This document shows, piece after piece, positions 1 through 64,000 of a stretch of 64,000 bases of DNA (position 1 is its first letter; the number at the start of each line of letters is the position of its first letter). A program made the translations under genes and the position numbers. The stretch spans positions 3,286,001 to 3,350,000 of the forward strand of contig NC_047062.1 of assembly GCF_902459465.1 (NCBI RefSeq), read 5' to 3'. The notes under the pieces were generated by a model. The model searched no databases and was not told the DNA's origin. It was given only the letters and a program-made list of their open reading frames with translations. Source of the stretch: Asterias rubens (lineage: Eukaryota).

Positions 1-69
1 TAACTGTTTTAACATTTTTATCTTCTTAAAAGAAGATAAAAATGTGTTCTCATTTTGATTCTCATTTTG

Positions 70-262
70 GGTGTGATCCCAAACGGCAGTTAACGGTTGT
101 ATGGCTTCTGACTGGCACCCCCGAACAAAGATATTGACAAAATAGGAACACCGCCAATATAGGGCTAGATAGCTCAGTTGGTAGAGCGCCAGCACGTTAA
201 TCCAGAGGTTGTTGGTTCGAATCCCACTCTAGTCAATTCTTTGTTCAACCCCAAAAATCATT
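70..262 (+). mobile_element. tRNA(Asn-like)-derived SINE-like interspersed repeat
   Basis: Cloverleaf-like segment 163-235 with A box TAGCTCAGTTGG, B box GGTTCGAATCC and a GTT loop. The same upstream body (GGGTGTGATCCC...GACTGGCACCCCCGAACAAAGATATTGAC) recurs at other sites. Confidence 0.75.
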
Positions 263-3200
263 TTGATTCTGTCTCTTTTCATTTTGATTCTAGTCTCTTC
301 TCATTTTGATTCTGTCCCTTTTCATTTTGATTCTAGTCTCTTCTCATTTTGATTCTGTCTCTTTTCATTTTGATTATAGTCTCTTCTCATTTTGATTCTA
401 GTCTCTTTTCATTTTGATTCTAGTCTCTTCTCATTTTGATTCTAGTCTCTTCTCATTTTCATTCTGTCTCTTTTCATTTTGATTCTAGTCTCTTTTCATT
501 TTGATTCTGTCTCTTTTCATTTTGATTCTGTCTCTTTTCATTTTGATTCTAGTCTCTTCTCATTTTGATTCTGTCTCTTCTCATTTGATTCTAGTCTCTT
601 CTCATTTTGATTCTAGTCTCTTTTCATTTTGATTCTAGTCTCTTCTCATTTTGATTCTAGTCTCTTCTCATTTTGATTCTAGTCTCTTCTCAGTTTGATT
701 CGAGTCTCTTCTCATTTTGATTCTAGTCTCTTCTCATTTTGATTCTAGTCTCTTCTCATTTTGATTTTAGTCTCTTTTCATTTGATTCTAGTCTCTTCTC
801 ATTTTGATTCTAGTCTCTTCTCATTTTGATTCTAGTCTCTTTTCATTTTGATTCTAGTCTCTTCTCATTTTGATTCTAGTCTCTTCTCATTTTGATTCTA
901 GTCTCTTCTCATTTTGATTCTAGTCTCTTCTCATTTTGATTCTAGTCTCTTCTCATTTTGATTCTAGTCTCTTTTCATTTTGATTCTAGTCTCTTCTCAT
1001 TTTGATTCTAGTCTCTTCTCATTTTGATTCTAGTCTCTTCTCATTTTGATTCTAGTCTCTTCTCATTTTGATTCTTAGTCTCTTCTCATTTGATTCTAGT
1101 CTCTTCTCATTTTGATTCTAGTCTCTTCTCATTTGATTCTAGTCTCTTCTCATTTTGATTCTAGTCTCTTCTCATTTTGATTCTAGTCTCTTCTCATTTT
1201 GATTCTAGTCTCTTCTCATTTTGATTCTAGTCTCTTCTCATTTTGATTCTAGTCTCTTCTCATTTTGATTCTAGTCTCTTCTCATTTTGATTCTAGTCTC
1301 TTCTCATTTTGATTCTAGTCTCTTCTCATTTTGATTCTAGTCGCTTCTCATTTTGATTCTAGTCTCTTCTCATTTTGATTCTAGTCTCTTCTCATTTTGA
1401 TTCTAGTCTCTTCTCATTTTGATTCTAGTCTCTTCTCATTTTGATTCTAGTCTCTTCTCATTTTGATTCTAGTCTCTTTTCATTTTGATTCTAGTCTCTT
1501 CTCTTTTGATTCTAGTCTCTTCTCATTTTGATTCTAGTCTCTTCTCATTTTGACTCTAGTCTTTCATTTTGATTCTAGTCTTTCTAATTTTGATTAGTCT
1601 TTCTCATTTTGATTCTAGTCTCTTCTCATTTTGATTCTAGTCTCTTCTCATTTTGATTCTAGTCTCTTCTCATTTTGATTCTAGTTCTCTCATTTTGATT
1701 CTAGTCTCTTCTCATTTTGATTCTAGTCTCTTTCATTTTGATTCTTCTTCTCATTTTGATTCTAGTCTCTTCTCATTTTGATTCTAGTCTCTTTCATTTT
1801 GATTCTAGTCTTCTCATTTTGATTCTAGTCTCTTTCATTTGATTCTAGTCTCTTCTCATTTTGATTCTAGTCTCTTCTCATTTTGATTCTCTTCTCATTT
1901 TGATTCTAGTCTCTTCTCATTTTGATTCTCTCTCTTCATTTGATTCTAGTCTCTTTCATTTTGATCTAGTCTCTTTCATTTTGATTCTAGTCTCTTCTCA
2001 TTTTGATTCTGTCTCTTTTCATTTTGATTCTAGTCTCTTCTCATTTTGATTCTGTCTCTTCTCATTTTGATTCTGTCTCTTCTCATTTTGATTCTGTCTC
2101 TTTTCATTTTGATTCTAGTCTCTTCTCATTTTGATTCTGTCTCTTTTCATTTTGATTCTAGTCTCTTCTCATTTTGATTCTGTCTCTTTTCATTTTGATT
2201 CTAGTCTCTTCTCATTTTGATTCTGTCTCTTCTCATTTTGATTCTAGTCTCTTCTCATTTTGATTCTGTCTCTTCTCATTTTGATTCTAGTCTCTTCTCA
2301 TTTTGATTCTGTCTCTTTTTATTTTGATTCTAGTCTCTTCTCATTTTGATTCTGTCTCTTCTCATTTGATTCTAGTCTCTTTTCATTTTGATTCTAGTCT
2401 CTTCTCATTTTGATTCTAGTCTCTTCTCATTTTGATTCTGTCTCTTCTCATTTTGATTCTAGTCTCTTCTCATTTTGATTCTAGTCTCTTTTCATTTTGA
2501 TTCTAGTCTCTTTTCATTTTGATTCTAGTCTCTTCTCATTTTGATTCTAGTCTCTTCTCATTTTGATTCTAGTCTCTTCTCATTTTGATTCTAGTCTCTT
2601 CTCATTTTGATTCTGTCTCTTCTCATTTTGATTCTAGTCTCTTCTCATTTTGATTCTAGTCTCTTCTCATTTTGATTCTGTCTCTTCTCATTTTAATTCT
2701 AGTCTCTTCTCATTTTGATTCTAGTCTCTTCTCATTTTGATTCTAGTCTCTTCTCATTTTGATTCTAGTCTCTTCTCATTGTGATTCTAGTCTCTTCTCA
2801 TTTTAATTCTAGTCTCTTCTCATTTTGATTCTAGTCTCTTCTCATTTTGATTCTAGTCTCTTCTCATTTTGATTCTAGTCTCTTCTCATTTTGATTCTAG
2901 TCTCTTCTCATTTTGATTCTAGTCTCTTCTCATTTTGATTCTAGTCGCTTCTCATTTTGATTCTAGTCTCTTCTCATTTTGATTCTAGCCTCTTCTCATT
3001 TTGATTCTAGTCTCTTCTCATTTTGATTCTAGTCTCTTCTCATTTTGATTCTAGTCTCTTCTCATTTTGATTCTAGTCTCTTCTCATTTTGATTCTAGTC
3101 TCTTCTCATTTTGATTCTAGTCTCTTCTCATTTTGATTCTAGTCATTTCTCATTTTGATTCTAGCCTCTTCTCATTTTGATTCTAGTCTCTTCTCATTTT

Positions 3201-4828
3201 GATTCTGTCTCTTTTCATTTTGATTCTAGTCTCTTCTCATTTTGATTCTGTCTCTTTTCATTTTGATTCTAGTCTCTTCTCATTTTGATTCTAGTCTCTT
3301 CTCATTTTGATTCTAGTCTCTTCTCATTTTGATTCTGTCTCTTCTCATTTTGATTCTAGTCTCTTCTCATTTTGATTCTGTCTCTTTTTATTTTGATTCT
3401 AGTCTCTTCTCATTTTGATTCTGTCTCTTCTCATTTTGATTCTAGTCTCTTTTCATTTTGATTCTAGTCTCTTCTCATTTTGATTCTAGTCTCTTCTCAT
3501 TTTGATTCTGTCTCTTCTCATTTTGATTCTAGTCTCTTCTCATTTTGATTCTAGTCTCTTTTCATTTTGATTCTAGTCTCTTCTCATTTTGATTCTAGTC
3601 TCTTCTCATTTTGATTCTAGTCTCTTCTCATTTTGATTCTAGTCTCTTCTCATTTTGATTCTAGTCTCTTCTCATTTTGATTCTGTCTCTTCTCATTTTG
3701 ATTCTAGTCTCTTCTCATTTTGATTCTAGTCTCTTCTCATTTTGATTCTGTCTCTTCTCATTTTAATTCTAGTCTCTTCTCATTTTGATTCTAGTCTCTT
3801 CTCATTTTGATTCTAGTCTCTTCTCATTTTGATTCTAGTCTCTTCTCATTGTGATTCTAGTCTCTTCTCATTTTGATTCTAGCCTCTTCTCATTTTGATT
3901 CTAGTCTCTTCTCATTTTGATTCTGGTCTCTTCTCATTTTGATTCTAGTCTCTTCTCATTTTGATTCTGGTCTCTTCTCATTTTGATTCTAGTCTCTTCT
4001 CATTTTGATTCTAGTCTCTTCTCATTTTGATTCTAGCCTCTTCTCATTTTGATTCTAGTCTCTTCTCATTTTGATTCTAGTCTCTTCTCATTTTGATTCT
4101 AGTCTCTTCTCATTTTGATTCTGGTCTCTTCTCATTTTGATTCTAGTCTCTTCTCATTTTGATTCTAGTCTCTTCTCATTTTGATTCTAGTCTCTTCTCA
4201 TTTTGATTCTAGTCTCTTCTCATTTTGATTCTAGTCTCTTCTCATTTTGATTCTAGTCTCTTCTCATTTTGATTCTAGTCTCTTCTCATTTTGATTCTAG
4301 TCTCTTCTCATTTTGATTCTAGTCTCTTCTCATTTTGATTCTAGTCTCTTCTCATTTTGATTCTAGTCTCTTCTCATTTTGATTCTAGTCTCTTCTCATT
4401 TTGATTCTAGTCTCTTCTCATTTTGATTCTAGTCTCTTCTCATTTTGATTCTAGTCTCTTCTCATTTTGATTCTAGTCGCTTCTCATTTTGATTCTAGCC
4501 TCTTCTCATTTTGATTCTAGTCTCTTCTCATTTTGATTCTAGTCTCTTCTCATTTTGATTCTAGTCTCTTCTCATTTTGATTCTAGTCTCTTCTCATTTT
4601 GATTCTAGTCTCTTCTCATTTTGATTCTAGTCTCTTCTCATTTTGATTCTAGTCTCTTCTCATTTTGATTCTAGTCTCTTCTCATTTTGATTCTAGTCTC
4701 TTCTCATTTTGATTCTAGTCTCTTCTCATTTTGATTCTAGTCTCTTCTCATTTTGATTCTAGTCTCTTCTCATTTTGATTCTAGTCTCTTCTCATTTTGA
4801 TTCTAGTCTCTTTTCATTTTGATTCTGG
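258..4828. repeat. 22-bp tandem satellite (TTTTGATTCTAGTCTCTTCTCA)n, about 200 units, in an XRCC3 intron
   Basis: Directly visible. Variants include a 21-bp unit (TTCTGTC) and a TCTCTTTTCA unit. Confidence 0.98.
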
Positions 4829-4926
4829 TCTTGTAAATAAAATCCCTGTCCAGTAAAGATTCTGATTTTAAAGTCCTGCCGACTTGTGGATTTTCCCCTC
4901 AAATTTTAGCCCCGATTGATCCGTAC

Positions 4927-7900
4927 CTGATTGACACAAACCACTGGGATACCGTAGACCCTGCCTAGATGATGAAGCTTAGCACCCAGGGTCTGTAGGT
5001 GTTTGGCTCTCTTCACAGCCTCCCCAGAGCTGAACTCGCAGCGGAAGAGGGCAGCTAGGGAGTCCAGAATGATCAGCTTGACCTGGCTCTGTTGCAGCAG
5101 CAGAGGGATGCGATACTTGATGCAGTGGCTCAACTGATCCTGTAGGCCAAAAGAAATCAACTCGATTAAATAATTTTGGTTTCACCCTTACACCAATGTG
5201 TGTAAGAACTTTATAATCGGAACTTTCCGAGTGCTATGAACAAAATCACTAGGATATTACTCCGGTCGGATTCAAACCCATTACCTTTGCAATTACCTAG
5301 AGCAGTGTCAGCTGTGAAAAGAGAGAAACTGTGGATAAGGCACATTCAGACCATTCAACCCCACAGTCCAAGAACAACCAAGAAGCAAATGACTTACAAC
5401 TTTTTGTCTTGGCCTTTCTCCTTTTCCCACAGACATCCCCTCATTCACTAATTAATAACTTGTTCTCCCTCTTTCCACCTTTGATTTTGTCTTTTGTGTT
5501 TGCAACCTCTCGTGGTAAAACCAGCCCCTTCCCCTTACCACCCTTTTGTCTCTTTCCTTATTTCTATCCCTTGATTTGTCTGTGTGCTTTCTGTCTCTCT
5601 CTATCTCTTTAATTTCAAGCCTATAGTATTAGACTTCAAGAAAGACTCTGCTAGGGTCAATGATCATTAAATATCTATTGCCTTTCTTTTAACTTCTTTC
5701 TACTTGACTGAGGAACACACCAGTATACTCGTTGTGTTATCATTTAGCCTTTGAGAAAGACTAGGATTGAAATGTAAGGCTATTATTTTTGGTAAATATC
5801 ATACATAAGTATCGTGAGTGACCTGCCAGTACTCACCCTTTCTGATACATGCTCGATGAAGATGTTGTCTCCTAATCTAAGATGTTTAGATTCAGTTGCA
5901 TCAAGTCTTCCCTGGAATGTCTGAATGAGCTGATGAAGCCTCTTACTCGGGAAGACGTCCTCTGTGCAAACGTAGACTGCTCCTGTAAGGAAATTTTAAA
6001 AAGTTAGAATATGTGAACCCTCAAAATACAAGCATGACATTGTTCCTAGGGGAAAAAAAGTAGGAAAGTTTGATTGAGTACAAGGGCTGACTTACATCTA
6101 GAAATGGTCTAGGCTTTAGCAGACATTTCAGTTTATTAAATCACATTGTTTTCCCAGGTTTTTCTAAGGGCAAAACAAGTCGAAATTCAGACTAAGTTAG
6201 GAAGAATATTATAAGTGAAAAAAAAAGGAAATCTATAGGTGTTTTTCTTATAAAACAAAATGATTTTGTGTTGACAAAGAAAAGTTGACTAGAGCAGATT
6301 AACGTGCCGGCTCTCTCTCAACTAAGCTATCTAGCCCTAGTGTTGGTGGTCTCCCTATTTTATCAAATCTTTGTTCGAGGGTACCAGTCAGAACTAATAC
6401 AATCTGTAACTGCCGTTTAGCCAGGGATCACACCAGAGGTTTAAGATACAACCCGGGATGCCCCAAAAATTGAATAACGCTTCTCAGATTGTGTATTCCT
6501 TTCTTAGAAATTATCATTCAGCGTTGATATATTTGCTCCAGATTTTCAACCAATTTTCAAAAACGCCACCACCTTTTGAAATTAAATTTTCACATCTTCA
6601 GTTATATAGGATTAAAACAATCCAAACAGTTCCAAAAACCAAAGCCACATTTTGCCTTAAATACTGTTCATGGTTTTCACTTACCTCCACCCAGTCCTCC
6701 ATTCTCAACAGAGCGCTGTACACTCAGGCAAAGCTGCATGCAAAGTTGTGTCTTGCCAGCTGCGCTCTCGCCGGCAATCTCAGTGATGCCTCTCGTTAGG
6801 ATGCCTCCATTAAGGAACTCATCCAGCACGCCACAGCCGGTGCTCACCGTGGCTACCTGCAGTGACTTGTCACATGTTCCTTGGTAAACTTCAAGGGCTG
6901 TAACACAAGTAAAAAAACACACAAATGCAATATCTTATGGTTTGATAGTAATAATAACAGGCCTTGAACTTCGCTCTTGAACAGGCAGAGCAATTTTCCT
7001 CTTGTAAGGGGCACTTTCATGAGGAGCAATGTAAGTTTGTAATTGAACCTTGCAGAGGTTATTTAGCCTTTGCATTTTTACTATTGGTCCTTTTGGCTGG
7101 TAACAAAATAAGATGACTGCAGGATTTCTATTCAGCTGTAGGGTTACTGGCTCAATGCTAAAATGTATGGTCTTTTGCCAGTGGTACAGTGGGTACTTCA
7201 AGCCCTGGTGTTACTGGCCCTTAGTAGAGATGATCGTAACCCTCCTCTACGCCCGTCGGGAGGATGGGGGGGGGTTACTGGCCCTTAGTTGAGATGATCG
7301 TAACCCTCCATCTACGCCCGTCAGGAGGATGGGGTTACTGGTCCTTAGTTGAGATGATCGTAACCCTCCATCTACGCCCGTCGGGAGGATGGGGGGGGGG
7401 GGGGGGGGGGGTTACTGGCCCTTAGTTGAGATGATCGTAACCCTCCATCTACGCCCGTCGGGAGGATGGGGGGGGGGGGTTTGGTTACGATCATTGCAAC
7501 TAACTGGCCCTGTGCTGAAGTTTCTGGACTCTGGGCAGTGGGTAAGTGGGTAAGTACCCACTCAAGCCCTGAGGTTACTGGCTCTTAGTTGAGATGATCG
7601 TAACCCTCTATCTACGAGCATCGGGAGGATTGGGGGGGGGGTTACGATCATTGCAACTAACTGGCCCTGTGCTGAGGTTTCTGGACTCTGGGCAGTGGGT
7701 AAGTGGGTAAGTACCCACTCAAGCCCTGAGGTTACTGGCTCTTAGTTGAGATGATCGTAACCCTCCATCTACGAGCATCGGGAGGATTGGAGGGGGGTTA
7801 CGATCATTGCAACTAACTGGCCCTGTGCTGAGGTTTCTGGCTAGTGGCCAGTGGTCCAGTGGGTACTTTGAGACCTGACTACTCCTCACAACAAACGTCC

Positions 7901-10388
7901 CCACAGTTCTTTTAAACCAGTTTCACTACAAAAAGGATTATACCTGTTGCAGAAGGATTCTTGTAGACTGCTCTTGAGACAGTCTGAAGCAATGTCTGGA
8001 TGTCATGAGCTGATAGTTTGGTGCGACGCCCAATATCGGCAGGTGACAGGTTAAGCACTGCAGCAAAGGATGCAAGCTTGGCTAAGAAAATTAAAGACAT
8101 TTAGAGTAATCAGTCATATGATTTATAACTCTTGATATGTAGTGTCCCAGATGGATAGGTTAGCCCTGAGATACCATGGAATATTGTTTAGTGTCTTGGT
8201 AAAAGTAAATGACAGTTTAGTTGCGATGATGGTAACCCTCCATTTACGGTCTGCGACCATCGGGAGGATCATGGAGGAAGGAAACAATTGGGAAGATGGA
8301 CAGTTACAATCGTCGCAACGAATGACAATTTCGACCCATTTTGTTGCTATTATGTCAGGACATCTTTGTAAATAGATTTAATTTCAACATAAAATTGTGC
8401 CACAAGCATGTCAAGCTATACAATACAACCTCTAACCAATCACATAAACTTTTAAAAATTGCCTTGCGACTAGCTTTTTACTATGGCACATAAAAAGTCA
8501 TAATAATAAAATTTATAAGTTTTACTCTACGTCTACAGACCATGACAGATATGAACTTTAACTAATAGAATTTCTAAACTGGACAAATAAAAGTGTGTAT
8601 ACAAAAACTGACTATATAATATATTGAAAATCATAAGTCTGAATTTGTGTCAATCAGCAATAAAAAATACAACATATAAACAAAAAATAGGCTCACATGG
8701 TGTATACCATAAAATAACAAGCCTGTGAAAATTTTGGCTCAATTGGTCATCGAAGTTGCGAGAAAATGATGAAAGAAAAAACGCCCTTGTTGGACGAATT
8801 TGTGTGCTTTCAGATAAGAATAAAAGACTTGTAGCTAAAAGTCTTTCATTATTTTAGTGAGAAATAACCCCTTTCTCAAAAACTATGAGAATTCAGAGGG
8901 AACCGTTCCCACAATGTTTTATACTACCAACAGCTCTCAAATGCTCGTTACCAAGTCAGTTTTTATGTTAGTATTTGTTTTGAGTAATTACCAAAGGTGT
9001 ACCTTCCCGTTAATCATTTGGTTGGTTGGCATTTCTTTAAAGCCATTTCTTTAAACAGTGTTGTCCAAAGGCCCACACTTCATGTATCACAACTTATATA
9101 TAAAATAACAAACCTGTGAAAATTTAGGCTCAATCTACTCCTAGAACTATTTCGGTTTCGTCCGGCTATCGTTGTTACGGGAGACGATAGCCGGACAAAA
9201 CCGAAAACGTTCTAGGAGTAAGGCTCAATAGGTCATCGGAGTCAGAAGAAAAGAACGGGAACACCCACCCTTGTTTCCGCACGTTTCGCCGTGTCATGAC
9301 ATGTGTTTAAAATAAATCCGTAATTCTCGACAATGAGAATTGATAATTGTTTTAATGTTTTCTCAAAAAGTAAAGCATTTCATGGAACAATATTTCAAGA
9401 GAAGTCTTTCACCATGACCTTCTGTAAACCCTGTAACAAGTTATTTGTAAATCTGTGAACTTTTATTTTTTTTCTGTTCCGAAAGTGTATAATGGCTTTA
9501 ATATCGGTTATACTTTTTATATGGACGACAGCCAAGCAAGAAGCAAACTATGGCACCTTAGAGGGATCTGTTTCTCACAATGTTTTATACCATCAACCTC
9601 TCCCCATTACTCGTCACCAAGAAAGGTTCTATGTTAATAATTATTTTGAGTAATGACAAATACTAATAGTGTCCACTGGCCACTGCCTTTATTAATTAAA
9701 GGAACACGTTGCCTTGGATCGGACAAGTTGGTCTTTGAAAAGCATTTGAAATCGTTTGTTATGGAATGCATATGGTTAGAAAGAGTTTTAAAAGTAGAAT
9801 ATAATGTTCCACACAAGTATCACTCAAAATTGCACGGTTTTCATTTTACATCGCGAACTAACACGGTCAAAGTTTTGACTCCCAAAGTTTTGACTCCCAT
9901 AAATGGCCGACCGTGTTTGTCGACGAGATAAAACGAAAACCACGCAATTTCGAGGCATATTTGTGTAGATCATTGTATTCTACTTTTACATCTTTCTAAC
10001 CATATCGATTTTATAACAAACGGTTACAGGGCGCTTTAAAAGACCAACTCGACCGATCCAAGGCAACGTATTCTTTAGTATCTGTATCTGTATCTGTTAG
10101 CGGACCCTGTTAGCTACTGTGCAAACTCCAATAGACTGGATATCTCGCACAGGGCGCAGTCACGGTGCAAAGCAGCTTAGTAATCTGAAAGGGCCCCCCG
10201 TGTGATTTGAAGAAGATTGCTATTTTGGGTTCTAGACTTTAAGATTTCTATAGTTGGTGACTCCCTGATGTTAGATGGTAGTAAGACACACAGTATGGAT
10301 TTTTTTTATTTTATAATAACAACCACAGCAATAACAAACCTCTCCTAACAGCTGATATTATTTTAGGATTTAACTCCAGGTCGTCCAT
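4927..10388 (-). CDS. XRCC3: DNA repair protein XRCC3 (RAD51 paralogue), partial; 3' exon(s) lie beyond the satellite, outside the window
   Basis: Spliced model with GT-AG sites and consistent phases: 10388-10340 (MDDLELNPKIISAVRR), 8081-7944, 6897-6685 (Walker A GESAAGKT), 5982-5837 (GAVYVCTEDVFPSKRL), 5139-4927 (LIILDSLAALFRCEF...PVVCVNQ). These motifs match XRCC3 as I recall it (MDLDLLDLNPRII, GAVYICTEDAFP, DSVAAPFRCEF, PVLCINQ). Confidence 0.93.
6260..6455 (-). mobile_element. Same tRNA-derived SINE-like family, degenerate
   Basis: Reverse complement of 70-262 (agctatctagccct...gggatcacacc). Further copies at ~20175-20345 and ~23355-23620 (-), and ~60690-60790 (+). Confidence 0.7.
7209..7870. 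repeat. G-rich hairpin minisatellite in XRCC3 intron 2 (~60-bp units, then ~149-bp units)
   Basis: Repeated gttactggcccttagttgagatgatcgtaaccctccatctacg...gggaggatg(G)n. The larger units start at 7582 and 7731. Confidence 0.9.
9041..9497. mobile_element. Non-autonomous TTAA-target DNA transposon (Kolobok-like) carrying a nested hairpin element
   Basis: TTAA|AGCCATT...AATGGCT|TTAA. Related copies at 16523-16850 and 54387-54548. Confidence 0.7.
9135..9221. mobile_element. 86-87 bp palindromic MITE with an 8-9 bp target duplication
   Basis: (A)GGCTCAAT on both sides; arms tactcctagaac..cggtttcgtccggctatcgt / acgatagccggacaaaaccg..gttctaggagta. Confidence 0.75.
9700..10074. mobile_element. TTAA-target MITE (Kolobok-like)
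   Basis: TIR aggaacacgttgccttggatcgg / ccgatccaaggcaacgtattct, preceded by TTAA. Confidence 0.65.
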
Positions 10389-10686
10389 TCTCGTTCTACA
10401 TTGCTTCCCATGAAGTTGCCCACATTTTCAATCAATTCATGCACCGTGTGTCAAACGTCAAACCCTGTGTCCAAAACACTGTTGATTTTTACGTACATAC
10501 AAAACATTAAATTTCCCTCTCTGTTAAAGTGTGTTAGCGCCCTCTATCGCTTGCTTCATTTGTTAACAATTTTCGCAGCAGCAGAAACAGAAAAAGAAAA
10601 TGGCCGCCCCCATAGCAGCTGTCAGCAGACTTTGCAAATACAAGGCCGTGTAAGAAAGGAAAGAACAGGCAATTTTTCGCTGCATC
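10389..10686. promoter_or_regulatory. Probable bidirectional promoter region of XRCC3/RAB3GAP2
   Basis: The divergent ATGs are 298 bp apart. A YY1-like AAAATGGCCGCC lies at 10597-10608. TSS positions are not known. Confidence 0.6.
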
Positions 10687-13600
10687 ATGTCGTGTGTGTT
10701 GACCAATATTGGGTGTTTTGAGGATAGTTTTGCGGTGCGGAAATTTCTCTTTCCCAATAACAAAGAAGCTAAAAAAGAAGATATTGGACTTGGTAAGTTT
10801 ACTTATTTTTCAAAAAGTGACGTTCACGTTGTGTTGTTGAAAATGACCATAGTTTTTGTGTATTTTTGAGTAGTAATGTAGTCCAGTTTGGACTCCTCCA
10901 GTCCATACTACAATGCCTCAGCTACCATAACATGTGACAGAAACATGCTGGAGGCTGGATACGTCAAGTTTGCCAGACATGACAAGACAAATTGAATCTT
11001 GACAATTGGCTCAACTCAACAAAACAAAATGAACTGATTTGGGTTGAACTTTGAGTTCAGGCCCATTTCATTGTGCAAAGGGCACTTCCATTGGAAATCG
11101 TTAAAGTCTGGGAACATGTTGAAGGAATACCGGGGCAGTGAAGGTCATGGCCTCCTTGCGGTCCTACTACTTGCCGTAAACTTGCCGACTTGCCGTCAAC
11201 TCGCCGTCAACTCATTTTCGTGCCGTCAACTCATTAAATTTACATGAAAAATCTATAAAAAGGGGGCACGGAAGTGTTAAGTCTGGGCTATACTACATAT
11301 TTCTCATGGTTTTTGGTAAAAATTCATTCACAAAAACGACTTTGTGTTGATAAAAAAAAAGTACCAATCATTGACATCTTGGGCTAAGACTAATCATTGT
11401 GAAAAAGCAAGATGGCGGCCGACAGTTTTTCGGCTTCAAGAAATGCTCTTTGAGCTGATACTTTACATTTCTATGCTTCTTTTGTGGATTTTAAATGTAT
11501 ACTGGAGGAGTTGACGGCGAGTTGACGGCGCAAGTGAGTTGACGGCGAGTTGACAGCAAGTAGTAGGACCCCCTCCTTGGCCTCTGTTTAGTTCCAGGCC
11601 TGAAATTTCAGAAATGTCAACAAAGTATGCTACACAGATTGATAGTGGTATTATTTTATATATTATGAAATACACACATACCAAAAACTGCAATGACATT
11701 CAAAGCTTTTTTTTGTAAAATGTTTCAACTATATATAACAATATTTATTTTTGTTCAGATGGTTGGGATGATGCTGACTGGGGATGGAACCAAGATGAAG
11801 AAGTAAGTATAAATAGATCCAAGGAAGCCGGATCAATACTAGCCACCCCCGCAAGCTTGAAGCTGGTGCGCGCAATCTTCAAGATGGGCCATGTAAACTT
11901 CAAGCTTGTTGGAGTGAAATTTGCGTGGGCAATTTAATTCGGCTATCAAGTTTACGTGCTCAGCGGAGGCTTAAGTTTGCGCCAGGATTGAAGTGTGAAT
12001 ATCTCTTTTGAGAAACTTCAAAGCACTTGTGTTGGTTCTGAAAAAAAACCGGTGATTAGCCACTAAACGTTTTGGTCGGTATGCTGTGATCTTTTTAAGT
12101 TTGCGCCAGGATTGAAGTGTGAAAATCTCTTTTGAGAAACTTCAAAGCACTTGTGTTGGTTCTGAAAAGAACCGGTGATTAGCCACTAAACGTTTTGATC
12201 GGTATGCTGTGATCTTTTTCATGAGAATGCAGGACTATGTTGCTAGATGCTGCTTAAGTACTGCCTTGTAGGGTTTTGCTTATATTGGTTTTCATCTGGA
12301 GGGCAGTGATTAATTGACTCTACAATCAAAAAGTGAAATAAAAAGTGTGTATGTCGTGTGTGTATTTAAGTTAAAATACATTTTTAGACACGCAAAACCA
12401 AAATGCATTTCACTGGATATATTTTACATGTTACAATGAAACATTAATAATAAATTATTTCCCTCCAGCAAAATTGTAAACTTATCATTGTTTTGTCTCC
12501 AGGAGGAGGAGAGTAAAGAAGAAAAGAAAGATGAGCAGGAGAATTGGTTGCAAGAATGTCAAATGTCTTTGTCTCCAACAAATGACCTGATGGTTATGGC
12601 GTACGAGGAGAGGGTGGTATTCCTGCAACGTAAGTGCCTTTTCATTTTCATTAGGGCCTTATCAATATAGGGATGAGATTGTTCAGACTTTTGGTTGAAT
12701 TCAGACCTTTTATGTCGGCCTGGTGAAGAAAATCAGACAATATTTTTCCCACAAATAAAGAAATCCTGCTCATTGGTCTACTTTTCTAGTGCCTTGGATA
12801 CTGTTTCCAAAAGCTCCGTGGAATCTTTAACCCCAGGGGAATACCAAACAGCAGAAATGCCATCATTTCAACATACCTTTGAATTTGTGTCCAAGTTTCA
12901 GACTTTTTCGTTAATAATGACTCTCACCCCTGATCATGGGATACTACTAATAATAAAAATTATAAAGACTTATAATGCTCTCGTATCCACCCTGCTGGGT
13001 GTTCAAAGTGAAGTAAAACCAAAAACAAAACGAAAGAAAACGGACGCAACCTAAAGTAGTCCTTGAAAACCTGTGACATAATTACATTTTGAGAATGATT
13101 TGGATACTAAATGGTACTAGGGTTATAAATGCATATCTGCGAGGGTACAGGTTTGAAAATAGTTTTCTGAGCGCCACGGCAGCTTGGGACTGTATTCTCT
13201 CTAGGGAGTCCACAAAGATTATTGGAATCTTATTGACATTGATACCCTATTGTAAAATGGAGAACAAGTTATTACTTTTACTATTATTGTACTTTTTGTT
13301 GCTGATAAAATTTGGTTTGCCCATAACTTTGTCAGTAAAAAGCGGAAGGGACTAGTTTGTATGATGGTTCACCCTAGTCAGCAATTTTTTTCACCGTCCA
13401 TACTTCATATTGAATAGGAATGCTTATCATCTATAGGCCTTTATCATAGGACATACTAAACGATACTAGGGGTATAAATGGATACCTGTGAGGGTACAGG
13501 TTGATATTGTGTTTGTAATAGCCTTCTGAGTGTCATGGCAGCTTGGGGTCCAGAAAGATTACAGGAATCTTATTGACATTGATACGTTATTGCAAAAATG

Positions 13601-16600
13601 CACTAGGCCTATATAAGAACAAATTATTACTATTACTACTATTAATTTTGTTTTTTTACCCATATACACCGATGTGTGTTAGCACTGTATATAAGCTTGG
13701 GCGATACCACGATATTATCGAATATTGCGATATTAATTTGGAAACGATTTCGATATCGGATTGATTTGGTTTTAATCGAAAGATCGATATATCGCGATAT
13801 CGATTAAGTATCGCAATATCGCAATGTATTTCCTATCTGAGACATCTTGCACCCCATAGGTTTGGAGTAAAACCAGAAGAATAGGTCATTAGAACACCTC
13901 TCTTATGCTATGACTGTCTCTTCTACAAATTTCACTGGGAGTTTGAAGACTGATGATGTAAAATTTAATTAATCGCGATTATATCGAATATCGCGATATA
14001 TTGTCGGCGATATATCGTGAATAAAATAAATCGATATCGCCCAAGCTTAACTGTATACTCAGTACTTCCCGAGTTCTGTTAAAAAATATCATAGGCATGT
14101 TACTCGAGTGGGATTCGAGTAACATGCCTGTGATATATTTTTGACAGGACTCGTGAAGTACTGAGTATACAGTGCTAACACACATCGGTGTATATGGGTT
14201 AACAACCCAAAATTCATAGTCTTTTTCCCCGATGCAAATTTAACATCTATTATATTACTACTATTGTTTTTGTTTTGTTTTTGCTGATAAAATTTGGTTT
14301 GCCCATAACTTTGTCAGGAAAAAGAGGAAGGGACTAGTTTGCATGATGTTTCACTCTAGGCCAGAATTTGTTTCACTAGTCCATATTTTATATTGCATAG
14401 GGGTGATTTTCAATACAGAACTAGTTGAGAGGATTTTGACTGGTCTTCGGGTGTTTTAAATAGAATTTTGCCGGCGAACCACTGTTAAGGGAGAATGCTG
14501 CAGAAGGAAATACTATGCGAGGGCACAAATGAATGCATTAATGAAAAAAAGTTGTTCATTTTGGTTGATTTTCTCCTGCAGAGAAATGGGACCCCAGGGA
14601 TGACGATGGGATAGATTATCGATACCACACTGTCTATAAAGGAGCTCTCAATCAGGACGAAGGGTGAGTTCAGAGTCCCAATCTCTACATCATTAACTAT
14701 CACTTGAAGACGCCCATCTTGTCTGCCATTTTGGGAGTAAACTTGGATCCAAAATGTGCTCAAATGAATTGACTCCCAAAAGGTTGAAATGGTAGTTGCA
14801 CATTGTTCAGATGTGCGTTCTGTGTTGTTTTAGGGGTCTATACAAGGTTTGATGAGTGGTTATGGTAATCAAAAGGCATGTTTTCTCGAGAGCGATAATA
14901 ATTTGTTGAGAATGTTAAAACTAGGGTTAATACCTGCACCAATCCGCCAGAGAAATATTTCCATGTGAAAAACTGTTGAATCCAAGGAAATACCAGATGG
15001 AGACAGAGATGTACTCATACCTAAACTTTCTTGAAATGTTCAAGCTTAAGGTTAAAAAGCAAATGTAATATACTCTGCACTAATCTTAAACATACAAATT
15101 ATTTGTGTGAATTGTCTACAATTAACATGAACACTTTTGGGGTATATAAATGAAATCTTTCACCATTACTAAGGAAACCTTGCTATTCACTTTATGTCTA
15201 GTTTTTCTCATGTACAGGAATACTTTGTGTTGTACTATTTCTCTTTTGTCATGACATGTTTGAAGTGACAGAGAGTGCGTGACCAGTTTTGTGTCTAGTT
15301 TTCCTTCTTTATAGGAATACTTTGTATTGTACAATTTCTCTTATTTCGTGACACGTTGGATGATTACAGAGAGTGCGTGACCAGCGTTTTGTGCATACCT
15401 CTGGCATCTCAAAAGCGCAGTTCACACGGGGCACCAAACTGGACTTGTGTCGTTGTTGGCTTCACGTCTGGATATGTCCGTATGTATACTGAGGTGAGTT
15501 GGAATTCTTATGGTAGTCAGAATAAGCCCTTGCCACCTCACTTGTTGGGACTGGTGCTCCATTTATATTTTGCTTAGCAAAGAATTTTGCTAAGTAGCAT
15601 TTTCTGCACAGCTTTATGAAATTGGGTCCAGTTGGTTATATCATTTTAACAAGGAGACAAGTTCAATTACAGTTTTTTCTTTATTTTTACAAAAAAATAT
15701 ATACTAGTAATTGATGTGAATAAAAGACTAGTTTCTCAGTCCTACACAGCTGCTTGAAACCTTTACACTCGGTCCATTATCGCATGGCTATGACCCTGCT
15801 GTTTTTTTCAAAGGCTGTCTACCCCCTTAATTAAGAGTAACAATATTGACAACTCTCCCATTTTGAACCCACCATGTACTATACCTTTCCATCTTTAGAC
15901 TGGTGCACTACTGCTGTCTCAGCTCCTCCACGAGGACCCCATTCTAAAGCTCAAGTGTCGTACCTATGAGATTCCCCGGTACCCTGGGATAGCCGAGCAA
16001 CAGGAAGAGCTGACAATACTGTATCCCAGTGCACTGGTAACCATCGATGGTTTCAGCCTGTTCCAATCCCTCAGGGCATGCAGAAATCAACTGGCAAGAG
16101 GTAAGGGACTTAAGCTGTGTACGGATTGTTGGCTATGGCTATGGCTAAGGGTTTTGCTAAGGGTGTTGCTATGGGCATCCTATGCTTCAATGCTGGTTCA
16201 CAATCAAGTCAAAGCCGTAGCCGCTAATATGGAACTGTTATAAACATTTTCTGCTTGAAGGTAAAATACGGAATCGTTAAGGATAAAAAACAACACTGTT
16301 TAGTTTTAGTCTGAATGCTTAGTGTTTAATAAGTTTATACCAGACCCGTTTTTTTTCTTTTAGATCTTGCCCTCTGAAATGGAAAGAGAAAACTATCTGA
16401 AAACCTTTTAAAAATCCTTAACAGCTGATTTTGGTTGTTATTTTGGTTGTTACAACCAAAGTTAAGGACAATGTGTTTGCATTGTTTTTCACAGTTTTCT
16501 TCTGACTCGCACAACGGATTAAAGCCATTATACACTTTCGGTAAACAGTATTGTCCAAGTCCCACACTTCGTGTATCACAACTTATATATAAAACAACAA

Positions 16601-19600
16601 ACCTGTGAAAATTTAGGCTCAATCGGTCATCGGAGTCGGGAGAAAATAACGGGAAAACCCACTCTTGTTTCCGCGCATTTCACCGTGTCATGACATGTGT
16701 TTAAAATAAATCCGAAATTCTCGTTAACGAGAATTGATATTGTTTTATCGTTTTCTCAAAAAGTAAAGCATTTCATGGACTAATATTTCAAGAGAAGTCT
16801 TTCACCATTACCTTTTTTTGTTTTCTCTGTACCGAAAGGGTCCAATGGCTTTAAGCCCAAATTTTCACAGGTTTCTCATTTCATGTATCTGATCACACAA
16901 AACAAGAAACACTGTCTGTGACTATTTTGTCATCTCTACCAGTTCTGTATAATACCTTTAAAAGCTTTTTAAAGTTAGGCCTCTGTTGACCAACAAGAGT
17001 GCATACAGTCATGCTAATATTTTGTTCCCCCTTGATTTGTAGCTGCAGCCAGTGGCAGTGACCAGATTCAACCACCTCCTCTGGCTTATAAGAAGTGGGG
17101 ACTAGTCAGACAGGATGCCACGACGGATCACATTAGCTGTGGTAAGTTCACTAAAGTTTGCATGAAGGGAGGGTTTATTTAAAACTAAAACAAAATTAAT
17201 TGCAGCATACTGCTGAATTGCGACATAATTCACAATTGTTAAAAACATTACAATAGAAAACACATTATGAAAACACGATGATATTGCAAAACAAAGTTCA
17301 ACTCAGAAATGCACCAAGAATATCTTATTAAAAACCAGAAAAGGAGAGCAATACAACTTAGGAGATTGGTGGGGTAGGGGCAAGGGGCTGTTTCGAAATC
17401 TGCTCGTCTTACTGTTAAAGACAGTGGACACAGAGGTTGATGGTATAAAACATTGTGAGAAACAGCTCCCTCTGAAGTGACATAGTTTTGGAGAAAGAAG
17501 TAATTTTCCACGAGTTTGAGGTCTCGAAATCAAGCATCAGAAAGCACACAACTTCGGGTGAATAGGGTGTTTTTTCTTTCATTATTATCTCGCAACTTCA
17601 ACGACCGATTGAGCTCAAATGTTCACAGGTTTGTTACATGTATTTTATGCATATGTTGAGATACACTGACTGTGAAGACTAGTCTTTGACAGTTACTAAT
17701 GGTGTCCACTGCCTTTAAATCTATGACCCTACCTTTAGTTCGTTAGAGAGCATTTTTTTTCTGTATAATTATCACAATACCACCAATCCTTCAATTTTTT
17801 GTTGCTGTAAAAGATTTCACCTTAGATATTATGACGTGGAAATTTGGTTTTGTTTTTGGAAACATCCAGAATGTCAACAAAAAAAATGTTTTTATATTAT
17901 TATTAATATCAATCTTACTCGATCCTTGTCACACTCTGGACCATCACTGGTCCATGGAACAAACTCTCCCCAAATACTCTGACATGTCATTACTTATACC
18001 AGCTTCAAAACTCATTTGAAAATTTATTTTTGTGCTTAGAATGTCATCTATATAATCATTGTAGACCAACTTGCTTCTGCATCTCTCCTGCGCCAAGAGT
18101 GTCTTTAAGACAGACTTGGCACATTGTAAAGGCCAACTATTATAATTATCATTATTTATTCAAGCTAGGGTGATGTAGTAAATGCGTGTAATTTATAGCC
18201 TACCTTTGATTACCTATCCTTCAAACTGGGTCTGACTAGTGTTGCTTCGTCTCTCTCTCTACACCCATTTCAAGGTGTGGTAACGCCATGTGCCTTTGAC
18301 CAGCTCAACGCAGACTCCATCATTCATGGATACACAGCGAGTGTCAAGGCCACGCCTCCTGCTTCCTCTCGCTATGTAACCACGGGTGTCGGCCCTTTTG
18401 TAGGCTTCTTCTATGCATTGGAGGTGAGACAAGATCCTGGATCATTCATAGCACTAATGATATTACAGGAAAATTTACTCGCTCCGTAGACGAGGGGCCT
18501 AATTTCATAGAGCTGCTCAAACAGAAACGATTGCTGAACAATTTAAAGCCAAGTAGAAATAGGCAGGGTACCAGTCACAAGATATGTGACAAGAAATTTT
18601 GGCTGGTAATCTCATTAGGCCTAAAAAAAAATTGTTGGATTGCCCTATCCTGAGCGAGTTTTTTCCCCTATTTTTTACTTCCGAATTTTGATTTCATGAA
18701 TATTTTATGCCTACAAAACGGTAGATTTGACACAAATATTTGTTTTCGGCCGACTACTTGCTGTTGACAATAATTATCAATTGCAAAAGTGCAACGTACA
18801 TGTAGATCGATTTCCCTCACATGCACGGATAGGGCGAGCCTGTGTCACATATCAAACCACACGCACGTTTATCCGACATCACGATTTCACAAGGAACCAG
18901 TGTAACAATCCATTGAACAACAGAGGGGGCTGTTGCCAGTAATGTCCATATATGGTATCGCTCGTTTATTGAACGGACGAAAAACATAATGAAATGACTC
19001 TTGGAAATTGTTTTTGAAGAAATTTGCTAAAATAAAGACGCAAACAGAGCGCTTGAAGCGAGATGTATAAGATGATTAATACCTTGCTTGTTTTGACAAC
19101 TAGATCTTTCATGAAGTGTTCATGCAGTTTTGGGCATTCTTTGACATCTATAAAAAAACAAATAAATAAAAAATCGATCGACCGACCCAAGCAAAAAATC
19201 GGGTGAAAGGGCAATCCAACATATTTTTTTTGTTGGCCTTATGGTAAGCGTTATGCAGCTCTATGAAATGTATATTTTGTATGAACTAATTAAATGGACA
19301 ACAATAGATTTTTTCATTACAACAGTGTTCCTTTTCCTTTGGCCCCCAAATCCTGATAATTATAGGATCTGACCATTACTAGAATCAATACCCAACATCA
19401 AAAATATTAATTTTCCTTGTGTTTTTGTTACCAACCAATACATGAAATAATAATACAATGGGTGGTGTTCGTTGTTGATTTAGAAAGATTCTGTTTTCAA
19501 ATGTATTTATTTGTGTTTATTCTTTCGTGTGTGTTTCTTTCTATTTAAAGGGAATCAGCCAGCCATTATTGTCTGACGTTGCCATGGCAATGGCAAGTAA

Positions 19601-22600
19601 ACTGAAGTCTGCGTTCTTATCTGCTGCAAGGTTGGTTGTGTGTAGAGTTGTCAAAATCTGTTTGAGGGTGTCCATAAATATAAGAACAGTACTATGAGCA
19701 ACTACCATTGTATTGGCACCTGATAAAAGTAATGATTGATTGATTAATTGAAATGCATTAAATTGTTACTGTATAACTAAGCTTGGGCGATACCAGAATA
19801 TTATCAAATATCGCGATACTAATTTGGAAACGATTTCAATATCGGATCGATTTGGTTTTAATCGAAATATCGATATATCGCGATATCGATTAAGTATCGC
19901 AATATCGCGATATCGATTAAGTATCGCAATATCGCGATGTATTTCCTAGCTGAGACATCTTGCATCCCATAGGTTTGGAGTAAAACCAGAAGAATAGGTC
20001 ATTAGAACACCTCTCTTATGCTGTGACTGTCTCTTCTACAACTTTCACTGGGAGTTTGAAGACTGATGATGTCAAATTTAATTAATCGCGATTATATCGA
20101 ATATCGCGATATATTGTCGGCGATATATCGTGAATAAAATAAATGTATATCGCCCAAGCTAAATAGTAACAGACTTTTGAATTTGAATTTTGGGTGAACA
20201 AAGAAATAATGACCAGATTGAACAGTTTGAGACCGGATTTCATGCCAGCATTCTGCTAACTGAACTATCTAGCCCTATGATGGCAAGCAAACTCCCTATC
20301 TTTTAATATCTTTGTTTTGGTGTGACAGTCAGAACCATAAAGACCCAATATTAAAGGCAGTGGACACTATTGGTAATTACTCAAAATAATTATTAGCATA
20401 AACCTTATTTGGTAAAAAGTAATGGGGAGAGGTTGATAGCATAAAACATTGTGAGAAACGGCTCCCTCTGAAGAGACGTAATTTTCGAGAAAGAAGTAAT
20501 TTTCCACGAATTTGATTTCAAGACCTCAGATTTAGAATTTAGGTCTCGAAATCAAGCATCTGAAAGCACACAACGTCGTGTGATAATGGTGTTTTTTCTT
20601 TCGTTATTATCTCGCAACTTCGATGACCGATTGAGCTCAAATTTTCACAGGTTTGTTATTTCATCCATATGTTGAGATACAGCAAGTGAGAAGACTGGTC
20701 TTTGACAATTACCAATAGTGTCCAGTGTCTGTTTAAAGATCATTTATCAAGGAAACTGACTGGGTGAATTTCAATAAAGTTGAATGGAACAAAGAAAAAA
20801 TCATCAAGACCAGGATTTAAATCTGACTTTCAGATTAACATTGCCTCTTAGAAGTGCCTCTTACAAAAGGAAAATTACTGTGCCCCTTCAAGAGTGAAAT
20901 AATAATCCCGAAGTCTTATACAGCGCACGTATCTACCTAACAAGGTACTTAAGGCGCTGAGTATATACAAACTTTCAGAAAGATAGTTTATTGAAGTGAT
21001 GAATTCTGAGACCCAAATATGTAGCATCTTATAATGTTTACAAGGTGTACGGCGCATACAGCAGCCACAGCCAGGAACACCGGGGCGAACCCCTTCTCTT
21101 TTCGATAAGTGCATTGGGTTCTTTTACATGCTTTATACCACACACAGGACCAACGGCTTTACACCCTATCCGAAGGACGAAGCAATGGCTGGGGATTCGA
21201 ACCCACACTCTGCTGATCAGAAACACCAGAGTTTGAATTCAATGCTCTTAATCGCTCGGCCACGACACTTCCACAACGATTGATGTAATGCTTATTCTTG
21301 GGCCAGGGTTACTGACATTTGTTATCGTTGCAAAGTTGTTGCAAATGAAAGCTGACGTAATGACAATTTGCTTTTTCTGCTCAGTGGTTGGTTTGGCATC
21401 GGCGGTAGCAGGCAGGGTACCGAGGATCAAATAGGTGGCAACAGGCACAAGCCAAAGGTGGAACCAGCCACATCTCTTCCAATCAGGTAAGTGCATTTTT
21501 GATGATTCTTTGTCCTTGATGGAATGAAATTGATAAAAAACTCAATGGAAATCATTTTATCACCTGATGGTGACTAGAGCAAGCTAGTCGAAACGTTGAG
21601 ACAGTTAATAGGGATCCTATGTGGGATGACACTCCTGGAGCTCCGTATATAAGCTAAAAAAGTAGTCCTACCTTCCAACCAGGTAGTAGACAAACAAAGC
21701 AGGACAGCTCTTTTCAGATCTGAGAAGTCTCCCAAACGATCTGAAAAATCTACTCTGCGTTAGTTCTCTAAAGGACAAACTTTACCTGGCAAGTAGATAC
21801 ACACATGGTGTTCCTGAAAACCAAATATATATTGATACCTCACCATGCAATGCCTCAAATCACATATAATTTTATCATTATCATCAAATTGTGTATGTTT
21901 ACTGTAAATCTGTGGGCATTGTTTTATTGTGTTAATGCAGATCTCCAGTTAATATTTCCGTTCAATGTTAAAATTTATTACCAAAATGTGATGAAAATAG
22001 GGGTCAACATTCGCTTCTTTATTATCTTAAATATCAAGTAATAAACCACAAGGGAAATTGACTGGGTAATTTTTAACTAACATTAGGTTGATCAAGTTTA
22101 AACTGACTATAGTTTAACTGGAGGTCGCAGGTTCAAGTCCTGTTCTAGTCAAATGGTCTTTGCTCAACCTAAAATTATTTCATACTTTAGTCAAGAAAAC
22201 ATGAAAGGCATAGTGAACAAAGTTTCATTTCATTTGAAAGTAAAAGCAAGCAAGTCAATACTTTAAACATCCATTGAAACGTCAAGCTGAAACCTGAGGT
22301 TCTTTTCAGAACCCAACCCCCTCCCCCACCACCTCATTTATGTACATGGTGTTACCGTAAACCTTTCCATATCCATTGAATTATTAAGAAAACAGTTTGT
22401 AATTTTGTTTCCGTCGTACATGTTTGCCTAACAAAAAGCTGCAAACTAATATATACATAGAAATTGTTGCTGTATTTTTTTGAGAAAGTGTACATTTTCA
22501 AATTTTTAAAATTGGAAGGGAAGCGGCATAAAATACAAGTAAAGCTTCCACAAAGTAGGGCACTTGCGAATTCACAGGCATTTTTTGAATAATTATAACC

Positions 22601-25600
22601 TAAAAGCGTCATAATATTTGTCAAATAAATCTACATGTACATATGTAACGATGAAAAATCTGCATTATATAATTATAACATAAAAGCGGCAATATATTTG
22701 TCAATTATAATTTTACACATTTGTGACGATGACATATTATATTTGTCTTGGGTTGTGCAGTTTTTCCACCTTTGGTCACATTTATTCCGTGTTGTGTTTG
22801 CAGCTAATGTTAATAGTTTCTTTTGCAAAACTGCCTCAAAGTGATATACATTTGGTTAACCAGGGTAGCCCAATCAGTTATCAACAAACAATTACAGAGT
22901 AAAATAGCCATACAACTAATCAAGATAAAGTCATTAGCAGAAAAATCCTTAAAATTATACAAAATTACATGAGAATGTATATGAATAATAAATGTTATGA
23001 GTGCAAGATTTAAACAAGACATAGCCTTGAAAGTGTTCTCTCCGTTGCATGAATGTAAATAATTTATTAATGGTTTTATATAATATCCGAGTAAATCTGT
23101 GTCTTTTAGAGGGAAAAACCATCATAATGCACAAGAATGCAACATGGCTTCCACTAACATACTGGGTCGCATTAAGTGTGGATACTGGTCTTTGAAACTA
23201 GTTGCTAATATGCCATTATACCTTATTACACTGGGCAATCCCCCCACCTCCCCTCCCCCGCTTCATTTGTTTGTAAACAGATGCACTGAATGCAAATGGA
23301 ACTCTTCAGTAATACAAAACGATAACAATTTAAATAATATCGAGTTTTAAGACCAGTAGGGTAAAGTTTAACTTTGGGTCGAACAAAGAAATTGATACGA
23401 TCAACGAATCAATGTGCCGGCTCTGCACTTTCTGAGCTTTGGCCCTATGTTGACGATCTCCTTATATTGTACTAATATCTTTACTCTGGGTTTTAGTCAG
23501 CAGACATACAATCATAGTCACCGATCACACCCAAATTTACAGCACAACCTGGGAAGCGGCGACCAGGAGATCACCTGAAAAGGGTTGCAACTTCTTTTTA
23601 TTTCAAATATCAAGTAATAAATTAGAATATTCCCTTCTCGGTTTTTGTCTGAAACGGCATCCCTTTAATGAACTAATGCTCTCAATAATTTTTGCAACAC
23701 TTCCAAGTAGACATGATTCGTTTGCACAGTTTTATCATCAGCATTCTGTCACTTCTGTGTGCTGTAGTTTTTAAGTTGATTTTGAAGTGGGATATATCTA
23801 TAACAACTCCTTTAAAAGTCTTATCGTCTGTGATGTATGATGTCTGTGGTGGTAATGTGCTCCAGTTTTCCATAGTTATTTTTGGGTATAAATGATTATA
23901 CCCCGGAAGTGATAACAATATTTTGAGAGCGCCCTCACACGGTCTGAAATATGGGATGTTGCCTTGCATGTCATGGCCCTCAATTTTCTTTGTGATGGAA
24001 GATTTTCAAAGAGCGGCAATCAGCTACCACAAGAGAATCGTCATTGTTAAAGGTGATTCCATAAACGTCAAACAGTTCCTTGACCTCCGTATTGGCGAAA
24101 ATACCCCCGGGGGTGTAATGGTAGATCTCATCCTTGCCGCTTCTACACTTACTTTTCTGGGCTGCCACATAGATCTCCCCCAGATCGTCACAGCAGACCC
24201 CCGTTGGGAAGACCTGGTTTCCGCTCATGTCTGACGTTTCAACAGAGAAGACTATGTTGCTGTCGAGGTCAACGGCGACCAGTCTCCCAATTTCATAGTT
24301 GGTGTAGATCAGGTGTTGAGTAGCCCTGTTGAAGGTCAGATACTGGCCGATGTGGTCGGCCGGTATGGTCTTTAGCAGAGACCCAGCATCATCTAGAAGG
24401 CCAATTCGACCTTTTTCTCTGTCGCCTACTGCAATCTTGAAGGGAACTGCGATCTCTTTCCCTGGAATCCCTTCAACCACAGTGAGGCAGGCAAGTTCTT
24501 CGGAATCCGCCCATGGTGCTACATCAAAGAGGACGTTGTTTTCTGGACCGATTATTTTGACCCTTCTCTTCTCTGCGCTGTTAGAAGTGACAACAATTCT
24601 GTCTTCTGAAGCAACAGCGATCGCAGTGGAGTAGCTTAGGGGGCCTACTTCATCTGGTAGAATCTTCATTTGCACACCGGCAGGACTGTAAACCATTAAT
24701 TGGTTACGACCTCTGTCAAAGATCAGGAGGTTTCCACTTGGAAAAGCTGCGACATGGAGCAAATCATCAAAATGGTTGGTGTTTTCCATCTCTTCACCAA
24801 CATTTGATTTCAAGTCCCATTTCTCAGTCATCAGAAACTTTCCCAGGTTTTTGTTAGACTTGCTTTCTTTGAAGTTGACATATGATAAGCCATATGGCAC
24901 AGAGTCACGTGTTGTGCTGTTCAATTCTTTCAAATGATGCTTAATTTTGGATTTTAGGCTCAAAATCTCAGAGTGACTTGCTCGTGACATGATTTTGCCA
25001 ATCTTTTTAAGGTTTTGTTTTGCCATCTTGACCTTTTTGCTGTTGTTGATTCTTACCTTTCCCAATGCTACGACTCTTTTGTTGTAAGCCAACTGAAGCG
25101 TCCCTCTCAGTCGTCTTTCCTTGTTTCTGATTTTGGCGACTTCCTGATCAGCTTTGGCTGAGATTTTCCTCTGGGCGTTACTGTTCAGCTGCTTCAGCCT
25201 GCTCTCTGCGTGTTTGGTCAGAGTCTCGGCATCTTGAAAAGACTCTCTGGATCTTTCTGCTTGGGTCATTAAACTCCCAACTTCTGATCTGCAACAGTCT
25301 ATAGCCTCCTCAATGTCAGTGTAGCTGTGGTCCGGGCTGCGGTGGTCAAGCACAGTGCACGTCGTGCATATCAGCATCTCACAGGTGATACAGAAGAAGC
25401 AGCAGTTCTGATCGCTGTGCTTGCTACACTTGGGATTTTGATCTCTCAGCTTGCTCTTGAAGGTGATCTTGCCGGACTTCAGGTCTGCCATGGGTACAAT
25501 ATTATGGTTCTTCAGGGCTGTCAAACGCTGGTGAGCATTCTGACACTCAAGACACAGAAAGTTATCACAGTCCATGCATCTTGAGACGGCGGTGTTATCC

Positions 25601-28600
25601 TCTACGCATGCTTGACATCTGACCTTAGACACGGCGCCAGAGATCTTATCCTTGAGGACTGCCTCCTCCACCAGGCCTCTTAAGGTGTTGTTGTTCATCA
25701 GCCCCGTCAAGCCATTCAGAGCTCTCGTTTCGACATCACAAACGGGACAGAGGACTGTTTTGAAACCATCCTCTTTTTTTGACACGCTCTTTTCCAGACA
25801 CGGTCTGCAAACAGTGTGAAGACAGTCCAGTATCTTCGGCTCATGGAAGTAATCTTGACAAAGAGGGCACGAGATATCAGTTGAATCATCAATATCCTCT
25901 GGTAGTGAAACAACCTTTGCTTCTGTGTCTATAAACTCTTTCTTGACTTGGACAACCTCAAGACAGTCTGTAAAAAAAAATATATATATATTTGGTTTTT
26001 ATATGGCCCTTTTACATACACCATGTCTCAAAGCACTTCCAGCATTAATACCTGATCACTGAGCCATTTCATTCCTTCAACCATCTCAGCTCCCTGGGGA
26101 GTATACAGCCTGTGCCGCCAAATATGTAGCGCACTAAGCTAAACCAACTACAAGAACCATCTCTGCCCGCACAGGTACCCATTTACCACATGGGAAGAGA
26201 GAAGCAATTATAGTAAGTGTCTTGCTCAGGGACACAAGTGTCACGACCGGGATTCGATCCACACTCTGCTGAACAGAAATACCAGAGCTTAAGTTCGGTG
26301 CTGTTATCCACTCGGGGCCACAACACACTACAATTATTTAAATGTGGCGTGTCGTGGCTCAGAGCTTAAGAGCACAGGACTCAAGCTCTGGTGTTTCTTT
26401 CTGTCAGCAGAATGTGGGTTCAAGTCCCAGTAAAATTGTATTTTAGCTGGTTACCCTGTTCTGGTAAGCATAATTTTGTTTTGTTTATCTAGTTCTCATG
26501 CCTGGATCATTAAAAAATAATACAAGACTACTAGAATGAACAAAAAGAGGAAAACAAAAGAGAAAAGTAAAATAGGTTAACAATTACATCAAATATATGC
26601 ATTAAGAAAAAGTACTAGACAGTGCTGTAGTCAAGTACTTTTCAGTTGAGTTTCAAGTACTGACGAGTAACAGGATGATCAAGTAGTACTTGAGTATCAG
26701 TCCTCGGGCCAACAACGTCCTCTGATATAAGAGTATCGAGTCACAAAGCCTTCACAAAATTTTGAGTAAAAAGGTGGTAACGAACCTGTACAAAAACCTA
26801 CATTCTTCTATTCCTTGCATAATGCACATAAAGGAAAACAGAGAGAAAAGTAGTATTTTGACCATGAGTATGTTAAAAAAGGAAACTTTATACATTTTCG
26901 ATCAAGTACATGGCTTAAATTCAGATTATTTTCCAACTTTGTAACGAGAATGTGCTCATAAAGTATGATAAACATTTGTAGTTGGTATCTAGCATGAAAC
27001 GCTACCTAAGCGAACGTATGACTTATAATATGACGTATAACATAAGCTGCACTGAAACTGCCTTGATAAGTAACCAGCCCAAACTCCCATTCATCACTGC
27101 CCAGTGCACATTGCATGCATTGTCCGCTTGACTAAACACTGGCCTTACCTAGAAAGCGAACGTTATTTGACTTATAATATGACGTATAAATACTGGCGTT
27201 ACCTAAGCGACCGTTATGATGGCCTATAATATGACGTATAACGTAAGTTGCACTGACGTTGTCGAGTAGTGACCAGCCATAAACTCCTTTTCAATGGCTA
27301 TCAGATTAGGGCGCTGGGAACTTGCAATCTGCCCGGCGCACATTGTCCACTTGACAATTAGCCAGAATGTAACTTCAACTAGCATTCATTGGCATTTAGG
27401 TATTATGTAGAAACAAAAGTGATTTAAAGTTGGTTAACTGTGAAACCAAACTTGAAGGTGGTAAACTCTTTCAAACTTGGCCTTTGAACAAAATGTGCTT
27501 CTTTCTTGAACTGTAAAGTAATGTGGTCATAGTGTTTGCTTATTAAAGCAATAGTTTTCATAACAAAAGACCAAAAACTCTTACAATTTGTGAACACTAC
27601 CGAACGAGTGATTAGCTTTAGATTACAACAAAATATTTTGTTCATGTATTTATCACTTCAGTTTGAAGTTTTATTCTCCTCTTATATTTTGTGCCATAGA
27701 GTTTTGAAGAAATCTTTACATTGTAAATTCAGTTTGGGAAAATGTTTGGGACAAAAATGCGAGAAATTCATGTTTGTGACACCTGCTCCCCTCTACATGA
27801 AACATACATGTAGAACTTGATATTTTCATGAGAACAAATGAGTCAATTCCAGATAGGAAGGACATTAGGAAAGTATGGAACTTAAAATAAACATGTTGTA
27901 ATCGACTTTTCACTATTTTCTTGTGACCCAGATGACCGATCCATCTCAAACTTCTACAGGTTTTTATGTTTGTGGTGGACTACATAAAGTGCTTATCACT
28001 GCTAGCAATTGTTTTGTTGTTAGCAAAAAAACTAAACAATTCTGCAATCCAAAAATAAATGAAATTGAGTAAGCACATGTAATTAATAACAGAAGTTACA
28101 TCCACATCCCTGGCAAGGTGTAAATTTATCCCTTCAAATAGTGTCATCAAACGGTTTATGGTTTTGTTATTTCCTGTCATAAGTATTACTTAGCGCTGGA
28201 AAAAAAAAATCTGCCTAAATCGACTGCATTTTTTCAAAATGTATTTTCAAATACAAGTGATAAGTCAGAAATAAACAAGTTTTTTTTCCCCCTCAGTCAT
28301 GGAACAACCCCTGCGATGTACTCCTCTCAGCCATTTTGTCTAATTGCTCCTAACGTGTACGTTAACCACATGTTAAATAATTAAAAAGTCCGCATTATGG
28401 GGCCTAGTTTGCCCTTTATTAGAATAATACCAAACAATGTAATTGCGCTATCGCCGGTGTAAAGCGCCGAACAATGCATGCAAGGTGCACTGGGCAGATC
28501 ATCTGTCATTCATCGGAGCCACTGAATGGAGTTTAGGGCCAGTTAATTACGTTACCAAGGCAATTTCAGTGCAGCTTACGTTATACATGTACGTCATATG

Positions 28601-31600
28601 TGACCCACTCTGTTAAAATGAGTCACATGTCGCCCAAGGCAATATTAAGTTATGGACAGTTTAATGTGGAAAATGTATTTCCGCGCTTTTTTCAATTTTC
28701 ACAAAGCACTAAGATTGATCTTAACTTTGTATCAATCTTAATTGCTAAGCAAAGAGTGACGTCACAATACCAATTACCCTGTCCTTGGTTGTACTCTGTT
28801 TCGTTTATTTTTCCCGTGCAGTTTATTTTTGTTCCTATCCCATATCATTTATTAGTCCATTTTCTGTTTTCTTTTCCTGTGTTATTTCCCCGGCCCCGTA
28901 ATTTTGTTTTTGTCCTGCGTCCTGATCATTATTTTATCGTCCTGTTTTTCCCGTTTGTGTTAATTGTCAGTCGAATTAATTTTGTTAACCAAAGCTTAAA
29001 AATAATTTGTCATGTGCAATGAATGTCCAAAATGCGTAAACTTTTAAGGTATGTTTTACTACAAAAAAAGTTGTGTGTTTGTGGAGGGGGGAGGAGGTAA
29101 CAAAAGAGGTGTAGATGTCGCAAGTTTTAAGACAAAAATGAATGTCCCCTTGTGTAAACTTTTAATGTAAGGCGTGTTCTATTCAGTTTGCTTGAGGACG
29201 GATGCATGTGTCCTGAAAAAATGGAGCTGCGTTATAGGTGCCGTTCCCCCGTCCCCTGCCTCTCCCATATCCCCGTGCTCTAAAGCCCGCCTCCGATCTC
29301 CATGATCCCGTCCCGTACCACAGTTAAATAAAAGGTGCCGTTCCTCCGTCCCCTTCCCTCTCCCCTTCCCTCTCCCTGTCCCAAGTGCTCTAAAGCCCGC
29401 CTCCGATCTCCATGATCCCGTCCCGTAGCAAAAGTTTAATAAAAGGTGCCGTTCCCCTGTCCCCTTCCCTCTCCCCATCCCGCGTGCTCTAAAGCCCGCC
29501 TCCGATCTCCATGATCCCGTCCCGTACCACAGTTAAATAAAAGGTGCCGTTCCTCCGTCCCATTGCCCCTCCCTCTCCCCGTCCCACGTGCTATTTAAAA
29601 GGTGCCGTTCCCCCGTCCCCTTGCCTCTCCCCGTCCCACGTGCTCTAATGAAAGAAATAGATTCTCCATGATCCCGTCCCATTGCAAAAGTTAAATGTAA
29701 GGTGCCGTTTCCCCGTCCCCCTTCTCCTTCCCCTTCTCTCTCCCCGACCCACTTGCTCTAATATCTGACTTGTGGGACGGGGAGAGGCAAGGGGACGGGG
29801 GAACGGCACCTTTTAAATAGCATGTGGGACGGGGAGAGGGAGGGGCAATGGGACGGAGGAACGGCACCTTTTATTTAACTGTGGTACAAGATCATGCAGA
29901 ACGGAGGCAGGCTTTAGAGCACGCGGGACGGGGAGAGGGAAGGGGACGGGGGAACGGCACCTTTTATTAAACTTTTGCTACGGGACGGGATCATGGAGAT
30001 CGGAGGCGGGCTTTAGAGCACTGGGATATGGGAGAGGCAGGGGGACGGGGGAACGGCACCTATCACGCAGCTCCATTTTTTCAGTCCCATTGCAAAAGTT
30101 AAATGTAAGGTGCCGTTTCCCCGTCCCCCTTCCCCTTCCCCTTCTCTCTCCCCGACCCACATGCTCTAATATCTGACTCCGTTCTCCATGATCCCGTCCC
30201 ATAGCAACAGTTAAATAAAAGGTGCCATTCCTCGGTCCCCCTGCCCCTTCCTCTCCCCGTCCCAGTTAAATAAAAGGTGCCGTTCCCCCGTTCCCCTACT
30301 TCCTCTCCCCGTCCCACGTGCTCTAATGTCTGACTCCGTTCTCCATGATCCCGTCCCATAGCAACAGTTAAATAAAAGGTGCCATTCCTCGGTTCCCCTG
30401 CCCCTTCCTCTCCCCGTCCCAGTTAAATAAAAGGTGCCGTTCCCCCGTTCCCCTACTTCCTCTCCCCGTCCCACGTGCTCTAATGTCTGACTCCGTTCTC
30501 CATGATCCCGTCCCATAGCAACAGTTAAATAGCAGGTGCCGTTTCCCCGCCCCCTTCCCCTTCCCTCTCCCCGTCCCACGTGCTCTTAAGCCTGCCTCCG
30601 TGCTCCGTGATCCCGTCCCATATACGCCTCTCTTAATATTTATGCATGACGTCATAATTCTTACCCAAAATGAGGCTATGGGCGCGCGCAGCCACTGTAC
30701 TGTACGCGCGCTTGCATTGTACGCGCGGGCTGCCCATAGCAACAGTTAAAACGGCGGGCAAAACCCCACCAATTTTAGTGGTTTTTTGCTCATAAATCTG
30801 TCAATTTTCAACGGATTTTGTTCAAAAATAGATGAGTGTCAAGACGAAGTCAGCTCTTTTCTTCCGTGTAAATTTGGCGAGGTTTGATGCGGTATCCAGG
30901 GAGGAGATCCAATAACATACACACACACACACAGCTGTGTTTATGGTGTAAACCGAGGACTTCTCTTTGTTCTCCCATTGTTTGGACATAGTTTATTTTT
31001 TAGACGTCCCTATTGGTTTTGTACACAAATTCAAATTGAGGAAACCTCGGTGTGACTTTTTCCCGGATCCCTTTTGTTATAACCTTCTCCAAGTCCTCGG
31101 TTTGAATGCGTAGACATGCCCACACACACACACACACACACAAATCGGCTATTTATAAAGAGATGGTTAACCTTTAGAACACTTACTTTTAGGCAATAAA
31201 GCTATGAATACAACAATTTTGTGATCATACTTATGTCTAATTTGTATCCTTGTGCACACGATGTTTAAAATATCATTTTACATGTAATTCGTTTTTCACA
31301 AAAAATGGTGTAGTGGCTAATTTCAAACGGAAGTAACTCAGCAACGCGATACACCCCAAAGCTTAAACACATACCAAATTACTGCTGCTGATGTGTTCTT
31401 TCCAGCCATGCATATAACTCAATTTCTGAAATTGCCTACATCTGACTCATTTTCACAGAGCGGGTCACATATTATAAGTCATACGTTTGCTTAGGTAGCG
31501 TTTCATGCTAGATACCTAGTACCACCAAAATGGTACTCAACGTAAACTCAATTATGACTACCTAGTATGGATACTTCAACACCAGTATTAAAAGAGAAAG

Positions 31601-34600
31601 AAAGCCAGAAATACAACTAAAAATCAAAAGTGGTATAAAAGAGTTACAAAGTACAGAGTTTATGCATAAGTTTTTTGTTTGTTGAGAATTTGTGAACATT
31701 TATGGAAGTTGAGCATCCCCCCCCTGATTCTAGTTACCCTGTTTCAACAAATGGTGAAAAAGGAAACAACCATTGCTTAAGGAAACAAGTGTCAGGACTG
31801 GGACTCAATCCTAAACTTTGTTCAATGAGAAGCATGAGAACGTGATGCTTGTGTTGTTGTTGTTGGATATAGGTCCATAGATAGCACTACTAATAGGCCG
31901 GTCAACCACTCACACAAACAAAACCTGGATACGGACTATCGGCAACACAGATAGCTGTTTTAGAATTGCTGTAATTTTGTTGTTGTTTGAGCTATGACCG
32001 TGAATTTTTTGGAAGTAAAATAAACTTATAGGTTGCATATGTTGTGAAAGTTTCGTTATTTTTGTGTATTTAATATAAATTTTATAGCATTCTGAACTTG
32101 AGTATACGCAGCGTGAAGCTCAGCTTCACGAAACCGTAGCCGACAAAAATTGTTACAGTGAATTTTCGATCGCAAGAATTCCGGTGATGCCATTGTCCAA
32201 TCTCACCGCAAGAGGTCTCATTCGAAAGCTTAGATCCTGAGCTTTCATTTGGCGCATGCGCTGTTGGGGGGGGGGGGGGTTAAGCTCGACCAAAAAGTTA
32301 TAACGTTCAGAAAAAAGTTCACTTGCGATCTCTAAGAAAAGGGTGAGTAATTTCCTAAGCGCAACCGCAAATGGGTAGTCGAGTATTTCTCCTTCCATAA
32401 AAACTAACCTTTTGTACAGTTTTAGTGCTCATTCACGATGAAAACAGCATCTGAAAATTGTATCTCCAATGAAATATGAACGCTTTTGAGTGAGTGACAT
32501 GAGTCCAGTAACGATCGGCCTATTGTGTGTACGTGTGTGTGGATTTCACGTGCATTGAGCATACGGCCGGCTGGCCGCATGTGTGTAGTCCTACGTGTAC
32601 GTGCACATTCTGTTGTGCAACAGTATGGCATGTTTTGTGGGGCTATACCATTTTTGGGAGGGGTGTGCGCTTTGTGATGTTATAAAAATATATCATTTTG
32701 TATAGGGAACTAAGGATAATTAATTAATTAAAACCATGATTTTAATCACAATAACCATTTAGAGAACTGAGATGACAATACCTTTTTCCAAACAAAGAAA
32801 TTAGCTGTCAAAAAATGTATGTTCTATTTTTTAGCAACCCTAAATTTTGGAATATCCAAAAATGATGCATTATTCATTTCCTTATTTACAAACGTAAAAT
32901 TCGGCTGATTCTCAGGGTTTTTATGAACAAGTACTTCATTATTTTTTATCTTGTAAATTAGATTAGTGCTTTGAAGTATAGAAATAAAATGTAAATGGTG
33001 AACAATAGTTAAGCTGGCAAACACGATTTACTTTATTTTGTAATTTTTTTGTAAAAACCTTCAGAATAAGAATTAATGAAAATAAAATTAAGCTGCTTCC
33101 TCTCGAGACCTCCGACAACTTGCCAAAAGTCTGGGCATTTATTATTATTATATTTCCACACTCATAATAACAAAAGCAGAATCAATTTATTAAATAGCAC
33201 TTTAATTTATGTCACCATAATAACCATTTTAAAACACAAATGAGTACCAAATTGCAAGAAAATACGTAGTGCCGTTCTGACATTACACAGTTTTTGCATA
33301 TTAATTAGCTAATTTGCATACGAAAAATGTAATTTGCCAATCAATAGGATTAGCAAAGGTAAAGGCCCAATTTAATTAATGTCATCTTAATAAGCATCTT
33401 AAAACACCACTGTGTACCAATTTGCAAGGAATTACATAATGTAGTTTTGTTGTTACACAGTTTTTGCATATTAAGTAGCTTCGAAATCCTCAAAACGCAT
33501 GAATTCAGAGACTTATTTCATTTTTTGGTGATTCACAACGATTGTGATGAATAAGTAATACATACCAAATGTGAAAAGATGAAAATAGAGACACACCTCT
33601 ACCCAAAGCCTGCAGAACAAGTAGCATGCACCATGTTAACCCAGAAATATTTTGCCTTCAAAAACACACTTTTTGGGTTAATTCCTTGTTTTTGAACGAC
33701 TAAAGTAGGTTTGATGGCATAAATTGTAATTTTCAAGACCCTCTATTTTACAGTGTGTGTATTTTGGTATGTCTTTTCTTTTTTTGGGTAACATATGGGA
33801 TGTTTGCTTCAGGAAAAAGCTGCTTTTAGTTTTTTAAATTGTATTAATATGAAATTATAGCCTTGTAAAAACAGTATTTTGACACTTTTTGTCAAAACGA
33901 TGAGTTTTGGTATGACAAAACGACGTTTTCCAGACATTTTAAATCACCATAACTCGAAAACCGTATGTCCTAGAGATACAAGGTAAAAAAAATTTTTCAA
34001 CACCAAATTGACATATAGACAAGTTGTTTATTCTTACCATTTGATGCGGAGCTTGTACTGGCAATATCCATCTTGGTAGAGTTCAAGTTGTTGCTCTTTT
34101 AGACAATCGATGAGGATCAAAATTGTGTTTAACATTTGCAGTGCAATAAGTTGTTGCGTTACACAAATACGTCTGTTGGCAAGGGAGAATTACTCATGTC
34201 TGGATTTCTCACCAGAAAATAGTCCCGTTCTTTTCTTCTACACAAATTGTTCATCCATGCATCTACTGTACCCGTATTTTGTGGTGAATTGTGCTATAGC
34301 ATGCAACAAATGACAAGTTTCCTAAAATAATACCACTTGACACAACAATGGAGTCTAGACGGATGCATCCAAGAATTGAACATGTCCATTGTACACGTAA
34401 CATACAGCAGAGTACATATACACACTACATGGATGTAGATGGTGCCTGATGTACATAATGTCAGAAGTTCATCATGAAAAATGTGAATGCGTTAATATAT
34501 AACTGACCTAGTCCATGAGAACTCTATGGTAAAGACATCCATGCTAGAGTTGCGCATTCATATGATCAGCTTGTATGGTAACATGTGTAATGCAGTTACC

Positions 34601-37600
34601 ATGCAGAGCTGAACAAATAACGACGGGTACAGGCTATGGGAATAATTAACCAGCTTTGTACACAAGTACCACAACTGTAAATACTACACTACTCTGTTTA
34701 TGTGTTTTCACTCTTGGAAAATTTCGCTGTTTCTTTTTATGTTTGAAGATCATGCACTATCATCATTTTCACCTCAGTGTTTTCAAAATAGTTGACCCTT
34801 TAGAAAGGTTAGGGTCAAAGTTCAGTTCAGCTAGCCTGGGCTCTCAGTCATATAATCATAGTTTCGGATGGCTCAGAAAACTTGCATTGATTGAAGTGCA
34901 GAACAGGCTTTACCCTTCACTTCAGGATTCTTTTCAACACTGAACTGGCCAGCCAGATCACTTGGAGATAGTTTTGGCTGGTCCCCAGGTAAAATTAGCT
35001 GGGGAAAACTACCTTTTAAAGAAATCCAAATGCATTTTTAGATCAAGCAGCTCTGGCTACGGCTATGCCCCATTGGCAACAGTGATAGCTTTATAGAATA
35101 GGCCTTCTCAGTGATTCAGTCAGAGCCGCTATTGAATCCATCAAGTCAGACCCTTGCTCTATGGTCTGAGACAGCGGAGAACTAGAACAGTCAGAGCCCT
35201 TCATCTAGACGCGCTTAGTTTGGTATAAATGCATACAGGGAACCTTACAAATGGTATTGTATTGTACTTAAAAGATAAAATACCATCCAGGGCTAAGCTC
35301 CTCTCCCCCCAGCACAGATAAAAACCACAAGTTCAAAGTTTAGGGGTAATAGTTGAATAGAAAAACAGCACTTCAATTGCAGTACATTCACCTGTTTGTG
35401 GTTGAACATCCATACAGCTAAACACATACAAGATACTCAAAATTTGTATTTTCTTCAGTTTTTGTTTTTGTTTAAGACATTTTCACTTTTGTTGAGCAGG
35501 CCTGGACTTTTACGGAAGCCACGGCCTTTTTTGCCCTGGTCTTGAGATGAAATTCCAGGCCTATGTACACAAACTGATTGTATCACATGTATTATTATAA
35601 TTTCCATTTATTAGAAGTTCTGGCTTTGTATGGTATCTGTACTCTACATTTTCAACTTGTACTGGCGTGCAGCAGGCCTGCGAGTTAAATACATTTTTTA
35701 CTAGGGTGCCCGGGTTGTATGCATGCTCAGGTGAAAGTCATGCATGTGAAACTTGTAAGGGGATGATGCCGAAATAGGTAGAATTCAGCAAGGGTTTATT
35801 TATTTAAAAAAAAAAAAAAAAGTATTTTATCATGATGACAGTGTTGAAAACTAACGCCTTCGCAGTTATTCAGTATGAGCATTGAGCCAGATAACAGCCT
35901 TGAAAAGCTATTGTGTCCATTTTATCCTTACAAACAAATGTTCGCTATAAAATTACCGTAGCCGTTTAACGAGAGGCATTTATTGTTTCCATGAGAACTT
36001 TTACTTTTATACAAATATTACCGAAAGGGTAAAATAATTGTGCATAAATATTTAGCCATGTCTATCTTTTGAAACTTGAGCTACGATTCCAGTAGTTTAC
36101 TGCAATATTCTTGAAAAATTGATTTTCAGCAAACTCGGGCGGTGCAGGGACTTGAGGGCTAGATAATAAACTCTACCTGGCAATAATATACACACATGGT
36201 GTTACCGACAACCAAATATAAATTGATACTTCACCATGCAATGCCCTTAAATCACATTTAATTTTATCATTATCTTCAAACTGTGTAAGTTTACTGTTAA
36301 TCTGTGGGCATTGTGTTATTGTGTGTTGAACAAAAAGTACCCACATTTTTCAATAACTTCACAATCAGTATCTAATGCAGATATCCGCTTACAGGATTTG
36401 AGTACTTTTTGTAACACCAAACACAGTGTCCATAGATTTATTTTAAGCTTACACCGTTTGAAGATAATGATAGTAGAAAGCGAACCTTAAAATATTAGTT
36501 GCTGAGGTGCTGTAATTTTTGAGAAATGAATAAAACAATGTTAAATGAAAATGCCAACAATCGCTTCTTTATTATCGTAAATATCAAGTTATAAATCACA
36601 GGGGAATCTGATTGGGTAATTTTTAACTAATATTAGGTTGATCAAATATAAACTGACTAGAGTTAGACTTGAACTGGAGGTGGCAGGTTGAAGTCCTGTT
36701 TTGGTCAATTGATCTTTGTTGTACATTTTCAAATTGTCAATGGGTATAAACAACACACAATTGGAAGGAAAGTACCCACATTTGAAAATAGTTTGTTATT
36801 ATTTTTCATATGCATAACTAAAAGCTGCAAACTAATTTTATCGTAGATATTGTTGCTGTATTTATTTTGATAAAGCGTACATTTTCAAATTGTCAATGGG
36901 TATAAACAAAATGCAATTTGAAGGAAAGCTGCATAAATGACTAGCAATGCTTCTTGCGAATTCATAGGCAGTTTTGAATAATGATTGCCTAAAAGTGGCA
37001 ATTTGTCCAATATAAATCTAAATGTATGTGACTATAGACGATGTGACCTATGTTTACATTCAAACCGCCCTCTGTTGACAAAACACTATATACGTCATGT
37101 TTCCCCGGGCAAAGAGTTGCAGAGTCATAGTAAGATTGCGTACACTTTCTAGATGGCTGCCAAAATACAAAGGTTTTGCCCGGCAGTATGCGCGCGAATC
37201 ATGTTATGGTTTTCGTGTGACGTCAGAGGTCACATCGTCTATAACATACGATAATTGTCTCAGGTTGCGCAGGTTTTCTTCCTTTACTCATCTATTCACT
37301 GTGGTGTTTGTAGCTCATGTTAAAAGTTTCTTTAGGAAAATTTTATTAGTAAGAATAAACAAGATGCAGTAATGCCCCAAACAGCCTAAAGCATGCGCTA
37401 TATGTACAAAAAACCCATCTTGTTTAACCAAAGTAGCCCCGTCAGTTATCAAAGAATTGGGGGCCCTGGGGTTACATGAAGAAAAAAAACTTGCATAATT
37501 AAGTAAATATGCCTAAATCTACAAAAACACAACAAAACCTTAAAATATTAAAGAGTAAAAGGGGGGGGGGAATGTAAAAGACTCTAGATAAGAAAAGAAA

Positions 37601-40600
37601 AAAAGGTAAAGTCGTTATACAAAATTACATGAGAATAACGTACAGATAATGATTGTGTATGAGTTTATTGGTGAGAATATTTTCATGAGTTGAATGGAAC
37701 GTTTCATCTTTTAACAAATGAAAGTGTTCTCTCTGTTGCATGAATGCAAAACATTTATTATTGATTTTGTGGGTTTATATAACATCCGAGTATATCTTTG
37801 TCATTTAGAGGAAAAACCAATTACTAAAATGTACAAGATTGTAACATGGCATCCAATAATGGCATCCAATAATGGCATCCAATAATGGCATCCAATTTTC
37901 ATAGTGTGCGTTTTGCGGTTGTAGTGGAGATCTTACCTTTTTATTCCAATTTTGTCTCTTTTTTTATCAGAAATGGGGTTGATTTACTCTGGGTCCGCCT
38001 GGCACCTATCTTTTTTTGTATTTTATTCCGTGTAATATGATTGTTTGTAATGGAATGTTTTTACTTAATTTAAAAAAAAACATAATTGCTATTTTTGCTC
38101 ATGTTTTTTAATCCTGCATTTTAATGTTTTTTTTTTTTTTTTACTGTACAGCGCTTTGAAAAAGTGTTACAGCGCTTTATAAATGCATTTAAGTTAAGTT
38201 AAGTTAAGTTATAATATATCTTTGTCCATGATGGATATGATGTCTGTGGTGGTTATGTGGTCCAGTCTTCAATAGTTAATTTCGGGGTATAAATGAACAT
38301 AAATGAAGTGATAACAATAGTATGAGAGCGCCCTCATGCGGTCAAAAATACAGAGCATTGCCTTTCTTGTCATGACCTTCAATTTTCTTTGTGATGGAAG
38401 ATTTTCAAAGAGCGGCAATCAGCTACCACAAGAGAATCGTCATTGTTAAAGGTGATTCCATGAGCGTCAAACAGTTCCTTGATCTCCGTTTTGGCGAAAA
38501 TACCCCCGGGGGTGTAATGGTAGATCTCATCCTTGCCTCTTTTACACTTACTTTTCTGGGCTGCCACATAGATCTCCCTCTGATCGTCACAGCAGACCCC
38601 CGTTGGGAAGACCTGGTTTCCGCTCATGTCTGACGTTTCAACAGAGAACACTATGTTGCTGTCGAGGTCAACGGAGACCAGTCTCCCCTGTTCATAGTTG
38701 GTGTAGATCAGGTGTTGTGTAGCCCTGTTGAAGGTCAGATACTGGCCGATGTGGTCGGCGGGTATGGTCTTTAGCAGAAACCCAGCATCATCTAGAAGGC
38801 CAATTCGACCTTTTCCTCTGTCGCCTACTGCAATCTTGAAGGGAATCTCTTGCCCTTGAATCCCTTCAACCACAGTGAGGCAGGCAAGTTCTTCCGAATC
38901 CGCCCATGGTGTAACATCAAAGAGGACGATGTTTTCTGGACCGAACATCTTGACGCTCCTCTTCTCTGCGCCGTTAGAAGTGACAACAATTCTGTCTTCT
39001 GAAACAACGGCGATCGCAGTGGAGAAGTTAAGGGGGCCTACTTCATCTGGTAGGATCTTCATTTGCTCACCAGCAGGACTGTAAACCATTAATTGGTTAC
39101 GATGTTTGTCAAAGATCAGGAGTTTTCCACTTGGAAAAGCCGCGACATGGATCAAATCATCAAACTGGTTGGTGTTTTCATTCTCTTTACCAACCTTTGA
39201 TTTCAAGTCCCATTTCTCAGTCATCAGAAACTTTCCCAGGCTTTTGTTAGACTTGCTTTCTTTGAAATTGACATATGATAAGCTATACGGCACAGAGTCA
39301 CGTTTTGTGCTGGTCAAATCTTTCAAATGGTGCTTAATTTTGGATTTAAGGCTCAAAATCTCAGAGTGGCTTGCCCGTGACATAATTTTGCCAATCTTTT
39401 TCAGGTTTTGTTTTGCCATCTTGACCTTTTTGCTGTTGTTGATTCTTACCTTTCCCAGTGCTACGACTTTTTGGTTGTGAACTAACTGCAGCGTCCCTCT
39501 CAGCCGTCTTTCCTTGTTTCTGATTTTGGCGACTTCCTGATCAGCTTTGGCTGCGATTTTCCTCTGGGCGTTACTGTTCAGCTGCTTCAGCCTGCTCTCT
39601 GCGTGTTTGGTCAGAGTCTCGGCATCTTGAAAAGACTCTCTGGATCTTTCCGCTTGGGTCATTAAACTCCCAACTTCTGATCTGCAACAGTCTATAGCCT
39701 CCTCAATGTCAGTGTAGCTGTGGTCCGGGCTGCAGTGGTCAAGCACAGTGCACGTCGTGCATATCAGCATCTCACAGGTGATACAGAAGAAGCAGCAGTC
39801 CTGATCGCTGTGCTTGCTACACTTTGGATTTTGATCTCTCAGCTTGCTCTTGAAGGTGATCTTGCCGGACTTCAGGTCTGCCATGGGTACGATATTATGG
39901 TTCTTCAGGGCTATCAAACGCTGGTGAGCATTCTGACACTCAAGGCACAGAAAGTTATCACAGTCCATGCATCTTGAGACGGCGGTGTTATCCTCTACGC
40001 ATCCTTGACATCTAATCTTAGACACGTCGCCAGAGATCTTATCCTTGAGGACTGCCTCCTCCACCAGGCCTCTTAAGGTGTTGTTGTTCATCAGCCCCGT
40101 CAAGCCATTCAGAGCTCTTGTTTCGACATCACAAACGGGACAGAGGACTGCTTTGAAACCATCCTCTTGGTTTGACACGCCCTTTTCCAGACACGGTCTG
40201 CAAACGTTGTGAAGACAGTCTAGTATCTTCGGCTCATGGAAGTAATCTTGACAAAGAGGGCACGAGATGTCAGTCGAGTCATCCGTATCCTCTGGTAGTG
40301 GAACATTCTTTGCTTCTGTGTCTTTAAACTCTTTCTTGACTTGGACAACCTCAAGACAGTCTGTAAGAAAAAACAGTTGAATAAAAATCATCCCAATTTA
40401 ATGGCGCATATAAAAAAAATATGCTCACCAGAATAAGGTTACCGTCACAAATGCCACGTCAGATGTACCACTTGTGATGGGTTTTCGGCTTACTTTTGCT
40501 ATAAAGCAGAAAGGTTTGTTTATAAGCAGCTCTATGAAATTGGGCCCAGTGTCAATACAGATTTGTGTGCAGATTGTTTGTTTAATTGTATGCAGTTTTG

Positions 40601-40669
40601 ACACAATAGGTATATCAAGTAAGCTGGCTCCTCTCCTTGTAGTAGTTTATATGGCATCAGTAATAATAA

Positions 40670-40713
<44 letters not shown>

Positions 40714-43700
40714 TAATCGGTTTTTATAAAGCGCTTTATACACCATGTCTCAAAGCGCTTCCAACATTATTACCTTGATCACTGGGCCATTTCATTCCTG
40801 AAACCATCTCAGCTCCCTGGGGAGTATACAGCATAGTGCTGCCAAATATGTAGCGCGCTAAGCTAAACCAACCACAAGAACCATATTTGCTCTCACAGAG
40901 AAGCAACTATAGCAAAGTGTCTTGCTCATGGACACAAGTGTCACGACCTGGATTCGAACCAACACTCTGCTTAACAGATACACCAGAGCTTGAGTTCGAT
41001 GCTCTTATCCGCTCAACACAAAAAAAACAATTTGTAAATGTGGCGTGGCGTGGCTCAGCGCTAAAGATCGCCAGACTCAAGCGCTGGTGTTTCTGATCAG
41101 CAGCATGTGGGTTCGAGTCCCAGTATAATAGTATTTTAGCTGGTTAGGTAAGCATAATATTGTTTTGTTTATTTAGTTTTCATGCCCCGACCATTACGAA
41201 ATAATACAAGACCACTTGAATAACAAAAAACAAAAAGGAAATCAAAAGAGGAAAGTAAAAAAAGTTAACAATTACATCTAATATGCATTAAGAAAAAATA
41301 CTAAACAGTGTTGTAGTCAAGTACTAGTTTCCATTTTATTTACAAATTTAAAAGTAGGCCCGACCCGAGAGGGCGCTGTTCGTGGTGTCAATCGAGGCGC
41401 GATATTTGAAGAGAGAGTTTGTAGTTTGGCCCCGTACACTACGTCTGGATACCTGATCGGTATGATGCCTACGTACAGAACTACGGTCACGGAGCAGACT
41501 GCACGCACTGTTTGGTTGCTGTGCGGACGGTCCACTCGGATTACCCAGCACGATGAATCCCATGCTGTGCTAACACAAGATAGTGACGCTTGGCACAAGC
41601 TAAAAACATGCCCTCAAAATTGAAACAATATCCGATTTTGTTCACGTTAGGCAAATGCTCCTTTAGGTTCGTCACGTCTCTCAGGTACCTTGTTGGGATG
41701 GCTTCATGTTTTAGAAAGGAGTTTTTCTCTTCATGTAAAAATGTGTGGTGTATTCCGGATTCTCAAAGCACGACGGCTCAAAGTGTTCGCTTCACAGTGC
41801 TGGGAAAGACGTCAGACCGGACCACTTTGCATACTGACCCCATCTTTAGTTGTTTTGCTGCATCAAGCAGCAATACACCTGGTCGACATTGCCGGAAAAT
41901 GCAAGAAACCAACTTTTTTTCCGAAACATACAAACTCAAGACTGGGACTTGCATTTACTTGCACGTACGTGTGTTCGATTTACGATCAAAGCAAAGTCTG
42001 CCTCCATTGACATCACAAAAGGGGTAAGCGGAGTCACCCCAAAACAACTTTATCTATTTTTTAAACAATTACTCAAAAAATAATTTTATTGTTCATAAAC
42101 ATATACTCTCATGATTGACGAAACAAAATTATATTTCCAGGTGACTTTAAGGAAACAAGTGTCAGGACTGGGACTCGAACCCACACTTTGTTGACAAGAA
42201 ACACTAGAGCTTGATGCTTGTGTTCTTATTGGGGACAGGTTGACTTTATTGCTAGTAATCTGTGCTTTTTATTTGGCCCTAGTAACTTTTATAAGCCAAG
42301 ATTTTGAACATGTAATTTGAAAACTTTAACCATTAGGCAGCGATTTCAACCGATTGATTGATCAGATCATTCACACACATAAAAGATTGGCGCCTGCTTA
42401 TAAAACCACTTGTGGGAAACCCTGAAAAGCAAAAAAACACCACATTTGTACTATTCACATCTATAAAAAAAAAAGGGGGGAAAAAAGCAAAACTGTCCAT
42501 ATCAAATTGACATTAAAAAAAGTTGTTTATTCTCACCAGTTGATGCGGAGCTTGTACTGGCAATATCCATCTTGGTAGAATTCAAGTTGTTGCTCTCTTA
42601 GACAATCGTCCTGGATTGAATGTTTGTGCTTAACATTTGCAGTGCAATAAGTTGATGTGTACGGCCGTTGGCTTGGAGAATTTCTCATGTCTGGATTTAT
42701 CACCCCAAAAATTCCCGTTCTTTTCTTTTGTACACATAAAATATTCATCCATACATCTACCTCTGTACCCGAACTTTGTACCCGATGTACAAGTAACATA
42801 CAGAGTACATGTACACATACTGATTGTATCACATGTATAGATTACATTGAGTTCTGACTACCAATTTAGGCCTTCACCTTGTATGGAACCTGGTATTAAA
42901 TTATTCTTTCAGATTTGAGCCACGACCTGTATGTGAGGGCCAAAATGTCAATTTTCTAATGTCAACTTTTCTCTACTACTGTGCTTTCAAGTGAGGAACT
43001 TTTACCCTGATTTTTTTTTTTTTTTTGGCAAACTTCGGACAAAACTTTTGTTTGTTTGTTTATTAATGCAAGTGATTGATATTTTTTGAGGATCATCTGT
43101 ACAGCAAGAAATATACAGTAACTTTTTGTTGTGGTAAGGGATTTTTAAAATTTTATGCAAGTCCCCAGACACACAAGGCCCGAAGGACACTTCAAGGTGT
43201 GGGTTACAAATCAACTATTTTTGCAGGGGCCGTTGCCACCTACTCCCGGGGCTGAGACAAGGTTCTACCCCCTTTACACTCTATAGGGATGTAGGCTTGG
43301 GTATCATCAATTAGAAGCCTGGCTGGTAGAGCAGAAAGCACTACCTCCCCATACTGTATGTAATTTTTATTATTTGTATTTTTTTGTAAACATTTTTATT
43401 GGACAGGAGGGTCACATGTTGTATGTTCAATTCCCTTATAGTGCTACTTTATAATTTCCATTTATTAGAAGTTCTGGCTTTGTATGGTATCTGTACTCTA
43501 CATTTTCAACTTGTACTGGCGTGCAGCAGGCCTGCGAGTTAAATACATTTGTTACTAGGGGTGCTGGGTGCCCGGGTTGTTTGATGCTCAAGTGAAAGTC
43601 ATGCATGTGAAACTTGTAAGGGGATGATGCCGAAATAGGTGGAATTCAGCAAGGGTTTATTAAAAAAAAAAAAGAAGTATTTTATCATGATGACAGTGTT

Positions 43701-46700
43701 GAAAACTAACGCCTTCGCAGTTATTCAGTACTAGCGGGATGCCGCGCTTTGCGTGGCAACCCCGCTAGAAAGCTCTACGTAAAAATGCTGCAAGTGTAGC
43801 GTTGTGTACAGAGGAGGGCTAAAGTGGCTGGGCAGGGTCACAATACAAGTCACTGTGGCAAACCACCCATCTTAAGTAAAGACGAATTTTAGTGCTTTGT
43901 GAAATCGTACACTTGTCCGTCTTTTTTCGTTTCGGCATTGTCGATCCCATCCATATTTTCCAGTTTCCAGCGGATCCCGATAGTGGTTCTTTCCCAGCGT
44001 TTATATCCCGTTTTGTTTATTTTGTTCCTGTTCAGTTGATTATTTTCTGTCCTGTATAGTTTTCAAACCCCTTTGCTTTTTCCCCCTCACCAGCCTCGTT
44101 CATTTTTTCCCCAACCACCTGTCCCACCGTGTGCCCCTTCCCTATCCCGTCCCATATCTAACCCACGCCTCCGTGCCTCTCCCGTGACCGCGATCCCCTG
44201 CATTGGCATTCTTCTTTGATTGCCACTGTTTGCCCATAACTCATATTTTCCAGTTTCGCGCGGGTCCCGTTTGTGGGGTTTTTCGCGTTTTATGGGCTTG
44301 ATCCCCCCCCCCCCATTGAGTTTAATATTTTCCTGTCACATGTCCCACATCACGATAGTCTCTTTTAATTTGATTCAATCCCTACCCCAGCCCTTTTCAT
44401 TTTCCCCGTCATTTCTATTTTTGCCGTTCCCCCGTTCCACAGGCGTACCACTTTGTGCCCCTACCTCCTATCCCCGTCCAAAATCTAACCCGTGCCTCAT
44501 TCCCGTCATCCCGCCCGTGAATTGTTCTCTGCACTTTTTGTCGTCCCATAACTTTCCCATGTCCAGTTTATTTCTTCCCTGACCAATGTCAATGTTAGTC
44601 CCTTTTTCTTTTTCCCCTTTCCGTATTATTTTTCCAGCCCTTTTACTAATGTTCCCTACATTTGTTGCCGTTCCACCGCCCTCTTCCCGCAGACGTACCA
44701 CACTACATGCTCCTTTCATCTCCTTGTTCCCACAACGTGCTCTAATAACCCCCACCATTCGTCCTGTCGTCGTGCCCCCCCCCCCCCCCCCCCATGCATT
44801 GTTCTTTACTGGGTACGCGCGAAGTTACTGGACGCTCGCGCTGTGACTGTGACATCACAAAGGACGCCTGCCCTCAACCCCAAAGTTACTACACGCTCGC
44901 GCTTTGACTGTGGCGTCACAAACAACACATGCCCCAACCCACGGGTACCCCAAAATTTATCCCAGGACGCATCATTTTAGCAGGGTGCGGGCACCACTTG
45001 CCAAACAACAATGGCGGCGCCCATGCGATTTAAGCGCTTTTATAATATAGATGAGCATTGAGCCAGATAACAGCCTTGAAAAGCTATTGTGTCCATTTTA
45101 TCCTTACAAACAAATGTTCGCTATAAAATTACCGTAGCCGTTTAACGGGAAGCATTTATTGTTCCCATGAGAACTTGTACTTTTATACAAATATTACCGA
45201 AAGGGTAAAATAATTGTGCATAAATATTTAGCCATGTCTATCTTTTAAAACTTGAGCTACGATTCCAGTAGTTTACTGCAATATTCTTGAAAAATTGATT
45301 TTCAGCAAACTCGGGCGGTGCAGGGACTAGAGGGCTAAATAATGAACTCTACCTGGCAATAATATACACACATGGTGTTACCAAAAACCAAATATAAATT
45401 GATACTTCACCATGCAATGCCCTTAAATCACATATAATTTTATCAATATCTTCAAACTGTGTAAGTTTACTGTTAATCTGTGGGCATTGTGTTATTGTGT
45501 TGTACAAAAAGTACCCACATTCTTCAATAATTTCACAATCAGTATCTAATGCAGATATCCGCTTACAGGATTTGAGTACTTTTTGTAACACCAAACACAG
45601 TGTCCATAGATTTATTTTAAGCTTACACTGTTTGAAGATAATGATAGTAGAAAGCGAACCTTAAAATATTAGTTGCTGAGGTGCTGTAGTTTTTGAGAAA
45701 TGAATAAAACAATGTTAAATGAAATACCCATGTTCGCTTCTTTATTATCGTAAATATCAAGTTATAAATCACAGGGTAATCTGACTGGGTAATTTTTTAC
45801 TAATATTAGGTTGATCAAATATAAACTGACTAGAGTTAGACTTGAACTGGAGGTCGCAGGTTGAAGTCCTGTTTTAGTCAATTGATCTTTGTCGTACATT
45901 TTCAAATTGTCAATGGGTAGAAACAAAACAAAATTGGAAGGAAAGTACCCACATTTGAAAATAGTTTGTTATTGTTTTTCATATGCATAACTTAAAGCTG
46001 CAAACTAATTTTAACGTAGATATTGTTGCTGTATTTATTTTGATAAAGCGTACATTTTCAAATTGTCAATGGGTATAAACAAAACACAATTGGAAGGAAA
46101 GCTACAGTTTGAAAATAGTCTGTTGTTCTTTTTCATATGCATAAATAAAAGCTGCAAACTAATTTCAATGTAGACATTGTTGCTGTATTTATTTTGATAA
46201 AACGTACATTTTCAAATTTTCAATGGGTATAAACAAAATGCAATTTGAAGGAAAGCTGCATAAATGACTAGCAAGTTATTGGCCCTTTAGCCTTTACTCT
46301 TTATTCTTCACCACTTGAAGACGTCATTAATCACCATGGTATCTCCAATATGATTTACGCTGACGACACCCAGCTTTATATTATTCTCAAAAATGATGAA
46401 AGAGCATCAGGCATAGTCCAGCTTCAAGATTGCCTGAAAGACATCAAGTCATGGTCTACTAAGAACTTTCTTAAGTTAAACGAGAACAAAACAGAGGTCA
46501 TTCATTTTTCCAGTCGTCACAGACCTGTTAGTCCTCTCTCAAGTATCACATTAAACAATACCTCCATATGCCCAGTGTCAAGTGCTCGCAACCTCGGAGT
46601 TCTGTTTGATACCCATCTTTCACTTAACAATCATGTCAGCAATGTTTGTCGTGCTGCTTCGTTTGCTCTTCATAGAATTGGCTCCATCAGACAATATCTG

Positions 46701-49700
46701 GATGTGAAATCTACTGAAAATTTGGTTCATTCCTTTGTAATGTGCCGCATAGATACCTGCAATAGCCTTCTTTACGGACTACCGGACACTCAGATTGCCA
46801 GATTACAACGCATACAAAATTCAGCGGCCAGACTTGTCACCAGAACTCGCACTTGGGAATCCATCACACCCATTCTTAAGGATCTACATTGGCTACCAAT
46901 ACGGGCTAGAATTGATTTTAAAGTTTTGGTTTGGACTTATCAATGTATCCATGGTATTGCCCCTGTTTATCTTCAAAGCTTAGTTCAGGAGTACAAAACA
47001 ACCAGGAATCTGCGATCTTCAAATAAATCCCTTCTGACCCCCCCAGTTATCAAAACCAAGTCGTACGGTTCCCGCTCTTTCCAATATGCAGCAGTTCAGT
47101 TATGGAACAGTCTTCCAGAGGTTGTTAAACAGGCTGAGACATCAGAACAATTCAAAACCCGGTTGAAAACATATCTGTTTACTTTGTTCAATAATTGTTG
47201 ATTTCCTTTTACAGCGCATAGGGACCTCACTGTGATATGCGCTATATAAGAATGGTTTTATTATTATTATTATTATTAATGCTTCTTTTTGAATAATGGT
47301 TGCCTAAAAACGGCAATTTGTCCAATATAAATCTACATGTATGTGACTTAAGCTTGGGCGATATAGATTTATTTTATTCACGATATATCGCCGACAATAT
47401 TATTTGATATGATCGTGATTAATTAAATTTGACATCATCAGTCTTCAAACTCCCAGTGAAAGTTGTAGAAGAGACAGTCATAGCATAAGAGAGGTGTTCT
47501 AATGACCTATTCGTTTGGTTTTACTCCAAACCTATGGGATGCAAGATGTCTCAGCTAGGAAATACATCGCGATATTGCGATACTTAGTCGATATCGCGAT
47601 TATATCGATATTTCGATTAAAACCAAATCGATCCGTATGAAATCGTTTCCAAATTAGTATCGCGATATTCGATAATATCGTGGTATCGCCCAAGCTTAAT
47701 GTGACTATAACATACGATAATTGGCTCAGGTTGCGCAGGTTTTCTTCCTTTAGTCACATCTATTCACTGTTGTGGAAAATTTTATTAGTAAGAATAAACA
47801 AGATGCAGTAATGCCCCCAAACAGCCTAAAGCATGCGCTATATGTACGAAAAACCCAAGGCTATTTAATGATTATTTGGTCTTGTTTAACCAGAGTAGCC
47901 CAGTCAGTTATCAAAGAATTGGAGGCCCTGGGGTTACATGAAAAAATAAATATGCCTAAATCTACAAAAACACAACAAAACCTGAAAATATTAAAGAGTA
48001 AAAGGGGGGAAAAATTTAAAAGACTCTAGATAAGCAAAAAAAAGTCGTTATACAAAATTACATGAGAATAACGTACAGATAATGATTGTGTATGAGTTTA
48101 TTGGTGAGAATATTTTCATGAGTTGAATGGAACGTTTCATCTTTCAACAAATGAAAGTGTTCTCTCCATTGCATGAATGCAAAACATTTATTATTGATTT
48201 TGTGGGTTTTATATAACATCCAAGTAAATCTTTGTCATTTAGAGGAAAAACCAATTACTAAAAATGTACAGGATTGTAACATGGCATCCAATAATATATC
48301 TTTTTGTCCATGATGGATGTGATGTCTGTGGTGGTTATGTGTTCCAGTCTTCAATAGTCAATTTTGGGGTATAAATGAATATAAGGCCGTGTCCGAAACG
48401 GCAACTTCGGCTACAGCTACGGCTAGATCGCGCGTGTCTGCCTATTCTTCAACACTGACGCGCGGATCTAGACGTAGCTGTAGCCGAATTCGTCGTTTCG
48501 CACACGGCCTAAATGAAGTGATAACAATAGTATGAGAGCGCCCTCATGCAGTCAAAAATACAGGATATTGCCTTTCTTGTCATGGCCTTCAATTTTCTTT
48601 GTGATGGAAGATTTTCAAAGAGCGGCAATCAGCTACCACAAGAGAATCGTCAATGTTAAAGGTGATTCCATGAGCGTCAAACAGTTCCTTGACCTCCGTA
48701 TTGGCAAAAATACCCCCGGGGGTGTAATGGTAGATCTCATCCTTGCCTCTTTTACACTTACTTTTCTGAGCTGCCACATAGATCTCCCCCTGGTCGTCAC
48801 AGCAGACCCCCGTTGGGAAGACCTGGTTTCCGCTCATGTCTGACGTTTCAACAGAGAAGACTATGTTGCTGTCGAGGTCAACGGCGACCAGTCTCCCCAT
48901 TTCATAGTTGGTGTAGATCAGGTGTTGAGTGGCCCTGTTGAAGGTCAGATACTGGCCGATGTGGTCGGCCGGTATGGTCTTTAGCAGAGACCCAGCATCA
49001 TCTAGAAGGCCAATTCGACCTTTTCCTCTGTCGCCTACTGCAATCTTGAAGGGAACTGCAATCTCTTGCCCTTGAATCCCTTCAACCACAGTGAGGCAGG
49101 CAAGTTTTCCCGAATCCGCCCATGGTGTAACATCAAAGAGGACGATGTTTTCTGGACCGAACATCTTGACACTTCTCTTCTCTGCGCCGTTAGAAGTGAC
49201 AACAATTCTGTCTTCTGAAACAACGGCGATCGCAGTGGAGATGTTTAGGGGGCCTACTTCATCTGGTAGGATCTTCATTTGCTCACCAGCAGGACTGTAA
49301 ACCATTAATTGGTTACGACGTCTGTTAAAGATCAGGAGGTTTCCACTTGGAAAAGCCGCGACATGGATCAAATCATCAAACTGGTTGGTGTTTTCATTCT
49401 CTTCACAAACCTTTGATTTCAAGTCCCATTTCTCAGTCATCTGAAACTTTCCCAGGCTTTCGTTAGACTTGCTTTCTTTGAAGTTGACATATGATAAGCC
49501 ATATGGCACAGAGTCACGTCTTGTGCTGTTCAAATCTTTCAAATGATGCTTAATTTTGGATTTAAGGCTCAAAATCTCAGAGTGGCTTGCCCGTGACATA
49601 ATTTTGCCAATCTTTTTAAGGTTTTGTTTTGCCATCTTGACCTTTTTGCTGTTGTTGATTCTTACCTTTCCCAGTGCTATGACTCTTTGGTGGTGAACTA

Positions 49701-52700
49701 ACTGAAGCGCCTCTCTCAGCTGGCTTTCCTTGTTTCTGATTTTGGCGACTTCCTGATCAGCTTTGGCCGAGATTTTCCTCTGGGCGTTACTGTTCAGCTG
49801 CTCCAGCCTGCTCTGTGCGTGTTTGGTCAGAGTCTCGGCATCTTGGAAAGACTCTCTGGATCTTTCTGCTTGGGTCATTAAACTCCCAACTTCTGATCTG
49901 CAACAGTCTATAGCACCCGTAATGTCAGTGTAGATGTGGTCCGGCTTGCAGTGGTCAAGCACAGTGCACGTCGTGCATATCAGCATCTCACAGGTGATAC
50001 AGAAGAAGCAGCAGTTCTGATCGCTGTGCTTGCTACACTTTGGATTTTGATCTCTCAGCTTGCTCTTGAAGGTGATCTTGCCGGACTTCAGGTCTGCCAT
50101 GGGTACGATATTATTGTTCTTCAGGGCTATCAAACGCTGGTGAGCATTCTGACACTCAAGGCACAGAAAGTTATCACAGTCCATGCATCTTGAGACGGCG
50201 GTGTTATCCTCTACGCATCCTTGACATCTAATCTTAGACACGTCGCCAGAGATCTTATCCTTGAGGACTGCCTCCTCCACCAGGCCTCTTAAGGTGTTGT
50301 TGTTCATCAGCCCTGTCAAGCCATTCAGAGCTCTCGTTTCGACATCACAAACGGGACAGAGGACTGCTTTGAAACCATCCTCTTTTTTTGACACGCCTTT
50401 TTCCAGACACGGTCTGCAAACAGTGTGAAGACAGTCCAGTATCTTCGGCTCATGGAAGTAATCTTGACAAAGAGGGCATGTGATATCAGTCAAATCATCC
50501 ATATCCTCTGGTAGTGGAACATCCTTTGCTTCTGTGTCTTTAAACTCTTTCTTGACTTGGACAACCTCAAGACATTCTGTAAGAAAAAACAGTTGAATCA
50601 AGATCATCCCAATTTCATAGAGCTGCTTAAAAAAAATATGCTCACCATGTGTGAGGGTTTTTTTGTGGCTTACTTGTGCTAAGCAGAAAGGTTTGTTTAT
50701 AAGCAGTTCAATGAAATTGGGCCCAGTGTCAATACAGATTTTGGCGTAAGCCAAAATCATGCCCTCAAAGTTGAAACAATACCCGATTTTTTTCACGTTA
50801 GGCAAATGCTCCTTTAGGTTCGTCACGTCTTTCAGGTGCCTTCTTCAACTTCCCACTAGCTGGACAAAATTGTTGGGATGGCTTCATGTTTTAGAAAGGA
50901 ATTTTTCTCTTCATGTAAAAATGTGTGGTGTATTCCGGATTCTCAAAGCACGACGGCTCGAAGTGTTCGCTTCACAGTGCTGGGAAAGACGTCAGACCGG
51001 ACCACTTTGCATACTGACCCCATCTTTAGTTGTTTTGCTGCATCAAGCAGCAATACACCTGGTCGACATTGCCGGAAAATGCAAGAAACCAACTTTTTTT
51101 CCGAAACATACAAACTCAAGACTGGGACTTGCATGTACTTGCACGTACGTGTGTTCGATTTTCGATCAAAGCAAAGTCTGCCTCCATTGACATCACAAAA
51201 GGGGTAGGCGGAGTCACCCCAAAACAACTTTATCTATTATTTAAACAATTACTCAAAAAATAATGTTATTGTTCATAAACATATACTCTAATGATTGACG
51301 AAACAAAATTATATTTCCAGGTGACTTTAAGGAAACAAGTGTCAGGACTGGGACTCGAACCCACACTTTGTTGACAAGAAACACTAGAGCTTGATGCTTG
51401 TGTTCTTATTGGGGACAGGTTGACTTTATTGCTAGTAAACTGTGCTTTTTATTTGGCCCTAGTAACTTTTATAAGCCAAGATTTTGAACATGTAATTTGA
51501 AAACTTTAACCATTAGGCAGCGATTTCAACCGATTGATTGATCAGATCATTCACACACATAAAAGATTGGCGCCTGCTTATAAAACCACTTGTGGGAAAC
51601 CCTGAAAAGCAAAAAAACACCACATTTGTACTATTCACATCTAGAAAAAAAAAGAGGGGGAAAAAAGCAAAACTGTCCATATCAAATTGACATTAAAAAA
51701 AGTTGTTTATTCTCACCAGTTGATGCGGAGCTTGTACTGGCAATATCCATCTTGGTAGAATTCAAGTTGTTGCTCTCTTAGACAATCGTCCTGGATTGAA
51801 TGTTTGTGCTTAACATTTGCAGTGCAATAAGTTGATGTGTACGGCCGTTGGCTTGGAGAATTTCTCATGTCTGGATTTCTCACCCCAAAAATTCCCGTTA
51901 TTCATCCATGCATCTACCTCTGTACTGGAACTTTGTTGTGAATTGTGCTATAACATGCCGCTGTAGCTGAACTTTGTGCAACAAGTGACAAGGGTACTAA
52001 AAAATAAACCACTTGACACAATGGAGTCTAGACGGACGCATCCAAGAATTTAACATGTCCATTGTACACGTAACATACAGAGTACACATACACATGTACA
52101 CAAACTGATTGTATCACACTTATAGATTACATTGAGTTCTGACGAGCAATTACGGCCTTCACCTTGAATGGAACCTGGTGTTAAATTGTTCTTTCAGATT
52201 TGAGCCCCGACCTGTATGTGAGGGCCAAAATGTCAATTTCCTAACGTCAACTTTTCTCTGCTACCGTGTTCTCAAGTGAGGAACTTTTACCCTGATTTTT
52301 GTTTAAATCTTGAAAACTTCGGACAAAACTTTTGTTTGTTTGTTTGTTTAAATGCAAGTTATTGATACTTTTTAAAGATTTGTACAGTAATAAATATACA
52401 GGAACTTTTTTGTTGTAAGGGATTTTTTGTTTTATGCAAGTCCCCAGACACACAAGGCCTGAAGGACACTTCAAGGTGTGGGTTACAAATCAACTATTTT
52501 TCCAGGGGCCATTGCCACCTACTCCTGGGGCTGAAACAGGGTTACCCCCTTTACAGTCCATAGGGATGTAGGCTTGGGTATCATCAATCAGAAGCCTGGC
52601 TGGTAGTCACAGAAAGCACTACCTCCCCAACTTAGATGTAATTAAAAAAACAAAAATAGTGTTACTTTATAATTTCCATTATTTAGAAGCTCCCCCATAT

Positions 52701-55700
52701 TTTTATATGATATCTGTACTCTACATTTTCAACTTGAACTGGTGTTTGGTAAGAGTTGGGGGGGGGGTTGTATTGGAGCACCCCTATTTAAAAGTTTGGG
52801 CACACTTCTGCACCCACAATACCCCCTTTCCACTGATGCTTTCATGCAAAGCCTCCAAGCAGTGTACCCGGGGAAACAAGACACTTTGATAACTTTACAG
52901 GTCATTATTCATTGGACTCACTCATTGTGTGAATGTCTGGATTCAGGGGTCAAAACCAGAAGTGAAATCACTTAAGGCAGATCCCATTCTACACCACAAC
53001 GTTAACCTTTGTTTTTGTTTTATTTTAATGTTTTATATTCATTACCAATAGTGTCCACTGCCTTTAAGCCCACGGACCGCAGGTATAGTATGCTTGGTGG
53101 TTACTCTTTAAATTAACAGCAATAAAAACAAACTAACTTGGTTAGATAGCATAAAGTATTTTTAGAATAAAAAAAGAAACTTGTTTGGCGTCCCCGCCCA
53201 CTTCCTGTTGATAGGCCGCCTCCGTTATTTTGTATTTTTTGTATGCACATTAAAAAATGTATATATAAAAAATAAAAATAAAAATAAATAAAAAAATAAA
53301 ATAAAATAAAAAATAAAAAAGGGGGTTATTTTAAATGATCTCAGCTAAAACGATCTGAATGTCTTGTCTGAATGTCTGGTCCAAATGTTTCATTTAAGTT
53401 TTGTGTGTTTGAGCAGTAGAAAAAAAACCCAATGGATATTTAACATTTTAAAAAGAATGGCGGCCATCTTGAAATAAAAAATAAGAAATAAAAAGCCCAT
53501 CCTCCTTCCTTTTTTTGAAAAACCTGGATGCTATACATGTTTCTTTTTTTCACTTGGCCTCCTATGATGGGCAAAATAAGTTAACTGGAAACATACCATT
53601 CAGATTTCATACTACAGGTTTAATTTTACATATCAAAATGTAACACTTTTGGGAGCTAAGATAAATAGATGGATAGACTTTGCTTAGATCATAAAACCTC
53701 TGTTAACAAAAAGGGACACCTTGTACATTCCAACGTCTTTCTGGAAGGGGGTCCTACTACTTGCCGTCAACTCACTTGCGCCGTCAACTCGCTGTCAACT
53801 CCTCCAATATACATTTAAAATCCACAAAAGAAGCATAGAACTGTAAAGTATCAGCTCAAAGAGAATTTGCGTGAGTTTTAGGTCATATTTCGGAATAAAA
53901 ATTGATTTGTTTTTCTCATGAAATTTTTTCTCGAAGCAGCAAAACTGTCGGCAGCCATCTTGCTTTTTCACATTGATTAGTCTTGGCCCAATATGTCAAT
54001 GATTGGTACTTTTTTTTATCAACACAAAGTCGTTTTTCTGAATGAATTTTAACTGAAAATCATGAGAAATATGTAGTTTAGCCCAGACTTAACACATCCA
54101 TGCCCCTTTTATAGATTTGTCATGTAAATTTAATGAGTTGACGTCACGAAAATGAGTTGACGGCGAGTTGACGGCAAGTCGGCGAGTTGACGGCAAGTAG
54201 TAGGACCGCTGGAAGGCAAGAAACAACTCTGGTCAATATGGGAAATTTTACATTTTGTTTGATAATTTCTGGACACATAAATTCAAGAGTTATAAAGGTA
54301 ACATGTGCCACTTTTCTTCACCTTTAAAAAGGAGACAGTACAATTTTTTAAAATAAAATATGATGTTTAATGTTTTCTTCCGTTAAAGCCATCATACACT
54401 TTTGGTATAGAAAAAAATAAGTTATTTTCTCCCGACTCCGATGACCGATTGAGCCTAAATTTTCACAGGTTTGTTATTTTATATATAAGTTGTGATACAC
54501 GATGTGTGGGACTTTGACAACACTGTTTAACGAAAGTGTATAATGGCTTTAAGCTTTGTAGGAAACTTGCCTGCAGGAAGTCCAGGGCCGATTTCACAAA
54601 GATAGTTCTAACTTAGGACTAGTCCTAGGAGTTATTAAAAACATAATGCTGTATTCCTAAGTTAGGACGACTTAGTCGAGATAAGACTAGTCTTAACTCT
54701 TAATGAAATCAGGTGATAGCTCTGTGGCTCTGTTGTTAACGTGATGTCACAGGTTACAAGTGATCTATTGAAATGTGAATGTTAACACTATTTTGAAAGG
54801 ATTACATAAAAAGGCCCATAAATAAGGTACATATAATGTGTGACTTGCTCAAACAAAGTGACTACTGCAAGCAAATTGCCAAACCTTTGGGATTAGATGT
54901 CAATGCAACAATCAGGATATTAGTATTTGCATCCCCTAGTGTACTGTATCATTGAAAGTAATTTTTTTCTTTAAAGGGTCTTTGTACTTTTTGTAGTACA
55001 GAAAACACAATGTCCACAGATTTACACAAAACTTACATCGTTTGAAGAAAATGATAGTAGAAAAATTCCCTGAAAATATTACTTGCTGAGGTGGTGTAGT
55101 TTTTGAGAAACGAGTAAAACAATGTCAAGAAAATAATTTTCTTCTCAGTGATCATGAGACAGAAAATGTTCTACTATCATTATCTTCAAACGGTGTAAGT
55201 TTGATGTAAATCTGTGGACTTTGTGTTTGTGTTACAAAAAGTATCCAAATTGGCAGCTCTGGCTATGGCTACAACTGTTGCTAAGGCTGTTGCTAATGAC
55301 TTCCTATACAACGTATGATGACATGGCGATCTAGCCATAGCCGTAGCCCTAGCCACCATATAAGACATGGCTTTATTCTCACTGTTGTTGGAGTGGGTCA
55401 CATTCTTCTTACTACAAAGCAGCATTTTATTTGTTTTACTATGTTACAAACATGAATTTTTTCCATGTTTTCTGGCAAACTATGAATACATCACATTCTG
55501 TTAAGATACATAGGCTACTAATTTCGTATAATGATCAGGGTTCGCCCCAGGATTTTCAAGACTGTGTGTCATTCTGTACCCAAATTGTGGAAATTTGGCC
55601 CAAGGAAGGATGCTGACTGAAACAAGGTCTTTGGAATGTTTTCTACTTGGTGTTTTTCTTGGTTTGAAATACCCTAATGTGCATTCTGGAGCTTTATTTT

Positions 55701-58700
55701 TGGTTCTATCTATGATGAGTTGTATAAAATTAGTTTTAAAGAAATATACACTGTAGGCCTATATATTTTGTGCGAATCTGTTGACAGTTGCACAGATTAG
55801 CACCCAATGTTTGCTTGTCCACCTGACTTGCTAGCTTGTACATGGGGAGAACCCTGACGATCACCATGGCTTATTGATTACACAGCAACTTCCTAGGATA
55901 TATAATAAAATGCATAGCTATTCTATTAACTTTTCAAAGGTATTAATTCCCTTTCTCGGTAAGGGGTAATGAAGACTTGATTTGATGGAATGCGGAGACC
56001 AATAAAGTTTGTGTGTGAAGTCCTTACATTATAAACACAACTGGTAAGGATTCTTTGAAGTAGTAGATGTGTGGGAGGGTCAAGGGTCAACATTGAACCT
56101 GTTGTTTTGGGGGTCATTTTGTGGTCACGACCTTGACTTTGCATTTAGAAACCTGTATGAAGTTGCTAGCCAAGGGACTGTACTGAGTGGTTTCGAGTGG
56201 TGAATGAAAGTCATCGGTTTCATGTAAAAGCTGCTAAAATAAACAAAGTACATACACTTCGCTCCAAATGGAGGCAAACTTTGAGTGGAGTTATGTAATT
56301 TACAGACTATGAGGTTGTTTTCCCTATTACTGTTAACAAATAGAAAGTTTTGAGCCTTCAAGAAAGACTCTGCTAGGGTAAAAACGTCAGGCCATTAACT
56401 ATTTTTTTGCAAATTGAATTTGAATTTGAATCTTAACACTATGGACATGTAGTGGCATGTAGTAATTGCAATTCACAGCAAACCTCTAACAAAATACTGC
56501 CACAACGTACAGGGTACCACTTTTTTAAGTTGCCACAATTGAGCAGATATTAGTTTCATAATAAGTTTTTAAATATTTTTGTTGCATAATTTCTGTTCAT
56601 GGCATCTTTTAACTCGGAAAGTATTGACCTCATGCACATGATGTCATTTGAGTAGGGTGCCCTCGGATAAAGGTTGCCATTTGCTCATCCAGTGCGCTAT
56701 GCCTGCCTACTTGTAGCTATGTGTTGATCCATGGTATCATTTTTGAGCAAGTTAGGGTAGCGGCTAATTTTGACTACACCAACTTGACTAACCAGAAACC
56801 ATAGAGCACAGGGAGATTGACTATATCGAACCACGTACTGGAGCGTGGTCGACATGGTCAATTCGAGAGCTACGTCATAGTTTATGGTCAAGTCTAGTCA
56901 CTCACCCGAATTTGCTTATTGTTTTACCTCTAAAATGGTGGCCAAAATGATATCCATTGAAAAGCTTAATCGAGTGAGCCATAGTATAAACTCACATTGA
57001 GTGTTTTGTTTGAAAGAACAACAGCTGCATTGATACAAATTCACTTGCAGATCTACATGGTGCAACTGATAATTTGTTGACACTATCTGACTGTCCCCAA
57101 GAAAGAAAAATTTGTGGAATTTAACGCTTGATTGTTTTTTCTTCTTGGAAACTGGAACTGGTTGTCTGTGACTAAATTTCCCCATGTGACATGTCCTTTA
57201 GATCAATAGATGGATTGCAAATGATGTCATTGGCCGCCATCGTTGATGAAATTACTCACATGAAAGGCTATTATTGACTGGGAGTTGTGCGCAGTGCATA
57301 CACTCAAGCACTTTTCCATTGTTTTACATCAAATATGGCGGTGGATGACGCTTTGTGCAATCCATCTATTTTTTCAAGTTTAATTGTGTTAGTGTGTTCT
57401 GGTTCTCATACACGATGGAAGATCTTGACGTTATGGACATCAGCCACGGCCAGGTCACCATCTGGTGTGAATGTGATGCCATAGGGGGCGTTGAGACCTC
57501 TCACGATACAGGCAATGTGCTCTCCTTTAGGGCTGAAGTGGTGAATTTCACCCTTGTGACCTTTGACCCTGGAATGTACTGCAATGTAGATATCCCCGGA
57601 GCTGTCGCAACACACACCGGTTGGCTCGTACTCGGGGTTTTCCTCGGACATGGTATGGATGGCGAAGACTTCCTGGCCCTTGAAGTCACACGCAAGCAGC
57701 ATCCTAGCCTGGAGGTTGGTGTAGATCAAGCGCTCTGTGCTGCCGAAGGTGAGGTGTTTGGAAATCATCTCAGCTGGGACGGTCTTGATGAGAGAGCCGT
57801 CCACATTGTGGAGAGAAATGAGCCTCTTGCCCTTGTCGCCGACGGCAATCTGATTCTTGATATCCACGGCGATGCATCTGAGGTCGCTCTCTGGCTCCTC
57901 TGTCTCTGCATTGCCGTTCTTGATGCCGTTTTTGAGCGTTGATGTGGTCTCACCGGGAATGAACTGGTACATCAGCTTCCTCTGCTTGTTAAACACCTTC
58001 ACCGTGGGGCTGTCCACCACCATGAGCAGGTCATCTCTGTCTGTGGCAATGTCACAGGGTCTCTGGAGTTGCCCATCAGGGTTTTCAGCGACCCCCCGGA
58101 TGCTGCTCTTGTACTGCCCCTTGCAGTCCAAGATAGTGATTTTCCCATTGAAAGGATCGGCGATAGCGAGATCGCTGTTGGAGTACGCAGTAATACCTCT
58201 GGCCTCCATGAACTCACCATCTCCTGTACCCCGCTTTCCAAACTCATCCTTCATCTCCCACTTCTCCTCCAAGAGGAGCTTCCCAAAGTAGCCGTCGTTC
58301 TCAACTTGGCTTTCCTTGAAATCTACAAAAGACAGGCCGTGCTGAAGAACTGGGACTGGCTTCTTGGTGAGATCTTTCACGATGAACAAGATCTTGTGTT
58401 TGAGATCCAGAACCTCAAATGGACTTCCCTGCGTGTTGAAGTCTTCAGCGATGTCCATGGTGTGCTTAGACCACTTGATGTTGGCGACCAGGCTGGCTTG
58501 GAAGGCTTCGATCTCTGCCTTCCTGTCCTGCCCAATCTGCTTGACCTGTTGCTTGAGCTCCATCTCTCTCTGTCTGATCTTTGCCACTTCCTCGTCTGCT
58601 TTCTTGGAGATCTTATTGGTGGCATTGTTGACCATAGCCGTCAGACGCTTCTTGGCATGATCTGTGGAAAGCTTCGCCGCTTCAAACTCATCCTGATGTT

Positions 58701-61700
58701 CTTTTGCTTTGGTCATCTCCTGCTTGATCTCAAGTTGGCAGGTTCCGGAAGCGTCACGGGCGTCCTCGCAGCTGTGCTCAGGAGCTTTGTGGTCTGCCAC
58801 TGCGCACGCCGTGCAGATCAGCATCTGACACGTGATGCAGTAGGTGCAGATATCTTGATTGGAGTGCTTGGCACACTTCGGGATGGTGTCTCGAACCCTA
58901 CTCTTGAAGGAGACCGTTCCGGAGCGGAGGTCGCCCAACGGGGCAATCTTGTGGTTCTTCATCTTGGACAGCCTTTTGTGAGCCCACTGGCAATCCTTGC
59001 AGAGATAATCATCACAGTCCATACACCGTGATATTGCCTCCTCTCCCTCATCACATGCCTCACACTTGATCTTTTTGAGCTGACTGGCGACCAGCTGTTC
59101 CTTAAGCCCTTCCTCCTCAACCAGTGAAATCAACGTTAGGTTGTCTCGTAGGTCCTGGATTCCCGTCTCAGGCAGCGGCGTCTCCCGCTTGCAGAGAGGG
59201 CAGGTGATCTTCAGGCCATTGATCTGCTGGATCTGCTTCTGTTTGTCCAGGCAGTTGCAGCAGAAACTGTGAAGGCAGTCCAGGGTCTTGGGGTCTGTGA
59301 AGCGCTTGCAGCAGATGGTACATTTGAGATGACCTAAGCTGATCTTGTCCAGTATTGTCTTGGCTGTTATCCCGGCCATGGTTAGTGAACTTTCGTCAGC
59401 AATAATGATGAACTGTCAAAGTAAAAACCAAAAATAATCAGTTTAGTTATTTCTTAACCTAAGCATGATAAAATACTGATTTGGGTTCGGACAAAGGAAA
59501 ATTTACCAGAGCTGGGTCTGAACCAATGACCTCTGGGTTACATGCCAGCACTCTGCCAAATGAGCTATCTAGCCCTATGTTGGCGGTCTCCCTATTTTGT
59601 CAATATCTTTGTTCAGGGGGCCAGTCAGAAGCCATATAATCATTAACTGCAATGTAGCCAGGGATCACACCCAGTTTTTGGATACAACCTGACAGCCAGG
59701 GGATCACCTTTAAAAGGAGATGCAACTTTTTATTATTTCAGATATTAAAATAATAAACCACAAGGGAAACTGACTTTTAGTAAATTTGAAATAATTTGGG
59801 GCTGAAGAAAAATATATTAACACAATTTTGTTTTAATAGCTGACATTTCGATCCTTTCTCGGAGGCCGAATTACAACACAACACAACACCGCAAACATGT
59901 AGGCTCTAATGTAAACTGGTTTAAAACCAAAAGGACATGTTATTTGTGTTTCATTACCAATAACGACTTTCATATAACAATAAAACAAGTATAGTAATTA
60001 GATTGACTTTTGTAAAAGCTTAGAGATTTTTGTCCTCTGCTTTTTGCCGTGTAAGAAACATTTTTTATTAAGTATTTTTAAAGACAGTGAACACTATTGG
60101 TAATTGTAAAAGACTAGTCTTCACAGTTGGTGTATCTCGTCATATGCATAAAATAACCAACGTGTGAAAATTTGAGCTCAATCGGTCGTCGAATTTGCGA
60201 GATAATCATGAAAGAAAAAAACACCCTTGTCACCTGAAGTTGTGTGCTTTCTGATGCTTGATTTCGAGACCTCAAATTCTAAACTTGAGGTCTCGAAATC
60301 AAGTTCGTGGAAAATTACTTCTTTCTAAAAAACTATGTCACTTCAGAGGGAGCTGTTTCTCACAATGTTTTATACTATCAACCTATCCCCATTACTCGTA
60401 ATCAAGAAAGGTTTTATGATGATAATTATTTTGAGTAGTTACCAATAGTGTCCACTGCCTTTAAGCAGACTGATACTTACTTATTTATATAATATTTTGT
60501 GGAAGTTGATGACACAATTGATGAAATAATCACACAAGTTTGTAACAATTAGTAATATCAGTATTTTCTAAACCAAAGAGTATGACAAAAAACAAAGCTA
60601 TTTCTGAAGTTGAATCTCAATTTGAGAAAATGTCAATATTTATAACCATTGGAACAGTTTCATTCGATTAGAATAGTTTATGAACATAGAGATGGATAGC
60701 TCATGTTGTAGAGCGTGGACACGTTTCTGTAGGTCGTTGGTTCAAATCCTGCACTTGTAAAAACAAATGTTCAATTCCCAAACCAATCAATTCTGAGTTC
60801 TGAGTAAATGAAAAGTAGGAAACTTCCAAGGTCTATTCTATAAAAACCCAGACATTTTTATTTTATCTTGGTATAATGTGAAATGAATGCCAGTACAATA
60901 ACATAATCGATTGTTTTCCCAAAGTTATTCCAAAAGTCTGTTTTTGTGAAAAACTTTTAATGTACTGATTTAGATGTAAAACCAATGTCATCAACAGAAA
61001 AAAAAAGTTGTTAAAAAACTAACAAATTAGAAAACATCCAAAAGTCTGTTCTGTAATTTACACATAATTATCTGAATGCCAGAATACATTTTTTCGAACA
61101 AATTTACAAAATAGAAAACTTGAAAAAGTCTTTTCTGTAAACTACCTATCCCTTAGTGTTATCTAAATGTCAAACCAATGCCATAACCACATAAGAATAC
61201 ATTCTGTCTGGAAAAATTCCCCAAATAGAAAACTTCCAAAAGTCGGTATTCTAAAACAAACCCTCACCTGCTATCTGAATCTCAAAACACACAACAGAGT
61301 TTATTCCGGGGTGACTCCTGTCTTTAAAGAGAGTCCTTCAAAATAGATCTCGGAGGACAGCCAGGGCAGCGAGCCAACTTGTTCAATCAGGGGCAGCGAG
61401 CAAACTTCAGCGGGGGCAGCGAGCCAACTTGAACCCTGTGTGTGGGCTTCACTCATTCACGAACACAAACACCTGATCAGTACAGCCTGTATAACCTGAT
61501 GATGTGGCGCTCAATATGGAGCCACAGTTAAAGCCGGGTACAATAAAATCCATTCACAGGTCCCTGCCAAAAAAAAAATAAAGGCACAAACAAAAATAAG
61601 CCACACCACTTTTGCATACCTCAAAATCAGTCATTCAATTCGCCGTCATATATGACCCACATTTGAATAGGTCCATGTGATGATTAAATACCATCATGAT

Positions 61701-63754
61701 TGATGGTTGGGGGGGGGGGGTCTTTTTTACTACCTCAATAAGGCAGGGTCAACCCATCTCAGCCAGTCACCATGGGGATGTCAGACAAGTTCTTGGCAAA
61801 TAAAAATGTGGTGCGGTTTTACTTGTCTGGTTGGGGGTGGTTGTTGTTTCTGTATGAATTAGTTTTGAAGGCTGGAGCCTGTTGGAGCGTGACTGGTGTT
61901 AGCCTGCATGGGCACACCAGTCATTGTATGATTTCATACATAGGAAGTATTTTAAAATATTCCTGTGACCTGAGATTAAACCTGGCGTATGGAGTTGGTC
62001 TCCATGTTACATACCAGCATATTTAGGAATGCTATGCTAAATTGACTATTCGGCTTATAAAGTTATATAGTCTGCATAAAATGATTCAGTGTGTACTGCC
62101 ATGGTACTGCTCTGTAGAGCTTTCGTTTAGGAAGTTTCACACCTCATGACAGTTTGCCTTTTTATGATAATGATGTTTTTGTTATGAAGTTGCAGTATAA
62201 AATGTTTTTAAGGGGAATAACAAATACAGAAGGGGAAGTAATAAAACTTGTAGAAAGGTTTTGGCATTTTTTTTGGAATGAATTAAAATAAAATGGGACA
62301 ATAGAATTAGCTGTTGCGAACTGCTCACCAACCCAAAGCAGTGTCTTACTTCTGCCTTAGAGAAAGACTCTGCTAGTGTCCCCAGACGTTTAACTATTTA
62401 AAATACAATGATATAGAAGAGTTTGCGGTAACACCATGTAATGACTGTCTCTAAATGAGTTGGGGTGGTTCTGAAAAGAACCGTTGGATTAACTCGACGT
62501 TTCGATCAGTATGCTCTGATCGTCTTCTGGAGAAAGAGTTAATCCAACAGTTCTTTTCAGAACCACCCCAACTCATTTAGATATAGTCATTACATGGTGT
62601 TACCGCAAACTCTTCTACATGTATATCTTGTTTCCACCATGCAAAGTTTCAAATCCTACTTTAAAATACAATGGCTGACAATTCTCATTTAACTTAGGAG
62701 AAACATATTGCACTTGAACATGAATCAAGTGGTTATGACTTAAAGACACTGGACACTATTGGTAATTGTTAAAGACGAAGTCTTCTCACATTATTTTGAG
62801 TAATTAGCAATAGTGTCCACAGCCTTAAACTGTCACAGTTGTCTTGCTTTATACATAGCTGTAAAATAGCATTCCAAATATTGCTAAACATAAAACCCAA
62901 AGATACTGGAAATGATCAGTAAGACAAAGTAATAAATATTATTGTTAGTTCTCCCTTCAGTGGTCCACTGCCCAAAAACCAGTTTAAACTTTGGAGGACA
63001 ATTCTATTCTGTATGTCAGGCTTGTTAAAACGAGCCCCCACTGCTACATGTAAACCAATGATTTCTCATATCCCTTCAAATTCCAAGTCCAAAAGTGTTG
63101 AAAGGGACTCATAAAAAAGCTGACGGACGCGTGAAATGACAGGTTAACTGGTCTCCCAGTAGTCAATGAAAAAGTTAAAGGGTTATTCTGAAAAAGTTAT
63201 TGGCATTATTTATACCATGCCACTATTACAATTGCCAATCTCCTTCATTCTTATTTAAATGTTATGTTGGTTTAATGTTTTGTATATTTCCCTTCAATTT
63301 ATGTAATCTTGATGTTTTTTACCTTGTAAATTCAATTGTAATTTAGCCTTTGGCTACAAATAGTTGAATAAAATACCTTGAATTGAATTGAATTATTCTC
63401 TGCCACAGAACAAGTTGTGAAGTGGTGTTTACCAACCCTTAGTCAAGTATCCACAAGACGATATAGGTGATTTTCCTGTTACGACAGAGTTCGACAAATA
63501 ATTTTACATTTACTGAGAAAAAAGGACAGTAAATGAACAATGAAATTTGATTGACAAAGTTAAGACAAAACTAAACTTCAATGAATGTTTTTGGTTCTAT
63601 TCATTTTTTTAAAGGTTTGGTTTGCCAGACTTGAGGCGAAGTGGGGATTCGTTGCTACTGTCTCCTGGGTTGAACGTTGCTGTGAGTACAGACAGTTTCG
63701 GCAGGGTCATTCTGATTGATCTGGTACGAGGAATCGCCGTCAGGATGTGGAAAG
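10687..63754 (+). CDS. RAB3GAP2: Rab3 GTPase-activating protein non-catalytic subunit, N-terminal 11 exons (continues beyond the window)
   Basis: Exons 10687-10792, 11759-11802, 12503-12629, 14582-14663, 15370-15493, 15899-16100, 17043-17141, 18275-18423, 19551-19630, 21385-21486, 63615-63754. All are GT-AG with compatible phases. Peptides [72 protein letters not shown] and RFGLPD...FGRVILID...RMWKG match RAB3GAP2 as I recall it. Confidence 0.93.
11159..11571. mobile_element. Non-autonomous DNA transposon with 8-bp TSD (CCTCCTTG) and subterminal GCCGTCAACT repeats
   Basis: TIRs cggtcctactacttgc / gcaagtagtaggaccc. A second copy in the opposite orientation lies at 53749-54208. Confidence 0.85.
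13659..14198. mobile_element. Fold-back palindromic MITE (CCC termini, TTTA/TTAA flanks, piggyBac-like) interrupted by a hAT MITE
   Basis: Arms cccatatacaccgatgtgtgttagcactgtatactcagtac... / ...gtactgagtatacagtgctaacacacatcggtgtatatggg. Confidence 0.7.
13692..14049. mobile_element. hAT-type MITE, 8-bp TSD ACTGTATA
   Basis: TIR TAAGCTTGGGCGATA; subterminal GATATCGCGATAT repeats; perfect 8-bp TSD. Confidence 0.88.
17419..17714. mobile_element. TTAA-target MITE (Kolobok-like), AGRCAGTGGACAC family
   Basis: TTAA|AGACAGTGGACAC...GTGTCCACTGCCT|TTAA. Other copies at 20355-20730 and 60082-60460; fragments near 8690-9000, 9555-9690 and 62745-62830. Confidence 0.75.
18618..19238. mobile_element. PIF/Harbinger-like MITE, 3-bp TSD TTA
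   Basis: TTA|GGCCT(A)n TTGTTGGATTGCCCT ... AGGGCAATCCAACAT(T)n..GGCC|TTA. Confidence 0.7.
19778..20162. mobile_element. hAT-type MITE, same family
   Basis: Same TIRs and interior; TSD degenerate. Confidence 0.82.
20915..21275 (-). mobile_element. tRNA-headed SINE with an L2-like tail
   Basis: On the minus strand: A box GTGGCCGAGCGA and B box GGTTCGAATCCC; the tail contains cagcgc..taag. Confidence 0.6.
21563..21865 (+). mobile_element. Penelope-like terminal repeat remnant with a degenerate hammerhead motif
   Basis: CTGATGG-T-GACTAG-AGCAAG-CTAGTC-GAAAC-GTT at 21564-21597. The 3' part (cacatggtgttacc..caccatgcaatgc) recurs at ~36190 and ~45365. Confidence 0.55.
23980..25967 (-). CDS. TRIM-NHL protein copy A, main coding exon (RING, 2 B-boxes, coiled coil, NHL-like beta-propeller); 673 aa with the micro-exon
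   Basis: The frame stays open upstream of the listed GTG start (25785) to the acceptor ttttttacag|AC at 25967. C3HC4 [21 protein letters not shown]; B-box1 [20 protein letters not shown]; B-box2 [18 protein letters not shown]; C-terminal repeats such as [14 protein letters not shown]. Confidence 0.9.
25995..26430. mobile_element. Back-to-back SINE pair (full copy on minus, head fragment on plus) in TRIM-A intron 1; homologous pair at 40655-41122 in TRIM-B
   Basis: Shared caccatgtctcaaagc..gatcactg..ggggagtatacagc..gacacaagtgtcacgacc and ggctcag...ggttc(a/g)agtcccag. Copy B ends in an (AAT)n tail at ~40660-40710. Confidence 0.65.
28709..31163 (-). mobile_element. Putative non-autonomous Helitron (inner layer) carrying a minisatellite and (CA)n tracts
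   Basis: Minus-strand 5' end TCTCTTTATAAAT; 3' hairpin taagattgat/atcaatctta ending CTTAG (non-canonical); A|T host junction; no TSD. Confidence 0.5.
29213..30625. repeat. C-rich/G-rich ~85-100 bp minisatellite with an internal inverted segment (29772-30084)
   Basis: Units contain aaaaggtgccgttcccccgtcccc, cacgtgctctaa and ctccatgatcccgtccc. Confidence 0.9.
34038..34071 (-). CDS. TRIM-NHL copy A first coding micro-exon ([11 protein letters not shown]+G)
   Basis: CAAGATGG start context; 34 nt ending in phase 1 at G|gtaag, matching the phase-1 acceptor at 25967. Conserved in copies B and C. Confidence 0.75.
37037..37239. mobile_element. 203-bp MITE flanked by TATA
   Basis: TATA|GACGATGTGACCT...AGGTCACATCGTC|TATA. 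Absent at the paralogous site in unit C. Confidence 0.8.
37897..38210 (+). mobile_element. 3' end of a LINE/SINE with an (AAGTT)n tail, specific to unit B
   Basis: cagcgctttgaa..cagcgctttataaatgcattt(aagtt)4. Unit C has the empty site ggcatccaataatatatc. A 13-bp unit is repeated 3-4 times at the 5' junction. Confidence 0.65.
38379..40360 (-). CDS. TRIM-NHL protein copy B, main coding exon (671 aa with the micro-exon)
   Basis: Intact ORF that is a close paralogue of A and C, with a 2-aa deletion (EI--PF). Acceptor tttttcttacag|AC at 40360. Confidence 0.9.
42537..42570 (-). CDS. TRIM-NHL copy B first coding micro-exon ([11 protein letters not shown]+G)
   Basis: ATG at 42570; donor G|gtgaga; phase 1. 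Confidence 0.75.
43731..45051 (-). mobile_element. Non-autonomous Helitron, 1321 bp
   Basis: Minus strand 5' TCTATATTATAAAA; 3' hairpin gccacgc-aaa-gcgcggc then CTAG; inserted between A and T with no TSD. The empty site cagta|tgagc is present at ~35870-35880. Confidence 0.9.
46275..47279 (+). mobile_element. 5'-truncated non-LTR retrotransposon (L2-like), C-terminal part of the RT
   Basis: Open frame [10 protein letters not shown]...YADDTQLY...LKLNENKTE...[25 protein letters not shown], stop at 47201, (ATT)n tail. Empty site in unit B: ctagcaatgcttc. Confidence 0.9.
47349..47698. mobile_element. hAT-type MITE, same family, inverted, 8-bp TSD ATGTGACT
   Basis: Perfect TSD at 47341-47348 and 47699-47706. 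Confidence 0.88.
48385..48509. mobile_element. PIF/Harbinger-like hairpin MITE, TSD TAA, 80 bp beyond the TRIM-C stop codon
   Basis: TAA|GGCCGTGTCCGAAACG...CGTTTCGCACACGGCC|TAA. Absent in unit B. Confidence 0.85.
48589..50576 (-). CDS. TRIM-NHL protein copy C, main coding exon (673 aa with the micro-exon)
   Basis: Intact ORF; acceptor tttttcttacag|AA at 50576. The longer 745-aa ORF call runs into intron sequence. Confidence 0.9.
51717..51750 (-). CDS. TRIM-NHL copy C first coding micro-exon ([11 protein letters not shown]+G)
   Basis: Identical to the copy B micro-exon and its donor. Confidence 0.75.
53749..54208. mobile_element. Second copy of the 11159-11571 family, 8-bp TSD CTGGAAGG
   Basis: TSD at 53741-53748 and 54209-54216; same TIRs and internal sequence, inverted. 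Confidence 0.85.
57406..59379 (-). CDS. TRIM-NHL protein copy D (divergent), single coding exon, 657 aa
   Basis: [21 protein letters not shown], two B-boxes, coiled coil, and a canonical NHL start [17 protein letters not shown]. The acceptor tttgacag| at 59412 implies an upstream non-coding exon. Confidence 0.92.
   Translation of the reverse strand: MAGITAKTILDKISLGHLKCTICCKRFTDPKTLDCLHSFCCNCLDKQKQIQQINGLKITCPLCKRETPLPETGIQDLRDNLTLISLVEEEGLKEQLVASQLKKIKCEACDEGEEAISRCMDCDDYLCKDCQWAHKRLSKMKNHKIAPLGDLRSGTVSFKSRVRDTIPKCAKHSNQDICTYCITCQMLICTACAVADHKAPEHSCEDARDASGTCQLEIKQEMTKAKEHQDEFEAAKLSTDHAKKRLTAMVNNATNKISKKADEEVAKIRQREMELKQQVKQIGQDRKAEIEAFQASLVANIKWSKHTMDIAEDFNTQGSPFEVLDLKHKILFIVKDLTKKPVPVLQHGLSFVDFKESQVENDGYFGKLLLEEKWEMKDEFGKRGTGDGEFMEARGITAYSNSDLAIADPFNGKITILDCKGQYKSSIRGVAENPDGQLQRPCDIATDRDDLLMVVDSPTVKVFNKQRKLMYQFIPGETTSTLKNGIKNGNAETEEPESDLRCIAVDIKNQIAVGDKGKRLISLHNVDGSLIKTVPAEMISKHLTFGSTERLIYTNLQARMLLACDFKGQEVFAIHTMSEENPEYEPTGVCCDSSGDIYIAVHSRVKGHKGEIHHFSPKGEHIACIVRGLNAPYGITFTPDGDLAVADVHNVKIFHRV
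59470..59790 (-). mobile_element. Same tRNA-derived SINE-like family, longer copy
   Basis: gagctatctagccctatgttggcggtctccctattttgtcaatatctttgttc...gggatcacaccc...aataaaccacaagggaaactgac. Confidence 0.7.
60082..60460. mobile_element. TTAA-target MITE (Kolobok-like), near full-length copy
   Basis: TTAA on both sides; reverse-complement homologue of 20355-20730. Confidence 0.78.
62411..62659 (-). mobile_element. Penelope-like remnant: inverted terminal repeat pair around a hammerhead-like core, flanked by 14-bp direct repeats
   Basis: 82-bp arms at 62414-62495 and 62536-62617; TTTAAAATACAATG at 62397-62410 and 62660-62673. Confidence 0.6.
63615..63754 (+). CDS. RAB3GAP2: RAB3GAP2 exon 11, the next exon after the 42-kb intron
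   Basis: Acceptor ttttttaaag|G and donor AAAG|gttggt. The split codon AG+G = Arg joins exon 10 (…LPI R) to [46 protein letters not shown]. Confidence 0.92.
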
Positions 63755-64000
63755 GTTGGTAGCCAATTTTTAGTTAAATTTGCTTGATATAATTAGCTGT
63801 ACTTATAATTGCTTATATATCACCCTGGGATCAGTTTCATAGCGCTGGGCAAGGGTACGCACATATCTGTGCTAATTATAACAGAAATATTTGCTTAAGT
63901 TCAAGCTTATTTCAACGGGTACCAAGACATTTATGAAGCTTGCATGCTCACCAAGGATTTGCATTGTTACATCATTTATTTTCATACACTAAGCATTTTC

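Follow-up and report, generated by a model that had tools for sequence, protein, structure and literature searches.

A candidate two-layered locus of antisense TRIM-NHL genes nested in one intron of RAB3GAP2 in the starfish Asterias rubens

In the starfish Asterias rubens, a single 42-kb intron of RAB3GAP2 holds four TRIM-NHL genes, all antisense to their host, and we conclude with a probability of roughly 85% that they form a nested-gene locus composed of two layers of different age. In the proposed history, a TRIM-NHL gene with a single coding exon (copy 4) would have come to lie antisense in RAB3GAP2 intron 10 in the starfish lineage, after the split from sea urchins and before the divergence of Forcipulatida and Valvatida, and would since have been retained as a single-copy gene under strong purifying selection. 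A fast-evolving TRIM-NHL lineage, named ‘TRIM33-like’ in RefSeq, would then have appeared beside copy 4 in the same orientation on the Asterias lineage and multiplied by unequal crossing-over of 9–10-kb units, with the outermost array copies orthologous between A. rubens and A. amurensis and turnover in the middle of the array. The size of intron 10 would be set by these guests and their transposon debris, not by the host, which would still splice exon 10 to exon 11 while the guests are transcribed and spliced independently. All positions refer to the window, the whole stretch of 64,000 nucleotides that was analysed.

We delimited the host gene by tblastn with RAB3GAP2 proteins, AG/GT borders, an open spliced frame and the Pfam profile RAB3GAP2_N.

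10687–10792, 11759–11802, 12503–12629, 14582–14663, 15370–15493, 15899–16100, 17043–17141, 18275–18423 and 19551–19630, plus strand: RAB3GAP2 exons 1–9
21385–21486, plus strand: RAB3GAP2 exon 10 (102 nt; tblastn, Pfam), with donor GTAAGT at 21487
21487–63614, plus strand: RAB3GAP2 intron 10 (42,128 bp), which hosts the four TRIM genes
63615–63754, plus strand: RAB3GAP2 exon 11 (Pfam RAB3GAP2_N, E = 5.9e-18; tblastn)

Joined at their AG/GT borders, exons 1–11 give a spliced frame of 418 codons without a stop, collinear with residues 1–435 of Diadema antillarum RAB3GAP2 at 66% identity. The exon ending at 21486 matches RAB3GAP2_N positions 269–305 and the exon starting at 63615, directly after an AG, matches positions 305–352, so that no profile position is lost between exons 10 and 11, and the split codon (AG before the intron, G after it) preserves the frame. 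A preliminary description of this DNA had ended exon 10 at 21486, begun the next in-phase exon at 63615 and given the other nine introns as 405–1952 bp; we confirmed these coordinates, and re-measuring introns 1–9 (965, 700, 1952, 706, 405, 942, 1133, 1127 and 1754 bp) returned exactly the same figures. Its statement that the tandem duplications had copied no host exon also holds, tblastn having found no RAB3GAP2-like coding sequence inside intron 10.

The guest genes comprise the following features.

22041–25967, minus strand: TRIM copy 1 exon 2, coding at 23980–25967 including the stop, with a ~1.9 kb 3′ UTR down to about 22041 (XP_033629577.1; frame open from the acceptor; RNA contigs)
34038–34071, minus strand: coding part of TRIM copy 1 exon 1 (11 residues plus 1 nt; intron 1 of 8,070 bp; the N terminus of annotated protein P0122 fits the splice)
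38379–40360, minus strand: TRIM copy 2 exon 2, coding including the stop (XP_033632057.1, 671 aa)
42537–42570, minus strand: coding part of TRIM copy 2 exon 1 (intron 1 of 2,176 bp)
48589–50576, minus strand: TRIM copy 3 exon 2, coding including the stop (XP_033632047.1, 673 aa; AlphaFold model with a matching NHL fold)
51717–51750, minus strand: coding part of TRIM copy 3 exon 1 (intron 1 of 1,140 bp)
57406–59379, minus strand: TRIM copy 4, a single coding exon (657 aa), the probable old, conserved resident of intron 10

Every copy encodes an intact RING/B-box/B-box/coiled-coil/NHL protein that matches an annotated A. rubens protein at 100% identity, and three of the four are named RefSeq entries. 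Copies 1–3 are two-exon genes in which exon 1 codes for ten residues and one further residue (at 34071, 42570 and 51750). The nesting, antisense orientation and intactness of four such ORFs, as first reported for this stretch, were thus confirmed; that report had overlooked the 5′ mini-exon of copies 1–3. A start-codon-based ORF list had made copy 1 look like a RING-less pseudogene, a candidate that we rejected: its frame is open to the acceptor at 25968 and encodes the RING, and together with an exon lying 8 kb upstream it matches a RefSeq protein of 673 aa, which rules the pseudogene out. Six further ORFs of 120–145 aa in intron 10 had no Pfam match, and Rfam and tRNA scans returned nothing inside the intron.

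Pfam zf-C3HC4 or zf-RING_UBOX scored above the gathering threshold in copies 2, 3 and 4, and the open frame of copy 1 carries the same RING residues, the RING Cys/His columns being invariant or nearly so. The zf-B_box profile matched twice in each of copies 1, 2 and 4, and copy 3 gave a single match that fell short of the gathering score; ANCHR-like_BBOX matched in all four, and the B-box Cys/His sets are invariant at copy 3 residues 129–157 and 192–225. AlphaFold models of copies 3 and 4 (pLDDT 81–84) show the coiled coil as a single ~110-residue helix (230–340 and 207–317). With Pfam NHL (cut-off 20 bits), copies 1, 2 and 4 scored 26.5–27.4 bits and copy 3 scored 19.9, and the best Foldseek matches for the modelled C-terminal domain were the NHL domains of TRIM2, TRIM3, Thin, Brat, Mei-P26 and TRIM71 (E = 1e-14 to 1e-19; target TM-score to solved NHL propellers 0.71–0.82), so that the domain is, as modelled, an NHL beta-propeller. 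The guests therefore share with TRIM2, TRIM3, TRIM32/Thin, TRIM71/LIN-41, Brat and Mei-P26 a RING, two B-boxes, a long coiled coil and a six-bladed NHL. Unlike the TRIM2/TRIM3/TRIM71 subgroup, they have no filamin/Ig domain between coiled coil and NHL: PF00630 matched neither the four copies nor their starfish relatives, and is present in cnidarian TRIM71-like relatives. Identity to solved NHL domains is only 10–23%. The guests are starfish-specific lineages and not one-to-one orthologues of known TRIM-NHL proteins. They are putatively RING E3 ligases that choose protein or RNA targets with the NHL propeller. Their C-terminal domain is not reflected in the RefSeq names TRIM33-like and TRIM56-like.

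The two proposed layers differ in their distribution among echinoderms. An orthologue of copy 4 lies antisense between the orthologues of exons 10 and 11 in A. amurensis, Patiria miniata and Acanthaster planci, placing the nesting in three starfish families and two orders, with Forcipulatida sampled by Asterias only. No second TRIM was found beside it in the Patiria and Acanthaster intron. Diadema antillarum RAB3GAP2 has the same exon pattern, and its corresponding intron is ~550 bp long and empty. A. amurensis has one ~72 kb intron with seven TRIM33-like genes, against three in A. rubens, plus the copy-4 orthologue. As the preliminary description had suggested comparing, intron size and copy number both vary among related species, and size follows guest number: ~0.55 kb with no guest in the sea urchin, 10–12 kb where one guest is present, 42 kb where there are four and 72 kb where there are eight. 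The crinoid RAB3GAP2 model yielded no equivalents of exons 10 and 11 and is uninformative for intron 10, and no brittle-star or sea-cucumber RAB3GAP2 was present among the representative matches. The earlier picture of a lineage-specific four-gene cluster growing in a housekeeping gene is accordingly right in placing four genes in one intron and right in its lineage specificity for copies 1–3; it fails for copy 4, a separate entity that is present in this intron across two starfish orders and has a dN/dS of 0.10.

Within the array, self-BLAST recovered two of the repeated units, together with a retroelement remnant.

35875–43365, no strand: tandem unit with copy 2 (self-BLAST blocks against unit 3, 87–98.7% identity, offset 9.2–10.2 kb)
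45051–52643, no strand: tandem unit with copy 3 (self-BLAST)
46350–47201, plus strand: reverse-transcriptase fragment of a retroelement (Pfam RVT_1, E = 2.8e-5, below the gathering score)

The two units match in five blocks, bearing out the reported tandem duplication within the intron, and their flanks are duplicated too. The retroelement fragment, the only other protein-like piece in intron 10, is confined to unit 3, where the gap between homologous blocks is 1671 bp as against 405 bp in unit 2. An inverted-repeat scan of two very deep repeats near the array gave nothing telling. From its duplicated flanks and the copy number differing between close species, copies 1–3 read as a birth-and-death tandem array. 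Units this similar (94–96% between coding exons and as much as 98.7% in flanking sequence) could in principle be uncollapsed haplotypes assembled in tandem, in which case the true intron would be shorter and hold fewer genes, and a further 96%-identical variant (P0102) in another public assembly hints at polymorphism. We consider such an artefact extremely unlikely. Synonymous divergence between the copies (0.066–0.093) is at or above that of orthologues between the two species (0.049 for copy 4 and 0.069 for copy 1 versus A. amurensis copy 7), copies 1 and 3 have different, strongly supported partners among the A. amurensis genes, seven such genes lie in the corresponding intron of that sister species, whose genome was assembled independently, and the units differ in the retroelement insertion and in the length of intron 1 (1.1, 2.2 and 8.1 kb).

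Logan contigs, which are unstranded, provided the RNA evidence for host and guests. Around exon 10 of the host, RNA contigs cover 21383–21488 only; one of them is a 5130-nt contig that contains this piece at its positions 1070–1175, and its position 1072 corresponds in the exon model to a 58-nt leader plus the 1013 coding nt of exons 1–9. A contig piece ending at the exon borders, together with the gene models, thus supports splicing of the host mRNA across intron 10. Contigs from four runs cover copy 1 at 22041–25964, stop at the acceptor and continue for 114–252 letters that do not match the adjacent intron; their depth is 13–172 over the exon and 3′ UTR, against near 0 at 26500–27299 and 4.9 and 33.9 in the host exon-10 contigs. 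By these contigs, copy 1 is transcribed as its own spliced unit. The fraction of sampled words found in RNA runs was 0.98 for copy 1 and 0.93 for copy 4 in runs too small to be genomic, and copy 4 is likely to be transcribed as its own unit as well. That the young copies are decaying, non-functional duplicates whose RNA signal is only host pre-mRNA would fit a dN/dS raised to ~0.5 and the unstranded contigs, but is very unlikely given the depth and splice behaviour of the copy 1 contigs, a dN/dS that remains well below 1 and three frames open over 671–673 codons with conserved RING and B-box Cys and His.

The antisense placement of the guests may be tolerated because their splice and poly(A) signals stay off the host pre-mRNA, as reasoned from their orientation. 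Such protection is a general expectation for nested genes, and at most two independent insertion events are involved here; for nested genes generally, transcriptional interference is possible. Nested protein-coding genes include the LRRTM genes in alpha-catenin introns (PMC3933685), and in figures cited in PMC3192792, ~63% of human nested genes lie on the opposite strand and ~41% are single-exon. As in nested genes generally, the guests described here lie wholly within a host intron on the opposite strand, and copy 4 has a single coding exon; unlike typical cases, the guests are multi-copy and intron length scales with their number. A closer parallel is the TipE cluster of insects, in which several related genes have long been retained in one intron of an unrelated host with expression distinct from it (Li, Waterhouse and Zdobnov 2011, PMC3240667). 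Both loci gather related genes in one intron of an unrelated host, but TipE genes encode ion-channel auxiliary subunits at stable copy number, whereas Asterias combines one apparently old gene with a young array that varies in copy number between sister species.

None of the components of the locus is unusual: antisense genes nested in introns and TRIM arrays in tandem are well known, and the genes are already annotated; a literature search found no paper on the RAB3GAP2 intron-10 TRIM locus or on starfish TRIM-NHL expansion. Their combination offers a clean comparative series of host-intron inflation by a nested family, with host exon structure unchanged throughout, and one intron appears to pair a strongly constrained guest with a fast-turnover guest family. 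This makes the locus a natural system for asking whether a housekeeping host suffers interference from antisense transcription of nested genes, and whether TRIM-NHL expansions in starfish have a role in recognition. A bolder and improbable extension would make intron 10 a long-lived ‘nursery’, in which the old resident TRIM-NHL made the intron permissive for antisense transcription, a derived, fast-diversifying recognition array gains and loses copies there, and its expression is coupled to a vesicle-traffic host by convergent transcription. If true, the growth of the intron would drive the evolution of both the dosage of an innate-immune family and its interference with the host gene.

Phylogenetic analysis paired copy 1 with the last A. 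amurensis copy (support 99/99) and copy 3 with A. amurensis copy 2 (99/92), the tree containing both orthologous pairs and duplicates confined to one species. Many other TRIM-NHL paralogues occur in starfish, and a relative, P0105, is 58% identical. Instead of deriving from a TRIM gene that arrived from another place in the genome, copies 1–3 might be in-place duplicates of copy 4 that then diverged fast, an origin that we regard as possible while leaning somewhat against it. Copies 1–3 adjoin copy 4 in the same orientation, a tree joining the TRIM33-like lineage with the copy-4 clade is not rejected (p-AU 0.65) and lies 11 log-likelihood units above the quick free search, and a five-fold higher non-synonymous rate could account for the 36% identity. 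Against this, the deep nodes of the careful tree form a polytomy of five starfish TRIM-NHL lineages, the quick tree groups copy 4 with other paralogues (SH-aLRT 97), and the gene structures are unlike, with a 5′ mini-exon in copies 1–3 and a single coding exon in copy 4; long branches make either placement unsafe. The two-layer history holds the array to be younger than copy 4.

Copy 4 is under strong purifying selection (dN/dS ~0.10), versus ~0.5 in the array, a rate difference of about five-fold. Pairwise, domain-wide Nei–Gojobori estimates for the array averaged 0.46 from RING to coiled coil and 0.62 in the NHL, with no listed pair above 0.76, and variable columns are modestly enriched in the propeller (28% versus 21%, p = 0.035). 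The young array may diversify recognition. Its elevated rate, this slight enrichment, the copy-number difference between sister species and the many other starfish paralogues could all suit a putative innate-immune recognition system under diversifying selection, like restriction-factor TRIMs, with the intron as a sheltered expansion site and expression possibly coupled to the host. We find this immune role doubtful: by these pairwise, domain-wide estimates no domain of the array, the putative recognition domain included, reached dN/dS > 1, the propeller enrichment is weak and the literature search linked no starfish TRIM-NHL genes to immunity. In vertebrates, the TRIM5/6/22/34 cluster and the fish finTRIMs are tandem TRIM arrays under birth and death that carry a B30.2/SPRY recognition domain. 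The Asterias array departs from them in having an NHL in place of B30.2/SPRY, in a domain-wide dN/dS that nowhere exceeded 1 and in lying inside the intron of another gene; like them, it has duplicated in tandem, differs in gene number between closely related species and evolves faster in its C-terminal recognition domain.

We confirmed that intron 10 of RAB3GAP2 in the common starfish Asterias rubens contains four antisense TRIM-NHL genes. Pfam RAB3GAP2_N matches fell in plus-strand open stretches with profile positions ascending along the window, positions 269-305 in a stretch that ends at 21487 and positions 305-352 in one that begins at 63613. Eleven window blocks were collinear with full-length RAB3GAP2 proteins, which a search with a single exon had retrieved; the protein of the sea urchin Diadema antillarum served as main guide. 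With their AG/GT borders, these blocks gave exons splicing to a 418-codon frame that has no stops and is 66% identical to the urchin protein. Introns 1-9 span 405-1952 bp and intron 10 spans 42,128 bp, exactly the figures of the preliminary description. Aligning RAB3GAP2 proteins to the window revealed no RAB3GAP2-like coding piece inside intron 10.

Host and guest features of the locus
21385-21486, plus strand, RAB3GAP2 exon 10
21487-63614, plus strand, RAB3GAP2 intron 10
22041-34071, minus strand, copy 1: short first exon at 34071, first intron 8,070 bp
38379-42570, minus strand, copy 2: short first exon at 42570, first intron 2,176 bp
48589-51750, minus strand, copy 3: short first exon at 51750, first intron 1,140 bp
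57406-59379, minus strand, copy 4: one coding exon
63615-63754, plus strand, RAB3GAP2 exon 11

The four ORFs described opposite the host strand were borne out by Pfam, which gave RING, B-box and NHL matches, and by 100% identity over the main exons to RefSeq A. rubens proteins XP_033629577.1, XP_033632057.1, XP_033632047.1 and a fourth protein from the same assembly; record LR699092.1 of GCA_902459465.3 has all four genes too. Copies 1-3 share 93.6-95.6% DNA identity and are two-exon genes, the short exon coding for 10 residues plus one further residue and joining a conserved acceptor. Copy 1 looks truncated in an ORF list because its open frame has no start codon before residue 72; we rejected a truncated gene, the RING being intact in that frame. 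Copy 4 is ~36% identical to copies 1-3. AlphaFold models of copies 3 and 4 (mean pLDDT 81.4 and 83.8) contain a RING, two B-boxes, one ~110-residue helix and an all-beta C-terminal domain, whose best solved matches are the NHL propellers of TRIM2, TRIM3, Thin, Brat, Mei-P26 and TRIM71 (target TM-score 0.71-0.82). Pfam found no filamin domain in any guest, so these are not TRIM2/3/71 orthologues, and TRIM33-like and TRIM56-like, their RefSeq names, fit the four poorly.

In public RNA runs of 57-171 million letters, the share of sampled words present is 0.78-0.93 for copy 4 and 0.92-0.99 for copy 1, values not explicable as genomic DNA in runs that small. We mapped unstranded contigs of four runs to 21300-27299 at a likeness of at least 97%. 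One 5130-nt contig meets this stretch at 21383-21488 only, a span of exon 10 with two extra letters at either end that also suit the adjacent exons, AG closing exon 9 and GT opening exon 11; its position 1072 agrees with a 58-nt leader followed by the 1013 coding letters of modelled exons 1-9. This contig fits a fully spliced host mRNA by its borders and position, the 21486-63615 joint itself not being directly seen. Contigs of each of the four runs cover copy 1 from ~22041 to its acceptor (depth 13-172), coverage drops almost to zero at 26500-27299, and two contigs extend 114 and 252 letters beyond the acceptor; copy 1 is therefore a spliced transcript, with a ~1.9-kb 3' UTR ending ~0.5 kb from host exon 10. 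The proposed transcription of the TRIM copies held for copy 1, in contigs that do not give its strand, and is likely for copy 4. A 29-nt deletion at 23631, in the copy-1 3' UTR, occurs in one run (X20) and in none of the other three, and is likely an allele. Flanking copy 1, 21500-21899 and 25900-26299 (the latter just upstream of the splice acceptor) reach a summed contig depth of up to ~50,000 in all four runs, versus ~100 on the gene, and probably belong to repeat families that are abundant and transcribed.

Intron size and guest number, which the preliminary description had proposed comparing across related species, form a series.

RAB3GAP2 intron 10 and nested TRIM genes in echinoderms
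Diadema antillarum (sea urchin): ~0.55 kb, 0 TRIM genes
Acanthaster planci: ~9.8 kb, 1 TRIM gene
Patiria miniata: ~11.95 kb, 1 TRIM gene
Asterias rubens (the window): 42.1 kb, 4 TRIM genes
Asterias amurensis: ~72 kb, 8 TRIM genes

The Diadema gene has the same exon pattern, and its homologous intron (~550 bp) is empty. The single guest of Patiria and Acanthaster, with no second TRIM in either intron, is the orthologue of copy 4, and A. amurensis holds seven TRIM33-like genes plus that orthologue in one intron. RAB3GAP2 of the crinoid Anneissia japonica contains no TRIM but has no recognisable exon 10-11 region; gene model and locus lack an equivalent and the protein skips that part, perhaps through a gap in the annotation or the assembly.

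In all three other starfish, the copy-4 orthologue lies antisense between the exon-10 and exon-11 orthologues of RAB3GAP2, with 99% (A. amurensis), 74% (Patiria) and 73% (Acanthaster) identity. Since Asterias belongs to Forcipulatida and the other two genera to Valvatida, this nesting is common to two starfish superorders. Copy 4 has a dN/dS of 0.10 whatever the comparison depth, versus ~0.5 for the array (0.46 from RING to coiled coil, 0.62 in NHL), whose propeller shows a modest excess of variable columns (28% versus 21%, p = 0.035). The array evolves faster than copy 4, at rates that do not demonstrate positive selection, and the guests form two layers of different age, an old constrained copy 4 and a young dynamic array. 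The first interpretation, a lineage-specific growing array, is partly supported; it fails for copy 4, a resident in Valvatida too.

Five blocks with 87-98.7% identity, offset by 9.2-10.2 kb in self-alignment, are common to units 35875-43365 and 45051-52643, of which only the second carries an inserted reverse-transcriptase fragment. That the three young units are stacked haplotypes, an assembly artefact, is argued against by the TRIM phylogeny envisaged earlier, which recovered orthologous pairings with A. amurensis: copy 1 pairs with the last array gene (99/99), both lying nearest host exon 10 with a long first intron, and copy 3 groups with genes of the opposite array end (99/92). Synonymous divergence among copies (0.066-0.093), at or above between-species values (0.049-0.069), argues likewise, and several copies are therefore older than the split of the two species. 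Three A. amurensis array genes group with one another, and gains or losses of later date fall mid-array, as expected from unequal crossing-over. The array lineage may have arisen in place from copy 4, as the AU test does not reject a tree that joins it with the copy-4 clade (p-AU 0.65), or may have moved in from elsewhere; at its depth, the careful tree has a five-way polytomy. A. amurensis array genes 3 and 5 (CP134952.1, ~34.05-34.07 Mb), with gene 4 between, are nearly identical (branch lengths 0.0036), which suggests that two units duplicated very recently or that the assembly contains a duplication. A 672-aa protein on a 2278-bp ENA contig from another assembly, 96% identical to copy 2 and sharing the intron-derived first residues of the naive ORF, is an extra variant, a hint that alleles or copy number may vary.

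TRIM genes in tandem arrays are a familiar arrangement. Nested genes occur commonly, most of them in antisense orientation, with ~63% of human ones on the opposite strand and 41% single-exon, as cited in PMC3192792, and the insect TipE genes, a conserved multi-gene cluster within one intron (PMC3240667), offer a comparison for the intron 10 guests. The locus joins these known kinds, and our literature search found no papers on a RAB3GAP2-TRIM locus or a starfish TRIM-NHL expansion. It is of value chiefly for a comparative series tying intron size to guest number and for setting an old constrained guest against a young dynamic array.

Repeats mark other parts of the window. GC-rich tandem repeats at 29538-30622 (units of 55-157 bp, matches up to 94%) account in part for the expansion of the 8-kb first intron of copy 1. 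At 7100-7900, a GC-rich motif recurs in translations (DDRNPPSTPVGRMGGGG...), which points to a tandem repeat lying ~3 kb before the start codon of RAB3GAP2. A tRNA-like element at 163-235 (Rfam tRNA, 44.8 bits; no call by ARAGORN) is followed by a ~4.6-kb satellite (258-4831) with self-alignments offset by ~22 bp at 94-97% identity.
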